Virus record (IMG/VR): IMGVR_UViG_3300002855_000002
Span: 1-52,486 of that record
DNA: 52,486 nt
Reading direction: 5' to 3' (one strand)
DNA from: a virus
Taxonomy: Duplodnaviria > Caudoviricetes
Shown: positions 1 to 52,486 of the stretch, piece after piece
How the letters are laid out: every line of letters starts with the position of its first letter
How positions within the stretch are numbered: the stretch's first letter is position 1
Notes under the pieces: model-generated
What the model was told of the DNA's origin: nothing
Database searches by the model: none
The model's input: the letters and a program-made list of their open reading frames with translations, nothing else
Position numbers and translations under genes: made by a program

Positions 1-82
1 AGCAATTGTAGCCTTTCCATTTGCGGAATGCTGAATGAAGCTGGGTGAATTGGGCACGCTATCCTTAACATTGGAGGTGCAA

Positions 83-262
83 ATGAGAATGTGGGTTTAC
101 TGGATTAGATTGTATGAATCGAAATTTCAGGCAAGCTGTGTCGTCCAGCGCATGGAGCATGATTATTGGATGTATGGCATGGAATGTCCAAAAGAAATTG
201 AAATTTACAAATCAAATCGAGGAAAATATGGAGTAAGATTTATGCATGCTGAGCGTCGATAA
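83..262 (+). CDS. Small host hypothetical protein
   Basis: GGAGG SD then ATG at 83; lies upstream of the tRNA operon; lacks the CG-rich phage signature. Confidence 0.55.
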   Translation: MRMWVYWIRLYESKFQASCVVQRMEHDYWMYGMECPKEIEIYKSNRGKYGVRFMHAERR

Positions 263-326
263 TGTGCTGGCTAAGGGCTCGAAAACTAATGAATGATAAA
301 ATTGAAGAAAATGTTGTAAAAAATGC

Positions 327-356
327 TTGACGTGAGATATTTGTTTATAGTATATT
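327..356 (+). promoter_or_regulatory. SigA-type promoter of the tRNA operon
   Basis: TTGACG (327-332), 18-nt spacer, TATATT (351-356), A-rich UP element upstream. Confidence 0.65.
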
Positions 357-393
357 AATTTATGTCGCCATTGCGAGTGAGCAATTTTAATGA

Positions 394-469
394 CGCGGGG
401 TGGAGCAGTTGGCAGCTCGTCGGGCTCATAACCCGAAGGTCACAGGTTCAAGTCCTGTCCCCGCAACCA
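394..469 (+). tRNA. Initiator tRNA-fMet (CAT)
   Basis: Cloverleaf, CAT anticodon, C1:A72 mismatch, GGG/CCC anticodon stem, encoded CCA. Confidence 0.95.
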
Positions 470-510
470 AATTCTCTAGTCGGTAATGATAACATTCATT
501 ATATGATCGA

Positions 511-587
511 GGGCCCTTAGCTCAGTTGGTTAGAGCAGTCGGCTCATAACCGATTTGTCGGGGGTTCGAGTCCCTCAGGGCCCACCA
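511..587 (+). tRNA. tRNA with CAT anticodon, most likely tRNA-Ile2 (lysidine-modified)
   Basis: GGGCCCT/AGGGCCC acceptor stem, CTCATAA loop, CCA end; body resembles Bacillus tRNA-Ile2 rather than elongator Met. Confidence 0.85.
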
Positions 588-594
588 TTTTTTT

Positions 595-683
595 GCCGGG
601 GTGGCGGAACTGGCAGACGCACAGGACTTAAAATCCTGCGGTAGGTGACTACCGTACCGGTTCGATTCCGGTCCTCGGCACCA
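595..683 (+). tRNA. tRNA-Leu (TAA); 3' end is the probable attL core
   Basis: 89-nt cloverleaf with long variable arm, CTTAAAA anticodon loop, CCA; integrase starts 200 bp downstream. Confidence 0.95.
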
Positions 684-886
684 GTTCGAAAAAGCCCGTT
701 AAATCAACGGTTTGTGCGCGGTAAGTTAACCGCAAGGGATGCGAAATACATACGATTATTACGATGCGTAATATTAATAATCCTGCGCGGCATAAACGGA
801 TTTACGGATCAAAATAGGCCTTCGAGGCGCGTAATATTTGTGAACGAAAGCTCACGAATACTACGAATCTCGGAGGTCTTTTTGTT

Positions 887-1861
887 ATGACGATGAATTT
901 TCCGAAAAGACGGAAGAACACGCTCGTCGCCCTAAATAGCGGAACGGAGTGGCCGCCCGAAGCCGAATCGTTTGAAGTGGCGGAAGCGACGTTTATACGA
1001 TATTGTAAAATACGGAATCTATCCGGTACGACGCTTACGTACTATCACGACATGTTCCGAATCCTAGTGCGGCTTATGACGGAACAGGACGTCGAACAAC
1101 CGCGGTTAGTTACAGCGGACCATATTCACGAAGCTTTTATTACGAAGCGTGAGGAAGGCGTAAAAGACGTCACCATCGATAAATATTACCGCGGCTGGCG
1201 TGCGATATTTAACTTCTTAGCGACGGAGGGGTATATTCCGGAAAATCCGTTCGATGACGTTGTTCATGCGAAATCGGAGGATCGGATTATCGAGACGTTC
1301 AGCAAGCCGCAAGTCCGGGCGCTACTCAATACGCAGGATTTGCGAACGTTTACGGGGCTACGAAACTATACGATGATGATTACGATGCTAGAACTAGGCG
1401 TGCGTATATCCGAGCTTGTATCGATACAAATTACCGGAATCTATTGGAGCGAGCGGAAGATTAAAGTGTACGGCAAGGGACGGAAAGAACGGTTACTTCC
1501 GTTTCAAAGTACGTTAGAGAAGGCGCTGAAGGACTATATCAAACACCGCGGTATTCTCGATCACGATTTCCTTTTCGTAAATATCGATAACACACCGATA
1601 AAAGTACGAACGGTGCAGGAAATTATATCCGATGCCGGAATTGCTGCGGATATAAAAGGCGTCCGTTGCAGTCCGCATACCTGGCGGCACACGTTCGCTA
1701 AAATGTACATTATGGACGGGGGCGATCCGTTATCGTTACAGGTGATGCTCGGACACACTACGCTTGAAATGTGTAAAAAGTACGTACGGATGTTTTCGAA
1801 TGATATTGCGATTAAACATGCGCGGCATAGTCCGCTTGAAAAACTGTATACCGACGATTAA
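887..1861 (+). CDS. int: Tyrosine recombinase / phage integrase
   Basis: GVRISE (R), GKGRKER (K), PHTWRH (HxxR), MLGH and C-terminal Y catalytic residues. Confidence 0.93.
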   Translation: MTMNFPKRRKNTLVALNSGTEWPPEAESFEVAEATFIRYCKIRNLSGTTLTYYHDMFRILVRLMTEQDVEQPRLVTADHIHEAFITKREEGVKDVTIDKYYRGWRAIFNFLATEGYIPENPFDDVVHAKSEDRIIETFSKPQVRALLNTQDLRTFTGLRNYTMMITMLELGVRISELVSIQITGIYWSERKIKVYGKGRKERLLPFQSTLEKALKDYIKHRGILDHDFLFVNIDNTPIKVRTVQEIISDAGIAADIKGVRCSPHTWRHTFAKMYIMDGGDPLSLQVMLGHTTLEMCKKYVRMFSNDIAIKHARHSPLEKLYTDD

Positions 1862-1867
1862 ACAACG

Positions 1868-1899
1868 AAAGCCAACGGATATTATTCCGCTGGCTTTTT
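1868..1899. terminator. Bidirectional intrinsic terminator
   Basis: AAAGCCAACGGA-loop-TCCGCTGGCTTTTT between convergent genes. Confidence 0.7.
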
Positions 1900-1900
1900 G

Positions 1901-2425
1901 TTATTTCGCCTTACTTAGTACGTTCTCTATGTTTTTCTTTAATCGTTGGGCAAAGTCGTACACGGTTCCGTCTGATAGTTTATACATGTATGGAGAACTG
2001 GCGTCTAATAAAATTACTTCTAAGAATAATTCACCTTGAACTGCGTTTATCTTCTTCGCTTCTCGTAAATCATTGTTCGCTTCTATAGAACTATAAAATG
2101 TAACATCCTCAACTATTTCACTGCATACTTTTTCAAGTTCACTGTATACGGAAATGTTCTGTAGTGATTTACTATGTCCCCGCAACTTCCTCTTGAATTC
2201 TTCGTGATAGTTTAATAATTCACTCTCTTTTTTACTGTTAGATAGTAGTTTTCTTATTTCCGCATCTTCTCTAATGTTTAATGCCTTTTCATAGACAGCA
2301 GCGGCATCTTCATACTCACCGGAATAATAGTGGTTCCGAGCTTGTTCTGTCAGCGAATCAAACTTAGTAGACGTACACGCTGTTAGTAGCGTCAGCAAGA
2401 ACACTATAAGTAATAACTTCTTCAA
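1901..2425 (-). CDS. Lipoprotein with a TPR-like helix pair
   Basis: GGAGG SD then TTG; MKKLLLIVFLLTLLTA-C lipobox; YEDAAAVYEKAL TPR-like segment; AT-rich. Confidence 0.75.
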   Translation of the reverse strand: MKKLLLIVFLLTLLTACTSTKFDSLTEQARNHYYSGEYEDAAAVYEKALNIREDAEIRKLLSNSKKESELLNYHEEFKRKLRGHSKSLQNISVYSELEKVCSEIVEDVTFYSSIEANNDLREAKKINAVQGELFLEVILLDASSPYMYKLSDGTVYDFAQRLKKNIENVLSKAK

Positions 2426-2504
2426 TAACCCGCCTCCAATCGTAATATACCTAACTATGCTTATTATACCAATCCGTTCCATTTACGTATAGTTGTAACC
2501 GTAG

Positions 2505-2534
2505 TTTTAGGCGATTCTAGCCGTTGTAGCCGTC
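2505..2534. repeat. Left copy of a 30-bp inverted repeat
   Basis: TTTTAGGCGATTCTAGCCGTTGTAGCCGTC matches the reverse complement of 3804-3833 at 27/30. Confidence 0.8.
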
Positions 2535-2612
2535 CGCTAGGGTATTCGGTAGGGTACGGTAAAGGAACGCTAATTTGCCGGGAAATCGTCGAGTAAAAAT
2601 ATATTTACGAAA

Positions 2613-2650
2613 AAGTGTGCCGATTCCGTTTGTCGTTCGACTATATAAGT
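2613..2650 (+). promoter_or_regulatory. Phage-specific bipartite motif AAGTGTGCCGA-N14-CGACTATATAAGT, copy 1
   Basis: Identical boxes and spacing at 13006-13043 and 27260-27297. Confidence 0.75.
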
Positions 2651-2666
2651 GAAGGAGGGGGAAGGC

Positions 2667-3659
2667 GTGCTAACATTCGTGGAGAGCCTAGTGCAAGATG
2701 CTTACGACATGGGACTTCGCAATAAATCTAAAATAGCGGAGATGATCGGGGTAAGTAGAAAGTCAATCACTAGGGCCGTACAGGCAGGGAAAATTGAGTA
2801 CTACGAGCCGTTCGATGAAGGTTGGGGAGTAGTTGATGTTCCGTTAGTTAACTGCGAGGAAAGTATGCGAGAGTTGTTAGGGATTATAATATCCGAATCC
2901 TTGCGAGAAAGTAGTTTGTGCATTGATGAGTATGCAGAGGACGCGTCTTTCGACCAATTTACACGATCTATTTATGGGGACATTAAGTCTGCTATTAAAA
3001 ACGAAGGTGAGACGCCTTACTTATCCTGCATACACCTCACCTGTCGTAGGTGTGGAAATATAAAAGAACTTAGCAGATATAATGCTAAAAGAGGAGGCTC
3101 TTTAGGAATTAGTCGAGTATGTAGCGATTGTCTATACGAAGATTATGTAAACAATCCTAGAAGATTAGAATGGGCACATAAACGAAGGGCTATTAAAAAG
3201 AATCTTCCTAGTATTTCATATCAAATAAACAAGCGCTGTAATCTTACGGATACCACCATAATTGCACACGATCATTTTATTCCATTAGATACAGGACACG
3301 GAGGAACTTATTTAGGCAACATGATCCCCCTGTGTCATAACTTAAACAATAAGAAAAACCGCAAACACCCGTACGAATGGTTTGAAGCGAATAGGCAACG
3401 CTTCAATCTCGAACAATCACGTTTTGACGCGGTCGTGGCTGACCTTGCGGAACAAAACGGACTTACACCGGTCGAGTATCGGCAATACGTCGATTGGTGT
3501 TACGAAAACAAACGAAGTTTAGACGATATAATAGCGGACAATAAACGATATGGCTACGTCGTTACATCCGTAGAATTATGGCGCGAAGCAACCAGACGTC
3601 ACTTTCCGTTACGATTCGATAACCGGGAACAGACGTACGTGGCGGATAATGCTGCGTAA
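2667..3659 (+). CDS. HNH endonuclease with N-terminal HTH and CxxC zinc ribbons
   Basis: KIAEMIGVSRKSITR HTH; CRRC/CSDC; HDHFIPLDTGHGGTYLGNMIPLCHNLNNKK HNH motif. Confidence 0.8.
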   Translation: MLTFVESLVQDAYDMGLRNKSKIAEMIGVSRKSITRAVQAGKIEYYEPFDEGWGVVDVPLVNCEESMRELLGIIISESLRESSLCIDEYAEDASFDQFTRSIYGDIKSAIKNEGETPYLSCIHLTCRRCGNIKELSRYNAKRGGSLGISRVCSDCLYEDYVNNPRRLEWAHKRRAIKKNLPSISYQINKRCNLTDTTIIAHDHFIPLDTGHGGTYLGNMIPLCHNLNNKKNRKHPYEWFEANRQRFNLEQSRFDAVVADLAEQNGLTPVEYRQYVDWCYENKRSLDDIIADNKRYGYVVTSVELWREATRRHFPLRFDNREQTYVADNAA

Positions 3660-3803
3660 AAGTTTGCACTTTTTGTATACTTTTCCGTGAGCAGCTCCGT
3701 GATTACTCGGCATATCGGCTAATTAACGCGGGACAAATTATGTCCCCTGTAATTTACGTGAAATTAGCCGTTAAAATATCCGGAGGGTATAAAGATACCC
3801 CAC

Positions 3804-3833
3804 GACGGTTAGAACGGCTAAAATCGCCTAAAA
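3804..3833. repeat. Right copy of the 30-bp inverted repeat
   Basis: Reverse complement of 2505-2534 with 3 mismatches. Confidence 0.8.
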
Positions 3834-3938
3834 ACGTGAGCCAAACAAGACATACGATTCGACCGCTCGGTGACGATTTGGCGGGGCGGTCAGATTCCGA
3901 ATATTATCTTTTATTTTCTTTTCTTTTACGAACTATAC

Positions 3939-3991
3939 CTAGTAATACTCCGTTATCGATACGATTTTTATCGATGACGGAGTATTACTAG
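3939..3991. repeat. Hairpin with 23-bp arms, followed by an AT-rich tract
   Basis: CTAGTAATACTCCGTTATCGATA / TATCGATGACGGAGTATTACTAG, one G:T pair, 7-nt loop. Confidence 0.85.
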
Positions 3992-4181
3992 AACGTAGTG
4001 ATAGTAATACTAAGATCTTTTAAATCTTTAAAGATATTTAAAATATTTTATATTATAGCGAATAGTTACGGAATGTCAAGTGTTAATTTTCGTAAACTTA
4101 AAAAGTTTCCGGAAATGCCCGAATATCACCGTAATTCATTTGCACTATTTTACACTTTTATATCCGAAAGGGGACGTTAAA

Positions 4182-4541
4182 ATGACGAAAGTAAACGTAA
4201 TTCCAGCCGAAATCCCAAAACGCTTTATCTCCGTAACTGATACGTACGGACTTGTACCGGACGGTTACAACTATACGCTGTACCGCCTTGTTACCGTCGA
4301 TCCTACGAAATCACCGAATTATAAGCCGGACGGTAATCCCGTCGTTATCCGTCAAGTTTGGCGGAACGCAGACCGTCATTATCCGATGTCGCCACGCGGA
4401 CTTCGATCGGCATTGACGGATATTGCGTACCGAAACGGTGTGTCTGACGAAGAACAAACGACAATCGAACGACACGTTGCGGCTGTAGACGGATGGGTCA
4501 AACGGTTAGAATCGTTGAATTTACCGGAGGTGAACGTTTAA
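4182..4541 (+). CDS. Hypothetical phage protein
   Basis: AAAGGGG SD then ATG at 4182; coupled to the next gene (TAATG). Confidence 0.7.
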   Translation: MTKVNVIPAEIPKRFISVTDTYGLVPDGYNYTLYRLVTVDPTKSPNYKPDGNPVVIRQVWRNADRHYPMSPRGLRSALTDIAYRNGVSDEEQTTIERHVAAVDGWVKRLESLNLPEVNV

Positions 4542-5425
4542 TGAGTAGTTCCGTTAAATTATTTACTCATACGGATTTAGACGGAGTAGGCTGCGCGATC
4601 CTGGCGTACCATGCGTTTGGCAGCTTAGATGTTACGTATTGCGATTACGGCAATGTTAACGAATTAATCACCGAGTATCTTGACGGTGCCGAACGTCACG
4701 ACAACATTTACATTACGGATATTAGCGTTAACGAAGCGGTAGCCGAACGTATCGACCGTGACGACGCGAGTTGGGTGTTATTGGATCATCATGCGACGGC
4801 ATTACCGTTAAACTTCTACGATTGGGCTATGGTACGCGTAGAGAAGGGCGGAGTTAAAACGTCCGGTACGAGTTTGTTTAACGAGTATATCCGCGGCATC
4901 GACTGCTATACGCTCGACACGTTCGCGGAGAAAGTCCGTTCGTACGATACGTGGGATTGGGCGGTAACAGGCGACACGGCCGCGAAGGATTTGAACGATT
5001 TACTATATCTTATCGGACGTGACGCGTTCGTTGCCCGTTTTACGCAGGATGAAAGCGTCGAATTAACGTCCGAAGAACGAATGCTACTCGATGTAGAGCG
5101 CGCCCGTATCGACGCCTATTTACGCGGTAAATTGCCGCAGCTAACCGTACGTACGATTAACGGGCTTCGCGTAGGCATCATATTTGCTGACCGCTATCAA
5201 TCGGAACTCGGTAATTATATCGTAAATGAGCGTGACGATATCGATCTTGTGGCGATGATTGATCCGGCAAAAGGCGTCAGTTATCGAAGCAAAGGCGAAG
5301 TCAATGTCGGGGAATTTGCGAAACTGTTCGGTGGTGGCGGGCATAAGAACGCGGCCGGCTCGCAAGTATCGGATGAGCAGCGTGAGGAAATCGTAAAAAT
5401 AATATTCGGAGAGGTGAACGTATGA
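4541..5425 (+). CDS. DHH/DHHA1 family phosphoesterase (NrnB/oligoribonuclease-like)
   Basis: THTDLDG, ITD, LDHH and GGGH motifs. Confidence 0.88.
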   Translation: MSSSVKLFTHTDLDGVGCAILAYHAFGSLDVTYCDYGNVNELITEYLDGAERHDNIYITDISVNEAVAERIDRDDASWVLLDHHATALPLNFYDWAMVRVEKGGVKTSGTSLFNEYIRGIDCYTLDTFAEKVRSYDTWDWAVTGDTAAKDLNDLLYLIGRDAFVARFTQDESVELTSEERMLLDVERARIDAYLRGKLPQLTVRTINGLRVGIIFADRYQSELGNYIVNERDDIDLVAMIDPAKGVSYRSKGEVNVGEFAKLFGGGGHKNAAGSQVSDEQREEIVKIIFGEVNV

Positions 5426-5883
5426 TGGCGACTAACGATACGAAACAAGTCCGCGATTGGGCGGCTGATCGTGCGGTATGTGACGCTGCGACGGGGCGAG
5501 AGTGGGCGAATCATGACGACAATGGTTCCGAAGGGAATGTCGTTTATGAATACGACAGACTGACGGAGCTAACGTGCGATATTATCGCCAGTTGTGAATA
5601 TCTCGCAGATGCTCGTTTCATTGCCGAAGCCCGCACCGGATGGCCCGCGGCATTGGACTTTATTCAGACGCAGGCAGACGAAATCGAGCGGTTACAGGCG
5701 GAGATTCGACGGTTACGTGATGTTCTTCAATTCGTATATCAGCACGCAAGAAACGACGTCGCTCGTTGGGATGGCGGACAGTGCGTCGGTACAGTTACGT
5801 TTAATGACCGTAAATTAGCTCGAGATATTGTACGTGAAATGGAGGAGGTATCCGTTAATGACGAAAGCAAAGCCGAAAATTAA
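5422..5883 (+). CDS. Hypothetical phage protein
   Basis: SD plus ATGA overlap; DARFIAEAR segment and a coiled coil. Confidence 0.7.
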   Translation: MMATNDTKQVRDWAADRAVCDAATGREWANHDDNGSEGNVVYEYDRLTELTCDIIASCEYLADARFIAEARTGWPAALDFIQTQADEIERLQAEIRRLRDVLQFVYQHARNDVARWDGGQCVGTVTFNDRKLARDIVREMEEVSVNDESKAEN

Positions 5884-6268
5884 CGTGGCTAAAGTCAATA
5901 CGGCAGATTGGCGTAACCTACCGCTCGACCGCTGGAACGTACGCACATTCTCGCAAATGTTCATCGACTTAAATCATGAATATTACGGAATGGAATACGT
6001 GCCCATGCGTAACTGGCGATTCGAACAAGGCGTAATCAAACGGGAGTTAAATAAATACGGAGCCGCCACGTTAAAAGCCGCGTTCGACGAGTGTTTCCGT
6101 ACGTATAAGCCCACGGCAGCGTATCCGATATTAACCGCAGGCTTTGCGGTCGCGTACCGGATTAATACGATAATACCGCGGCTACTGGCGGAACAGGCGG
6201 ATGCGGATCGTAGACAGTCCGAAATTGAGGCGGCAGAATCAGCGCCATTGCCGGAGGTGATATGGTGA
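5858..6268 (+). CDS. Hypothetical protein, possibly replication-associated
   Basis: GGAGG SD then ATG at 5858; helical; lies upstream of the replication genes. Confidence 0.65.
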   Translation: MTKAKPKINVAKVNTADWRNLPLDRWNVRTFSQMFIDLNHEYYGMEYVPMRNWRFEQGVIKRELNKYGAATLKAAFDECFRTYKPTAAYPILTAGFAVAYRINTIIPRLLAEQADADRRQSEIEAAESAPLPEVIW

Positions 6269-6528
6269 TTACGTTATGCGTGATTGTGTACGTCACATAT
6301 TCGTTATACACCAGTTATCAAGCGTATAAAGGGTACAACGAAGGAAACGCGTTGTTTCCGAAATGGGTGCGCGAGCCTACGGTTATAGGAGCGTTAAAAT
6401 ACGGATTTTTATACTTACCGAAGTTTTTCGGGATACTCACGATAGGAATTTTAGTAGTCGCGGCAGGATTCTCAGCACTATGCGGAATAATATTATCCGC
6501 TTGGTGGATTATCGAAAATTTACCGTAA
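6262..6528 (+). CDS. Small membrane protein
   Basis: Two hydrophobic segments; overlapping start with SD. Confidence 0.6.
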   Translation: MVITLCVIVYVTYSLYTSYQAYKGYNEGNALFPKWVREPTVIGALKYGFLYLPKFFGILTIGILVVAAGFSALCGIILSAWWIIENLP

Positions 6529-6575
6529 AGGAAGTGTGGGATTTCGTGTAAGTGTCGCATAACTATATACGAGAA

Positions 6576-6612
6576 AACGCGAGGCTCAGCGGTTAGGCTT
6601 CGTCTCGCGTTT
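6576..6612. terminator. Hairpin between convergent genes
   Basis: AACGCGAG ... CTCGCGTT stem. Confidence 0.5.
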
Positions 6613-6618
6613 CACTGG

Positions 6619-7050
6619 TCACGCCCATTCCCATTTATACAAGTCATCGATCTTACATTCTAAAGCCTTCGCAATAGAATCAGCATGAGATAAGGGCATC
6701 AGACTTGCAGATCTAGTATATTCAGACAATGTTTCTTCATCTATTTCTGTATTTTTCGAAAGCCAACTTATATCTTTGTTCTTGTTTTCCAATATATAAG
6801 CTAAGCGTGATTCAACGGGAAATAGATTTTTACTGCGCGGATCATTACTCAAACCGAGTAAATAATCGGCTGATACTTCAAAGTGTTTAGCGACGGAAAT
6901 AACAACCTCGACTGGCACGTCTCGATACGAAGTCATATAGCCGTTAAATGTTTGGGGTCGAATGCCAATTTTCTCGGCTAATTGCTTTTGAGTCAAATTG
7001 GACTTATCGAGAAGGACGGATACTCTAGTTGAGAAAAAATTCGTTGACAA
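6619..7050 (-). CDS. XRE/Cro-CI repressor with two HTH domains
   Basis: LTQKQLAEKIGI...VSADYLLG plus a second HTH (WLSKNTEID...IAKALECKIDDLY). Confidence 0.85.
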   Translation of the reverse strand: MSTNFFSTRVSVLLDKSNLTQKQLAEKIGIRPQTFNGYMTSYRDVPVEVVISVAKHFEVSADYLLGLSNDPRSKNLFPVESRLAYILENKNKDISWLSKNTEIDEETLSEYTRSASLMPLSHADSIAKALECKIDDLYKWEWA

Positions 7051-7063
7051 ATAAAAACACCTC

Positions 7064-7119
7064 TTGACAATACGCGTTTCGCGTATTAGTATTAAGACAT
7101 CAAGTACGCAATATGCGTA
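7064..7119 (+). promoter_or_regulatory. Rightward SigA promoter with two palindromic operators
   Basis: TTGACA(7064)-17-TAGTAT(7087); TACGC-N5-GCGTA palindromes at 7071-7085 and 7105-7119. Confidence 0.7.
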
Positions 7120-7366
7120 TTACAGATGAATTATACCACATTTAAGCGATAAATTATACAACAAACCCACTCGCGGCATCCACGGCACCTTCCCCGCCAG
7201 CCGTACGAAATTCCCCGCAATACCCCTCCGCTAAAAACGACGTACCTTAAACGTGCCTCTCACGGTTAGATACGTATAGCTTAACGTCCCCTTATACGTT
7301 AGGCAGCGCAGGGTTTTTCTGTATTGACGGAAATCCCTACGATTATATAACGAAGGAGTGATAACG

Positions 7367-7588
7367 ATGCAATTTTCGGTATTTAAGATGCAATGTCTCG
7401 AATGTTCAACGGTGTTTTATTCAGGTGAGGACGATGACAACTACGAAAAGTGTCCGATGGTTTTCTGTGCGGACGGGTACGGTATGGAGTTGGACGAAAT
7501 CGTTTACGAAATTAACGTAGATAAAACGACAGGTTCGCTAGATGTAACGCAAATTCCTAAAGATCCTGATGTTATTCGGATTAGGTAA
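7367..7588 (+). CDS. Small zinc-ribbon-like protein
   Basis: AAGGAG SD; CLEC...CPMVFC. Confidence 0.6.
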   Translation: MQFSVFKMQCLECSTVFYSGEDDDNYEKCPMVFCADGYGMELDEIVYEINVDKTTGSLDVTQIPKDPDVIRIR

Positions 7589-7605
7589 CGAAAGGAGGTC
7601 CCGAT

Positions 7606-7746
7606 ATGAAACTCGGAATTTACACCGCTAGCCCTCCGCAACTACTCCTAGACCTCGCAGCAATGGCGGAGCAGTCCGGTAATCAACGCTTACGTCGCGT
7701 ATGGTTATCGAATTATGTACGAGTTACTGACGAAAGGAGACGATGA
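7606..7746 (+). CDS. Small hypothetical protein (46 aa, not in the ORF track)
   Basis: AAGGAGGT SD then ATG; MKLGIYTASPPQLLLDL... Confidence 0.55.
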   Translation: MKLGIYTASPPQLLLDLAAMAEQSGNQRLRRVWLSNYVRVTDERRR

Positions 7747-7747
7747 T

Positions 7748-7903
7748 ATGTTAACGTATTTACCTGACGGAGTATATGCCGTCTTAAGAGGCGGAGTGAC
7801 TGTCGGATACGTTCGTGCTGCCGACGCAATGATCGCATACAAACGAGCGGTCGAGCTTTTCGGAAAAATCGATCATGTTTCGTCAACTATATTAGTACGA
7901 TAG
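7748..7903 (+). CDS. Small hypothetical protein
   Basis: AAAGGAG SD then ATG at 7748. Confidence 0.55.
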   Translation: MLTYLPDGVYAVLRGGVTVGYVRAADAMIAYKRAVELFGKIDHVSSTILVR

Positions 7904-7915
7904 GGAGGTGAGCGA

Positions 7916-8074
7916 ATGATTCGTGTAGGAAAACCGATGGCTGCCGGCACGTTCGCGATATACGTAGCGCCAACAGCACGCGACCGATAACATGCGTTTG
8001 AGTGGGCGAGACAAACGTTTGGTCCGGATGCTTACGTAATGGAGAACGTACAGGCGCGAGACATTACGTGGTAG
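7916..8074 (+). pseudogene. Small ORF with an in-frame TAA at 7988-7990
   Basis: GGAGGTG SD; the frame continues HAFEWARQTFG..., loosely similar to the preceding ORF (AYKRAVELFG). Confidence 0.45.
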
Positions 8075-8103
8075 ATTCATTATGCGAAGGAGAATTGGTA
8101 GGA

Positions 8104-8277
8104 ATGGGCAAAGAGATAGATTTTATCAGAGCAAACAAGGTATTCAAAGATCAATTTAATAAATTCTGTTTGGAACATAATTTAGACACGTTTCAAGCTA
8201 TCAGAATACTTTCTAAAACCATTGAAGAAACTGCACATCAAGCAAGAATCACAAGCATTTTTACCGATGAAGAATAA
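8104..8277 (+). CDS. Cassette gene, hypothetical (57 aa)
   Basis: AAGGAG SD just after the left site; stop abuts the right site. Confidence 0.6.
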   Translation: MGKEIDFIRANKVFKDQFNKFCLEHNLDTFQAIRILSKTIEETAHQARITSIFTDEE

Positions 8278-8337
8278 TGCACAGCACAACGACAAAGCCG
8301 AAGTAGATTCATAAAGTGAAGAAGGGGTGGCGTTATT

Positions 8338-8619
8338 ATGGAGCGTGAATGCCCATGCTGCGGTAAAAGTTACTTCGCGTATGAAGAGGCTGTCAACCGT
8401 GGAATAGGAATTATCTGTCCAGATTGTTTTTGGGAACAGAACAAAGCTAAAGACCTCATAAATGAAAAAATTGAGGGAATGGAAGGGAACAAATTTGTAA
8501 ATTGTCTTCTATGCGAGGGCGCAGGTGTTCTTCATGAGCTTGACGGAGAAGAGTTTGACTGTCCTGTATGTGAAGGCGAGGGTGGAGATTTCGAGAATTA
8601 CCGCCAGTTGGAAAGCTGA
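8338..8619 (+). CDS. Cassette gene: CxxC protein with a DnaJ-type CxxCxGxG zinc finger
   Basis: CPCC, CPDC, CLLCEGAG, CPVCEGEG; the 3' 141 nt recur at 25891-26031. Confidence 0.7.
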   Translation: MERECPCCGKSYFAYEEAVNRGIGIICPDCFWEQNKAKDLINEKIEGMEGNKFVNCLLCEGAGVLHELDGEEFDCPVCEGEGGDFENYRQLES

Positions 8620-8748
8620 ACAGTACAACGAAAATACGTAATACGAATATGTACTACTTGACTATATTTGAGCGATTATTGAACACTTTTTGAACACTTG
8701 TATGTGTTAGTTTAGAAGTAAGCTACTTTACGAAGGAGGTCGGTCACA

Positions 8749-9519
8749 CTGTCGAAAGCTAATGCGCACTCTAAACGTTGTAATCTCCGCCATGTCTGTA
8801 CTGCCGCGGATACACCCGCTTGCAACCGGCTTTGCTCCGCGTTCATCGGAATCCACAGCGTAACAGGCGAAGGCGGTCGAGTGGCGTCTGCGAACATTCC
8901 GCACGAATATCGGCACGTTACGCTCGCATCATCGCCAGCAGCCGAAAGTCAGCCGGACATATACGCGCACTTGACGGAATACGTAAAGACGTTCGTCCGG
9001 CAATTTCTCGACGACAGTCCGCCTATTAAATCGCTATATCTATATTCGAAAGAACCTGGCACCGGAAAGACGACGACGGCTGCCGCGACCGCCAACGAAT
9101 ATATCAACGTTCATTATATCGGATCGGTTCGACGCAATAGGCAAGCGGCAGAGCGCCCGGTATATTTCCTCGACGTTAACGAGTGGCAGACGGACTATAG
9201 CGCGTTCAACCGGCCGCGCGTCCCGGAATCGACCGCAGCTCCGGCAGCCGAACGATATTACCGCGCTATGTCAGCCGCGTCATCGGCACCGTTCGTAGTG
9301 TTCGACGATATAGGCGTGCGGGAGGCGAGCGAGCCGTTCCGTGCCGATCTGCATTCCGTAATCAATGCGCGGGTGGCGAACGGGTTGTCTTCGGTGTATA
9401 CGTCGAATATTCCGATGGCGGAAATGGCGACGCTGTTCGACCGGAGGATTGCGGACCGGTTCCGTGAGCAGACGATTGAGTATACGTTCAAAGGCGCGAG
9501 CAAACGTGGCGTACGATAA
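8749..9519 (+). CDS. DnaC/DnaI-like helicase loader ATPase, probable CTG start
   Basis: Walker A PGTGKTT, Walker B VVFDDIG, YTSN, RIADR; in-frame Cys-rich N-terminus from CTG 8749, 8 nt after AAGGAGGT. Confidence 0.85.
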   Translation: MSKANAHSKRCNLRHVCTAADTPACNRLCSAFIGIHSVTGEGGRVASANIPHEYRHVTLASSPAAESQPDIYAHLTEYVKTFVRQFLDDSPPIKSLYLYSKEPGTGKTTTAAATANEYINVHYIGSVRRNRQAAERPVYFLDVNEWQTDYSAFNRPRVPESTAAPAAERYYRAMSAASSAPFVVFDDIGVREASEPFRADLHSVINARVANGLSSVYTSNIPMAEMATLFDRRIADRFREQTIEYTFKGASKRGVR

Positions 9520-9942
9520 TTTACGTAAAACTGTGAAATGACGAGAAAACGGGAGATCGTATCTCAATCGTGACCAAACGAGGGGCTTTCGTGTGAATAC
9601 GATAGGATACGATATGACTAGCGAATTGTAATTATATGTAAATCAGAATACGATATGACACGTTATGAACCGATTTGACAACCGAATAATTGACGAGCGA
9701 TTTCGTCATAATCGTCAAATATGGCGTTTTACAGAAGTAGTACCCGTCTTATACAATCATCGTAAATCTACGAGAACGCGCGAAATAAAGAGATCGCGAA
9801 TACTACGGGAAAACGTATTTTCAAAGCAGCATTATAAATCCGATGTGCTACGGGTATTTAGTAACTGCTCTATACAGGCATTTACGACCATTGCTCGGTA
9901 TCGGATTACTGAATATCATTAATACAACGAGGAGGCGAACGC

Positions 9943-11301
9943 ATGAGTTACGTTGAATCGCTACTATCACGGATCATTGACGATAATAACGTTAAGCAAC
10001 TGGACAAGCTCGGACTTGACCGCGACTTCTTTCCGGCAGGCGTCGAACGAGATGCGTACGAATTTATCCGTAAATATACGAACGAACACGGCCGCGCACC
10101 GAGTTATGCCGCAGTCGTGACGGAAGTGCCAGACTTTACGTATATTCCGGACGTTACGGATTCATACGATTATATGGCGCGACGAATCAAGGAAACGTGG
10201 GCGCAAGAGGAAACGCAGCGAATACTCAATAGCCGAGAACATGCGGAAAAGTACGCAGAAGTCGGGTATGGTATCACATTCGAAGAGTACGTGCAATACT
10301 TGAATACGCGGCTTAACGATGTTAAAATGAGAACATACGTTCGCAAAATAATAGGAACGGATGTCGCAACGGCCAGTGACGTATTCCTGGTGGAGTACGA
10401 ACGAAGGAAATCGGGCGAATCGTTCAAAATATGGAAGTCCGCGTTTCGCACCGTTAATGATGCGATAGGTGGCGGATATTTCAGCGGTAATATGTATACG
10501 TGGTTTGCGCGATCTGGTCGCGGTAAATCTATTGTAACGTTAGTCGAAGCGATAGAAGCGGCAATGGCGGGCGCGGTCGTCATCATATGGGCGATGGAAA
10601 TGACGCTGTACGAATGCCTATCTCGTATCTTTACGTTTATATCTGCGCGGGCTGGCGTAATGGTTGCGAATATTGACGGAATGGAAATTGACGCAGGCTT
10701 CGATAACCGCGCGATGCTTGCCGGAAAATTGCCGGAACAAATAGCTGGCGAAATGACCGAGTTTATCCGTACGATCAACGAACACATTTCCGGACGTATT
10801 ATCGTTCGTGCGGTCGATGACTCGACGTTCGTTAACCGAAGTGTATCAGCATTAGAGTCCGAAATTAACGAAGCTGGCGCGGATGTCGTCTTAATCGATC
10901 CGATTTACTATATGGATTACGAGGCGAATACGTCGAAAACAGCAGGCGGTGACGTTGCGGCTACGAGTAAAGCGCTGCGACGACTTGCCGGTAAAACACA
11001 AACGGTAATTCACGTAATAACGCAGGCGGACGAGGACGAGAAGGATAAGACGACGGAAACACGCGAATTAAAACCGCCAGCACGTTCCGAAGTGAAGAAA
11101 ACGAAAGCGGTACTCGAAGATGCGGTCGCACTATTCGCGTTTGATTCCGTAAAGGAGGAAGGTCGCGGTAAAATAGCGCTAAGAAAAGGTCGCAGCGGAG
11201 GCGAGGATACAACTGTCGAAGTCGTATACCTGCCGAATTACGGGATCGTACGTGAGCCAGTAGCGGAAGATATAGCGGCACAATTCGTTGGGAATTTTTA
11301 A
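9943..11301 (+). CDS. DnaB-like replicative helicase
   Basis: ARSGRGKS Walker A, AMEM, VLIDPIY, ITQ, KGR. Confidence 0.9.
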   Translation: MSYVESLLSRIIDDNNVKQLDKLGLDRDFFPAGVERDAYEFIRKYTNEHGRAPSYAAVVTEVPDFTYIPDVTDSYDYMARRIKETWAQEETQRILNSREHAEKYAEVGYGITFEEYVQYLNTRLNDVKMRTYVRKIIGTDVATASDVFLVEYERRKSGESFKIWKSAFRTVNDAIGGGYFSGNMYTWFARSGRGKSIVTLVEAIEAAMAGAVVIIWAMEMTLYECLSRIFTFISARAGVMVANIDGMEIDAGFDNRAMLAGKLPEQIAGEMTEFIRTINEHISGRIIVRAVDDSTFVNRSVSALESEINEAGADVVLIDPIYYMDYEANTSKTAGGDVAATSKALRRLAGKTQTVIHVITQADEDEKDKTTETRELKPPARSEVKKTKAVLEDAVALFAFDSVKEEGRGKIALRKGRSGGEDTTVEVVYLPNYGIVREPVAEDIAAQFVGNF

Positions 11302-11379
11302 TTCCACTATTTACAAACGAACCGAACCGTTGTATCATAAAATTTGCACCAAAAAATGATTCATAAGGTGGTTCGTTAA

Positions 11380-11733
11380 ATGGGTGAGAGCAAACTAACT
11401 AATGTAATTAAATCCTTTACAGAAAAAGAGAATAATACAACGAGTATCTTAGATAAGCAAGTACGTTTCTCTATTTCGCTATCTAATTTACAAAGTAAGA
11501 AATTAGACGTGTTAGTTGACATAATAGGATTAAGCAAGCAGGAGTTTATTGCTAAAGTCCTTGATGCCGCTATGATCGATTTGGAGGGTGAGCTTAATTT
11601 GATAGACTCCACTTCAATCGATACATTCGGACATAAACAGTACCACTATAAAACTAAGTACGTTAGGGAAATTTTAGCGAAGTTAGGCATCACAGAGGAC
11701 GAATGGTACGATATGCGTTCTAAAAATATGTAA
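11380..11733 (+). CDS. AT-rich moron-like hypothetical protein, possibly DNA-binding
   Basis: Composition shift; inserted between helicase and primase; TTTACA...TATCAT promoter-like sequence upstream. Confidence 0.6.
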   Translation: MGESKLTNVIKSFTEKENNTTSILDKQVRFSISLSNLQSKKLDVLVDIIGLSKQEFIAKVLDAAMIDLEGELNLIDSTSIDTFGHKQYHYKTKYVREILAKLGITEDEWYDMRSKNM

Positions 11734-11747
11734 GGCGGTGATGCACG

Positions 11748-12674
11748 ATGATTGACGTACGCACCGAACTCGAAGCGTTTCACTGGACGAACGCGACGTG
11801 GACAAGCGGTAAGTTAATCGCAGCAAGTCCGTTAAGGTACGAGCAACATCCGTCATTTGCGGTAATGTTAGATCACGGAGGTTGGCGGGATTGGGGCGCA
11901 GATGATCCGTATTGGCAAAGCGGAAACTTTACGAAGCTACTCGCATTCCTCCGTAACGAGACATACGAAGAAACCGCGGAGTACCTATCAGCAAAATACG
12001 GTGACGGTTCAATATTAACGTATGACGACGAAGGCCGCCCGATATTCCGACCGCCCGACCTTCTGCAACCACGAATCAAGCCGCGACGCATTCCGCAGTA
12101 CATACTAGACAATTACCGCTATCGTTCCGACTATCTCGGACGACGCGGAATCAGCGAAGATATTCAGCGGTTAATGGCGATAGGTTACGATATGGATTCG
12201 AAGGCCGTTACAATTCCGTGGTTCAACTCGGACGGATCGCTCGGCAACGTCATGTACCGGAAAACGCGTGGCAAGACGTTTTGGTATCGGAAGGACAGCC
12301 GACCAATTGGCGAAATGCTATACGGCATTCATCTATCGTACAAGCACCGGCTGAAATCTGCGGCAATCGTGGAGGCGCCTATCGACGGTCTGACGCTTAT
12401 GTCGAATGGGGTTTACGGAATAGCGACGGGCGGAACAGCGGTAACGGATGCGAAAATTGCGCTAATACTGCGGTCGCCTATCGAGGAGTTAACGATATGG
12501 CGGGACCAGGACGGGGCCGGCCGCACGTGGCAAAGACGGCTAGTTACGGCACTCCGCGGCAAGATTCGTTTGAAAATTGCGAAAATTCCGAAGGGGTACA
12601 AGGACGTTAACGAAATGGTGTGCGCGGGCGTTCGAGTAGATGACGTAAATATTCGTAGTGTTACCATTTTTTGA
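11748..12674 (+). CDS. DNA primase (TOPRIM)
   Basis: YLGRRGIS, IVEAPID, DQDGAG, KDVNE. Confidence 0.88.
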   Translation: MIDVRTELEAFHWTNATWTSGKLIAASPLRYEQHPSFAVMLDHGGWRDWGADDPYWQSGNFTKLLAFLRNETYEETAEYLSAKYGDGSILTYDDEGRPIFRPPDLLQPRIKPRRIPQYILDNYRYRSDYLGRRGISEDIQRLMAIGYDMDSKAVTIPWFNSDGSLGNVMYRKTRGKTFWYRKDSRPIGEMLYGIHLSYKHRLKSAAIVEAPIDGLTLMSNGVYGIATGGTAVTDAKIALILRSPIEELTIWRDQDGAGRTWQRRLVTALRGKIRLKIAKIPKGYKDVNEMVCAGVRVDDVNIRSVTIF

Positions 12675-12746
12675 CGTAGATAAAAACGGTTACATTGCTT
12701 TATAATGGTAATACGCAAATGTGCGAATTTTACCGCAGTCGAGCGC

Positions 12747-12965
12747 TCATTCATCGAGTGCCCACTCGTAAAGCATCCGTTCCTTGACGTCTAGCGCTTC
12801 CGCGATTGGTATAGCGATTGATAGCGGCATTTCCTTAAGCCGATTAGTCGCATACTTCGAGATAGTTTTTTCGTCAATACCAGAATGCTCCGCAAGCTGC
12901 CGTTGTTTCCAGCCGCGAGCTGCGAGTAAGTCCGGAATGAGGCATCGACGCGGGATTAATCGCAT
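12747..12965 (-). CDS. Cro/CI-type HTH regulator
   Basis: WKQRQLAEHSGIDEKTISKY...IAEALDV; GGAGG SD. Confidence 0.85.
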   Translation of the reverse strand: MRLIPRRCLIPDLLAARGWKQRQLAEHSGIDEKTISKYATNRLKEMPLSIAIPIAEALDVKERMLYEWALDE

Positions 12966-13005
12966 CGAGTTCCTCCAAAAAATAAATATTAAATAATTTT
13001 TGAAA

Positions 13006-13043
13006 AAGTGTGCCGAATTGAAATGGCATCCGACTATATAAGT
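13006..13043 (+). promoter_or_regulatory. Phage-specific bipartite motif, copy 2 (upstream of the sigma-like gene)
   Basis: AAGTGTGCCGA-N14-CGACTATATAAGT. Confidence 0.75.
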
Positions 13044-13062
13044 GAAAAGGAGATGATATTGG

Positions 13063-13641
13063 TTGACAACACAATATCAAGTAGTTTATGAAAAGCACGT
13101 CAAAAGTGAAGTAACCACATCGGAGTTCTACAGAATACTCTCCCCACTAAAGGATTCGCATTTACGAAAATCCAAGCAATCATACTTTTTGGACGAGCAT
13201 ACCGCGTTAGAAATTTTTGACGAAGTGTTTATGAGTATTACAGATTGTATCCTAGATATCGAGCGGTGGTTGAATCGGGCACTACACCGACGAAGAATCG
13301 ATGCGCACCGACAACGTAAAGCCCGAAGTAAGTACGAACAGATTAAAGAGTACATACCCGAAACGACGCCAATCGTTAACGAGGTAGAGTGCTCAGTAAT
13401 TCAAAAAGAAGAAGCCGATCACCGCCAAGTAATCGACTTCATCCTACGGACCGCCAAGCCCGATGCAACAACGACGGCAATCGTTGAAGCATATTTAATC
13501 GCGCCACCCAGCGCTACTCGCAAGGAAATCGCAAGATCACTTGGACTTCATCACGAGATTGTTAAACGTAAACTACTTAGTCTTTCTCGCCATTACGACG
13601 CCAATCGTTTTGGAGAGCATTACGACTATTTAGCTGTTTAA
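13063..13641 (+). CDS. Sigma-70/ECF-like phage transcription factor
   Basis: WLNRALHRRRIDAHR region-2-like; TRKEIARSLGL..VKRKL region-4 HTH. Confidence 0.65.
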   Translation: MTTQYQVVYEKHVKSEVTTSEFYRILSPLKDSHLRKSKQSYFLDEHTALEIFDEVFMSITDCILDIERWLNRALHRRRIDAHRQRKARSKYEQIKEYIPETTPIVNEVECSVIQKEEADHRQVIDFILRTAKPDATTTAIVEAYLIAPPSATRKEIARSLGLHHEIVKRKLLSLSRHYDANRFGEHYDYLAV

Positions 13642-13831
13642 CATATAGTAAGTATAACATAATTGTCAACTTAGTTTCAGTGTCGGAAAATACACGCTTA
13701 GGCATTACGTATAGGTTCCGAAGGTAATTCGCGGATAAGCGAATGTTAGCTACTTTTGATATTATAACGTTCGCTTTCCGGATTTGTCAACTGTTTTTTA
13801 CAATTATTATCATTTCCGGAGGTGTTTTAAC

Positions 13832-14005
13832 GTGTCTATCGATACTTATATACGTAGTATATCCGCAAAGGTTCCGAAATATACACGAAATTCTAACGAA
13901 ATCTTACGCAACGAGTTTTTATACGAAGGTGGGCGTCCATCTTACGTCGATCCGGCCGACTATTCGTACGGGCAACGCACGGTAAAAGGGGTGCGTCTCG
14001 GATGA
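13832..14005 (+). CDS. Small hypothetical protein
   Basis: GGAGGTG SD then GTG; ATGA overlap with the next gene. Confidence 0.55.
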   Translation: MSIDTYIRSISAKVPKYTRNSNEILRNEFLYEGGRPSYVDPADYSYGQRTVKGVRLG

Positions 14006-14547
14006 ATAACCGGAACATCGATCACACGCAAGTTATCGTAAGTAATCACGCGGTCGACCGTGCCGTCGAACGGCTGGCGTTAAAACGTGACGATGCCCGT
14101 CGCATTATTCGTACGAATCTCCGCAGCGCTGAATATATTTCCGATGTAACGGACGTCGACGGTAAGTTTGGTCGAATGTTTGCGCACGATGGCGTGGCGT
14201 ACGTACTAGACGCGCGTTACGATCAAGTCCTCACGTTGTATCGATATGAGCGCAAGCATATTACGTTAGGCGAGCGGTTCGTTAAAATGGCACGCGCTGA
14301 ACTCCGTAAATGGCAGCGGAAGGAATCCGTTATCGAACGTGACATTGCGATTAAGAAGGCGAAACTGGACGTTGAAGCAGCGGAATGTCGCTATAAAATG
14401 GCGATCACACCGAGTAAGGCCGTTATACGAGTGAATACGGAAAGGTTACGCATGATTGACGATGAAAAGGCGACGTTAGACGCGGAGCTGGCGGAAGTCG
14501 TCCGTATGAAATCGGCAGTAGCGAAGGGACTTACGGCTTTTGTTTAA
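14002..14547 (+). CDS. Hypothetical protein (SNHAVDR N-terminal domain plus coiled coil)
   Basis: Long ORF with phage codon usage. Confidence 0.7.
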   Translation: MNNRNIDHTQVIVSNHAVDRAVERLALKRDDARRIIRTNLRSAEYISDVTDVDGKFGRMFAHDGVAYVLDARYDQVLTLYRYERKHITLGERFVKMARAELRKWQRKESVIERDIAIKKAKLDVEAAECRYKMAITPSKAVIRVNTERLRMIDDEKATLDAELAEVVRMKSAVAKGLTAFV

Positions 14548-14559
14548 CGAATATATGAC

Positions 14560-14960
14560 GATAAGATAGCGAAGTTAAAACGTTATCTACGGCCACGATA
14601 AAGACTCGAAAGAGTCTTACGTCGGCAAGGCGGCAGTAGTTTCTACGGCTATGGCGGATAGTTTACGAACAACTCCGCGATTGCTGCCGTCTTGCGGACG
14701 TAAGAGCCGGCCGAATAAGGGCGGAAACATCCGCTAGCACACCGAAAGGCTGCGAGCTGAAACGTAAGACGGGTAATGTACGGGTCGACACGTGCAATGT
14801 CCGCAAACTTACGTCCGATTGAGCCGAAGGGCTGACCGCGAAGGCGACGCGGTATCTGCACCGGGCAGACATTAAACAAGAACCGGAAACCCTATATCGC
14901 TGCGTGAAAATAGGTAGAGGCACGCCCGTCCCGCTCGGAGATTGTCCGAGTCCTCTACCG
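14560..14960 (+). ncRNA. Candidate structured RNA / SSB leader (about 400 nt)
   Basis: At least nine stems, GAAA and UACG tetraloops, and a 26-bp helix whose imperfect positions are mostly G:U on the + strand. Confidence 0.55.
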
Positions 14961-14989
14961 AAAATAAACCGAAAAGGATGCGTGATCGA

Positions 14990-15790
14990 ATGAGTCAATT
15001 TACACGTAGAGGTTCAGCGGCAGTAGAGGCGGCAACGGCCGAAAAGGAAAACGGAACAAGCTCGCACGTACCATTCCCGTCCGGCACAACGTTGAAAGTC
15101 CGAATCAAGTCGACGGAAGATTCAGCGGAATACTATGCGCATGGCATTTACGGCAAGGTGAATACCTTTGTCCCTAAGACGCCAGCCGTCCGCAACGCCC
15201 GCGGCTTTATCGAATCGAATCCGTCCGTATGGGATCGCGCGGCCGACCTATTGTATGCGGATGCCAAAGCGTTAAAAGACGCAGGCGACGAAAAGGGCGC
15301 GGAGAAAGTCCGTAACGAGGCGTATCTGCTGAAATCGAAAGCTCGCTATCTCGTAGGCTTCGGCAATCTCGAAACTGGCGAAGATGGATTCGTCGACTTA
15401 ACGCCAAAGCAAGCGAAAGGTGTATTCGCGGCTATTACGAAGTATGCGAAACGTCTCGATAAGTTAGCGTTCGAGCTATCGAAAACCGGCTCGTCAACGG
15501 ATACCGTCGTTACATTATCGCCAATCATCGATATGGACGAGGATTTGACGGATGCCGAGCGTGCGAATTTCGAAAAGGTGGGCGAGAAGCCGTTTGATTT
15601 CGCGGCATTCGAAGGCTTTCTATTCGAAGCGGACGAGGCGGAGCAGACGAAGAATCTCGTAATTGCTGGCTTCGACATTTCGCGATTAGGCTTATCGATT
15701 GGAGCTGCGGCAGGCACTTCGGTCCCGGATGACAACGTTAAGCCGATTGACGACGACGCGGCTCCGGTCGATCCTACGAAAATATTCTAA
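14990..15790 (+). CDS. Probable single-stranded DNA-binding protein (gp32-like)
   Basis: Position in the replication module, SKTGSSTDTVVTL motif, acidic tail ending in F. Confidence 0.6.
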   Translation: MSQFTRRGSAAVEAATAEKENGTSSHVPFPSGTTLKVRIKSTEDSAEYYAHGIYGKVNTFVPKTPAVRNARGFIESNPSVWDRAADLLYADAKALKDAGDEKGAEKVRNEAYLLKSKARYLVGFGNLETGEDGFVDLTPKQAKGVFAAITKYAKRLDKLAFELSKTGSSTDTVVTLSPIIDMDEDLTDAERANFEKVGEKPFDFAAFEGFLFEADEAEQTKNLVIAGFDISRLGLSIGAAAGTSVPDDNVKPIDDDAAPVDPTKIF

Positions 15791-15804
15791 CGGAGGGCGC
15801 ACGT

Positions 15805-15975
15805 ATGGTTAACGTAATTGAGCGAACAGCTCCGCAATTGTCCGGAAATGGGAACGGGCTTCCTCCGTTCCTGTTAACGGCAGCAGGCGGAGATGACGGC
15901 AACGATGACTACGATAGAGGACGATATGACTTCGTATTCGTTGGCGGTAAGTTTACGGCAGTTATCCGAAAATAA
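15805..15975 (+). CDS. Small hypothetical protein (56 aa)
   Basis: GGAGG SD then ATG. Confidence 0.45.
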   Translation: MVNVIERTAPQLSGNGNGLPPFLLTAAGGDDGNDDYDRGRYDFVFVGGKFTAVIRK

Positions 15976-15995
15976 GACGAAAAGGTGGCGGTTTA

Positions 15996-16103
15996 ATGTT
16001 TAAGTTCATCGATATGATTACGAAATTAGAGGTAACTACGGAGTATTCGAAATTAAGCGCAGGGCAAAAGCGCCTAGTCAACGCAGTAGCTAATCGTAAG
16101 TAG
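15996..16103 (+). CDS. Small hypothetical protein (35 aa)
   Basis: AAAGGTGG SD then ATG. Confidence 0.4.
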   Translation: MFKFIDMITKLEVTTEYSKLSAGQKRLVNAVANRK

Positions 16104-16134
16104 GCGTTATTATTCGGATAAGGAGGCGATTTTT

Positions 16135-16557
16135 ACGGCACACGTAACGGAACGTACCGGTAAGTATTCGGAATTAATCGCAAGGGCGGCTTTGCTCGCT
16201 AACGGCTGGACGGTGCATACGTCGGACACGGACGAGGCGTACGATATTCTCGCGACTGATCCGCTAAATGGCGAACACTACCGTATCCAAGTGAAAACGA
16301 TCCGGCAGCGCAGCGACCGAGGCGGGGAACTCGTTGTCTATGCGAAAAAAGGAAATGGCGAGCCATATACGAAGTCCGACGCTGATTCGATAATTGGCGT
16401 GTGGTGTCCGGATGGCGCAGCGGTGCCTCGCGTATTCATGTTCGAAGTACGCGGAATTGGCGAGTATTGGGCGGGCGAGCAGCGTGCGACCGAGCGATGG
16501 GGCGAACTTAATATCGCGTTAGACCGCGAAATCGAAAGCGTGGCGTATGCGATATGA
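16135..16557 (+). CDS. PD-(D/E)XK endonuclease, probable ACG start
   Basis: GKYSE...LLANG, YD, IQVKT motifs; the GxxxE helix lies upstream of the first TTG; ACG is 8 nt after TAAGGAGG. Confidence 0.75.
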   Translation, partial: TAHVTERTGKYSELIARAALLANGWTVHTSDTDEAYDILATDPLNGEHYRIQVKTIRQRSDRGGELVVYAKKGNGEPYTKSDADSIIGVWCPDGAAVPRVFMFEVRGIGEYWAGEQRATERWGELNIALDREIESVAYAI

Positions 16558-16763
16558 TGCCAGAGCTACCGATTAATCCACCGGAGCCGGCCGAAGTAGC
16601 GGAATGTGCGTACTGTGGCGGTGAGATTTACGAAGATGACGAGGTTGCACGGATAGATGACGGTGGAGGATTCGTGCATGAAGGCAGATGTCAACGAGAA
16701 TATGCGTTCGAGCGTGTGTACGATGCGGTAGGCGTAATCGACCGTAATAAAAATATCGAATAA
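16554..16763 (+). CDS. Small zinc-finger protein
   Basis: CAYC...HEGRC. Confidence 0.65.
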   Translation: MMPELPINPPEPAEVAECAYCGGEIYEDDEVARIDDGGGFVHEGRCQREYAFERVYDAVGVIDRNKNIE

Positions 16764-16779
16764 AGGTGGCGTTGTGTAA

Positions 16780-18189
16780 ATGGCAGCAATCGCAAATGTA
16801 AAGGTTATCGAAAGTATGATCGAAGTTCCCGCGGTGGCGTGCGCACAGTACCGTAAAGTCGACCGTAAGGCGAAGGTAGGCGACGTTATTAAGTATACCG
16901 ACGAATCCTCTTCATACCTGACTTCCGGTGAATTTTACGAAGTCGTCCGTATGGATTCGTACGACGATCCGCAGATTATCGATAATGACGGGGATGAGTA
17001 CGATTTGGCCGGTGACGATTACGAAGTGTTCGAGAAGGTAACGGAGGGTGCGAAACCGGAAGCAAATCCGGAGCCGGACGAGTTGTTTACGTACGAGGGC
17101 GTACAATACCGTAAGGTCAAACGTAAGGCAGCGGTCGGAGAGTTGTGCTTACGTACGAAACATTTCGTAAAAAATCAAGTAGGCTCCGTAACAAAAGTGG
17201 GTAGAATAGGCGCAATTGAACCGGTCGGAGACGATGGCGAATCTCTATTTCCGGGATATTACGTAGTCCTCGAGCCTGTGAAGCCGGCTACCGCAGCAGG
17301 GCCGGAATCCAAGTATAAGCCGGGCGATAAAGTGCGCACGAAGCACGACGATGAGGTTCTTACGTTAAAGGAGCGACGTCCAAGCGCAGATGACTTCGGA
17401 TATGGTACCGCGTGGACTCTAACGAACGGTTTTTGGCTTGGCGAGAATCAATTCGAACTTTGCGAAGATACAGTCGCATCCGTCTCGGAAACTATCGTAC
17501 AAGACGGTATCACGTATCGACACGTGAAGGAAGGCGAGAAACCAACGCATATTACACGTAAATCGGACGCGCCTCGTAGAAGCTGGATACTTAGAGATAA
17601 GGTCTACGAAATCAATAGCGTAAGCGTTAACGGTCATTTCCGAATAACTGACGAGGACGGAGACAATTCGATGGTCAACAAATCGTACGTTATCGGTTTG
17701 GTTGCTGTGGAGCAACCGAAGCCTGCTCGCATTCCGGTCGGTAGTTACGTTAAGGCAACACAAGGCTTGGCGCATTTCCGTAATGCTGGCGATATTTTAG
17801 AGGTAACAGAAGATGACGGTTCCGGCATTCCTTACAGACTGGTTCACTTAGATGGTAGTTACGCAGGATATGCGGATGGCAGCGACATCACGCCAATTTC
17901 CGAAGCCGAAGCGAAAGCCGCAGTCGAAGCCGAGGCGGAACGTACGAAATGGGCGGCAATCGGTCGTAAAGTTGGCGAGATTAAAAGTGGTGACGTCGTG
18001 GAAGTCGTTAGTAGGAACGGGGGACGTAATCCGAAGGGGAGAATAGGTGTCGCCAAGGAAAATGGAACCGAATCTAGTACACGTGTTGGAACGGTAGAGA
18101 ATCCGGAAGGAACAGCGTGTTGGGCGCGTGTTAAACTCCTCGTACCCGTCGAGCAACGTTTTGATCGCGAAGCCGAGGACGCATCCTAA
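16780..18189 (+). CDS. Modular protein with repeated KOW/SH3-like units
   Basis: Repeated YRKV(D/K)RKA(K/A)VG(D/E), KYKPGDKV and GEIKSGDVV units. Confidence 0.75.
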   Translation: MAAIANVKVIESMIEVPAVACAQYRKVDRKAKVGDVIKYTDESSSYLTSGEFYEVVRMDSYDDPQIIDNDGDEYDLAGDDYEVFEKVTEGAKPEANPEPDELFTYEGVQYRKVKRKAAVGELCLRTKHFVKNQVGSVTKVGRIGAIEPVGDDGESLFPGYYVVLEPVKPATAAGPESKYKPGDKVRTKHDDEVLTLKERRPSADDFGYGTAWTLTNGFWLGENQFELCEDTVASVSETIVQDGITYRHVKEGEKPTHITRKSDAPRRSWILRDKVYEINSVSVNGHFRITDEDGDNSMVNKSYVIGLVAVEQPKPARIPVGSYVKATQGLAHFRNAGDILEVTEDDGSGIPYRLVHLDGSYAGYADGSDITPISEAEAKAAVEAEAERTKWAAIGRKVGEIKSGDVVEVVSRNGGRNPKGRIGVAKENGTESSTRVGTVENPEGTACWARVKLLVPVEQRFDREAEDAS

Positions 18190-20357
18190 TGCAGATTACC
18201 GTTAATCTAAAGCGGAAGCCGACCGGCAGCGCAGCGGAATCAGCGGAAAAACGGAAGGCGACGGGGAAATCGGAAACAGCGGACGAGGCGTGGCAACGAA
18301 TATTGGCGATGAATAACAGCGACACCGACCGCGAACGGTTATTAGCGGTTAAGTCGGCAATGGCGGAGGGCCTTATAGGCAGAGCGCCCTCCTCGGCCGG
18401 CAAACGTTTCAGTAAGGCGGAAGCGCTCCGGATGTATGGCGAATTGGCCGAGCGGAACAAGGCGGCAACCTTGCGCGCGATGGTCGAGAATACTCCGGGA
18501 CACTATTCGTTAGTACGTAATATGACGGAGTTACAACGTATGGCAGCGTTGATAACTTCCGCTGATATTATCGCAATTGACTGTGAAACGTTCGGTACGG
18601 CAGAAAATCCGGACGCAGCGCTCGATCCGTGGACAGGCGAAATGGCGGGATTCTCGGTATCTACGCGGTCACATTCGTTCTACGTTCCGTTGCAGCACGT
18701 GGAAAGAACCGCTCTAACCGCGGACACCGTGTTTTCCGTACTGAAGCCGGTATTAGAACGTATAGCGTCCGTCATGCACAACGCACCGTTCGACTGCAAG
18801 TGGTTCTACGTAAAATATGGCATCGACTTAATTACGAATTTACACGCAGATACACGGTTAATGGCGATGTCGCTAGACGAAAACCGTAATCACCGTCTTA
18901 AAGATTTAGTAACGGACTGGCTCGGACTGCCTGGCGATAACTTCGATCAACTATTCGGTAAGACACCGTTCAACGAAGTACCGCTCGACGTTGCGCTCGC
19001 ATATGCCGCGGCAGATACGGAGAAAACGTTAAAACTCTACGATTGGATAATGGCACAATACGGTCGTCGCGATGACTTGCAGACAATCGAGCGGCTAGTA
19101 TTCGGTATAGAAATGCCGGTTATGCGGACGTTCATTCGTTCGGATATACGAGGAATACCGTTCGATACCGAAATGGCTGCCGAACTTGACGCGAAGTTTG
19201 CGACCGAGGAAGCGGAGTTGCAGACGCAGATTTACGAAATGTTGGGTGAAGAAATCAACCTTAATTCTCCGTCACAACTTGCGCGGAAACTTTACAGTGA
19301 CTTACGTTTAACGGACTACGACAAAGGTTCGACAGGCGTGCGGTCATTGAAACGTATTAAACGCGAGCATCCGGTAATTGCGCTAATTCTATCGTACAGA
19401 GAAGTCGGAAAGCTGCGCCAGGCGTTCACGTCAAAACTACCGAAATCCGTTAAGTACGACGGTAAAATTCATCCGTGGCATAATTCGTGGGGCGCTGCGA
19501 CCGGAAGGTTTACGTGCCGCGATCCGAATACGCAGCAAATTCCGGCTAAACGTCCGGAAATACGGCACTTGTTCATGGCGAGCGGAACCGACCGTATTCT
19601 CGTATCAATTGACTATTCGCAAATTGAACTTCGTGTACTAGCAGATAGAGCCGGTGAAACGGTGTTAATCGAAGCGTTCGAGCAAGGCCGCGACATCCAC
19701 TCGACGACTGCCGCGCTTATATCGAAAGGACAATTTACGTACGAAGAAATCGAACGTTATAAAGATACGGAAGGTCACGCAGCCGCAAAGTTCCGTAAGC
19801 AGGCGAAGATTGTTAACTTCGGAATCGTATACGGAATGGGTGCTGGCAAACTAGCGGATACGCTCGAAATTACGAAGAAAGCCGCGCAGGAAATTATCGA
19901 TAACTATTTCGCTGGGTATCCGATGATTAAACGCTATATGGACGAGCAGCAGGCGGCTGTAATGAAGAACGGATATGTAACGGGATTGCTCGGCCGTAAA
20001 CGTAGGCTGCACGAACAAGTCCGCGCAAAGGAACGTTGGAAAGTGTTTTCTGCGCAACGGATGGCCGGTAACTTTCCGATACAGGAAGGCGCTGGAACGA
20101 TATTAAAGAAAGCTATCGTTGACCTAGCGGACGTACTACCGTTATACGATTCGTACATTCTTCTACAGGTTCACGATGAGCTAGTTATAGACTGTCCGAG
20201 AACTATATCGGAAGTAGCGCTCGAACACATTCGTCGCACGATGGAACAGGCGGTTTCTTTACGGTGTCCAGTCCGTTGTGACGTCGAGATTAATCCGGAA
20301 CGCTGGCTTAAAAAGGTCGACGTTGACGCGTGGTTTAACGAAGATTACGACGAATAA
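18189..20357 (+). CDS. Phage family A DNA polymerase (3'-5' exonuclease plus polymerase)
   Basis: DCET, HNAPFD, YAAAD exonuclease motifs; DYSQIELR, KIVNFGIVYG and VHDE polymerase motifs. Confidence 0.95.
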   Translation: MQITVNLKRKPTGSAAESAEKRKATGKSETADEAWQRILAMNNSDTDRERLLAVKSAMAEGLIGRAPSSAGKRFSKAEALRMYGELAERNKAATLRAMVENTPGHYSLVRNMTELQRMAALITSADIIAIDCETFGTAENPDAALDPWTGEMAGFSVSTRSHSFYVPLQHVERTALTADTVFSVLKPVLERIASVMHNAPFDCKWFYVKYGIDLITNLHADTRLMAMSLDENRNHRLKDLVTDWLGLPGDNFDQLFGKTPFNEVPLDVALAYAAADTEKTLKLYDWIMAQYGRRDDLQTIERLVFGIEMPVMRTFIRSDIRGIPFDTEMAAELDAKFATEEAELQTQIYEMLGEEINLNSPSQLARKLYSDLRLTDYDKGSTGVRSLKRIKREHPVIALILSYREVGKLRQAFTSKLPKSVKYDGKIHPWHNSWGAATGRFTCRDPNTQQIPAKRPEIRHLFMASGTDRILVSIDYSQIELRVLADRAGETVLIEAFEQGRDIHSTTAALISKGQFTYEEIERYKDTEGHAAAKFRKQAKIVNFGIVYGMGAGKLADTLEITKKAAQEIIDNYFAGYPMIKRYMDEQQAAVMKNGYVTGLLGRKRRLHEQVRAKERWKVFSAQRMAGNFPIQEGAGTILKKAIVDLADVLPLYDSYILLQVHDELVIDCPRTISEVALEHIRRTMEQAVSLRCPVRCDVEINPERWLKKVDVDAWFNEDYDE

Positions 20358-20370
20358 AGGAGCGGATGTT

Positions 20371-20634
20371 ATGAAAATTACGGAAACTCGCGATATTGGG
20401 AACGATTATGACGAGTATTACGGTAAAGGTTCAATTGGGGTTAAGTTAGAGTTTGCGGACGGCACTACGGCAAGCCTCAGTATTATGGCTGGGGAGCCGG
20501 AGGATGCGGTATTCTTCCGTGATCTTGACGGAGCCTACAACATTTCAACGCTGATTAAACTAGCGTACGAAGCCGGCAAACGTGGCGAAGAAATGACGTA
20601 CGAGTTCATAGACGAATCGGAAGATAACGAATAG
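20371..20634 (+). CDS. Hypothetical acidic protein
   Basis: AAAGGAG SD then ATG at 20371. Confidence 0.65.
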   Translation: MKITETRDIGNDYDEYYGKGSIGVKLEFADGTTASLSIMAGEPEDAVFFRDLDGAYNISTLIKLAYEAGKRGEEMTYEFIDESEDNE

Positions 20635-20645
20635 GAGGCGGATTA

Positions 20646-20882
20646 ATGGACGTTCATTTTAGAATAGGTGATCGAGGATACATCGTTCGTCTTTCCGGGA
20701 AAAATATTGCGTTTGTTGAGAATTTTTCTTGTACTATCTACTGGATAGAGGATGATGAATCAATTGTCGTGAAGGACGATGATGGTATCGTATATAAACT
20801 ACGAGAACAGGAGTATTTTATTGCACAACACGATAAACTCACCGGCACACAGATCATTGTTACAAAAAAGGAGGCGGTATAA
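20646..20882 (+). CDS. Hypothetical protein
   Basis: AGGAGG SD then ATG. Confidence 0.65.
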   Translation: MDVHFRIGDRGYIVRLSGKNIAFVENFSCTIYWIEDDESIVVKDDDGIVYKLREQEYFIAQHDKLTGTQIIVTKKEAV

Positions 20883-21941
20883 ATCGGACATTTCCAACGA
20901 ATCAGATACGAAGAACCAACGGAAACACAACGAACATTAGTCGAAGAAATCCGCGACAACTTCCGCAGCTTCCTCGATAATTACCATAGTTTACCGGAAG
21001 TATACGACGATGCGCTCGACGCCTGGCTTCACCGTATTTATGCGGACGTACAATCGGACAAGTCGCGCAAAGTTTGGCCGCCTCGTCATATGCCGTATTT
21101 CTCGCCATCGTCCGCGAACTCCGATCCGCGCGAGTTATACGAAAAAGTCCGGGGCGCCAAACGTGAACGTACAGGGCAACCTCCGCATCAAGGACGATGG
21201 ACGCGAATCGGAACTGCGGTGGGCGATACGATACAGCGCGACATTCTCTTTGCGGAGAAGCATACGAAAAATCCTCGTTTCAGATTCGAACGTAACGAAC
21301 GCGACGAGCCAATGTTCGAGGACTTCGCGAAGGTCAGCCGCGAGATAACCGTCGGCAATACGAAGTTTGCGCTATACGGCACATGCGATGGAATCATGAC
21401 GTACGTGACCGAAGATGGCGAGCAAATCCGCGTTGGACTCGAAGTTAAATCGAAACAAGGAACGTATGCGAAAACGTCCGAATTTAGCCAACGCAATGGT
21501 CCCGAAGAAGATCACGCAAAACAGACGATATGTTATTCGGTTATGTACGATAAGCCGGACGCTCACATCGACTATTACGTCATCCTCTACGTCAACGCGT
21601 CGAAAAAGGCGTGGGAAATGACTCCGGAAGAATACGAAAAGAATCCGGACATTGCCGTACATGTCGTCGAGATTACGAACGATATGCGGGCGGACTTGAT
21701 GCGGCATTTCGCGGGAATCGTAGAGGCTGCCGCTAATGGAACGCCACCACCGCTCGACTTATCGAAGTGGACGTTTAACGGATACAAGGCAGCATGTGCA
21801 GCCGGATTAACGGACGACGAGATGGCGGCACTCGAACGACAAGTCGACGCGGCAAAACGTAGCGGAATGAAGGACTGGCAGAAGCAGGCGTATGTATCGG
21901 CATTGGCGGAGATTAAACAATTACGTGGGGAGGCGGTTTAG
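20883..21941 (+). CDS. Cas4/RecB-like PD-(D/E)XK exonuclease, probable ATC start
   Basis: FSPSS, GTCDG, LEVKSK, HAKQTICY; the frame is open from ATC 20883 (8 nt after AAGGAGG), 69 codons before the first ATG. Confidence 0.8.
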   Translation: MGHFQRIRYEEPTETQRTLVEEIRDNFRSFLDNYHSLPEVYDDALDAWLHRIYADVQSDKSRKVWPPRHMPYFSPSSANSDPRELYEKVRGAKRERTGQPPHQGRWTRIGTAVGDTIQRDILFAEKHTKNPRFRFERNERDEPMFEDFAKVSREITVGNTKFALYGTCDGIMTYVTEDGEQIRVGLEVKSKQGTYAKTSEFSQRNGPEEDHAKQTICYSVMYDKPDAHIDYYVILYVNASKKAWEMTPEEYEKNPDIAVHVVEITNDMRADLMRHFAGIVEAAANGTPPPLDLSKWTFNGYKAACAAGLTDDEMAALERQVDAAKRSGMKDWQKQAYVSALAEIKQLRGEAV

Positions 21942-22103
21942 ATGTCGGAACCTAACGAAGATATCGAAATCGACGAAGAGTATCCGGAAGATGACGACGA
22001 CTGCGAACACGATTGGCGCGACTACTATGCTTGCGAAAATGGATGCTGTTCGTGTTGCGGTTGTAGTTGCGGATGGGAGGACGACGACGATTACGAAGTT
22101 TGA
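21942..22103 (+). CDS. Acidic Cys-rich 53-aa peptide (not in the ORF track)
   Basis: GGAGG SD then ATG; MSEPNEDIEIDEEYPEDDDDCEHDWRDYYACENGCCSCCGCSCGWEDDDDYEV. Confidence 0.65.
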   Translation: MSEPNEDIEIDEEYPEDDDDCEHDWRDYYACENGCCSCCGCSCGWEDDDDYEV

Positions 22104-22175
22104 CCGGTTACTTAACGGTATCCTAACGAAATTACTACGTACACGTTACGTATCTTGTTGAGGAGGCGGTGAACG

Positions 22176-22400
22176 TTGATTAGAAAAGTATGGTCCGGTA
22201 TTTTATACGGGTTGGTTTTGTTCGTATGTAGCTTCATATTACTTTTAGTCTTTATCTTATCGTACTTGTTCGTCACAACTGGCGGAGTACTGATGTTAAC
22301 GGTTTTTGTAATGTTGTTCATTGGCGTAGGTGTGGGCGTTTATACCGAAACTAAAGGCGGTGATGATCGTAACGACAACGAAAACACTACGCAAGACTAA
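22176..22400 (+). CDS. Small two-TM membrane protein
   Basis: GGAGG SD then TTG; hydrophobic. Confidence 0.6.
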   Translation: MIRKVWSGILYGLVLFVCSFILLLVFILSYLFVTTGGVLMLTVFVMLFIGVGVGVYTETKGGDDRNDNENTTQD

Positions 22401-22914
22401 CGCAAAGCCGCCAGCCGACCGCTATCTCATCTACGATATATCGTTAACCTCGCCCGGCTTCGCGGCAATTGACGTCAACAACCGTAAGCCGACGCTCGTT
22501 GCGGTTAGCCACGTTAAGACCGACGCGAGCCAGCCGGATGGGCAGCGGTTCGCTATCGTCGAGGCGTTCGCTATTACTACCGCAAGTAAACACGGAAATA
22601 GCAACGCTATTGTAGTGCGCGAGGACTATAAGAACGCGGCAAGCAAGCGGCAGGGGCAAACGATATATGGCGCATGGGCAGCGGTCGATTCCGGACTCCA
22701 ACGGTGCGGGCTTCGTGTAAATGCCGAAATCAACGCAAGCACCGTTAAGAAAACGATAGGCGGGCACGGCAAGGCGGACAAAGCGGAAGTGGCGGCAGGC
22801 GTGCGGAGAATACTCGGACTGTCCGATGACTTCATATTTGCGACGGATGACGAAAGCGATGCGGTAGCCATTGGCTTAACGTACCTTATCGAAAAGGGGT
22901 TGATCGACGTATGA
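22363..22914 (+). CDS. RuvC-like Holliday junction resolvase (start uncertain)
   Basis: YDISLTSPG, VRED, VKKTIGGHGKADK, DDESDAVAIG. Confidence 0.8.
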   Translation: MIVTTTKTLRKTNAKPPADRYLIYDISLTSPGFAAIDVNNRKPTLVAVSHVKTDASQPDGQRFAIVEAFAITTASKHGNSNAIVVREDYKNAASKRQGQTIYGAWAAVDSGLQRCGLRVNAEINASTVKKTIGGHGKADKAEVAAGVRRILGLSDDFIFATDDESDAVAIGLTYLIEKGLIDV

Positions 22915-23228
22915 GGATTCCGGAAAGCGTAAAGGTAGGCGGAAAAGTCTATACGGTCAAGTGTGTATCGCATCCGGTAGTCGTAGGCGGCCGCGAGTGT
23001 TACGGAAGCATCAACTATAACGAGCAGATTATATGGATTTGCACCGATGGTAACTCCGAACAGCAACAGTTCAATACGTTCCTACACGAAGTAATCCACG
23101 CCATTTCGTACGAGCGCATGATCGATTGGGGCGATAAGGACGAAGAATACACGGAATCGCTGGCGAAGGCACTGCACGCTCTATTCGTTGACAATGTGAT
23201 AACGTTCGGCAAGGAGGCGACCGTATGA
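22911..23228 (+). CDS. Small HExxH metallopeptidase-like protein
   Basis: FLHEVIHA motif and a downstream E. Confidence 0.65.
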   Translation: MRIPESVKVGGKVYTVKCVSHPVVVGGRECYGSINYNEQIIWICTDGNSEQQQFNTFLHEVIHAISYERMIDWGDKDEEYTESLAKALHALFVDNVITFGKEATV

Positions 23229-23407
23229 AGCCGGTATTCACGCGGCAGGAGCGGTACAAATTCGCCCTCCTCCGAGAACGTGACGAATTGACGTATCAAA
23301 TCGGATTATATAGCGGATGGATCGCGCAAAAGCAGCGACGTATCGCCCATATTGACGAGCAGATATCGGAAATGGAACGGAAGGCAGGCGACGAGGCGGA
23401 ATGTTAA
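23225..23407 (+). CDS. Small coiled-coil protein
   Basis: SD; overlapping start and stop codons. Confidence 0.55.
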   Translation: MKPVFTRQERYKFALLRERDELTYQIGLYSGWIAQKQRRIAHIDEQISEMERKAGDEAEC

Positions 23408-23766
23408 TCGCATACTATTCGCTAACCGGCAACGTCCGTCGATTCGTACACCGGCTCGGTCGGCCATCTTCGTTATATACGATAAAAGCCTTCGGCATCT
23501 TAACGGAGCCTTACGTTCTAATCACGCCTACGACCGGATACGGACAAGTGCCGGACACCGTGGCGGAGTTTGTTCGGAACAATGCCGACTTACTCCGCGG
23601 TGTCGTGGCGAGCGGCAACCGGAATTGGGGTGTTAACTTCGCGGCTGCTGGCGGAAAGATAGCGGATGCGTATGCCGTACCGCTGATCCATACGTTCGAA
23701 TTATCGGGTACGGACGAAGATGTACGGATTGTACGTGAATATATCGAAGGAGTGACGCTTAATTGA
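23401..23766 (+). CDS. nrdI: Class Ib RNR flavodoxin NrdI
   Basis: YSLTGNVRRF, TPTTGYG, SGNRNWG, FELSGT. Confidence 0.93.
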   Translation: MLIAYYSLTGNVRRFVHRLGRPSSLYTIKAFGILTEPYVLITPTTGYGQVPDTVAEFVRNNADLLRGVVASGNRNWGVNFAAAGGKIADAYAVPLIHTFELSGTDEDVRIVREYIEGVTLN

Positions 23767-25850
23767 CGAAACACATCGAACTAAACAACGAAATAATGAC
23801 GCGCGGTGCCGACGGGTTTTACCAACTCGAAAAGGATCGCGAAGCCGTGGCTGAATTTATGCGAGAAGTCGTCGCAAACAGCCGCAAGTTTCCGTCCATC
23901 ATCGACCGTTACCGCTGGCTTATTGATAACGGATATTACGACGATATGTTGACGTTATATGGCGCGGAGACGGTCGAGCGAATCGTCAACGTATGTAATT
24001 CGTACGGCTTCCGCTTCGCTTCGTATATGGCTGCGTCGAAATTTTACAAGGACTACGCGCTGAAAACGGACGACAAAACGGAGTACCTCGAATCGTATGC
24101 GGAACATGTCGCACAAGTGGCGTTATATCTCGGACAAGGTGACGGGACGGCTGCGGAAACATTCGCCCGCTCAATGATGGAGCAACGGTTACAGCCGGCA
24201 ACGCCTACGTTTATGAACGCGGGTCGTGCGAAACGTGGCGAAATGGTATCGTGTTTCTTACTCGAGATGGACGATTCGCTTAATTCGATAAACTACGTGC
24301 TTGGTACGTGTATGCAGTTATCGAAAATAGGCGGAGGTGTGGCGGTTAACTTATCGAAACTACGCGGCCGTGGCGCTCCGATTAAAGGCGTAGAAGGTGC
24401 GGCAAAAGGCGTTATGCCCGTTATGAAGCTGATGGAGGACGCGTTCTCGTATGCCGATCAAATGGGACAACGCAAAGGTTCCGGAGCCGCGTACTACAAC
24501 ATTTTCGGCTGGGACGTAATCGAATTTCTCGATAGCAAAAAGATCAACGCAGACGAAAAGGCCCGCATTAAAACGTTGTCTATCGGACTAATCGTACCGG
24601 ACAAGTTTTACGAATTGGCTCGCGCTAATCAATCGCTTTACGTATTCGAACCATTCTCCGTATACAAAGCGTACGGCAAGCATCTTGACGATATGGATAT
24701 GGCGATTATGTACGACGTTTTGCTCGGAAATCCAGCGGTTAATAAGCGACGTATTATGTCCGCACGCGAAATGTTAACGAAGATTGCGACGACGCAACTC
24801 GAATCGGGCTATCCGTACATTTGTAACGTAGACGTGGCGAATAAGGCGCACGCAAACGGGGCGCTCGGCAATATTAAGATGTCTAATCTTTGTACGGAAA
24901 TTTTTCAGCTACAGGAAACTTCGACGATTACGGATTATGGCGAACCGGACGTGATCCGTCGCGACATTTCGTGCAACCTCGCCAGCCTTAACATTGTCAA
25001 CGTAATGGAATCCAGCAAGCTGCGCGAATCCGTACACGTCGGAATGGACGCACTAACGGTCGTATCCGATAGGTCAGCGGTTGCCAATGCGCCAGGCGTA
25101 CGTAAGGCAAACGAGGAACTACACTCCGTCGGACTTGGCGTAATGAACCTTAACGGATTCCTTGCGAAAAATAAGATCGCATACGAATCGGACGAGGCGC
25201 GCGACTTCTGCCGGACGTTCTTCGCGGCAATGAATTATTATTCGTTGGAACGTTCGATGCAAATCGCCCGCGACCGTGGCGTTACGTATAAAGGCTTCGA
25301 AAAGTCTGACTATGCGAACGGAATGTATTTCAAGCGCTATACTTCGGAGTTTTTCCGACCACAAACGGATAGGGTTCGCCAGTTGTTCGAAGGTATCGAA
25401 TTGCCTACGCCTGTCGAGTGGTTCGCGCTAATGAATGACGTCGCTAAATACGGACTATACCACGCGTACCGCCTAGCGATTGCGCCTACGCAGAGCATAT
25501 CGTATATCCAAAACGCCACGTCGTCCGTAATGCCAGTCGTCGAGCATATCGAAACGCGTACGTACGCTAACTCTACGACGTATTATCCGATGCCGTATCT
25601 ATCTCCGGACAATTTCTTCTTTTACAAGTCCGCGTATAATATCGATCAATTTAAGCTTATCGATTTAATTGCGGAGATACAGAGCCATATCGACCAGGGA
25701 ATAAGCACGGTATTACACGTCAATTCCGATGTATCGACCGCGACGCTCGGTAAGCTGTACGTATATGCGCAGCACCGCGGGCTAAAGAGCCTCTATTATA
25801 CACGTACGAAGCGTTTATCGGTCGAAGAGTGTACGAGCTGTGCCGTATAA
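23763..25850 (+). CDS. nrdE: Class Ib ribonucleotide reductase alpha subunit
   Basis: QPATPTF, VSCFLL, SNLCTEI, SCNLAS, APTQSISY, SLYY, C-terminal CxxC. Confidence 0.96.
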   Translation: MTKHIELNNEIMTRGADGFYQLEKDREAVAEFMREVVANSRKFPSIIDRYRWLIDNGYYDDMLTLYGAETVERIVNVCNSYGFRFASYMAASKFYKDYALKTDDKTEYLESYAEHVAQVALYLGQGDGTAAETFARSMMEQRLQPATPTFMNAGRAKRGEMVSCFLLEMDDSLNSINYVLGTCMQLSKIGGGVAVNLSKLRGRGAPIKGVEGAAKGVMPVMKLMEDAFSYADQMGQRKGSGAAYYNIFGWDVIEFLDSKKINADEKARIKTLSIGLIVPDKFYELARANQSLYVFEPFSVYKAYGKHLDDMDMAIMYDVLLGNPAVNKRRIMSAREMLTKIATTQLESGYPYICNVDVANKAHANGALGNIKMSNLCTEIFQLQETSTITDYGEPDVIRRDISCNLASLNIVNVMESSKLRESVHVGMDALTVVSDRSAVANAPGVRKANEELHSVGLGVMNLNGFLAKNKIAYESDEARDFCRTFFAAMNYYSLERSMQIARDRGVTYKGFEKSDYANGMYFKRYTSEFFRPQTDRVRQLFEGIELPTPVEWFALMNDVAKYGLYHAYRLAIAPTQSISYIQNATSSVMPVVEHIETRTYANSTTYYPMPYLSPDNFFFYKSAYNIDQFKLIDLIAEIQSHIDQGISTVLHVNSDVSTATLGKLYVYAQHRGLKSLYYTRTKRLSVEECTSCAV

Positions 25851-25890
25851 CGAGGTAGATTCATTTTGTTCAGTAAAGGATGATGTGTGA

Positions 25891-26031
25891 ATGGAAGGGA
25901 ACAAATTTGTAAATTGTCTCCTATGTGAAGGTGCAGGGGTTCTATACGAGCATGACGGAGAAGAATTTGACTGCCCTGCATGTGAAGGTGAGGGTGGAGA
26001 TTTTGAGAATTACCACCAGTCGGAAAGTTGA
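25891..26031 (+). CDS. Cassette gene: stand-alone CxxCxGxG zinc-finger peptide (46 aa)
   Basis: AAAGGA SD then ATG; 124/141 nt identical to 8479-8619. Confidence 0.7.
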   Translation: MEGNKFVNCLLCEGAGVLYEHDGEEFDCPACEGEGGDFENYHQSES

Positions 26032-26061
26032 TTCAAACTGTGAAGGAAGGAGATTAGCTCA

Positions 26062-26247
26062 TTGAGGAATTTTCGATGTAAAGAATGTGACGAAACGAAC
26101 ACCTTATACGATTGGAACACTAATGAGCGAGTGTTCGGGAATCTTACCTTACATGAAGTGAAGGACGACATTGAGTTTGTAGAATTAAGAAAAATGATCT
26201 TATTTACGTGTCCAACTTGTAAAAAACATCAGTGGCTGATGAAATAG
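26062..26247 (+). CDS. Cassette gene: zinc-ribbon protein
   Basis: AAGGAG SD then TTG; CKEC...CPTC. Confidence 0.65.
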   Translation: MRNFRCKECDETNTLYDWNTNERVFGNLTLHEVKDDIEFVELRKMILFTCPTCKKHQWLMK

Positions 26248-26302
26248 ATGAAGTCATTTGATGCACAGTACAACGAAACTACCACGCAAAGGAGCGGATG
26301 AC

Positions 26303-27261
26303 TTGATAAAGGCCGTTAACTGGAATCGACCGGACGACGATTTCACGCAGACGTTTTGGCAGCAGAATATTATGCAGTTTTGGACGGACGAAGAAATCCC
26401 GTTATCCGACGATAAGATGGATTGGGAGCAATTATCCGAAGCCGAACGGACCGCGTATAAACACGTACTAGGCGGATTGACGCTACTCGATACGATCCAA
26501 GGTGGCGTCGGAATGCCGAAGATTCTCGAACACGTCGACGGGCTGCAACGGAAAGCGGTACTCGGATTTATGGCGATGATGGAGCAGATTCACGCCAAGT
26601 CGTACAGCTCGATATTTACGACGCTCGCCACGACCGAAGAAATCGACGAAATATTCCGCGCTGGGTCGAGACGAATCCGCAGCTCCAACGCAAAGCATCG
26701 TTAATCGTCGATTGGTACTCCGGAATTGAAACGGACGAGGACTTGTATCGCGCGATGGCAGCGTCCGTATTCCTCGAAAGTTACCTGTTTTATAGCGGAT
26801 TCTTCTATCCGTTATATCTCGCAGGACACGGAAAAATGACGGCAAGTGGCGAGATTATCGACTTAATCCTACGCGACGAGAGTATCCACGGATTATACGT
26901 CGGAGTGCTGGCGCAGGAACTATTCGCGACGTTTCCCGAAGCAAAACAGGCGGAGTTGCAGGCGGAAATACTCCGTTTCTTGACGGAGCTTTACGAAAAT
27001 GAGTGCGAATATACCGACAACGTTTACGGACAGATCGGACTCGCGGATGAGGTGAAGGCGTACGTACGATATAACGCAAATAAGGCGCTGATGAACCTCG
27101 GACTGCCGCAACATTTTCCGGACGAGCCGATTAATCCGATTGTGCAGAACGGGATTAATACGCATACGAAGCAGCACGATTTCTTTTCGAAGAAGGGTAA
27201 CGGATATGTACGTCCGCAGACCGTCGAGCATATGTCGGATGACGATTTTAATTTCGATTAA
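26303..27261 (+). pseudogene. nrdF: Class Ib RNR beta subunit, frameshifted at about 26660
   Basis: AVNWN, QFWTDEE, EQIHAKSY in one frame; WVETNPQLQRK...ESYLFYSGF, RDESIHG, HDFFS in another; extra GC in TTC CGC GC TGG. Confidence 0.85.
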
Positions 27262-27297
27262 GTGTGCCGAATCGGAATCACGTACGACTATATAAGT
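27260..27297 (+). promoter_or_regulatory. Phage-specific bipartite motif, copy 3 (upstream of thyX)
   Basis: AAGTGTGCCGA-N14-CGACTATATAAGT. Confidence 0.75.
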
Positions 27298-27328
27298 ATA
27301 AGTACGAAAATATGAAGGAGGTCGTAAA

Positions 27329-28120
27329 TTGAACGTTAATTTAATCGCACACACCGTTATGTCTCGCGACTTTATCGAAAAATCCGAAAATCCATTCGCA
27401 GAGCGTATTTTAACGGACGATGGTGTAATCAATCAACGAGCAGCCGTCGCATTAACCGCAATTCGTACGTGCTACTCACCGCTAAAACCTTCGGAAATCC
27501 TGCACGAAGAAGGCGGCAAATACTTCGGGAATGCCGCGACAGATGGTGGAAAAGGAACGGACGCGGACCGATTATTCCGTCAGATCGTCCGGTCGAAACA
27601 TACGTCCACGCTCGAACATATTACGTACACGTTTGCGGTTGAGGGCGTATCAAGAGCTTTGCTCTCGCAATTAACGCGTCACCGTCAGTTTTCGTTCAGC
27701 GTACAGTCGCAACGTTACGTCAAGTTCGGTAGCGTCGACAAGTCCGGAGGATTCGATTACGTGGCGCCACCACCGAGTTTGGAAGGAAAGAGAACGCCAG
27801 TCGATCAATACTCGTCACAAAGACCGATGTCTGCTACGGAACTTTACGAAGATTTTATGGTAGACGCACAGTATTATTACGACGCCTTACGATCAGCCGG
27901 TGTTCCTGCGGAAGATGCTCGTTACGTTCTACCGAATGCGACCACATGTAATCTCGTTACGACCGGCAACCTCCGCGCATTCCTCGAATTTTACGGTAAA
28001 AGACGGGCGGGCAACGGTGCGCAATGGGAAATCGCGGACTTAGCCGAGCGTTTCCGCGAAGAAATAACGAAAGTTGACGAATGGGTCGCGCCATTCTTCG
28101 TAAAGGAGGACGAACAATGA
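27329..28120 (+). CDS. thyX: FAD-dependent thymidylate synthase
   Basis: HTSTLEH, RHRQFSFSVQSQRY (RHRx7SxR), EDARYVLP, AQWEI. Confidence 0.93.
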   Translation: MNVNLIAHTVMSRDFIEKSENPFAERILTDDGVINQRAAVALTAIRTCYSPLKPSEILHEEGGKYFGNAATDGGKGTDADRLFRQIVRSKHTSTLEHITYTFAVEGVSRALLSQLTRHRQFSFSVQSQRYVKFGSVDKSGGFDYVAPPPSLEGKRTPVDQYSSQRPMSATELYEDFMVDAQYYYDALRSAGVPAEDARYVLPNATTCNLVTTGNLRAFLEFYGKRRAGNGAQWEIADLAERFREEITKVDEWVAPFFVKEDEQ

Positions 28121-28434
28121 CCGCATCAATCCACGATCAACTTTCCGAACTCCGACGCCAGCGCACCGAAATCTCCGACCGCATCGACGAATTAGAAGCC
28201 GAAGCCGCCCGTCAAGCTTCCGAAATACAGCCGGGCGATTACGTTAAGATTACGAGTTCCGGCACAGCGGAAGGCGAGTACGCACGTTATGCACGTAATA
28301 GCGGCTTCGAGTTCTTTCCGCATCGAGTCGAAGTCATCCCGTCAGGTATCGCAATCAACGTTATGTCCGTCGAGCCTACGTCCGCCCGCGATGTTGCCGA
28401 ATACTTACGTAAGGTAGCCGATTCATTAACGTAA
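28117..28434 (+). CDS. Hypothetical protein (coiled coil plus SH3-like)
   Basis: AGGAGG SD then ATG overlapping the thyX stop. Confidence 0.65.
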   Translation: MTASIHDQLSELRRQRTEISDRIDELEAEAARQASEIQPGDYVKITSSGTAEGEYARYARNSGFEFFPHRVEVIPSGIAINVMSVEPTSARDVAEYLRKVADSLT

Positions 28435-28493
28435 CTGCCGTTATTGTAACTACCGTTAATATTATCGATTGGGGCTTCGCGATATTACGGATC

Positions 28494-28916
28494 GTGGCGG
28501 CAATAAACGGATTCGTTCCGGAACAGTCGGGAATTAACGAAATAGTGACGACAGTTGACGAAGTGCAGGTGGAGTGGCGGCCGTTCGAAGCGACCGATGA
28601 CGAGCAATGGAGTAGTTTCATTGCGACCGCATACACAGCGGATTGCCACGGTTGTATCGGAATTACGAAAACAGGCGTCGACGTACAGAACACTACTCTA
28701 TACGAAGGTAAGACGGTCGTGGCGGTCGATCCCGACGTGATTCCGCTTGGCAGTACGGTCGAGGTACGGCTGGCTGACGGAACGATTATCGAAGGAACAG
28801 CGCAAGATACGGGTGGGAAAATCCGCGGCAACCGTATCGACGTATTACACGAATCGTACGACGAGGCCATCGAGTTTGGGCGGCAGGACGTAAGCGTTCG
28901 AGTCGTAAACGAGTAG
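28494..28916 (+). CDS. 3D-domain (MltA-like) cell-wall protein; start may lie upstream
   Basis: ATAYT, VAVDPDVIPLGS, AQDTGGKIRGNRIDV. Confidence 0.85.
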   Translation: MAAINGFVPEQSGINEIVTTVDEVQVEWRPFEATDDEQWSSFIATAYTADCHGCIGITKTGVDVQNTTLYEGKTVVAVDPDVIPLGSTVEVRLADGTIIEGTAQDTGGKIRGNRIDVLHESYDEAIEFGRQDVSVRVVNE

Positions 28917-28986
28917 CCGTGGAGTTACGGATATTGACGGAAGGGACCGAATTGTAACGGAAAAATAACGATATGGAGGCGATTGT

Positions 28987-30120
28987 ATGAAGAAGTATTT
29001 ACGTTGTGTCAATGAAGTATATCCTATGGGGTCTATCAACTTAGGAGGGCGCTATGAGGTAGTGCGCGAAACGGAAACGTTTTATTACACGAAAAGTCAC
29101 GGAAATTTCACGAAAGAACCGGACAGTGACGGACTTAGTTACCGCACATGGTTCGTATTAGAAACGGAGGGCGACGAATCTGTGGAAAATATTACGGAGA
29201 TTGACGGTGTGAAGTATCGCGAGGTTAAGCGTAAGGCCGCGGTTGGTGAGAAAGTCAAGGTTATAAACGCGAGTGAAGCGTTAGGGTTTAGTGAAGGCGA
29301 CGTGTTTATCGTAGAGGACGTAGAGTGGAGGTTTCCTGCTGCGGGGTTAAGTGATGGCGCTAACGTTCTTGACGATGCCTACGTAGTCCTCGAACCTGTC
29401 GTTGATATTGCCGCGGATGATGTCGACCTAATCATACTCCAACGTGAACTCAACGGACTTAAACGTAAGCAAGCGGAATTAACGAAGCAAGTAGACGGAT
29501 TGGCGGACGCATTCGCCAAACTCGTAACGAAGCAGCAGGCGGCAAAGATCGTAGTTAGCCCGCAAGCACGACGTAAAACGGAGCAGGAGCGACGTGACGA
29601 GATCGTGGCGGAGGCGAAGCTTGACGTGGCGGGGTTGGAGCGAACTTCACGCGTATTGAGCGTACCAACGCTTAGAGGCGGTAAGATGTCGTTCTATCCT
29701 CACGGTAATAGTAACGGAAACTCGGCTTGTGACGGAGTTAAGTATGTTGTAAACCGCAATAAACGTACGGTCGTGGTGCTGATACACTGGTTGGACAGAG
29801 AGGAAACGGTATGGGCGCGTGGTATCGCAAAAGCCGCGCCAGGCGACTGTTTCAACGTTCATATCGGAAAGGCGATCGCACTCCGTCGAGCGTTAGGACT
29901 CGAAGTGCCGACCGAATACGTTAACGCACCGCAGCCGACGGAGCCGCGCGTGGGTGACGTTGTTATAGGCAAGGACGACGCCTTCATTCCGGGATTAATT
30001 GGCACGGTGAGCCGGTTAGAGGGTGATGTATACGGAGGACTTCGATATAGCAACCGCGATATTTACGATTACCCAAGATGTCTCCGAATCATCGACGACA
30101 GCCGGGAGGTGTCCGAATAA
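28987..30120 (+). CDS. Modular hypothetical protein sharing units with 16780-18189
   Basis: YREVKRKAAVGE...YVVLEPV; GIAKAAPGDCFNVHIGKAIALRRA. Confidence 0.75.
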   Translation: MKKYLRCVNEVYPMGSINLGGRYEVVRETETFYYTKSHGNFTKEPDSDGLSYRTWFVLETEGDESVENITEIDGVKYREVKRKAAVGEKVKVINASEALGFSEGDVFIVEDVEWRFPAAGLSDGANVLDDAYVVLEPVVDIAADDVDLIILQRELNGLKRKQAELTKQVDGLADAFAKLVTKQQAAKIVVSPQARRKTEQERRDEIVAEAKLDVAGLERTSRVLSVPTLRGGKMSFYPHGNSNGNSACDGVKYVVNRNKRTVVVLIHWLDREETVWARGIAKAAPGDCFNVHIGKAIALRRALGLEVPTEYVNAPQPTEPRVGDVVIGKDDAFIPGLIGTVSRLEGDVYGGLRYSNRDIYDYPRCLRIIDDSREVSE

Positions 30121-30686
30121 TGCCGCTACGTCCGATAGCTATCACCGGAAAGCTTCGTTCGGGCAAGGATTCAGCCGCGGCATATCTCGTTGACCGCTAC
30201 GGATACACGCGGTTCGCGTTTGGCGACGAATTGAAGCGGCTGGCGCACGAAATATTCGACGTACCGATGGAGCCGAAGCCGCGCGACTTGTATCAGTGGT
30301 TCGGACAGACGATGCGGCAGCGCGATCCGGACGTATGGGTGCGGAAGTGTTTCGAGCGAATTTCGTATATGTACCGCGTGGCAGAACGTAATAACGGCAC
30401 CCTCGCGAAATCACTACCGGTGCTTTCCGACGTACGCCAGCCGAACGAATTTACCCGATGCCGCTCGGAAGGCTACGTCATTATCCGAATCGTCCGACCG
30501 GAATTCGACCGGTTAGCTGCGGCAACAGCGACCGACACGTTTAGTCCGGACGACCTTCGGCATGATACGGAAAGCCACGTCGACGGGTTCTCGGTCGATT
30601 ACGAAATAGTTAACGACGGCACGCTGGACGAATTGTATCGGAAGATTGACTTTGTGATGACGAAGATTAACGGAGGTGTTCAATGA
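30120..30686 (+). CDS. Deoxynucleoside monophosphate kinase
   Basis: ITGKLRSGKDS P-loop, FGDELK, SDVRQPNE, HDTES, NDGTL. Confidence 0.85.
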   Translation: MPLRPIAITGKLRSGKDSAAAYLVDRYGYTRFAFGDELKRLAHEIFDVPMEPKPRDLYQWFGQTMRQRDPDVWVRKCFERISYMYRVAERNNGTLAKSLPVLSDVRQPNEFTRCRSEGYVIIRIVRPEFDRLAAATATDTFSPDDLRHDTESHVDGFSVDYEIVNDGTLDELYRKIDFVMTKINGGVQ

Positions 30687-31198
30687 ATACAGACGTAATG
30701 TTCTCGTCTAAAACGGATTTATGGCCGACACCGCAATCTTTTTTCGACGAATTGAACGCGGAATTTAATTTTACGTTAGATCCGTGCGCAACACAGGACA
30801 ATGCAAAATGCGCGAAGTATTACACGAAGGATGACGACGGGTTGGCGCATGATTGGTCGCGTGACATAGTTTTTATGAATCTGCCCTACGGAGATCCTGA
30901 GATTCCGTGTAGATCAAACTGCGCAAAGAAACGGTGCCATGAGCGCGGATATCATATCAACGAATACATTCCCGGTATTGCTGACTTCATACGTAAGGCA
31001 CATGAAGAATCGCAAAAAGGCGCGACCGTAGTTTGCCTTGTTCCGGCAAGAACGGACACACGGTGGTTCCACGACTATGTGTACGGAAAGGCGGACGAGA
31101 TCCGCTTCATAAAAGGACGCTTAAAATTCGGAGAGGCCACGAACTCGGCACCGTTTCCGTCAATGGTCGTTGTGTATCGCGGAGTTAATACGAAATAG
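30683..31198 (+). CDS. Phage N6-adenine DNA methyltransferase (Dam-phage type); catalytic motif reads NLPY
   Basis: WPTPQ, LDPCA, DGL, PARTDTRWF, IRFIKGRLKF, APFPS. Confidence 0.85.
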   Translation: MNTDVMFSSKTDLWPTPQSFFDELNAEFNFTLDPCATQDNAKCAKYYTKDDDGLAHDWSRDIVFMNLPYGDPEIPCRSNCAKKRCHERGYHINEYIPGIADFIRKAHEESQKGATVVCLVPARTDTRWFHDYVYGKADEIRFIKGRLKFGEATNSAPFPSMVVVYRGVNTK

Positions 31199-31207
31199 GC
31201 AATCGTA

Positions 31208-31555
31208 TTAATTCGAATCACTAGCGGCAATAAACACAAGCCATCCGTCCTGTTCCGCAACATACTCGTAACGTCGCGGCTCCGTAACTAGCCGCGTCTT
31301 GGCGAAGAATCTCCGCGCAGATATGTAACCACGCTTGTCCACGACAGCAGCCGTAGGGTCCCCGTCCGATGCCGCACGTTTAACGGCAATGGCGCGGGCG
31401 GCCGGATCGTAACCGAGCGCGATGCGGCTTCCGTGCCGGAGTTGGAACAATGCGATAATGTCCGCGGACAGGCGGATGCGGCCGTGCGAGTCCGTAGAGA
31501 GAAATGCGGAAACGAGCGGTACAGTTTCGATATTAAAACGGGCTTGTTCGGTCAA
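31208..31555 (-). CDS. AbrB/MraZ-like DNA-binding protein
   Basis: Two D(S/K)xG(R/Y)I units; TTG start with SD. Confidence 0.55.
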   Translation of the reverse strand: MTEQARFNIETVPLVSAFLSTDSHGRIRLSADIIALFQLRHGSRIALGYDPAARAIAVKRAASDGDPTAAVVDKRGYISARRFFAKTRLVTEPRRYEYVAEQDGWLVFIAASDSN

Positions 31556-31636
31556 TTGCGAGTCACTCCGATCTTATTACGATTTTATAACGATATTATA
31601 ACGTAATTTTCATATAACGGAAAGGTGGCGTTAATT

Positions 31637-32992
31637 ATCGAGAAGTTTACGTATATTGAGTTGTTTGCGGGCATTGGCGGCTTCCGGCAGGCGCTCGACG
31701 AATTAGGCGGTCGCTGCGTATTTGCGTCCGAAATCGATAAGTTCGCGGCACAGTCGTACAAAGCGATATATGGCGATGCTGGCGAGTTGCATGGAGACAT
31801 TACGAAGATTGCTGCGGACGATATACCGGATCATGACGTATTAGTGGGCGGGTTCCCTTGCCAGGCGTTCAGTGTCGCGGGTCAACGTAGAGGATTCGAA
31901 GATACGCGGGGTACGTTGTTCTTCGAAATTGCACGGATTGCCTCCACCAAGCGTCCGAAGCTTTTGCTTTTAGAAAACGTTAAAGGCTTGTTATCGCACG
32001 ATGGCGGAAACACGTTCGAAGTAATGTGTCGTACGCTTAACGAAATCGGTTACGCTATCGATTTCCGCGTTCTTAATTCGAAGTATTTCGGAGTACCGCA
32101 GAATCGCGAACGTATCTTTATCGTTGCCGACCGTGACGCAGTTCATGAGCCTTGGAATATCGGTAAAGTTATCGACGTTGTGACGAAATCCAAACGACGC
32201 GTAGCGGAGTTCGTTCGTTCGTTTGACTTCGATTGGCCTGCGGAAAATGCGGTGACGAAACGGTTACGTGACGTGTTGGAACCGGTCGTTGACGAGAGAT
32301 ATTATTTGAGCGAGGAAAAGACTGCGAAGTTGGTTTCGCAGCTTGGGGATCATCCAGTTGAGCAAGGAAGTACGGGGTTATCCTTTTTAGGACTGACTGA
32401 CGAAAAGGGGATGGACAACAACCGTAGGGTATATAGTGTCGAAGGACTTTCGCCTACACTTTTAACCTGTAGCGGAGGAGGAAAAGAACCTAAGATTGCA
32501 GAGCCACAAGAGTTTTCGGACGGCAGTGGTATTTCTTACTGCATTGACGCCAATTATTCAAAAGGTACTTCGCCTGGTGATATCGGTAAGGGGCGTAGGA
32601 CGCACGTTATTCAATCGGAAGAAGTCCGACCAGTATTAACGCCCGACCGCGTAGAGAAGCGTCAAATGGGTCGTAGATTTAAGGAAGATGGCGAAGAAGC
32701 GTTTACGTTAAATACGCAGGATAAGCATGGCGTGGCTATCGGCAAATATCCACGCTACCGTATCCGTAAGCTAACACCGCGCGAATGCTGGCGATTACAG
32801 GGATTTCCGGACGCTGCGTTCGATAAAGCGAAAGTTACCGGTGTGTCCGATAGTCAACTGTATAAACAGGCAGGCAACGCGGTGAGCGTGCCCGTAATCA
32901 GCGCATTAGGCAAGCAGCTCATCACGTTGTTAGATGAGCCTCTACGGATGATTACGAGAATCGACGAAAAATTAACGGAGGTGTCCGAATGA
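31637..32992 (+). CDS. DNA (cytosine-5) methyltransferase, probably multispecific; probable ATC start
   Basis: FAGIGG, GFPCQ, ENV, QNRERI, RLQGF, QAGN; long variable region with several TRD-like segments. Confidence 0.92.
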   Translation: MEKFTYIELFAGIGGFRQALDELGGRCVFASEIDKFAAQSYKAIYGDAGELHGDITKIAADDIPDHDVLVGGFPCQAFSVAGQRRGFEDTRGTLFFEIARIASTKRPKLLLLENVKGLLSHDGGNTFEVMCRTLNEIGYAIDFRVLNSKYFGVPQNRERIFIVADRDAVHEPWNIGKVIDVVTKSKRRVAEFVRSFDFDWPAENAVTKRLRDVLEPVVDERYYLSEEKTAKLVSQLGDHPVEQGSTGLSFLGLTDEKGMDNNRRVYSVEGLSPTLLTCSGGGKEPKIAEPQEFSDGSGISYCIDANYSKGTSPGDIGKGRRTHVIQSEEVRPVLTPDRVEKRQMGRRFKEDGEEAFTLNTQDKHGVAIGKYPRYRIRKLTPRECWRLQGFPDAAFDKAKVTGVSDSQLYKQAGNAVSVPVISALGKQLITLLDEPLRMITRIDEKLTEVSE

Positions 32993-33363
32993 GAAACGAT
33001 AACAGTGCGCTAACCTATTCGCAAACTTACCGATTGTCGACGCCCGCTGGCGTTAAAGCGTTACTCCGCGACAGGCACCGGATTGCTGCGAGGCGATATA
33101 AGGGTGACACCGTGGCGTCCGACATTATCATCGATTTACACTCCGCGATTGAGTCCGCGGGCTTAACGGACAGGCAGGCGGAGGCGGTTGCGTGGGTATA
33201 TGGCGCGGATATTACGCAGGGTGCGGCCGCTAAGATAATGGGAATAACGAGGGAAGCCGTAAAGGACTTGACGTTCCAGGCCACGGTTAAAATATCGAGC
33301 GTTTATCGTAAATGGGAATACGACGAGGTAACAGTCGAAATTGACGGAGAGGTGGCGGTGTGA
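32989..33363 (+). CDS. Sigma region-4-like HTH protein
   Basis: LTDRQAEAV...TQGAAAKIMGITREAV. Confidence 0.7.
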   Translation: MRNDNSALTYSQTYRLSTPAGVKALLRDRHRIAARRYKGDTVASDIIIDLHSAIESAGLTDRQAEAVAWVYGADITQGAAAKIMGITREAVKDLTFQATVKISSVYRKWEYDEVTVEIDGEVAV

Positions 33364-33914
33364 TGACGAAAGAGGCGCTATACCGCATTGTTGACGAAAT
33401 ATTAACGAAGATTAAACGAGAATATCCGTCTACACACGTCTCGTACGAAGGCCGTGCATACAACGTTAAGAACCGCGCCAGCCGAATCGAATTAATACGA
33501 AAGGTTACGGATGACTATACGGCAGCGAACGGTAAGCGTCCGGATAATGACGTGCTGGAACGGTTGACGGACGCGGTGCTTAACGAGGAATTGTCCGATC
33601 CGCATCCGGACAAAGTTACGCGCGAGGAATATCCGTTCTTTTCCGAACATCAGCTCGAAGTCCGTGCCGCGCGCGAGCCGGTCGTCGAATCTTTCAGAAC
33701 GTCGGGTACTGACGGACGTGATTATCGATTGCCTACGCGACGCGCACGTACGGATTACGAATTATGGTTCGTAGATAAGAACGCCAAGAGCCGAAATTCC
33801 GCGCGTCGACGTCAGTATGCGAGGGATAAGGCGCCCGGAAAAGTATCGAGCGTAATGTCGGAACCGTTCGTGCAGGCCCGTTTGCAGGGCAAGAAATGGC
33901 GTAATTTTTCGTAA
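33360..33914 (+). CDS. Hypothetical phage protein
   Basis: Coupled ORF; PDKVTREEYPFFS. Confidence 0.7.
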   Translation: MMTKEALYRIVDEILTKIKREYPSTHVSYEGRAYNVKNRASRIELIRKVTDDYTAANGKRPDNDVLERLTDAVLNEELSDPHPDKVTREEYPFFSEHQLEVRAAREPVVESFRTSGTDGRDYRLPTRRARTDYELWFVDKNAKSRNSARRRQYARDKAPGKVSSVMSEPFVQARLQGKKWRNFS

Positions 33915-33955
33915 TATACTACCAAAGTATACCTAATAGTTACCTTATATTTGTG

Positions 33956-33994
33956 AAGACGTTTTTCTCTACGGAGGATGGCGTCTTTTTTTTT
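33956..33994 (+). terminator. Intrinsic terminator
   Basis: AAGACG...CGTCTT stem followed by a long T run. Confidence 0.7.
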
Positions 33995-34020
33995 ATTTTA
34001 ACGAAAAGGAGACGGTTACT

Positions 34021-34860
34021 ATTAACGAAACAAGTCGTAAAGTATCGAAGTTACTATCGAGTGAGCCGGTCGGAGAATTAACGCCAATGTCACGAAGACT
34101 AGCTAAAGACACGGCCGGTCGTGTGTACGAATACCAATCGTTAGAGCAGGCGGAGGCGAGGCGTCGATTTCGTTTCTACAACAAGGATAAACGGACGTTT
34201 TCGTTCAGTCATATGCAGAATATACGTGAGATCACACGTAACTTATCGAATAAATATTGCGGCTACATTCTGCTTTTACAGCCGTACATTGCTTTTAAGT
34301 CGGGCGTACTCATTAAGCCAGGCCGCACGATGCAGCCGTTAACACTCCGAGAGATAGCGGATATTTGGGAAGTATCCGACCGTACCGCAAAAACGGTTAT
34401 ATCCGAGTTGGAACGTAGGTCTATTATATTTACGGACGGTAGCGGTGATTATTCGTTAAACGAGCGTTACCATTTCCGCAAAAAGGGATCGTCCGAAGTT
34501 GACGCTTTAATTAAGACGTATTCGACCGCGCTGCATTCGTTCAAGTTAACGGCAGCCGATATGGGCTTCGTATATAAACTGCTACCACACGTTCACTACG
34601 AAACGAATCTTATCTGCGCTGACCCATTCGTAGCATCCGAAAACGTCGTATTTCTAACGGATAAAGAGATAGGCGGAATCGTCGGCTTATCAGAAACGAA
34701 AACGAAAGAAGCGCTCGGTCGACTCCGTAAAGCTCGTATTATTGCGGAATGGGCGGACGTTGACGACAAGAGACGTAAGTTTACCGTGCTGAATCCGTAT
34801 GTATTTTACCGCAGAAACGATAAGCCTGACGGATTGCTACGGGCTATATTTCGGGACTAA
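34021..34860 (+). CDS. RepL-like winged-helix replication protein (ATT 34021 or ATG 34087 start)
   Basis: Two wHTH repeats ending in YSLNERY and VLNPYVFY. Confidence 0.6.
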   Translation: MNETSRKVSKLLSSEPVGELTPMSRRLAKDTAGRVYEYQSLEQAEARRRFRFYNKDKRTFSFSHMQNIREITRNLSNKYCGYILLLQPYIAFKSGVLIKPGRTMQPLTLREIADIWEVSDRTAKTVISELERRSIIFTDGSGDYSLNERYHFRKKGSSEVDALIKTYSTALHSFKLTAADMGFVYKLLPHVHYETNLICADPFVASENVVFLTDKEIGGIVGLSETKTKEALGRLRKARIIAEWADVDDKRRKFTVLNPYVFYRRNDKPDGLLRAIFRD

Positions 34861-35050
34861 ACGTAAGAATTTCGGACACATTGACGTTAAAATATACACA
34901 CAGCTTCGATAATAGCTCGCGAGGGTAACGTTCCATTTCGTCGTTATACAATTGCCGTACGGATTCAAAGCGGTAATCTATTTCGCGGGCAACTTCACGG
35001 ATCGTAACTCCGCGCGCTTCGCATAGTTGGCGTAGGTTAGAGCGGATCAT
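34844..35050 (-). CDS. Cro/CI-type HTH regulator
   Basis: IRSNLRQL...TIREVAREI...LCVYFNVNVSEIL; GGAGG SD. Confidence 0.85.
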   Translation of the reverse strand: MIRSNLRQLCEARGVTIREVAREIDYRFESVRQLYNDEMERYPRELLSKLCVYFNVNVSEILTFSPEI

Positions 35051-35085
35051 GGTGGGCACCTCCAGTTTTTATACGAGTATATACC

Positions 35086-35182
35086 GACACGGAAAAAGTG
35101 TCAAATATTTATGCAGAAACTGTTGACACGAATAACGAGTCATGGTATATTTAATACATAAGAATGACACGGTAAACGAGTC
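35086..35182. promoter_or_regulatory. Three 17-bp operators GACACG-N5-(C/A)G(A/T)GTC over a SigA promoter
   Basis: Sites at 35086-35102, 35125-35141 and 35166-35182; TTGACA(35123)-17-TATATT(35146). Confidence 0.8.
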
Positions 35183-35203
35183 GATAAACGGGAGGATACA
35201 AAA

Positions 35204-35416
35204 ATGGAAATGAGCGCTAAAATTATAGGGATGTTAAACGAGGACACGAAAGCAAGAGCTTTACTTGAAACTTTTAACGCAAAGGCTCGCGAAAAGGGTT
35301 TGTCTAATGATGAATATGCTAAGGCGCGTGAAGTGGTGTTATTAATGGCAATGTATCAAAATAAAGAAGTTATGGCAGAGATGGCAAACGAAATTTGGGA
35401 AGCGGTAAATAACTAA
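35204..35416 (+). CDS. Small hypothetical protein in its own transcription unit
   Basis: GGGAGG SD then ATG; own promoter and terminator. Confidence 0.7.
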   Translation: MEMSAKIIGMLNEDTKARALLETFNAKAREKGLSNDEYAKAREVVLLMAMYQNKEVMAEMANEIWEAVNN

Positions 35417-35417
35417 T

Positions 35418-35447
35418 AAAGAAAGGGCCTTCGGGCCTTTTTCTTTT
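35418..35447. terminator. Intrinsic terminator
   Basis: AAAGGGCC-TTCG-GGCCTTTT. Confidence 0.8.
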
Positions 35448-35487
35448 ATTAACGTTATAGGCGGAACCTATCAAGGCATATCGTAAA

Positions 35488-35540
35488 ATAGGTACCCTTT
35501 TTTGCACGAAATAGGCTAGATAGGTACCCTTTTTTGCACG
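35488..35540. repeat. Two exact 21-bp direct repeats ATAGGTACCCTTTTTTGCACG, 32-bp period
   Basis: 35488-35508 and 35520-35540. Confidence 0.9.
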
Positions 35541-36685
35541 GAGCCTAATCGCTGATATCGCTTGCTGGGCGCGGGGTTTCAGCGTTTCTATCGGAAAAAT
35601 CACGAAATTATATCTTATCTTATAAAGAGATTACGAAAAGTGTACGGTCACGTTCGTTCTATCCGAAAGGCTGCGAATATTAACGTTATACTACCAAAAC
35701 ACTGTCACAGTTACGGTATATGTTGAGAAGCCAATCGGAGTATTCTGGTACATTACGAAGGGGCTTGCGGAATACTTCTCCGTTTGGTTACGAAAGGTAA
35801 TCGGTTGTATCCGAATGGAATCCGGTAGAGTACGAATCTAGCGCTATTAATCCGGATCAACTCCGCCAGTAAAAGATATCAGATAATCTATACTTCGTAT
35901 ATCTTATCTGAACGTTACTAAAAGAATAATTAATATAGTCCGGTCTAGCCGAAAGGCTGGGCCGGTATTTGTTTGGAATCGAAGATTCCTCGTACATTCC
36001 CGAACAGTCATTATGACTGAACGTGAATCAACGTTATAGTAACGAATGCCTAACGTTACTATCCGTAACCCTACGGTTATTATCGTAACCGAACCGTATG
36101 CAATCGGAACCTTACGATCATATTCGTAGCTATTATATGTAGCGATATTATTCGTACCATTCCGTAAGGTTCCGACGATAATACGACCGTATAAGCTCCG
36201 TAAGGTATCGGAGGTATATTCCGTAAGGGTAAACGCGTAGGAACCGTATAACGACCGATAACACCGAGTACAACCGTATATGTAGAGCAACGGTATGCTA
36301 ACGTATGTTACCGATATGATAACGACTATTATCGTATAACACTTGCTGGCGGCACGGACCGGACGCCCTCCGAAAACTCACGGGGTCATCCGTAGAGTAA
36401 CGTACGATTCCGCCTATTTCGTTTGCACTATTACGCATATTTACGGAAAGTGAGCGGATCGTGGCGGTAGGGTAACGGTGGAGATAACGTTGAGAATGGC
36501 GTAGTGGCGCGGGTTACGGGGGATTTCGGAGGGTATCGGAGATATGACCAAAACAAGACTTTTATTCATATGTAGGTCGCGTTAATGCGGTAAAGTGTCG
36601 ATCCCCCAACGGGTATGGCTGATTAGGGTTCGGTAACCGTTCGGAAGTTGCGTACAAAAATTTAATCTCGGGGAGGTCGTTTATC

Positions 36686-37345
36686 ATACGTACATGTACG
36701 AAGTGTAATCGTCAAGAACCGGAAGTTAAATTTGCAGGACACCATAAAAAGTGTAACGGATGTAGGAACGCTGACTCCGTAGAATATCGTCGCGAATATC
36801 AACGTAAACGACGAGCGGAGAGTCCTGAAACTTCACGTGAATACAGTCGGAGGAAAACGCAAGAGTATCGCGCCAGGCATCCGCACCGGATATTCCTATC
36901 TACGTCGAATTATCTCGCTAAACGAGCGGACGTATTTTCGAATTTAACCGAAGAACAGGCGGTAGACTTATACGAACTACCGGAAGTCTGCTCGTATTGC
37001 GGCCGTACAGATACGGAGGCAGCCGAAAAGAAGGCGTTCTGTATCGATCATATTATACCGATGGTTCAAGGCGGGCCAAATAGCCGCTGGAACCTTACGA
37101 AATCCTGTAACGGATGTAATTCGTCTAAACAATCGTCATCACTTCGCGACTTCTACGAGAGAACTCCGGAATTTACGCCCGACCGCTTTAATGAAGTCGT
37201 TCGTACTATGGCGGAGCTGTCCGGATATTCAATCGAACATATCAACGAATTACTAACGCAATCATATGCATTTGAACAGGCGCACCGACGCGAACGGGAG
37301 CGCCTTTTATCGTTGCTAGGCGGACATACGGTTGTAGCCGTATAA
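36686..37345 (+). CDS. HNH endonuclease upstream of terminase, probable ATA start
   Basis: Open frame RTCTKC...CNGC...CSYC...IDHIIPMVQGGPNSRWNLTKSCNGCNSSK; no ATG/GTG/TTG before 37061; ATA is 8 nt after GGGGAGGT. Confidence 0.85.
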   Translation: MRTCTKCNRQEPEVKFAGHHKKCNGCRNADSVEYRREYQRKRRAESPETSREYSRRKTQEYRARHPHRIFLSTSNYLAKRADVFSNLTEEQAVDLYELPEVCSYCGRTDTEAAEKKAFCIDHIIPMVQGGPNSRWNLTKSCNGCNSSKQSSSLRDFYERTPEFTPDRFNEVVRTMAELSGYSIEHINELLTQSYAFEQAHRRERERLLSLLGGHTVVAV

Positions 37346-37414
37346 TTTACGGCATTTTAGCCGTCCGAATAGCGGAAAGGTATAAACACACTATAACGAA
37401 GGAGGAACGCTAAT

Positions 37415-37852
37415 ATGACGCCAAAACAACGGGCAAAACTAGAGGCGCAATTAGACGGCAGGCAACGCCAAGCTGCGCTACTTTGCGTAGAACGCGAATT
37501 TACACCGGATGCCGACCGTAAATCATTCGAACAGATCGCGGAGGAAGTAGGCGTATCGGCACGCTCGCTATGGGAATGGCGGCACCGTAACCGCGCATTC
37601 ATCAATTATGTTAACGGAGAGTCAGCGAACGTACTAGCCGCTAGCCGTCCGAAAGTATACCGACAGCTTATGAAGCTGATCGATGGTCCGCAGCCGTCCG
37701 TTAAAGCGATCGACCTATACTTTAAGCACGAAGGGTTAATTACGGCTAAAGCAGAAATCGACGTCAACGCAGCCGGAGCCGGTCCGAAATCGAACGAAGA
37801 TATTGCGGCTGAACTTGCGGAACTGGACGAGCTACTTGGGGGCGACGCCTAA
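37415..37852 (+). CDS. Terminase small subunit (HTH type)
   Basis: FEQIAEEVGVSARSLWEWR HTH; directly upstream of TerL. Confidence 0.75.
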   Translation: MTPKQRAKLEAQLDGRQRQAALLCVEREFTPDADRKSFEQIAEEVGVSARSLWEWRHRNRAFINYVNGESANVLAASRPKVYRQLMKLIDGPQPSVKAIDLYFKHEGLITAKAEIDVNAAGAGPKSNEDIAAELAELDELLGGDA

Positions 37853-39621
37853 TGTTCGTCGATGGACGTTGGCTTGACCGGACGGAGCGCAGCGAGAGAT
37901 TAACGCTTATCCGTGACCGTGCCGGCAAGCTTCGTAAATTAATCGAATCCGGACGGGCGACCGAGTATCACATCGAACAGTACCGCGAATCTGTAGCGGA
38001 GTTAAAACGGATTATTCGAATACACCGCGCGGAAGAGGACGTCGCATACTTTACTTACGAGTATCTTTCCGATGGCGGTAACGCTGATAACGAGGATAAT
38101 ATTATTCGTAACGGTGAGGACGGTACGCTGCACGATCCGCTCGACCAAATCGCGCCAATCCATCGGGAATTTTTCGACTTATGCGATTACGTCGACCATG
38201 CGGAACGGAACGCCCGACTTGCGATAGCAGCAGCCCGCGGACATTCGAAATCCGGCATGTTCTCGAACAGTTTTCCGTTACATCAAATCGTATATCGTAA
38301 GCGCAAATATATACTCGTTATATCCGAAACCGATACGTTGAGTAAGAAGCTTATCGGATGGGTAAATAAGCAGCTCAAATTTAACGCCAAGCTCCGCGAG
38401 GACTTCGGTGTTATTTTGCATGAGCGGAATAATCTCAACGAAAAGGATAACGAAGAAGCTTTTATTACCGCGTCCGGCACGTTAGTCGAGGCGTCTTCGT
38501 CCGGTAAGCAGCTCCGCGGTAAACGGCATGGTTCGTATCGTCCCGACCTCGTTATCGTCGATGATCCATCATCGCAGAATAACGAAGGAACGAAGGAAGC
38601 GCGGGAAAAGCTCGTACACTGGTTTAACTCTGTCGTCGTACCGATTGGAACCAAGTCGACCGCTATTATACTCGTCGGAACGATGGTATCCGCGACCGGC
38701 TTGCTTAATCACGTACTTAAACGTAAGGACTTCAAGTCCTCGTTTCATGGCGCGGTCATTTCGGAACCGGACAATCCGGAATTATGGGAGCAGTACCTCG
38801 AAGTTTACGGACGGTCCGAATCGATGGCGGAAGTGGACGAGTTTTACGAAGCCAACCGGGCAGAACTCGAAGCAGGAGTCGAACTTGCGTGGCCGTGGCG
38901 TTGGACATATCGAGCGTTAATGCACGAAAAGTTTAACATGGGCACGCGCGCATATAACTCGGAGTTCCGTAACATGGCGTTTTCCGAGGACGAACAATTC
39001 TTCTTTCCGGAGAATTTCGCCTATTATCGTTACGAGTACGGAACTGGACATGAGGCCGACCGAAGATATATCCGTTATAACGAACTACGGATACCGGTCG
39101 AAGAATTAACAATTAGTGGTGCGTGGGACATAGCGCTCGGTAAGAATGCGCGGTCGTGCTATAACGCGGTGGTGACGGTTGGACGCTACGAAAAGACCGG
39201 TCACCTATTCGTATTAGACGTGTACGCATCGAAAGAGCCAGCGCACGTTTATATCGACCTTATCGTAAATAAAATCCGAGAATGGCGGCATCACATATTC
39301 AGTGTCGAGACGATAAACGCGCAGCACGAATTTTACCGCCAGTTACAAGAGGCGCTTCGAAAACAAGGCGTTACACGAACGAGAATTAACGATGTGAAGT
39401 CGTATAAATCGTCGAAAGAGGAGCGTATCGAATCGTTAGAACCGATGTGTCATAACAAGACGCTCGTATTTAACGAAGGACATGCGATATTACTCGATCA
39501 GATGCAGCAATATCCTTACGGTGACTTCGTGGACGCTATCGACGCGCTGCAATTATCGGTCGAACACGTTGCTCGAGCGAAGAAAGTAGTACGAAATAAA
39601 CCGGAAATTTTCTATAAATAA
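37852..39621 (+). CDS. Terminase large subunit
   Basis: ARGHSKS Walker A, VIVDD Walker B, VGT, WDIA nuclease, DAIDA. Confidence 0.9.
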   Translation: MFVDGRWLDRTERSERLTLIRDRAGKLRKLIESGRATEYHIEQYRESVAELKRIIRIHRAEEDVAYFTYEYLSDGGNADNEDNIIRNGEDGTLHDPLDQIAPIHREFFDLCDYVDHAERNARLAIAAARGHSKSGMFSNSFPLHQIVYRKRKYILVISETDTLSKKLIGWVNKQLKFNAKLREDFGVILHERNNLNEKDNEEAFITASGTLVEASSSGKQLRGKRHGSYRPDLVIVDDPSSQNNEGTKEAREKLVHWFNSVVVPIGTKSTAIILVGTMVSATGLLNHVLKRKDFKSSFHGAVISEPDNPELWEQYLEVYGRSESMAEVDEFYEANRAELEAGVELAWPWRWTYRALMHEKFNMGTRAYNSEFRNMAFSEDEQFFFPENFAYYRYEYGTGHEADRRYIRYNELRIPVEELTISGAWDIALGKNARSCYNAVVTVGRYEKTGHLFVLDVYASKEPAHVYIDLIVNKIREWRHHIFSVETINAQHEFYRQLQEALRKQGVTRTRINDVKSYKSSKEERIESLEPMCHNKTLVFNEGHAILLDQMQQYPYGDFVDAIDALQLSVEHVARAKKVVRNKPEIFYK

Positions 39622-39639
39622 CGAAAGGAGGACGTTAAT

Positions 39640-41178
39640 TTGTCGAAGTTATTCCAGCCTGGAGCCAGTTATCCGCCACCATCCGAAATTGAACGGCTCG
39701 CGAAGTACAAACGTGCCCGAGCGATATTCGACGGCCGCTTATACGAAGTATACGAGCGCGCATCGGACTTGCTGAAGGATACGCCAGCAGCTCCGCAGCT
39801 CGCGAAACTGTACATCGCGGTCAACCTAATGGAAGTTATAACGACCAAGCCGGCCGACTTAATGGTTGGCGATCCGCCCACGTTTGAATCCGGAGAACGC
39901 GACGACACAGCGGAACAGGCGGCACTTAACCGTATCGTCGAAGAGAACGACATCGTACAACTCGTACACGAAACGGTAATAGGCGCGGGCATCCGTGGCG
40001 ACGCGTGGTATAAGACGTACTATGCGCAGCGGCAAGACTACTCCGCGTTAAAGGCGGAAGGATTACCGATTCCAACGGACGCTAAACCGGAGCCAATTAT
40101 CGAAGCGGTCGACGCTAACTACGTATTCCCGGAATTGGCGCGTGGCAGCCGAAAGAAATTTAAGGCGATAAATATCGCATATATCGAATGGGTCGACGAA
40201 GGTAAGGACGAAGTACCGTATCTGAACGTTGAGCGCCATTTGCCAGGATATATCGTATATGAACGGTACAAGGCGTATTCAACTGGCGTAGATAATTCGT
40301 TTGGCGTTCCGATTCCAACGTTTATGATCGGTGACACAGTGCCGACGGGTCGCGACGAAAATACCGTAGTAACAGGCGCAGACCGTCCGCTCATTTTCCA
40401 CGTACCGTACAAGTCGGTCGACGATGACTGGCGCGGTATTGGCGGCATTGAGAAGCTTGAATCCGTACTCGCTGCGATAAACGACCGCATCGTACAAATC
40501 GATTACATTCTATGGAAGCACGCAGATCCAATCGCGTACGGTCCGGCAGATATTGACGGGGGCGACGATGACGGAGACGGTGCTGTTCGTTGGGGAGGCA
40601 AGTATATTCCGGTCAATAAAGAAGACGTAACGCCCGGATATATGACGTGGAGTGGCGAACTAGACGCGGCTTTCCGCGAACTGGACATGCTGTTATCAAT
40701 AGTATTCGTCGAATCCGAAACTCCACAGTGGTTATTCGGAACGGTCATCGCTGGCGGAGATAAAGGCGGAACAGGAACGTCGCACACGGACGGTGTAGCG
40801 ATTAAGGCGCGGTTCATGCCGATTCTTTCGAAAGTCCGACGGATACGGGCGCACGTTGACAAAGCACTCCGCGACGCGTTATGGACTGCGATGGTACTCG
40901 AAAATTACGCGAACGAAGGTATCGAAGGCTTTACGCCTTACGATCCGGTATATCCGAAAATTAACTGGCGCGACGGTATTCCGAAGAACGAGAAGGAAGA
41001 AGCGGAGATTTATTCGATTAGGACGGGCGCGAAGCCGACAATTGACGTTAAGTCCGCTATTAAACGTATGGATTCGTACGACGATATGCAGGCGGACGAA
41101 ATTACGCAGCGGATCAAAGCGGACGAAAAGGCGGCAGGCTACGTTGACTCTACGATATATAACGAGGTAGTCGTATGA
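39640..41178 (+). CDS. Portal protein (SPP1 gp6-like)
   Basis: Size (512 aa) and position after TerL. Confidence 0.85.
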   Translation: MSKLFQPGASYPPPSEIERLAKYKRARAIFDGRLYEVYERASDLLKDTPAAPQLAKLYIAVNLMEVITTKPADLMVGDPPTFESGERDDTAEQAALNRIVEENDIVQLVHETVIGAGIRGDAWYKTYYAQRQDYSALKAEGLPIPTDAKPEPIIEAVDANYVFPELARGSRKKFKAINIAYIEWVDEGKDEVPYLNVERHLPGYIVYERYKAYSTGVDNSFGVPIPTFMIGDTVPTGRDENTVVTGADRPLIFHVPYKSVDDDWRGIGGIEKLESVLAAINDRIVQIDYILWKHADPIAYGPADIDGGDDDGDGAVRWGGKYIPVNKEDVTPGYMTWSGELDAAFRELDMLLSIVFVESETPQWLFGTVIAGGDKGGTGTSHTDGVAIKARFMPILSKVRRIRAHVDKALRDALWTAMVLENYANEGIEGFTPYDPVYPKINWRDGIPKNEKEEAEIYSIRTGAKPTIDVKSAIKRMDSYDDMQADEITQRIKADEKAAGYVDSTIYNEVVV

Positions 41179-41981
41179 CGGAGCGAGATATCGAAACGCT
41201 AGTCAAAGCGTATAAAGACGCAGTTAAACGTATACGAGCGGAATTATTATCGCTTGACTTAACGGATATGTCGCGGGCTATTACCGAAGCCGCTCTCCGC
41301 GAAGTTGCCGGCATATTACGCGAGCTTAACGAAGAATCCGCGTTATGGGTTGCGGAGCATGTGCCGGAAGTCGGACGGCAGGCTGTAGCGGAAACTATCG
41401 TAATGCTCGGAGCCGCGGAAAGCTTACGGGAAGCACGCGAAATTATGACGTTTAGCCGAATGAACCAAACGCTTGTTAACGCAGTTATCGAGGATACGCA
41501 GGCGGATTTATTCGCGGTTACACAAAACATAACTAAGCGAGTTAGAACGGTCGTCCGAACAGTGGCTGGTGAGTCGATGCGAGCGAATGTGGTGGCCGGT
41601 ATTAACGGACGGAAGACAATTAGCCGAGAGATACTCACAAAAATGCGGACAGAACTCGGTAAGGCGGTGGATACTGGTATCATCGACGTAGCTGGGAACC
41701 GATGGGAGCCGCAAGTTTACGTCGATATGTTAGTCCGTACGAAAATAGCGGCAACCGCTCGCGAGGTACGAATAAACGAAGCGGTCAGCCGTGGCGTTAT
41801 GTACGGACGCATATCGAAACATGGCGCGACGGATGCGTGCCGAGATTACGAAGGAATGATCGTAAAGCTAGTACCGGAGGCTCCCGGTGATTATCCGTAT
41901 ATTGGCGACTTGCCGAGAAACAAAATTTTCCATCCAAATTGTCGTCATCAGATTTTACCGGTGAGAAATCCGGAGAAATAG
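41175..41981 (+). CDS. Minor capsid / head morphogenesis protein
   Basis: MLVRT, C-terminal FHPNCRH. Confidence 0.8.
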   Translation: MTERDIETLVKAYKDAVKRIRAELLSLDLTDMSRAITEAALREVAGILRELNEESALWVAEHVPEVGRQAVAETIVMLGAAESLREAREIMTFSRMNQTLVNAVIEDTQADLFAVTQNITKRVRTVVRTVAGESMRANVVAGINGRKTISREILTKMRTELGKAVDTGIIDVAGNRWEPQVYVDMLVRTKIAATAREVRINEAVSRGVMYGRISKHGATDACRDYEGMIVKLVPEAPGDYPYIGDLPRNKIFHPNCRHQILPVRNPEK

Positions 41982-42061
41982 GCGAAAGCCCGACCGAACG
42001 TACACGTCGTTAAACTGATACGGATATTATAGTCGACGGACTGTAAACGGTGAGGTAACGA

Positions 42062-42751
42062 ATGAAACACGATAAACTAACGAAGTATAGATTTCCGTTA
42101 AACTTACAGACGTTCAGCGAGCCGGAAACGAATGATCCAATTGATCCGGAGCCAACACCGGAGCCTAAAACGGTAACTATGACGCAGGACGAACTTAACG
42201 CGTTAATTGCGAAGGAAAAGGCGAAAGCCAAGAAGCCTTACGCTAATTACGATGAAATCTCCGCTAAACTAGCTGAATTGGAAAAAGCAGAAGAACAACG
42301 TAAACTTGCGGAAATGTCCGAGCAGGAACGCATTCAAGCGGAACTATCAACGTATAAAAAAGCCGCAGAAGAAGCGGAAGCAGCGCGAAGCCAAGCGTTA
42401 GAACTTGCGAATCAACGCTCGATTAAGGCGGAATTTAAGCTTGCGGCAGCAGGCGCTAATATCCGTGCAGACGCGTTAGAGGATGCGTACATTCTCGTTG
42501 ATAAGTCGGGTATTACCGTAGACGAAGGCGGCAACGTTGTAGGCGTGAGCGAGGCGTTAGAGGCGCTAGTTACGGCTAAACCGTACCTAATCGAAGTCAA
42601 ACAGCCGCAGAATCCGAAGATTATCGGAGAGCCGAACAATCCGAAAGAGGAAGAACGCAAGACGCTGCAAGCGCAATTAGACGACGCGAAGAAACGTAAG
42701 GACTTCGGTAAAGTCGTAGAACTTTCGAACAAATTAATTAACTTGAAATAA
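42062..42751 (+). CDS. Head scaffolding protein
   Basis: N-terminal PLNLQTF (LNLQxF) motif, TQDELN, coiled coil, KPYL. Confidence 0.8.
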   Translation: MKHDKLTKYRFPLNLQTFSEPETNDPIDPEPTPEPKTVTMTQDELNALIAKEKAKAKKPYANYDEISAKLAELEKAEEQRKLAEMSEQERIQAELSTYKKAAEEAEAARSQALELANQRSIKAEFKLAAAGANIRADALEDAYILVDKSGITVDEGGNVVGVSEALEALVTAKPYLIEVKQPQNPKIIGEPNNPKEEERKTLQAQLDDAKKRKDFGKVVELSNKLINLK

Positions 42752-42754
42752 AGG

Positions 42755-42784
42755 GTCGAGCGTAAACCAGCGCTTGGCTTTTTT
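42755..42784 (+). terminator. Terminator-like hairpin between scaffold and capsid genes
   Basis: GTCGAGCG...CGCTTGGC followed by T6. Confidence 0.5.
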
Positions 42785-42816
42785 ATTTATAAAAACAATT
42801 TAGGGGGAAATTATTA

Positions 42817-43938
42817 ATGACAGCACTAACATATGATTTTAAGGATCAAGTACGACAGTTAGAGGCGGGTATTTCGCTTATTCTCGAAGATGCACCTACA
42901 TTGCTAGGCTTAATTGGACTAGACGGAGAGCCACTTTATCAGACGAAGTTCGAATGGATGTCTGATAATCTTAACTCTAACCGTGCAACCGTAGCGGCAG
43001 AAGCACTTGCGGCAGCAACGAGCATTACGGTAGCGACTGGCGACGGTGAGAAGTTCCGCGTTAATGCAATCGCAGTAGCAGGTGAGGAGTACATGCAAGT
43101 TACTGCGGTAAGTGGTGACGTGGTTACTTTTGTTCGTGGATTTGACGGTACGACTGCGGCAACAATCGAGGCAGGCGACGAAATCCGTATCGTATCACGT
43201 CCGCAACTACAGGGCGCGGGTCCAGGCGTTGACGAGAGCCACGACCGTTACACAGACTACAACTTCACGCAAATTATCGAGCGCTATGCGGCAGTTTCCG
43301 GTACACAACAAGCGGTTAAAACGCACAACGTAACAAACGAGCTGGATTACCAAGTGCAACTACGTTTGAAGGAGATTCACCGCGAGCTTAACGATTGGCT
43401 GATTTACGGTCGTCGTATTCAAGGTCAACGTAATGTACCGTCAACATCCGGAGGTCTATTGAACTTTGCGGGAATCAAAGGTGCTTATAAGCAAAACGCT
43501 AGTGGCAGCGAAGTTAGCGCGAAATCCCTTAACGACTTGGCGGAGCAAGTGTACCAACGCGGAGGCGAAGTAAACACAATCATCACAAATACAGCGGGCG
43601 CACGTCAAATCTCGAAGTTTGCCGGAGACTCTATCGTAACTGAACGTACTGATACAACGTCCGGACACCGTATTCAGACGTTCGTATCCGACATCGTTAG
43701 CGGTAGCGTAGCGACCGTTGTTGTTGATCCGAACTTCCCGAAAGACAAGATTGCTCTATTCGACCGCAGCATCCTTAAACTGTCTCCGTTGCAAGGACGC
43801 GCGCTGTGGGACGAGGACGCTACTACTAAGGGCGCTGACTTCGTGGCTCGTCAGATTCGCGGTGAGTATGGAATTACAGTTAAGAACGCGAAAGAGAAAA
43901 TCGCGATCCTCGAAAATATCTCTAAATCCGTATCGTAA
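42817..43938 (+). CDS. Major capsid protein
   Basis: Position after scaffold; KFEWMSD, NFTQII, GEYGI. Confidence 0.85.
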   Translation: MTALTYDFKDQVRQLEAGISLILEDAPTLLGLIGLDGEPLYQTKFEWMSDNLNSNRATVAAEALAAATSITVATGDGEKFRVNAIAVAGEEYMQVTAVSGDVVTFVRGFDGTTAATIEAGDEIRIVSRPQLQGAGPGVDESHDRYTDYNFTQIIERYAAVSGTQQAVKTHNVTNELDYQVQLRLKEIHRELNDWLIYGRRIQGQRNVPSTSGGLLNFAGIKGAYKQNASGSEVSAKSLNDLAEQVYQRGGEVNTIITNTAGARQISKFAGDSIVTERTDTTSGHRIQTFVSDIVSGSVATVVVDPNFPKDKIALFDRSILKLSPLQGRALWDEDATTKGADFVARQIRGEYGITVKNAKEKIAILENISKSVS

Positions 43939-43990
43939 TAACAGGGGCCTAGCGGTCCCTTCTCAATAAATTAACGAAAGGATGACGAAA

Positions 43991-44302
43991 TTGGCGAAGT
44001 ATAAAGCAGCACCGTTTTATGTCGTAAATACTGGCGAATCAGACGTAAAATTCGATTGGCTAGGTGAGTACGTAACAAATAAAGCGGACGAAATAGCGGT
44101 ACTCAACGGACTTGTTCCGAAATGGATTTCGAAAGTAGACGAGCCGAAAGTCGACGATGATAATGCGGGTATAGAATCGGAAGAATCTCCGGAAATAATC
44201 GAAGAAACTAATACGACGGAGGCTGCCGTTACGGATGCGGTAGAAGTACCGGACGAAACTCCGAAACCTACTGCTAAAGGGCGCAAATCCTCCGGTAAAT
44301 AA
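43991..44302 (+). CDS. Hypothetical head-associated protein
   Basis: SD then TTG; acidic low-complexity tail. Confidence 0.6.
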   Translation: MAKYKAAPFYVVNTGESDVKFDWLGEYVTNKADEIAVLNGLVPKWISKVDEPKVDDDNAGIESEESPEIIEETNTTEAAVTDAVEVPDETPKPTAKGRKSSGK

Positions 44303-44322
44303 TCGGATGGAGGTGCGTCGAT

Positions 44323-44718
44323 ATGACGCTAAGTATAGAAAACGCGGATACTTATATTAACGAAAATTGTATCGATGTTGAGGATTGGACGGAGTCAGAC
44401 GAGGCGAAAAAACAACGGATAGTTAACGTCGCCAACCGCAAGCTTACGACCAAGTACGCTCAATACACGATACCGGACGCGGCAGTATACGAATACGCGA
44501 ACGAATTAGCAATCGCATTTAACGATACGAACCGGTTAAATATGCAAGGCGTGTCCTTCGCGTCATTACCGGGCGTGGCGAGCTTTTCTTTCCGCGATGG
44601 TGGCGGATTAGACGCTATCCTTAATAAACGGATAACTGACGCGGTGCTTGCGCTTATTTCCGAAGCCAACGACGGTGTAATGCTATCGAGACGCGTGTTG
44701 AAATGGACGGTGTTGTAA
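44323..44718 (+). CDS. Head-tail adaptor
   Basis: Position; ADTYI...W motif. Confidence 0.6.
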   Translation: MTLSIENADTYINENCIDVEDWTESDEAKKQRIVNVANRKLTTKYAQYTIPDAAVYEYANELAIAFNDTNRLNMQGVSFASLPGVASFSFRDGGGLDAILNKRITDAVLALISEANDGVMLSRRVLKWTVL

Positions 44719-45033
44719 ATGGCGATGATACCGTTAAGGCAAACAATCAACGTTTATCCGCCCGATAATGACGATCCGTGGGACCCAACTCCTGCGGAGC
44801 CATTTACGATAAAATGCCGCTTTCAAGAGAATATCGAAAAAGTCCGCAATCAGCACGGAGCCGAGGTCGTTTCGTCCGCGCAAATATTCCTCGATAAATT
44901 CGCGCCAGTTACCGTTAACCATTCGTTTGAGTACGTAGACGAGAGCGGAACAAAAATAACGTATAAGCCGCATAATGTCGCGCGCAAACGGTGGCTAAAC
45001 GGTAAGGCGATTTTAACGGTAGTATACGTATGA
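44719..45033 (+). CDS. Head closure protein
   Basis: Position; VRNQHGAEVVSSAQI. Confidence 0.6.
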   Translation: MAMIPLRQTINVYPPDNDDPWDPTPAEPFTIKCRFQENIEKVRNQHGAEVVSSAQIFLDKFAPVTVNHSFEYVDESGTKITYKPHNVARKRWLNGKAILTVVYV

Positions 45034-45046
45034 GGAGGCGTTGGCG

Positions 45047-45460
45047 ATAGCTGGAAAAGGCGGAATCGACTTTGATATTAGCGGAGTAATGGCGGGACTA
45101 GAGCGGAAGTTCTTACAAATAGAAGCGGCCGCAAAGCACGAAATGGGCGAGTGTATGGGCGACTTACTGGCGGAAAGCTCCGAGATAGCACCGTTAGATA
45201 AAGGTGTGTTGCGCGGATCGGCATGGCAAGACGTATCTTCGGATAACGGAACAATAACCGGTAGCGTGTCGTATTGGGCCGAAGAAAAAGACGGGGCACG
45301 ATTCAACTATGCGCTAAAAGTACACGAAATGGGCGAGTATAAGAATCCGACGACGCCCGGCACGCGACCGAAGTTTCTATCGGAACCGATGAAGAAGAAC
45401 GCGGATACGTATAAGCAGCGGATAGCGGACGCCATAAGCAAGGCGGTGAAGAACGGATGA
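45047..45460 (+). CDS. HK97 gp10-like neck protein, probable ATA start (TTG 45041 alternative)
   Basis: APLDKGVLRGS, YALKVHE, PKFL. Confidence 0.75.
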   Translation: MAGKGGIDFDISGVMAGLERKFLQIEAAAKHEMGECMGDLLAESSEIAPLDKGVLRGSAWQDVSSDNGTITGSVSYWAEEKDGARFNYALKVHEMGEYKNPTTPGTRPKFLSEPMKKNADTYKQRIADAISKAVKNG

Positions 45461-45840
45461 TCTCGATAAATGACGTAAAGACTGCGGTTAACAATGCCGC
45501 GCCTTTTACGTATTATCCGAATGAATTTCCGGGGACAGCACCGGACGATTGCGGTTACGTGCGATTATATGGCGGCTTCCGCCCGTCGCAATGGACCGGT
45601 AAGATGCAGCCGACGTTACAAGTCGTTGTCCGTGCGAAGTCCGGAATCACAGCGGAACAAAAGGCGTGGGCGGTATATGGAGCGCTTAATGGACGGACAA
45701 ACTACGCAATCGGGACGCAGAAGATATCGTCCAGTTTCGCGGATCAGTCGGCTCCGTTATATCTCGGAGTAGATGCGAATAACCGTCCGATGTATAGCGT
45801 TAATTTTACGTTGACGTATATCGACGGACAGACAATTTAA
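45457..45840 (+). CDS. Tail terminator / minor capsid protein
   Basis: QVVVRA, LGVDANNRPMYSVNF. Confidence 0.7.
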   Translation: MISINDVKTAVNNAAPFTYYPNEFPGTAPDDCGYVRLYGGFRPSQWTGKMQPTLQVVVRAKSGITAEQKAWAVYGALNGRTNYAIGTQKISSSFADQSAPLYLGVDANNRPMYSVNFTLTYIDGQTI

Positions 45841-45915
45841 TAAACAACGTGGGAAACCGTAGAGCCGTGGGCTTTGCGGTCTTTTTGCGTTGACTAAACA
45901 TTAGGGGGAAACGAA

Positions 45916-46449
45916 ATGGCAGTAAATGCGGAAACAATTAAACTCGGCCCGTGCAAGGTAACGTTTGACGTAGGAGGTACGAAGCCTATCGTATTTGAAC
46001 AGACGCAGGGCGGTGTCGTACTGACTTACGAAGAAACTACGCGTGATATTAACGTTGACCAACTCGGCACATCGCCAGCAGACGTAATCATTACCGGTCG
46101 TACCGCAACAATCGCGGTTCCAATCGTCGAATTTGATCTTGAGAAACTTTCGGCAATTATTCCAGGCGCAAAGCTCGTTGTCGATGGTGATAAGAAACGC
46201 GTAGATGTAAGCGCAGCGAAAGTTGAACGCTTATTTAAGTATGCGAAGAAAGTTCAGCTCGAACCGCTCGATTCCGGAGCGACCGCAGAAGACACTGTAA
46301 CGCTATACAAAGCGGCAGCACAAACGAATCTTAACTATACGTACAGCTACGATAACGAACTCATTACTAACGTAACATTCCGTGCATTTGAGGACGCAGA
46401 AAACGGACTTATTTCGTTTGGCGATCCTACCGCAACAGCAACGCCATAG
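45916..46449 (+). CDS. Major tail tube protein
   Basis: IKLGPCKV, TQGGV, DQLG; position. Confidence 0.8.
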   Translation: MAVNAETIKLGPCKVTFDVGGTKPIVFEQTQGGVVLTYEETTRDINVDQLGTSPADVIITGRTATIAVPIVEFDLEKLSAIIPGAKLVVDGDKKRVDVSAAKVERLFKYAKKVQLEPLDSGATAEDTVTLYKAAAQTNLNYTYSYDNELITNVTFRAFEDAENGLISFGDPTATATP

Positions 46450-46465
46450 TAACGATAAATTAACG

Positions 46466-46497
46466 AAAGAGCAGCGGTTTATTCCGTTGCTCTTTTT
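46466..46497 (+). terminator. Intrinsic terminator after the major tail gene
   Basis: AAAGAGCAGCGG...CCGTTGCTCTTT. Confidence 0.7.
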
Positions 46498-46517
46498 ATA
46501 TGGAGGCGAAAGCAATC

Positions 46518-46937
46518 GTGATTTCACGTTTATTTAATAAAAATAACGGAGTCGGTTCGGATAATACGGTATTTCTCGGTGACAAAATCGTCGAGATTCC
46601 GAAGCTGACACCGGCAAAATACAAGCTATTATTCGGACGCATCGAAACGTTGCCGCAAGTTATCGCACGAATCGTAATGGCGCGAGGCGAGGCGGACTTC
46701 ATATCGACTGCGTTAATTGGCGTTGACATCGCGCTCGACGAAGTGGTCGAGGTTATCGCGGCACTAACCGGACTTGAAGCGGAATATGTCGCGGAGAATG
46801 CCGGCATTGACGAAATCACGACGTTTATCGCACGCACAATCGAGCGTAACGACTTGGCGCAAACGCTAAAAAACTTGCAAGCCGTCCTAGCCGCGGTCAA
46901 GGCTCCGGTAATGGGCGGCAACAGCAACGGCAATTAA
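46518..46937 (+). CDS. Tail assembly chaperone (gpG-like)
   Basis: Between major tail and tape measure; slippery A AAA AAC at 46868-46874. Confidence 0.75.
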   Translation: MISRLFNKNNGVGSDNTVFLGDKIVEIPKLTPAKYKLLFGRIETLPQVIARIVMARGEADFISTALIGVDIALDEVVEVIAALTGLEAEYVAENAGIDEITTFIARTIERNDLAQTLKNLQAVLAAVKAPVMGGNSNGN

Positions 46938-47242
46938 CGTTTGACGAGTGGCTCGCGCAATCAGCCGTACGACTTGGCGTCAGTCAACGGACGTTAGAGA
47001 CGGAATATTATCTCGTCGACATACCGTTGATGTTACGGTTCCGCTCGCACGAATTGGCGGAACAGCAGCTTATATCGTTGCAAAGCTATACGGTCGCACA
47101 GACGACGGACAAGGACGCATATCAACGTTATGTCGACGTGTTAAAGGCGGGGCTATACGGAGCGGACACGGCAGCACCGGAACAGGAACGGTTAGACCGG
47201 AGCGCACTCAATGAATTACGAAATAGGATCGGAAGGAGGTAA
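46871..47242 (+). CDS. -1 frameshift extension of the tail chaperone (gpGT-like)
   Basis: The -1 frame is open from the slippery site (KLASRP...FDEWLA...) through ORF 47027-47242. Confidence 0.75.
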   Translation, partial: KLASRPSRGQGSGNGRQQQRQLTFDEWLAQSAVRLGVSQRTLETEYYLVDIPLMLRFRSHELAEQQLISLQSYTVAQTTDKDAYQRYVDVLKAGLYGADTAAPEQERLDRSALNELRNRIGRR

Positions 47243-47245
47243 CGT

Positions 47246-50200
47246 ATGAGCGGAATAGGTGGTGGAGGCGGAGCTGCAACGGACGTAGGCTCGATACGGG
47301 CGGGGTTTATCGTTGATATAGCGGACGGTAAACGTAAGATGACCGAGATTAAAACGGAATTGGAATCCGCGGCATCTACAGCGAAAAAGTCGTCCGCTAG
47401 TATGCGGGAAGTGGGCGACGCAATCAAAGAGACGGCCGCGAAAAAGCAACAACTCGAACAACTCGGCAAATCGCTCGATAACGTTAACGGGCGCATCGAA
47501 CAGCAGAAGAAAGTGCTAAAGTCGCTGAAAGAATCGTACGACGCAACGTTTGACGACGGAAAAAAGACGCAGCTAGAGGGGAAAATTCTCAACGTTGAAG
47601 CTTCGCTAAACAAGCTTACGGCAACGTCCGATAAGACCGCGCGGCAAATGTGGGAACTCGAAGATAGTATGCGTGAAGTATCCGTCGAATCCGATAAAAC
47701 GGAACGCACCGTTGCAGGCTTAACGTCGGCACTAACGGCACTTGGCGCAGGGGCGGCAGCGGTCGGAATGGCGAAAACGGTTATGACGTTAACGGACGAG
47801 GCGAATCAGCTCGCTAATGCGTTAACTGGCGTTAAGCAAGTGGCGGGCGCACTCGGACATGACGTCGGACAAGTTACGCAAGTTACGGAGCAACTCGCGA
47901 GCCGTGGCGTACTATCGTTAACCGAAGCCGCTACAGCCGTAAAAACAGCGCTGGCGACCGGATATGATATCGAGCAAACGATAACTCTCATTAATACATT
48001 GACGGACGCAGCCGCATTTAACCGCGAAGCTCACCTCGATTGGGGCGAGGCGGTCGTAACGGCAATTCAAGGTATCAAAGCCGGAAACTCGACGCTAACA
48101 GACGCGGCCGGCATTACGACGAACCTATCGGTCATGTACGACAAATACGCGAAATCAATCGGAACGTCAGCGGCAACCTTGACGGATGCCGGAAAAGCGC
48201 AGGCGGCATATAACGGGATGATTGCGGAAGCAGCGATCTTTGCCGGAAATGCGGACGCGGTACTCGCTGGATATACCGGAACGAATAACTCGTTTAAGAA
48301 ATCCGTCGAAATGGCGCGCGTCGAATTGGGCGAGTCGTTTTTGCCGATCGTACAGGAAATCACCGAAAAGTTAACTCCGATGATTCAACGCTTTACCGAT
48401 TGGGTTTCGGAGAATAAAGAAGTCGTAGCCGGAATGACAGCGGCAGGCATCGCAGTCACCGGACTAATAGCGACAGTCACAACGTTAATTACTGTAGTGG
48501 GCGCGCTGACAATGGCGTTTAGAGCGCTGAACGTATCGATGGGACCGGTCGGATGGGCGATAGCTGGCGTTAGCGCGTTAGCGGTCGGAGTCGCATCGTA
48601 CCAAGTTGCGGCAGACATGGCGGCTGAATCGACGTGGCAGTTTGCGGAAAGTCAAGAGGAACTCAATCGTAAGCTTAACGAATCCCCATTAACACGGTCA
48701 TCTAGCGACTTGGAGAAATTAATATCGGATTACGATACTATTAATGCGCTGATCGAACGTCGGACTTCGTTGATAGACGAATATAACAGATTGGCGTCGG
48801 ACCGAAAATCTTTAAGTGACGCAAACGACCTTAAGGACGCGTGGGAATGGTGGACATCAAGCGATGACATCACTAAAAAAATGACAGAGTTGGATCAGGA
48901 AATTATCGAAATAAATAAGTCGCTAAAAGAGCTTGACGTAACGGCAGATAACGCGGAAGAAACGCTATCCAAAATGAAAACGCAAATTGACGCGTCAACG
49001 CCAGCGATGCGCGCACTAACGATTGAGACGTTGAAGCAGATTGACGCGGAGCAGGACGCGATTAAAGAAACGGAGCAATTAGCCGGCCGATACCGTGCGC
49101 TAACGTCGGAATCGAAGCTTACGAAGGAACAGGCGGACGAGTTAACGTCGGTTGTTCGAAAGTTGACCGAGCGCTATCCGGAATTACATGCGGAACTAGA
49201 CGAGAACGGTCGCTTAATGATCGTTAACGAAAATATTATCCGTGATCTTATTGCTGCGGAAGAAGATTCGGTCGACGCGTGGCTTGCCGGAGAACGTGCG
49301 AAACAGCAAGCGTTACTACAGACCGCGAAAGCCGCGTTATCGTCCGCAAAGACGCAACTCGAAGCGTTACAGGCGGTTGCATCCGCATACAAGCAAGAAG
49401 TAAATGCGCCAGCGCTTCCGGACTCCATAGACGGTGAGCTGTCCGATTCGCTCGCGTTACGTCGACGTATGAGCGGCTCATTCTCCGAAGCTATAGACGC
49501 TAACCGTGCGGTTAATAGCGGAAAGCTACAGGCGGAAGTTGACGCGCAGCAATCGGAAGTCGACCGAATACAATCGTTAATCAATTCGCTGGATGACGGT
49601 TCGTGGGCGGATTTGTACGGTAATGAGTCGGCAGGATCGAAGGATCTCTTTACGCCAGGCAAAGAGAAAACGAAGAAAGAAAAGACCGCGAAGCAGAAAA
49701 CCGCGGAGGAAATTGCAAACGACGCGTACCGTGCCGCGTTAAAGCAACTTGAAATCCGCAGGCTTCTCGGAGACTTAACGGAGCAACAGGAAATCGATAC
49801 GCTCGCTAAATTGGCGAATCAATATAAGAAATACGATGACATATGGATTGACGCGGAAAGTCGTCGCCAGCGTGTCGTCGAGCAAATGGAGAACGCAGCG
49901 GCAAAAGCGGCTGAACAAGCGGCAAAGGACGCGGAAGCGAAAGCACGCGCAAGTTACGAAACTTCAGCGGAATGGATCGAAATGCAGACACGGAAAATGA
50001 CCGAAGCCGGACGGTCGGAATCGGAAATTACGAAGATGCAGCTTGACGCGTGGACTCGCGTACGCAACCGCTACGATAAGGACTCCGATTATTACAAGCG
50101 CGCGGACAAGGCGATGTATGACGCCCGTATGAATCTCCGTAAACAGGACGAAAAACTGGCGAAGGAAATCGCGGATCAACAAAAGGAATACGTCAAGGAA

Positions 50201-51151
50201 TCGTTAAAGGCGATAGAGGCGCAGAAAAAAGCGGAACTCGCGGCACTCGACGAAAAGAAGAAAGCGACGCAAAAGTATTACGACGATTTGCTCCGTAATA
50301 TTGACGATGGCGAACGTAATAAGGAACGTGCGGAAATCGAAGCCGAGGCGGAGAAGTACCGATACGCTACGTCCGAACGCGGTCAGAAGTATTACGCGGA
50401 ATTACTCGAACAGCTTCGTAAAATGGACGTCGAGGATACGAAGCGTGCGATTGAGGACGAACGCGACGCCAAACTCGACGGACTCGACGAGCAGAAAGCG
50501 GACATTGAATCGTGGTACAGCGATATTAAAGCGGCAGCGGACGCATTCAATGGCGATATGATCCGTCTCTACGAGCTAACGGACGACGCACGGCTACAAT
50601 CGTTTGTGACGACGAACGCAGCGATTAAGGCGGAAATGGCACGGTTCCAATCGGAAATGGCTTCGTTAGCGGCTTCGGCACCGTCCGGAAACAGCGGAAC
50701 GATTGCGCAGATGCAGGCGAATAGTAAAGCGTGGCACACAGCGGATGCGGCCGGAAAAGCGAAGCTCGCAGCCGAGAACCAAGCGTTAGGCCAATCGTTG
50801 GGCGCATCGTATAGTAATGGAAAGTGGTCGCTCGACGGCACTCCGTTATTCCACAGCGGACGTGATGGCGCGACGGGCCGGACGTTTAGCGTATCTGACC
50901 GTTTGATGCCGGACGAATTAACCGCTATATTGCGCGACGACGAGTACGTATTTACTCCGGGACAGCTTCAATCGTTGCTCGATACGAAAAGCGGAGCCAA
51001 TACGGGAACGGTCGTTAATGTCGAAAAAGTCGTCGGACTCGAAATCGGTGAAGCAACGATGGAGGATGAAATCGATATGCGGGCGCTCGGACGGACGGGT
51101 AACGACTTGGCTGCGGATATCGTACGGAACAAATTTACGAGGGGTGAGTAG
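47246..51151 (+). CDS. Tail tape measure protein
   Basis: 1301 aa, Ala-rich helical, GPVGWAI hydrophobic stretch. Confidence 0.92.
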   Translation: MSGIGGGGGAATDVGSIRAGFIVDIADGKRKMTEIKTELESAASTAKKSSASMREVGDAIKETAAKKQQLEQLGKSLDNVNGRIEQQKKVLKSLKESYDATFDDGKKTQLEGKILNVEASLNKLTATSDKTARQMWELEDSMREVSVESDKTERTVAGLTSALTALGAGAAAVGMAKTVMTLTDEANQLANALTGVKQVAGALGHDVGQVTQVTEQLASRGVLSLTEAATAVKTALATGYDIEQTITLINTLTDAAAFNREAHLDWGEAVVTAIQGIKAGNSTLTDAAGITTNLSVMYDKYAKSIGTSAATLTDAGKAQAAYNGMIAEAAIFAGNADAVLAGYTGTNNSFKKSVEMARVELGESFLPIVQEITEKLTPMIQRFTDWVSENKEVVAGMTAAGIAVTGLIATVTTLITVVGALTMAFRALNVSMGPVGWAIAGVSALAVGVASYQVAADMAAESTWQFAESQEELNRKLNESPLTRSSSDLEKLISDYDTINALIERRTSLIDEYNRLASDRKSLSDANDLKDAWEWWTSSDDITKKMTELDQEIIEINKSLKELDVTADNAEETLSKMKTQIDASTPAMRALTIETLKQIDAEQDAIKETEQLAGRYRALTSESKLTKEQADELTSVVRKLTERYPELHAELDENGRLMIVNENIIRDLIAAEEDSVDAWLAGERAKQQALLQTAKAALSSAKTQLEALQAVASAYKQEVNAPALPDSIDGELSDSLALRRRMSGSFSEAIDANRAVNSGKLQAEVDAQQSEVDRIQSLINSLDDGSWADLYGNESAGSKDLFTPGKEKTKKEKTAKQKTAEEIANDAYRAALKQLEIRRLLGDLTEQQEIDTLAKLANQYKKYDDIWIDAESRRQRVVEQMENAAAKAAEQAAKDAEAKARASYETSAEWIEMQTRKMTEAGRSESEITKMQLDAWTRVRNRYDKDSDYYKRADKAMYDARMNLRKQDEKLAKEIADQQKEYVKESLKAIEAQKKAELAALDEKKKATQKYYDDLLRNIDDGERNKERAEIEAEAEKYRYATSERGQKYYAELLEQLRKMDVEDTKRAIEDERDAKLDGLDEQKADIESWYSDIKAAADAFNGDMIRLYELTDDARLQSFVTTNAAIKAEMARFQSEMASLAASAPSGNSGTIAQMQANSKAWHTADAAGKAKLAAENQALGQSLGASYSNGKWSLDGTPLFHSGRDGATGRTFSVSDRLMPDELTAILRDDEYVFTPGQLQSLLDTKSGANTGTVVNVEKVVGLEIGEATMEDEIDMRALGRTGNDLAADIVRNKFTRGE

Positions 51152-51153
51152 GC

Positions 51154-51924
51154 GTGTCGGAAACATACGGCTTTACGTATAAGGGACGGCATTGTTTGGA
51201 GTTTGGCGCGCGCCTACTCCGCTATACCGTTAATAGCCCGCAGCTCCGCGAAAACGAAGATACGGTCGCTGGACTTGACGGAGTTATCGACTACGGAACG
51301 GAACTCGGCAAACGGGAAATCGAAGTCGTATTCGATATTGATCCGGACGGGCGGAGTTTTAAGCGTAGGCAGTCGCAAATACTATCGTGGCTGAAACCGA
51401 AGTCGTCCGGACAACTCGTATTTGATGACGTACCCGACCGATATTTTAACGCCAAGCTAACGGGAAGTATGGTGGTAGAGCAAATAGGCACGTACGGAGA
51501 AATCCGCGTAACATTCAAGGCGACCGATCCTTATTCGTATTCAACGACGGAATCTGACGACATCATTCTTGATTCGGACGTAGTACTCGACGAGGAGATT
51601 ACGCTCGACGCAACGTGGTCGTTCGTAATTAACCGACCGCAGACGGTAACGGTCAACAATTGGGGCTATGAAGAAGTCCGACCGCGCATCGTAATAACCG
51701 GCAGTTGGACGACGCTGCAAGTCGGAAGCCTGACGTATAATTCCTCGGCAAATAATAAAACGCTCGTTATCGACTGCGAACGTGAGTCAGCGCGAATTGA
51801 CGGTACATCGGTTAACATAACGGGCGATTTTATAACACTAGAGCCGGGAAATAACGTTGTGGCAATCGGGGGTACTGCGCTTAATTGTACGGTAAGTTTC
51901 GAGTTTCGTGCGAAGTACCTGTAA
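51154..51924 (+). CDS. Distal tail protein (Dit)
   Basis: GFTYKG, LVFDDVPDRYF, TFKATDPYSY, FITLEPGNN. Confidence 0.85.
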   Translation: MSETYGFTYKGRHCLEFGARLLRYTVNSPQLRENEDTVAGLDGVIDYGTELGKREIEVVFDIDPDGRSFKRRQSQILSWLKPKSSGQLVFDDVPDRYFNAKLTGSMVVEQIGTYGEIRVTFKATDPYSYSTTESDDIILDSDVVLDEEITLDATWSFVINRPQTVTVNNWGYEEVRPRIVITGSWTTLQVGSLTYNSSANNKTLVIDCERESARIDGTSVNITGDFITLEPGNNVVAIGGTALNCTVSFEFRAKYL

Positions 51925-51989
51925 CCATGCGGATACAGGTACTTTTTAACGTGAATATAACGCAGACATAACGAAGGGAGAGCGGATGA

Positions 51990-52486
51990 ATGGCGGATAT
52001 TAAACAGTTACAAGGGCCGATGACACTGCGCGAAATGTACCCGATAGTTAACGAAAATACAACGAAAATCAACGCAGAATCACAAGCGGCAAAATCGGAT
52101 ATTACGTCGCATAAATCGTCTAGGCAGGCGCACGGGGCCGATGCAATTACGTATAACGGGAACGTACCGGCTAATAGCGTTAAAGAGGCGATTGATAAGA
52201 CGAATCAGCGTATATCAGAGATTGTAGCGCAGGCTGGCGACAGTAATACGGAAATCGTAGATGCACGCGGAGGCGCTCCGGTACTTGGCGATAGGCTTAA
52301 CGGAATGGATGAACAGTTGGCGGATATTGCGGAAAATCCTAAGTTTCGAATTGATGCAGCAACAATCGATGTTACTCTCGGAAACGAGCTGCTTACGAGC
52401 GTTTGGACGCTAGGCGCTGGATGGGCTGGCGATCTCGCCAATGGTTTTACTCATACGTCCGGCAATACGGCAAGTCTATCGACGAC
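51990..52486 (+). CDS. Tail fibre / baseplate protein, truncated at the window edge
   Basis: SD then ATG at 51990; AHGADAI and EIVDARGG...LGDRL motifs; open to the end. Confidence 0.7.
   Translation, partial: MADIKQLQGPMTLREMYPIVNENTTKINAESQAAKSDITSHKSSRQAHGADAITYNGNVPANSVKEAIDKTNQRISEIVAQAGDSNTEIVDARGGAPVLGDRLNGMDEQLADIAENPKFRIDAATIDVTLGNELLTSVWTLGAGWAGDLANGFTHTSGNTASLST

Follow-up and report, generated by a model that had tools for sequence, protein, structure and literature searches.

Two loci of the prophage sequence analyzed here (the window, 52,486 nt in full) carry four low-GC, promoterless mini-genes (c1 to c4) that have their own Shine-Dalgarno (SD) sites and are framed by two short sequence modules, L and R. 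The same framing was found in four further phage contigs, which brings the count to 17 L and about 15 R sites; with five contigs the sample is small, and some of the sites share descent. Because framed units hold other genes in related and unrelated phages, the L/R-framed mini-genes look like an apparently new, undescribed kind of swappable phage gene cassette. The comparisons demonstrated the anatomy of the unit, its presence/absence and replacement polymorphism at identical boundaries, a second, unlinked copy of one unit, and the presence of units on unrelated phage backbones. The best explanation, which we hold with even confidence, is that these are promoterless one-gene accessory cassettes that move as units from one intergenic gap, or one phage, to another.

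The L module reads GTWGATTCA, a variable triplet (N3), and TGTKMA and runs into the SD, with the cargo start codon 29 to 40 nt from the start of L (33 to 36 nt in the window). The R module consists of a stop codon and TGMACAGYACRAC, followed by an A-rich spacer, at most about 12 nt long and in most cases with CGAA as its last bases. GTWGATTCA was exact in 15 of the 17 L sites, and the left edge lay at GT in all 17. The homology tracts are very short, with a 9-nt invariant core and 18 to 30 nt altogether. Each unit lies between the stop codon of a resident gene and the SD of the next gene, in the same orientation, and in arrays the R module, spacer, and next L form a conserved, unstructured junction of about 45 to 55 nt, in which the spacer from R to L ranges from 0 to 12 nt. 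In the window, GTAGATTCA has three exact copies (8071, 8303, and 25855), all on the + strand, and a variant, GTTGATTCA, at 26027; with at most one mismatch it gave 19 matches, versus 10.1 ± 2.9 in 100 shuffles, of which none (0/100) reached 19. CAGYACAACGA likewise has three exact copies (8282, 8621, and 26266), all on the + strand, and one further match with 1 mismatch on the - strand. The preliminary description of this DNA had assigned such motifs to three inserts (8071-8292, 8303-8631, and 25855-26276) and to a junction at 26030, and all of them are present there. Position matrices were derived from 17 L and 14 R sites; scores of at least 20 bits (L) or 17 bits (R) were confined to cassettes.

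Locus A begins with the L site of c1 (8071..8088, +; 22.4 bits), which reads GTAGATTCA-tta-TGCGAA followed by the SD GGAG; the stop codon TAG (8072-8074) of the upstream ORF (7916-8074) falls inside it. The c1 cargo ORF (P0004; 8104..8277, +) encodes 57 aa to which no family was assignable, in a cassette with a GC content of 0.34. Its R site with spacer (8278..8302, +; 17.5 bits) is TGCACAGCACAACGA, directly after the stop TAA, and the 10-nt spacer, CAAAGCCGAA, abuts the L site of c2 (8303..8320, +; 25.4 bits), an internal junction reading GTAGATTCA-taa-AGTGAA. The c2 cargo ORF (P0001; 8338..8619, +; 93 aa) joins two cassette-type zinc-ribbon ORFs in frame; its N-terminal half is homologous to cassette 1 of contig L110, and its C-terminal half is a paralogue of c3. 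The R site of c2 (8617..8631, +; 19.6 bits), TGAACAGTACAACGA, whose TGA is the cargo stop, forms the right end of the locus.

Locus B lies between the resident genes nrdE (23763..25850, +) and nrdF (26303..27261, +). Its leftmost site, the L of c3 (25855..25872, +; 24.3 bits; GTAGATTCA-ttt-TGTTCA), lies 4 nt past the nrdE stop codon. The c3 cargo ORF (P0002; 25891..26031, +) encodes 46 aa with two CxxCxGxG motifs, and its counterpart, the paralogous half of P0001, showed a weak Anti-TRAP/DnaJ-zinc-finger likeness. Cassette c3 lacks an R; the final codons of its ORF, AGT TGA, run into the L of c4, and the two cassettes meet at a shared GTTGA. The L site of c4 (26027..26044, +; 26.8 bits) reads GTTGATTCA-aac-TGTGAA followed by GGAAGGAG, and its 21 nt recur identically ahead of unrelated cargo in G002 and L110. 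The c4 cargo ORF (P0003; 26062..26247, +) starts with TTG and encodes a zinc-ribbon-like protein (CxxC...CxxC) of 61 aa. Its R site (26262..26276, +; 19.1 bits), TGCACAGTACAACGA, closes the locus and adjoins an nrdF leader common to the window and the relative G001. The SD AAAGGAG and comparison with relatives point to TTG at 26303 as the nrdF start, and a 2-nt insertion near 26655 disrupts the gene.

The expectation of discrete one-gene cassettes at unlinked loci was borne out, with one small ORF per insert at both loci; in the cassettes overall, a zinc-ribbon protein is frequent. Their portrayal as AT-rich, promoterless mini-genes also held, since cassette GC is 0.34 to 0.44, versus 0.485 for the surrounding genome, and promoter-like sites around both loci, like terminator-like sites, were not commoner than in shuffles. 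No sigma-70 promoter or terminator was found on L or R, and the cassettes are read from the transcript of the operon that holds them. A separate insert in the window (11301-11732) is apparently moron-like, with its own promoter and terminator. Rfam gave no family except three tRNAs. The CI-type operators (7060-7125) are unrelated palindromes. Cargo genes also occur without L/R modules, for example in a Paenibacillus larvae phage, and no L or R of cassette strength was found at 93 other viral loci encoding relatives of two cargo genes; three of these (L170, L197, and L221) had one weak L/R match each.

Replacement at identical boundaries is seen in G001 (locus L004; nrdF 94% identical), where the same L and R in the nrdE-nrdF gap enclose a different gene, for a methyltransferase-like protein of 189 aa; such a gene swap had been predicted for relatives. 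The window and G001 are homologous up to window position 25880, L included, and again from 26256, R included; between these flanks lie unrelated segments of 376 nt (window) and 575 nt (G001). In G002, a 95%-identical cassette is present at two unlinked loci (647-1003 and 44715-45071), differing at 18 of 357 positions; the similarity runs from GTWGATTCA to CGACGAT, and the flanks are unrelated. Contigs L092 (0.40 GC) and L110 (0.34 GC) are unrelated backbones with a four-cassette array each; when window ORFs of at least 50 aa were compared, P0001 was the sole match in L110, and none matched in L092. Four cassette-free close relatives (G3, G4, G5, and G10; about 236 kb) contained no strong L or R, the weak matrix matches being one R and no L in G4 (13.6 bits), one L in G5 (13.1 bits), and none in G3 and G10. 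A strict R pattern matched once, at chance level, among 40 additional nrdE-related virus records, and the tandem R-L pattern gave real matches in 2/43 cases in IMG/VR, 4/13 in metagenome contigs, and 0/5 in GTDB species genomes. Chance similarity or an assembly artefact is effectively refuted. The short contigs L061 and L112 do end within or next to the duplicated cassette, where repeats tend to break an assembly, but against it stand the shuffle statistics in the window and the fact that the sites (17 L, about 15 R) all lie on the coding strand, across five contigs assembled independently, at consistent positions with respect to stop, SD, and start codons.

The modules could instead be pure expression signals, selected at the RNA or translational level (a regulator or RNase site, or stop-restart coupling), with genes turning over through ordinary recombination in the conserved genes on either side, and no role for L and R in mobility. 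This would fit L as a constant 5' leader, 29 to 40 nt from the start codon, that closes with the SD, and R opening with the cargo stop codon, in many cases as TAATG or TAGTG. By our reading of the frame, one frame is open throughout the seven internal junctions, whose alignment has two gaps of 6 nt each, and both variable bases of the R core (ATG-CAC-AGY-ACR) are third codon positions. We nevertheless consider this reading improbable, because it leaves unexplained the near-identical modules with unrelated cargo on backbones that share no genes, the G002 duplicate ending exactly at L and R between unrelated flanks, and the single units in naive gaps; so specific a signal would also call for a common trans factor, which was not found.

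The preliminary description had proposed integron-like capture of circular cassettes into an empty site split by each insert. The cassettes and the gene swap stand, but the split target does not. The predicted rejoined site, GTAGATTCAGTACAACGA, had 0 exact matches in IMG/VR, and no intergenic L followed by R within 60 nt was found in 1.67 Mb of fetched sequence. Of 45 relatives, 10 have a filled nrdE-nrdF gap; in the 35 with a gap of at most 82 nt, for which empty sites had been predicted, neither half-site was found, nor was either present at locus A of G001 and L063-L065 or in the dUTPase gap of G001. The latter gap is occupied by an HNH-AP2 gene. Because the orthologous empty gaps lack both halves, L and R travel with the cassette, so that GTAGATTCA and GYACAACGA are cassette ends, not halves of a target. 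The 15-bp palindromes formed by rejoining cassette ends were arithmetically correct, but the L and R hexamers of the same cassette did not covary beyond permutation (observed 60 versus mean 57.2, p=0.10, 13 cassettes; p=0.19 with the duplicate copy removed). The reported absence of attC-like hairpins was confirmed at the junctions (z -0.2 to +1.1; 0 consensus pairs in 7 junctions).

A dedicated, site-specific mechanism of the integron type is possible though unlikely. A tyrosine recombinase (phage or host Xer) would excise circles and insert them at L-type sites, with the crossover just past the N3 of L and attC hairpins not involved. Such a process would account for the invariant 9-nt core, the exact left edge, and a spacer-like N3, as well as for polar arrays: L at the left end of an array or single cassette is GTAG in 7/7, internal L is GTTG in 7/10 (p=0.006), and the triplet aac is internal only (0/7 leftmost versus 6/10 internal; p=0.017). 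The G002 copies differ at 3/12 of the first L positions versus 15/345 others (Fisher p=0.018), and the cassettes are promoterless and co-oriented, as integron cassettes are. Tyrosine integrases are encoded in the window, G001, and G002; in L092, a tyrosine recombinase of 190 aa that comprises just the catalytic domain is encoded 1.3 kb away from the array. The Xer-like tyrosine integrase of the window (887..1861, +), a phage integrase adjoining tRNA-Leu (595-683), is at most a candidate for moving the cassettes. Against this reading, no empty or primary site was found, and L and R have no common core or inverted binding arms around the 6- to 8-bp overlap that tyrosine recombinases use. Arrays end in R and not in a second L half and therefore misfit the integron topology, and the R-to-L spacer is variable. 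On the integron-integrase model the window and L092 enzymes scored 46 and 36.5 bits (cut-off 265 bits), and no IntI-type integrase, or recombinase common to cassette-bearing genomes only, was found. G003 has a related integrase and no cassettes, and no recombinase was seen in the 6.4-kb fragment L110.

A MITE-like non-autonomous transposon, TGTKMA...TKMACA with 6- to 8-bp terminal inverted repeats and a transposase from elsewhere, is very improbable. The element would end in TG...CA, perfect inverted repeats of 6 to 7 bp occur in G002 a/d (TGTTCAA/TTGAACA), L092 d (TGTTTA/TAAACA), and L110 c1 (TGTGCAA/TTGCACA), and ACGAA-like pentamers flank several units on both sides. However, the ends lack significant covariation (p=0.10), no target duplication of fixed length or position is definable, and the GTWGATTCA-N3 and GYACRACGA flanks would be a target never found empty. 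The window proteins that were scanned included no transposase, and there are no IS200/IS605-type subterminal hairpins.

We favor, with nearly even confidence, an exchange, stacking, fusion, and deletion of units via recombination within the L/R modules. Phage or host functions would act on short homologies, and the modules may work like those of PeSL (promoter-early stem-loop) cassettes in T4-type phages, with a different anatomy. The same boundaries with different cargo, the same cargo at different loci, the unrelated backbones, and the absence elsewhere speak for this reading. Foreign GC, signs of recombination inside modules, the lack of a competing junction signal, the cargo genes found without L/R modules, and the PeSL precedent also support it. 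The signs of recombination are that L is a mosaic in its third base, N3, and SD segment, with all four A/T by aac/tat combinations observed, that the differences between the G002 copies are concentrated in the first 12 nt of L, that c3 meets c4 with no R in between, and that c2 is a fusion. The stop codons and SD in the modules may serve as a translational insulator and restart leader, and we infer an expression role of L and R, proposed as the additional reason why the modules stay constant. A cassette would only rarely enter a naive gap for the first time, and then at ACGAA-type sequences, which this clade often has immediately 5' of its SDs. Against module recombination, the homology tracts are very short, shorter than PeSLs; naive-gap entry and the exact GT left edge (17/17) are unexplained by ordinary recombination; the near-invariant GTWGATTCA looks like a protein-binding site; and the GTAG/GTTG and aac polarity is expected from directional site-specific insertion, not from homologous exchange.

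Several known systems share features with the cassettes. Morons bring their own promoter and terminator. Like morons and free-standing homing-endonuclease genes, the L/R cassettes are accessory genes between conserved genes, present or absent among relatives, and the same gaps are used (nrdE-nrdF, 10/45 filled; HNH-AP2 in the G001 dUTPase gap). The cassettes differ from morons in lacking a promoter and terminator of their own and from homing-endonuclease genes in that protein domain scans found no endonuclease domain in their cargo. The mycobacteriophage mobile elements MPME1/2, ultra-small phage transposons, have one constant ORF and defined 11-bp inverted repeats. They resemble the cassettes as inserts of a few hundred bp with short terminal repeats, variable in position among close phage genomes, whereas L/R cargo is variable and its terminal inverted repeat weak, without covariation. 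Integron cassettes (IntI, attI, and attC) are promoterless, co-oriented, mostly single-ORF units in arrays, expressed from outside. L/R cassettes are likewise promoterless, co-oriented, and stacked, with a first array junction unlike the internal ones, but they have no IntI-type integrase, attC hairpin, or attI-like primary or empty site, and their arrays lie inside phage operons at several loci, with L and R on every cassette.

PeSL regulatory cassettes of T4-type phages were reportedly treated by Comeau et al. in 2014 (PMC4122927). In an earlier account, PeSL modules reach from the stop codon of the preceding gene to the SD and start codon of the following one, flank ORFans, and mediate insertion, deletion, and replacement, with recombination between module copies, possibly via mini-circles, as the proposed action (Arbiol et al. 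2010, PMC2839356). Both systems have short conserved stop-to-SD/start modules framing small ORFan genes in plastic regions, with insertions, deletions, and replacements at the modules among close relatives. In contrast to PeSLs, the L/R modules have no sigma-70 promoter or stem-loop, consist of two distinct halves that are split at array ends, belong to temperate siphovirus-like phages of Bacillales-type hosts rather than T4-like myoviruses, and recur on backbones with no genes in common.

The sequence strings quoted in the preliminary description were all recovered from the window at their reported positions. The left-boundary string GTAGATTCA and the right-boundary string CAGYACAACGA each occurred exactly three times, every copy on the plus strand, and shuffled sequences failed to reproduce this. 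The four units lie at locus A (8071-8631, cassettes c1 and c2) and at locus B (25855-26276, cassettes c3 and c4, in the nrdE-nrdF gap). Their GC contents were 0.34 to 0.44, compared with 0.485 genome-wide, and each unit held one small ORF whose start, preceded by an SD, falls 33 to 36 nt past the start of the left motif. The c3 cassette has no right module and is joined to c4 at a shared GTTGA. The c3 ORF (25891-26031) encodes two CxxCxGxG motifs, a type for which the paralogous half of the c2 product gave a weak match to Anti-TRAP (E = 0.004). In the c2 ORF (8338-8619), two cassette ORFs are fused in frame: the N-terminal half resembles the first cassette of the metagenome contig L110 and the C-terminal half resembles c3, with a decayed L-like stretch, GACCTCATAAATGAA, now acting as the coding linker. 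A search of 5.8 billion proteins with the c2 product returned one relative (82%, 93 aa).

The anatomy of the boundaries was built on 17 left (L) and about 15 right (R) modules. L consists of GTWGATTCA (exact in 15 of 17), a variable triplet (N3), and TGTKMA running into the SD, and at all sites the start codon lies 29 to 40 nt from the first G of L. R opens with the stop codon of the cargo; TGMACAGYACRAC comes immediately after it, and then an A-rich spacer of 0 to 12 nt, usually ending in CGAA, which meets the next L or the SD of the resident gene. Strong position-matrix sites were found at cassettes only and on the coding strand only, and none were found in the cassette-free relatives. Arrays comprised two to four units, with all L and R modules co-oriented on the coding strand. 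As the preliminary description had proposed, the cassettes showed no evident promoter and no attC hairpins. No promoter-like or terminator-like site coincided with the L or R motifs in the window, where the consensus promoter scan gave counts of 8 and 7, compared with 4.8 ± 1.9 and 7.2 ± 3.1 in shuffles. DNA folding of six window junctions gave no hairpin (z of -0.2 to +1.1), RNAalifold returned zero pairs for seven internal junctions from three backbones, and no Rfam family matched at the junctions. Two further roles for L, as a promoter read with the phage sigma-like protein and as the start of a leaderless mRNA, were rejected, since there are clear SDs and the distance from L to the start codon is not constant. 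The reading of L and R as CI operators was dropped, the CI operators being unrelated to them, and it is improbable that the modules are purely an expression signal.

The alignment of the seven internal junctions (window 8272-8340 plus six from the relative G002 and the contigs L092 and L110) has two gaps of 6 nt each, and a frame reading ...Q-Y-D-x-K-N-E-V-D-S-N-C... is open through all seven. A second junction frame is a mini-ORF, M-H/N-S-T-T..., that starts at a TAATG or TAGTG shared in part with the stop codon of the cargo. The R core has two variable bases, and both fall at third codon positions of this mini-ORF. Either frame could reflect translational coupling.

The window, a complete virus record of 52,486 bp, is a prophage carrying a little host flank, because three tRNA genes (tRNA-Met, tRNA-Met, and tRNA-Leu at 394-683, with no other family in the Rfam scan) are followed by a Xer-like tyrosine integrase (887-1861); positions 394-1861 are its left end. 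The integrase adjoins tRNA-Leu, at whose 3' end the attachment site likely lies; one cassette locus is 6 kb away from it and the other 24 kb. The genome encodes a DnaC-like loader, helicase, primase, DNA polymerase, Cas4-like nuclease, and RuvC-like resolvase, together with a CI-like repressor, NrdE/NrdF, ThyX, a C5-methylase, a sigma-like protein, and an endonuclease VII-like protein. Its closest deposited relatives are Bacillus and Paenibacillus phages, which are only distantly similar.

To the left of locus A, the small ORF at 7916-8074 has an in-frame TAA at 7988-7990 and ends at the TAG within the first L (GTAGATTCA); its G002 orthologue likewise terminates at the TAG of its first L. To the right, about 100 nt of AT-rich DNA with repeated TGAACAC (8632-8730) separates the last R from the SD of the loader-region gene, and this stretch may be what is left of a cassette. 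The R spacer of G002 directly abuts that SD. Weak L-like and R-like matches at 11355-11650 raised a fifth window cassette, which was rejected as another kind of insert with its own promoter-like site. This insert (11301-11732), between helicase and primase, has a GC content of 0.35, a 117-aa ORF, a promoter-like TTTACA-17-TATCAT, and neither L nor R. The same gap is empty in the relative G001 and holds a different AT-rich gene in G002.

The preliminary description had read each cassette as splitting a preexisting target, and we examined the nrdE-nrdF gap at 45 viral loci retrieved with the NrdE C terminus. The gap was at most 82 nt in 35 of them and contained extra DNA in 10. Short gaps, such as TAACGAAAGGAG, contained neither the L nor the R motif, and among these loci the motifs were found only in G001, whose NrdF N terminus is 94% identical to that of the window. 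The left side of the G001 gap reads TGACGAA, then GTAGCTTTA-taa-TGTAGC-SD, followed by a 189-aa methyltransferase-like ORF, and the right side reads TAA-TACACAGCACAACGA, followed by the nrdF leader as in the window. In BLASTN, homology between the window and G001 ended at 25880 and resumed at 26256, the DNA in the interval being unrelated, so that the expected presence of different genes between the same boundaries was borne out. The strict R pattern matched once, at chance level, in 40 other nrdE-related virus records. The predicted empty site had no exact match in IMG/VR, and no intergenic L-R pair within 60 nt and without cargo was found in the 1.67 Mb fetched. Because orthologous empty gaps contain neither half, no empty site was found, and cargo-free L-R pairs are absent, the split-target idea fails, and L and R are instead the ends of the cassette.

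Two other features of this region were observed. Relative to G001, the window nrdF carries a 2-nt insertion at 26640-26670 (TTCCGCGCTGGG versus TTCCGATGGG), and its ORF is consequently in two pieces (26258-26704 and 26461-27261); either nrdF is a pseudogene here, or the insertion marks a recoding site or an error of sequencing. Compared with the window nrdE (24466-25449), both relatives have inserts of 0.26 to 0.93 kb, at 24924-25855, 26266-27116, and 27459-27719 in G001 and at 61421-62342 in G002, which are candidates for an intron, intein, or endonuclease gene.

In G002 (65 kb with terminal repeats), the nrdE-nrdF gap is empty, and the position orthologous to locus A carries a 46-nt stub followed by an array of three or four units. 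G002 also has a lone unit between the dUTPase gene and a small gene preceding thyX, which differs from one array member at 18 of 357 positions. The similarity of these copies runs from GTWGATTCA to CGACGAT and the flanks are unrelated, indicating that a unit from L to R was copied between unlinked loci. Locus A of G001 has no cassette, and its dUTPase-thyX gap holds an HNH-AP2 gene.

The wider distribution was investigated with a tandem pattern, R-N(5-20)-L; the scans of the metagenome and GTDB collections covered tandem junctions only. IMG/VR contained 43 places, of which two were real (G002 and a new 10.6-kb contig, L092). Among 13 places in metagenome contigs, four were real: G002 itself, a new 6.4-kb contig (L110), and two contigs whose fetched stretches were identical to parts of L092 and G002. 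All five places in GTDB species genomes were chance-like. L092 (0.40 GC) and L110 (0.34 GC) each carry a four-cassette array, and among the window ORFs of at least 50 aa that were compared, none was detected in either by tblastn, except that the first cassette of L110 resembles the N-terminal half of the c2 product. Nevertheless, the junctions are almost identical across the three backbones. Within IMG/VR, the L variant GATTCAAACTGTGAAGGA (18 nt) was present in G002 only. Against 50,697 phage records, two full junctions gave chance matches only (BLAST with E up to 10; E of at least 2), and the c2 product and the duplicated G002 cargo gave none in tblastn. Besides ORFans, the cargo identified so far comprises zinc-ribbon mini-proteins, one protein with a PAPS-reductase domain, and one that is methyltransferase-like; when 13 cargo proteins were scanned with Pfam, the matches were to zinc ribbons (weak), one PAPS-reductase domain, and one methyltransferase (weak). 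Another phage contig (L142, 1440-2240) has, within an ordinary gene row, a PAPS-reductase-like gene with 89% identity to the L092 cargo; a degenerate R-like trailer, TAATACGCAGTACGAAG, follows this gene, which may be a decayed cassette. The cassette idea itself holds. From an evidence base of five contigs, we conclude with high confidence that the cassettes are real, nonrandom, and mobile in the evolutionary sense.

As to how they move, we favor short-homology recombination at dual-purpose boundary modules, at about even odds. Units would be swapped via recombination within the L and R modules at short homologies. L is a mosaic, with every combination of A or T at position 3, N3 triplet, and SD segment represented. 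Between the G002 copies, 3 of the first 12 L positions differ, compared with 15 of the other 345 (P = 0.018), and this cluster of differences puts a crossover just after N3. The mosaic L, the clustered differences, the R-less joint of c3 and c4, and the c2 fusion all point to recombination within the modules.

We rank below this a dedicated site-specific capture of cassettes, which is possible but rather unlikely. Clues to such a more site-specific process are the precise left edge and the 9-nt core, which hardly varies. Arrays are also polar: the leftmost L reads GTAG in 7 of 7 cases and internal L reads GTTG in 7 of 10 (P = 0.006), and the aac triplet occurs at internal junctions only (P = 0.017), both tests treating as independent sites that are not fully so. 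However, the window integrase sits at the likely tRNA attachment site and scored 46.3 bits on the integron-integrase model TIGR02249, far below the cutoff of 265; it is best described as Xer-like. L092 encodes a 190-aa tyrosine recombinase consisting of the catalytic domain only, 1.3 kb from the array, which scored 36.5 bits against the same cutoff. The window, G001, G002, and the cassette-free G003 have one integrase each, and no recombinase-fold gene was confined to cassette-bearing genomes. The genes common to the window, G001, and G002 and absent from four cassette-free relatives encode small proteins without assigned function; the endonuclease VII-like 2649-3659 and also 4080-4541 match the cassette-free G10 as well. 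A more elaborate proposal, which we consider unlikely, is a hairpin-less gene-capture platform in temperate phages, in which a tyrosine recombinase would directionally insert SD-ORF cassettes at GTWGATTCA-N3, building polar arrays inside essential operons and passing cassettes between unrelated phages. The candidate enzymes would be a phage Xer-like integrase, a small catalytic-domain-only recombinase, or host XerCD.

It is very improbable that the units are transposons (a MITE or nonautonomous IS, MPME-like ones included). The inverted repeats formed by the TGTKMA and TKMACA hexamers were perfect in 4 of 13 cassettes. Covariation of the two ends within cassettes was not significant (P = 0.10), and no target duplication of consistent length or offset was found. 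ACGAA-like pentamers flank several units on both sides at varying offsets, and of the 7 leftmost junctions only 2 have exact ones; ACGAA is the usual sequence directly 5' of SDs in this clade.

Small phage accessory genes often serve counter-defense or host takeover, and their exchange is mostly ascribed to unspecific mosaic recombination; known examples of defined cassette systems are PeSLs in T4-type phages and integrons in bacteria. In the open-access literature searched, no description of a system like the present one was found. A homing-endonuclease gene was rejected, since Pfam detected no HNH, GIY-YIG, LAGLIDADG, or similar nuclease among the 13 cargo proteins. Identity with morons was also rejected: morons carry their own promoter and terminator, whereas the cassettes have neither. 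The insert at 11301-11732 differs from them: it bears a promoter-like site, is without L and R, and is not present in G001.

By analogy, the closest functional counterpart is the PeSL cassette. The PeSL is a conserved module that extends from the stop codon of one gene to the SD of the next; it borders ORFans and mediates their insertion, deletion, and replacement (PMC2839356). The L/R module likewise spans the upstream stop to the downstream SD and start and lies beside ORFans, and it is where relatives differ by indels and replacements. However, a PeSL carries a strong sigma-70 early promoter and a stem-loop terminator or attenuator, and because L and R have neither, the present module is not a PeSL. 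Integrons likewise hold promoterless, co-oriented cassettes in arrays, but they have an IntI-type recombinase next to the array, an attC hairpin at each cassette 3' end, and an attI site recognizable when empty; here neither such a recombinase nor a primary site was found, and the junctions are unfolded. Integron cassettes also pass through circular intermediates. If the cassettes are what we propose, they would be a second cassette system, of different anatomy, in temperate phages of Gram-positive hosts and common to unrelated backbones. They would offer a concrete, testable route of accessory-gene flow, a sequence tag with which to mine phage ORFans under exchange, and possibly a compact plug-in leader and trailer for expressing genes inside operons. 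Should the tyrosine-recombinase platform be true, viruses would have evolved an analogue of integrons independently.

Follow-up and report, generated by a model that had tools for sequence, protein, structure and literature searches.

Probable near-cognate start codons behind strong SD sequences in genes of a Paenibacillus phage and its relatives

The window, that is the whole 52,486-nt stretch of the viral contig IMGVR_UViG_3300002855_000002, belongs to a Paenibacillus phage and carries, on its curated plus-strand map, 69 genes. Of these, 48 start with ATG, seven with TTG, six with GTG and eight with a near-cognate codon, the last figure including the RuvC-like resolvase and the neck protein, such that near-cognate starts behind a strong SD sequence seem to make up roughly 10% of the genes (6-8 of 69). 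Start calls were based on our own SD and spacing thresholds. The helicase loader, PD-(D/E)XK endonuclease, Cas4-like exonuclease, C5 methyltransferase, Rep-like and HNH endonuclease genes have no usable ATG, GTG or TTG and instead have a near-cognate codon at SD+8, i.e. after an 8-nt spacer (Table 1). SD pairing at the near-cognate sites of the window ranges from dG -9.3 to -13.7, and the SD+8 codon is one of only five near-cognates at every site, which, for sites chosen post hoc, would be far beyond the chance expectation of about 5/61 per arbitrary codon. At least one frameshift, in nrdF, is present in the window. No published description of the pattern was found in the literature searched.

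Table 1 Genes with near-cognate or candidate near-cognate starts, and the initiator-type tRNA, in the window
Feature	Coordinates	Strand	Start region and attributes
Phage initiator-type tRNA(CAU)	394..469	+	C1xA72 mismatch, GGG/CCC in anticodon stem
DnaC-like helicase loader (phrog_50)	8733..9519	+	SD AAGGAGGT 8733-8740, 8-nt spacer, CTG 8749; stop at 9519
PD-(D/E)XK (PDDEXK_5) endonuclease	16119..16557	+	SD TAAGGAGG 16119-16126, 8-nt spacer, ACG 16135
Cas4-like exonuclease (phrog_1706)	20868..21941	+	SD AAGGAGG 20868-20874, 8 nt, ATC 20883
RuvC-like resolvase (PF02075)	22351..22914	+	SD AAAGGCGGTGA; ambiguous start: ATG 22363, ATC 22366 or ACG 22372
C5 cytosine DNA methyltransferase	31621..32992	+	SD AAAGGTGG 31621-31628, ATC 31637 (or ATT 31634)
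Rep-like / HTH protein (phrog_9501)	34005..34860	+	SD AAAGGAGA 34005-34012, 8 nt, ATT 34021
HNH endonuclease adjoining terminase genes	36670..37345	+	SD GGGGAGGT 36670-36677, 8 nt, ATA 36686
Neck / head-tail connector-like protein	45033..45460	+	SD AGGAGG 45033-45038, 8 nt, probable ATA 45047
Tail-chaperone-like gene (phrog_18210)	46502..46937	+	Canonical GTG 46518 directly after ATC 46515

In the six genes the near-cognate aligns with the N-terminal codon of the orthologs, some of which have a canonical codon at the same or the adjacent position. The peptide encoded upstream of the first canonical codon aligns in orthologs, with tblastn matches beginning at query residue 1-7, and Pfam or PHROG family profiles require residues encoded there. 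In the loader (SD dG -13.7) the next in-frame canonical codon, GTG 8881, lies 44 codons downstream and 2 nt past its SD-like match. Its N-terminal stretch is Cys-rich, as it is in orthologs, where the start reads CTG in four, ATA in two, ATT in one and TTG, ATG or GTG in the remainder (6/26 non-canonical by our rule). For the PD-(D/E)XK endonuclease the next in-frame canonical codon is TTG 16192, and the protein matches PF11645 over residues 5-68 (profile 3-64) and phrog_5018 over residues 3-129 (profile 2-129). Its 23 orthologs start with ACG (9), ATC (8), ATG (5) or TTG (1), 17 of them non-canonically, and a tree of 26 genes has nine codon changes, including six switches between canonical and non-canonical codons, a number that fits near-neutral drift and selection for weakness equally well. 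The exonuclease has its next ATG (21090; dG -1.5) 69 codons downstream, and the phrog_1706 match starts 25 residues ahead of this codon. Fourteen of its 20 orthologs are non-canonical (ATT 8, ATC 4, ATA 2), four have TTG and two have no called start. The SD sequence of this gene sits within the 3' end of ORF 20646-20882, the TAA of which abuts the ATC, the layout that termination-reinitiation coupling would call for, and a junction of GGAGGCGGTTTAA with ATT recurs in many orthologs. In the loader, methylase, Rep and HNH genes there is no such stop-start juxtaposition, the distance to the previous plus-strand ORF being about 107 nt to 1.3 kb.

The RuvC-like gene is ambiguous in the window between ATG 22363, which overlaps the SD sequence, ATC 22366 and ACG 22372 at extended SD+8; the closest ortholog has GCG at the ACG position. 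Among its 26 orthologs, 15 have a near-cognate start, four a canonical start and seven no called start; the 20 resolved, deduplicated rows, window included, contain CTG (8), ACG (4), ATA (3) and ATC (1). The 22 N-terminal residues of the Rep-like protein align to orthologs L085 (closely) and L086, which have GTG and ATG, respectively, one codon 5' of the aligned ATT. The internal ATG 34087 of the window is GTA (Val) in both. For the methylase (PF00145, residues 4-429), ATC 31637 lies 8 nt past the SD sequence and GTG 31625 falls within it; by our reading, its five orthologs have SD-8-ATA (two), TTG (one) and ATG (two), giving 2/5 non-canonical by rule. The HNH domain spans residues 102-150, and the first ATG (37061; dG +0.3) is residue 126, inside the domain; one ortholog keeps ATA and another has TTG at the same codon. 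The neck protein, which has no Pfam or PHROG family match, is a weaker case. Its ATA is a singleton, with ATG or GTG at the site in 14/14 orthologs. The window retains ATG 45030, which forms an ATGA overlap with the preceding stop codon, but a 17-nt difference puts it in another frame. Given the nrdF frameshift, an assembly error is possible for this gene. In the tail-chaperone-like gene the ATC start was rejected, as GTG adjoins it and 15/15 orthologs are canonical, and the gene was excluded from the non-canonical count.

A previous sequence-only reading had proposed near-cognate starts for these genes, and all motifs that it quoted were recovered at the coordinates it gave. Ortholog anchoring supports its loader, PD-(D/E)XK, exonuclease, methylase and HNH starts and leaves the neck start as probable; among the cases it regarded as weaker, Rep ATT gained support from the alignment to L085 and L086, the chaperone was lost and RuvC stayed ambiguous. 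Recognisable motifs do lie 5' of the first canonical codon, as it claimed, in HNH and PD-(D/E)XK by Pfam/PHROG coordinates and in the loader by the Cys-rich stretch shared with orthologs. Ortholog alignment, which it had named beforehand as a test, revealed a mixture of near-cognate and canonical codons at the aligned position rather than uniform ATG. This variation excludes decay and sequencing error for the six genes. The enrichment in nuclease and replication genes that the reading noted is genuine and becomes more marked when the whole clade is considered.

Start codons vary across the clade in the PD-(D/E)XK, Cas4-like exonuclease, RuvC, DNA polymerase, RNR alpha, TerL, loader, methylase and HNH families, with non-canonical starts in 13/23 (RuvC), 9/16 (polymerase), 6/10 (TerL) and 5/11 (RNR alpha) of the orthologs examined. 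In contrast, DnaB (0/26 non-canonical), families g5858 (0/18), g14990 (0/18) and g14002 (0/17), and six families of structural genes (0/14-15 each) are always canonical. DnaB underwent nine start-codon changes in the same phages, all within ATG, GTG and TTG. Heterogeneity between families is large (chi2 215, df 26), the orthologs not being phylogenetically independent. Gene class is a tendency and not a rule, since polymerase and TerL start with ATG in the window, where the neck gene in turn is non-canonical against 14 canonical orthologs. With the same thresholds applied, SD pairing is better at the 80 near-cognate sites (mean dG -12.67) than at canonical sites (-11.66; Mann-Whitney p 0.006), and 74/80 near-cognate sites are 7-9 nt from a GGAGG-like core versus 89/132 canonical sites. 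By our reading, the 11 ortholog sites without a called start comprise nine canonical codons with weak SD and two mis-anchored alignments, with a random codon at SD+8 in none.

Beyond this contig, the trait is shared by a Paenibacillaceae lineage of siphoviruses and prophages; its lineage-wide extent and host-lineage dependence were missed by the sequence-only reading. Independent assemblies and isolate genomes show the same near-cognates, and so does a cultured phage, the isolated P. larvae phage Tripp, which has an SD-ATC exonuclease, SD-CTG RuvC, SD-ACG polymerase and SD-CTG portal. Standard annotation overlooks such starts; the public annotation of Tripp places these four genes at a downstream ATG or GTG and makes them 42-103 codons too short. 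Across seven variable families, 46/71 genes from Paenibacillus and Paenibacillaceae loci are non-canonical versus 3/20 pooled from Neobacillus, Sporosarcina, Peribacillus, a B. subtilis phage and an Enterococcus phage (Fisher p 9e-5), with canonical orthologs in B. subtilis phage 268TH002 and Enterococcus phage SAP6. An anchor-free detector flagged 8/58 ORFs of the window and 23/205 of viral relatives. Applied to long ORFs, it flagged 62/403 in Paenibacillus prophage loci versus 11/333 in a host chromosome sample (Fisher p 2e-8), at least five of these 11 being false by Pfam coordinates. A plausible host case is yycI, with GAGGAGGTGAATGTT-CTG.

The phage carries an initiator-type tRNA(CAU) with 89-96% identity to host initiator-type tRNAs. 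It is context only and the pattern does not need it, a DNA search for the tRNA cluster in five related phage records showing the same pattern having returned no match. An altered initiator tRNA or genetic code was rejected, as the initiator-type tRNAs of phage and host alike carry CAU in the anticodon and show the GGG/CCC stem and C1xA72.

Near-cognate initiation has cellular precedents. The gene for IF3, infC, starts with AUU, AUA or AUC, and E. coli pcnB starts with AUU; in such systems, a near-cognate after an SD sequence limits translation and is discriminated against by IF3. The phage genes resemble both in having a near-cognate start after an SD sequence, an arrangement also found in host infC (GGAGGTGG-6-ATT/ATC in 5/5 Paenibacillus genomes examined). 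However, infC and pcnB are isolated cases among cellular genes and serve autoregulation or housekeeping, whereas the phage has 6-8/69 genes plus whole ortholog families and five near-cognates including ACG. In S. aureus, cvfC1 (AUU), ccpN (AUA) and citZ (AUA) are attenuated by a non-canonical start with an extended SD; AUU or AUA so placed reached about 10%, and at most 30%, of the reporter output from AUG, and Ribo-Ret identified four such starts only in the whole genome (PMC13009471). This is likewise a Firmicute with a properly spaced extended SD and a conserved non-canonical codon, and output was measured there. The same mechanism is proposed here for the phage genes, which differ in comprising about 10% of genes, in being phage-borne and family-biased, and in codon turnover among ATH, ACG, CTG and canonical codons. 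In E. coli, AUA, AUC, AUU and CUG starts gave 1-2% of AUG, and ACG fell in a 0.1-1% class; the commonness of ACG here would therefore need a more permissive host or very low protein demand. Streptomyces sigR has a GTC start repressed by IF3 (PMC5472188) and offers a model for a non-canonical start as an IF3-dependent regulatory device, albeit in one regulator gene with a non-near-cognate codon, the IF3 dependence of the phage genes being hypothetical. The B. subtilis phage SPP1 is also a Firmicute siphovirus with SD-driven initiation (RBS for 77/80 ORFs), but has 72 AUG, five GUG, three UUG and no non-canonical starts among 80 ORFs (PMC6316719); the orthologs read in phages 268TH002 and SAP6 are likewise canonical.

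We consider it likely, judging from sequence comparison, that these are genuine near-cognate starts that set a low output of enzymes, of the infC/pcnB/ccpN kind at unusual density. A strong, often extended SD 7-9 nt upstream would put the 30S P site on CUG, ACG, AUC, AUA or AUU, with which ordinary fMet-tRNA would pair with one mismatch, making initiation inefficient and exposed to IF3 proofreading. Translation of enzymes that are required in catalytic amounts or are damaging when overproduced (nucleases, resolvase, polymerase, RNR, methylase, loader, Rep and TerL) would thereby be kept at a low, constant level, in compact operons that may leave little room for gene-by-gene transcriptional control, while stoichiometric proteins such as DnaB and structural proteins would retain ATG, GTG or TTG. 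The comparisons show where the starts lie, how they are conserved and turn over, their bias by gene and by host lineage, and their better SD context. Reduced output, selection for it and sensitivity to IF3 are what we infer from the pattern, and translational throttling would agree with the roughly 10% output of S. aureus near-cognates with extended SD.

That true starts are the downstream canonical codons, with untranslated upstream stretches, or that the near-cognates are assembly errors or decay, is hardly credible. The Tripp annotation, the nrdF frameshift and the singleton neck ATA could be read this way, but the explanation is already contradicted for six genes: the same codons recur in independent assemblies, isolates and a cultured phage, downstream codons lack a correctly spaced SD (exonuclease, HNH and the loader GTG above), the HNH domain and PDDEXK_5 profile would be truncated, the internal Rep ATG is Val in orthologs, and random codons were not encountered at the uncalled ortholog sites. 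A possible, though unlikely, alternative is tolerated drift, in which strong-SD Paenibacillaceae ribosomes make ATG, NTG, ATH and ACG nearly equivalent for low-demand genes, and the pattern reflects relaxed purifying selection rather than selection for weak starts. The host-lineage contrast, the many codon switches on trees and at least one plausible host case (yycI) suit it, and we reason that, on a neutral network made up of ATG and neighbouring codons, most starts would not be ATG. Drift alone does not readily account for strict gene specificity in the same genomes (DnaB and structural genes), the low host chromosome rate, or the exonuclease, for which neither ATG nor GTG was found at the start among 23 Bacillales-phage orthologs despite changes between ATT, ATC and ATA, the only ATG being that of Enterococcus phage SAP6. 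Host infC also retains an ATT/ATC start for its autoregulation, implying that the host does discriminate against AUH.

Compatible with attenuation, but very unlikely in our view, is a translational timing switch in which translation of the near-cognate genes would rise together when infection or induction lowers or otherwise alters IF3 activity per ribosome. IF3 discrimination of near-cognates is established (PMC13009471; sigR GTC, PMC5472188). The host infC start would fit such a switch, as would the initiator-type tRNA on the window and a second, divergent IF3_C ORF, which occurs in 5/5 Paenibacillus hosts and, among the genomes of the class that were sampled, in 13/121. Against it, we identified no phage factor that acts on IF3, the tRNA cluster was not found in the five related records, and the paralogue correlates only loosely with the trait: the Neobacillus host has it (1/5 non-canonical), whereas the Sporosarcina host lacks it (2/4). 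The affected genes also include replication genes, which are early, as well as TerL, portal and HNH, which are late, and hence do not form one temporal class.

Attenuation by weak starts may have a wider, quite doubtful extension, in which start-codon identity would be a genome-wide expression code of Paenibacillaceae phages, read via the host initiation-fidelity machinery, with DNA-processing genes (CUG/ACG/AUH) co-regulated by IF3 status. Were this so, the lineage-restricted IF3 paralogue or the phage initiator tRNA might participate, and host permissiveness, including unusually effective ACG initiation, would explain why orthologs in Bacillus and Enterococcus phages are canonical.

The curated plus-strand map of the window comprises 69 genes, 48 of which begin with ATG, seven with TTG, six with GTG and eight with a near-cognate codon, i.e. 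one base removed from ATG (two doubtful cases included). The sequence-only reading had proposed such starts 8 nt after strong Shine-Dalgarno (SD) sequences; all of the motifs it quoted were present and its gene identities were upheld by Pfam and PHROG searches, while the start claim stood for six genes, is probable for the neck protein, ambiguous for RuvC and wrong for the chaperone (see table). In the strong cases, the next in-frame canonical codon (ATG, GTG or TTG) either has no SD at the proper distance or would truncate the family domain. The HNH domain occupies residues 102-150 and the first ATG falls at residue 126, the PD-(D/E)XK profile begins at residues 3-5, ahead of the first TTG (residue 20), and the first ATG of the exonuclease is residue 70 (SD pairing with the 16S tail, dG, -1.5), with the PHROG profile aligned already from residue 45. 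Gaps to the previous plus-strand ORF of ~130 nt (loader), ~440 nt (methylase), ~107 nt (Rep) and ~1.3 kb (HNH) indicate that de novo initiation is needed, not coupling alone. The exonuclease start adjoins the in-frame stop codon of the preceding ORF, whose last codons encode the SD, and the junction of GGAGGCGGTTTAA with ATT was found repeatedly, in many orthologs. Stop-codon readthrough joining ORF 20646-20882 to the exonuclease was judged unlikely, the related locus L014 having no adjacent in-frame stop and keeping SD-8-ATC.

Features of the window, of Paenibacillus larvae phage Tripp (L057, L087) and of host genomes
Feature	Locus	Position	Start or pattern	Family or remark
DnaC-like helicase loader	window	8749	CTG	phrog_50
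PD-(D/E)XK nuclease	window	16135	ACG	PDDEXK_5
Cas4-like exonuclease	window	20883	ATC	phrog_1706
C5 methylase	window	31637	ATC	PF00145
Rep	window	34021	ATT	
HNH endonuclease	window	36686	ATA	PF01844
Neck protein	window	45047 (probable)	ATA	
RuvC	window	about 22372		PF02075
Chaperone	window	46515 (as claimed; canonical GTG at 46518)	ATC	
tRNA cluster	window	394-683		three tRNAs, the only Rfam hits
148-nt direct repeat	window	8472-8619; 25884-26031		87% identity; copy 1 spans 3' end of ORF 8338-8619, just upstream of loader; copy 2 downstream of RNR alpha
51-nt element	window	2603-2653; 12996-13046; 27250-27300	...AAGTGTGCCGA-N14-CGACTATATAAGT...	75-78% identity to first copy; each directly upstream of next gene's SD (GTG 2667, TTG 13063, TTG 27329)
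RNR beta (nrdF-like)	window	26303-27261		split over two frames, the break falling near 26655-26665 at a CGCGC run
ORF-poor stretch	window	35416-36686		upstream of HNH and terminase; ~1.3 kb without plus-strand ORF of at least 60 codons; one minus-strand ORF of 128 codons (35904-36290); two orphan GGAGG sites
DNA polymerase TRIPP_65	L057	10799	TAGGAGGCGATAACC-ACG	annotated start 43 codons late
Exonuclease TRIPP_70	L057	14867	SD-ATC	annotated start 53 codons downstream
RuvC TRIPP_71	L057	15861	GGAGGTGACTGAGA-CTG	annotated as 76-aa stub
Portal TRIPP_4	L087	3131	GAGGAGGTGAACGAGG-CTG	annotated from GTG without SD, 42 codons late
yycI homolog	L077 (host G006)	18637	GAGGAGGTGAATGTT, CTG	PF09648
IF3_C paralogue	hosts G006-G010, G131, G132	e.g. 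G006:C1:991964-992209		PF00707

Approximately 55 related loci were gathered, orthologs of window genes were located by tblastn, and starts were called near the aligned N-terminus and deduplicated by sequence context. The rule favoured canonical codons, which were accepted at an SD dG of -6 or better; near-cognates were accepted only failing a canonical codon, at a dG of -8 or better and a spacing of 4-10. The 23 PD-(D/E)XK orthologs begin with ACG (9), ATC (8), ATG (5) or TTG (1), and the 20 exonuclease orthologs with ATT (8), ATC (4), ATA (2) or TTG (4), two being without a call. Near-cognate starts were called in 13 of 23 RuvC orthologs (7 CTG; 3 canonical, 7 without call), 9 of 16 DNA polymerases (6 ATC, 3 ATA; 5 canonical, 2 without call), 5 of 11 RNR alpha (6 canonical), 6 of 10 TerL (5 ATC, 1 ACG; 4 canonical), 6 of 26 loaders (20 canonical), 2 of 5 methylases (3 canonical) and one of two HNH genes (the other canonical). 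Of two Rep orthologs, one has a GTG start and the other an ATG start, each placed one codon before the ATT of the window, and both have Val at the position of the window's internal ATG. No non-canonical start was found among the orthologs of DnaB (0/26) or of three other window families, g5858 (0/18), g14990 (0/18) and g14002 (0/17), nor in any of six structural families, those of the neck protein and chaperone included (0/14-15 each). Start type is heterogeneous among 27 families (chi2 215, df 26), a test whose p-value overstates the evidence because the orthologs are related. By our reading, the eleven ortholog sites without a call comprise nine canonical codons with weak SDs and two mis-anchored alignments, and at none of them does a random codon stand at SD+8. 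Scanning viral contigs by pattern returned no exonuclease relatives, and the orthologs of this gene come from sequence flanking other loci.

At equal thresholds, SD pairing is stronger at near-cognate sites (n=80, mean dG -12.67) than at canonical ones (-11.66; p 0.006), and a spacing of 7-9 nt from the GGAGG-like core occurs at 74 of 80 near-cognate versus 89 of 132 canonical sites, so that the proposed "8 nt after a strong SD" matches the pattern across the clade. This agrees with the extended-SD rule given for non-canonical starts in the available text on Staphylococcus aureus (PMC13009471). In cultured phage Tripp, four GenBank/RefSeq CDS appear from their sequence context to be annotated 42-103 codons too short, because their SD-led starts are ACG, ATC, CTG and CTG; none of the 33 plus-strand starts annotated within the first 28 kb of Tripp departs from ATG, GTG or TTG. 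In its available text, a paper on 48 P. larvae phage genomes describes start choice among auto-annotated starts, and the term "non-canonical" is absent. The near-cognate sites are very probably real starts, and an artefact is highly improbable.

The window is an entire IMG/VR virus record of 52,486 bp, which is linear, has an estimated completeness of 81% and carries almost all of its genes on the plus strand. Megablast of 25 kb of it against GenBank phages gave zero matches; protein-level searches placed the P. larvae phages of the Tripp/Halcyone group (Halcyonevirus) closest, with Bacillus, Sporosarcina, Enterococcus and Listeria phages next. A nuclease-alignment scan of bacterial genomes yielded 19 prophage loci, 14 in Paenibacillus, one in a Paenibacillaceae MAG and one each in Neobacillus, Brevibacillus, Sporosarcina and Peribacillus, and on this basis the host is almost certainly a Paenibacillus. 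The nrdF-like gene is a single uninterrupted frame in four related loci (L019, L044, L018 and L058), and its split in the window reflects either a genuine frameshift or an indel introduced in assembly. A search for public sequencing runs with a 10-kb stretch came back empty. The 51-nt element resembles a promoter or operator of the phage, and the ORF-poor stretch may serve in packaging or regulation.

In the seven variable families taken together, the start is non-canonical in 46 of 71 cases in Paenibacillus and Paenibacillaceae loci, 2 of 3 in Brevibacillus and 3 of 20 in other Bacilli loci and phages; the bias therefore varies with the gene and with the host lineage. Only canonical starts were seen in the orthologs from B. 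subtilis phage 268TH002 and Enterococcus phage SAP6, and the curated SPP1 genome has no non-canonical starts among 80 ORFs according to the available text (PMC6316719). An anchor-free detector, which flags an ORF (100 codons or longer) when the strong-SD candidate lying furthest upstream is a near-cognate codon, marked 8 of 58 in the window, 62 of 403 in Paenibacillus-type prophage loci, 23 of 205 in viral relatives and 3 of 24 in Tripp. It flagged 11 of 333 host ORFs in 400 kb sampled from one host's chromosome, at least five of them falsely by Pfam coordinates. One of the eleven, the CTG of the yycI homolog, looks like a genuine host near-cognate start from its context; the next SD-led canonical codon lies 56 codons downstream and would cut off the family's N-terminal part.

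Such a host start is what neutral tolerance of near-cognates in a permissive host would allow, a reading we consider rather unlikely. Turnover counted on quick ML trees showed at least nine start-codon changes among 26 PD-(D/E)XK genes, six of them canonical/near-cognate switches, and eight among 24 exonuclease genes, two of which cross that line, whereas the nine changes among 29 DnaB genes never leave the canonical set. Thus, in the same phages, DnaB is held to efficient codons and the nuclease genes are allowed weak ones. ATG in the exonuclease tree set is confined to SAP6, and its absence among the genes starting with ATA, ATC or ATT (ATH) is suggestive of weak codons being favoured, with few independent changes behind it. 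The weakness of the starts may well itself be under selection.

The other proposal of the sequence-only reading, an IF3-sensitive switch, is compatible with attenuation, although we regard such a regulon as improbable. In each of five Paenibacillus host genomes, infC has an ATT or ATC start preceded by GGAGGTGG, and IF3 discrimination against AUH is therefore presumably intact in these hosts. A second, divergent IF3_C ORF (157-209 aa; 45-62 bits versus 120-137 for infC) is present in all five, as well as in the Neobacillus and Brevibacillus hosts; it occurs in 13 of 121 sampled genomes of the class, each of 3.9-7.3 Mb, and its correlation with the trait is too loose for it to be the source of the host effect. 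An altered initiator tRNA was ruled out, as the initiator-type tRNAs of phage and hosts are canonical. The phage's own, an initiator-type tRNA(CAU), is first in the cluster, with 89-96% identity to Paenibacillus host counterparts (nearest, that of the host of locus L049); next come a tRNA(CAU) whose acceptor stem is fully paired, either elongator Met or Ile2, and a tRNA-Leu(UAA). A DNA search of five related phage records did not find the cluster, an empty answer that is weak evidence.

The interpretation given in the sequence-only reading is supported in part, and SD-led near-cognate initiation with low output of enzymes is probably the best reading. The 30S subunit would bind by ordinary SD pairing, with fMet-tRNA mispaired at one position of the start codon, which would lower the initiation rate; the strong SD would maintain exact start-site choice, and the phage would use low initiation to restrain enzymes required in small numbers or damaging to DNA. 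Available text reports near-cognate output of ~10-30% of AUG in S. aureus (PMC13009471) and 1-2% in E. coli (Hecht preprint).

This kind of mechanism is already known. New, as far as our searches reach, are the density, the use of five codons including ACG, the conservation by gene family and the restriction to a host lineage; in the open-access literature searched, we found no account of phages, of Paenibacillus or otherwise, that use near-cognate starts systematically. Non-canonical starts per bacterial genome are in single digits (four in S. aureus, in the available text of PMC13009471), and near-cognate starts in a tenth of one genome are unusual. Gene callers restricted to ATG, GTG and TTG shorten or fragment such genes, and the resulting errors pass into the alignments of these families and into predicted structures and gene counts for the phage group. 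The initiation regions are possible graded low-expression parts for Paenibacillus engineering. The ~80 near-cognate sites, spread over seven families and each having counterparts that are canonical at that codon, form a natural replicated set that lets one ask how far SD strength replaces start-codon identity in Firmicutes, and can address both phage enzyme-to-structural protein ratios set by translation and whether initiation fidelity varies among bacterial lineages.
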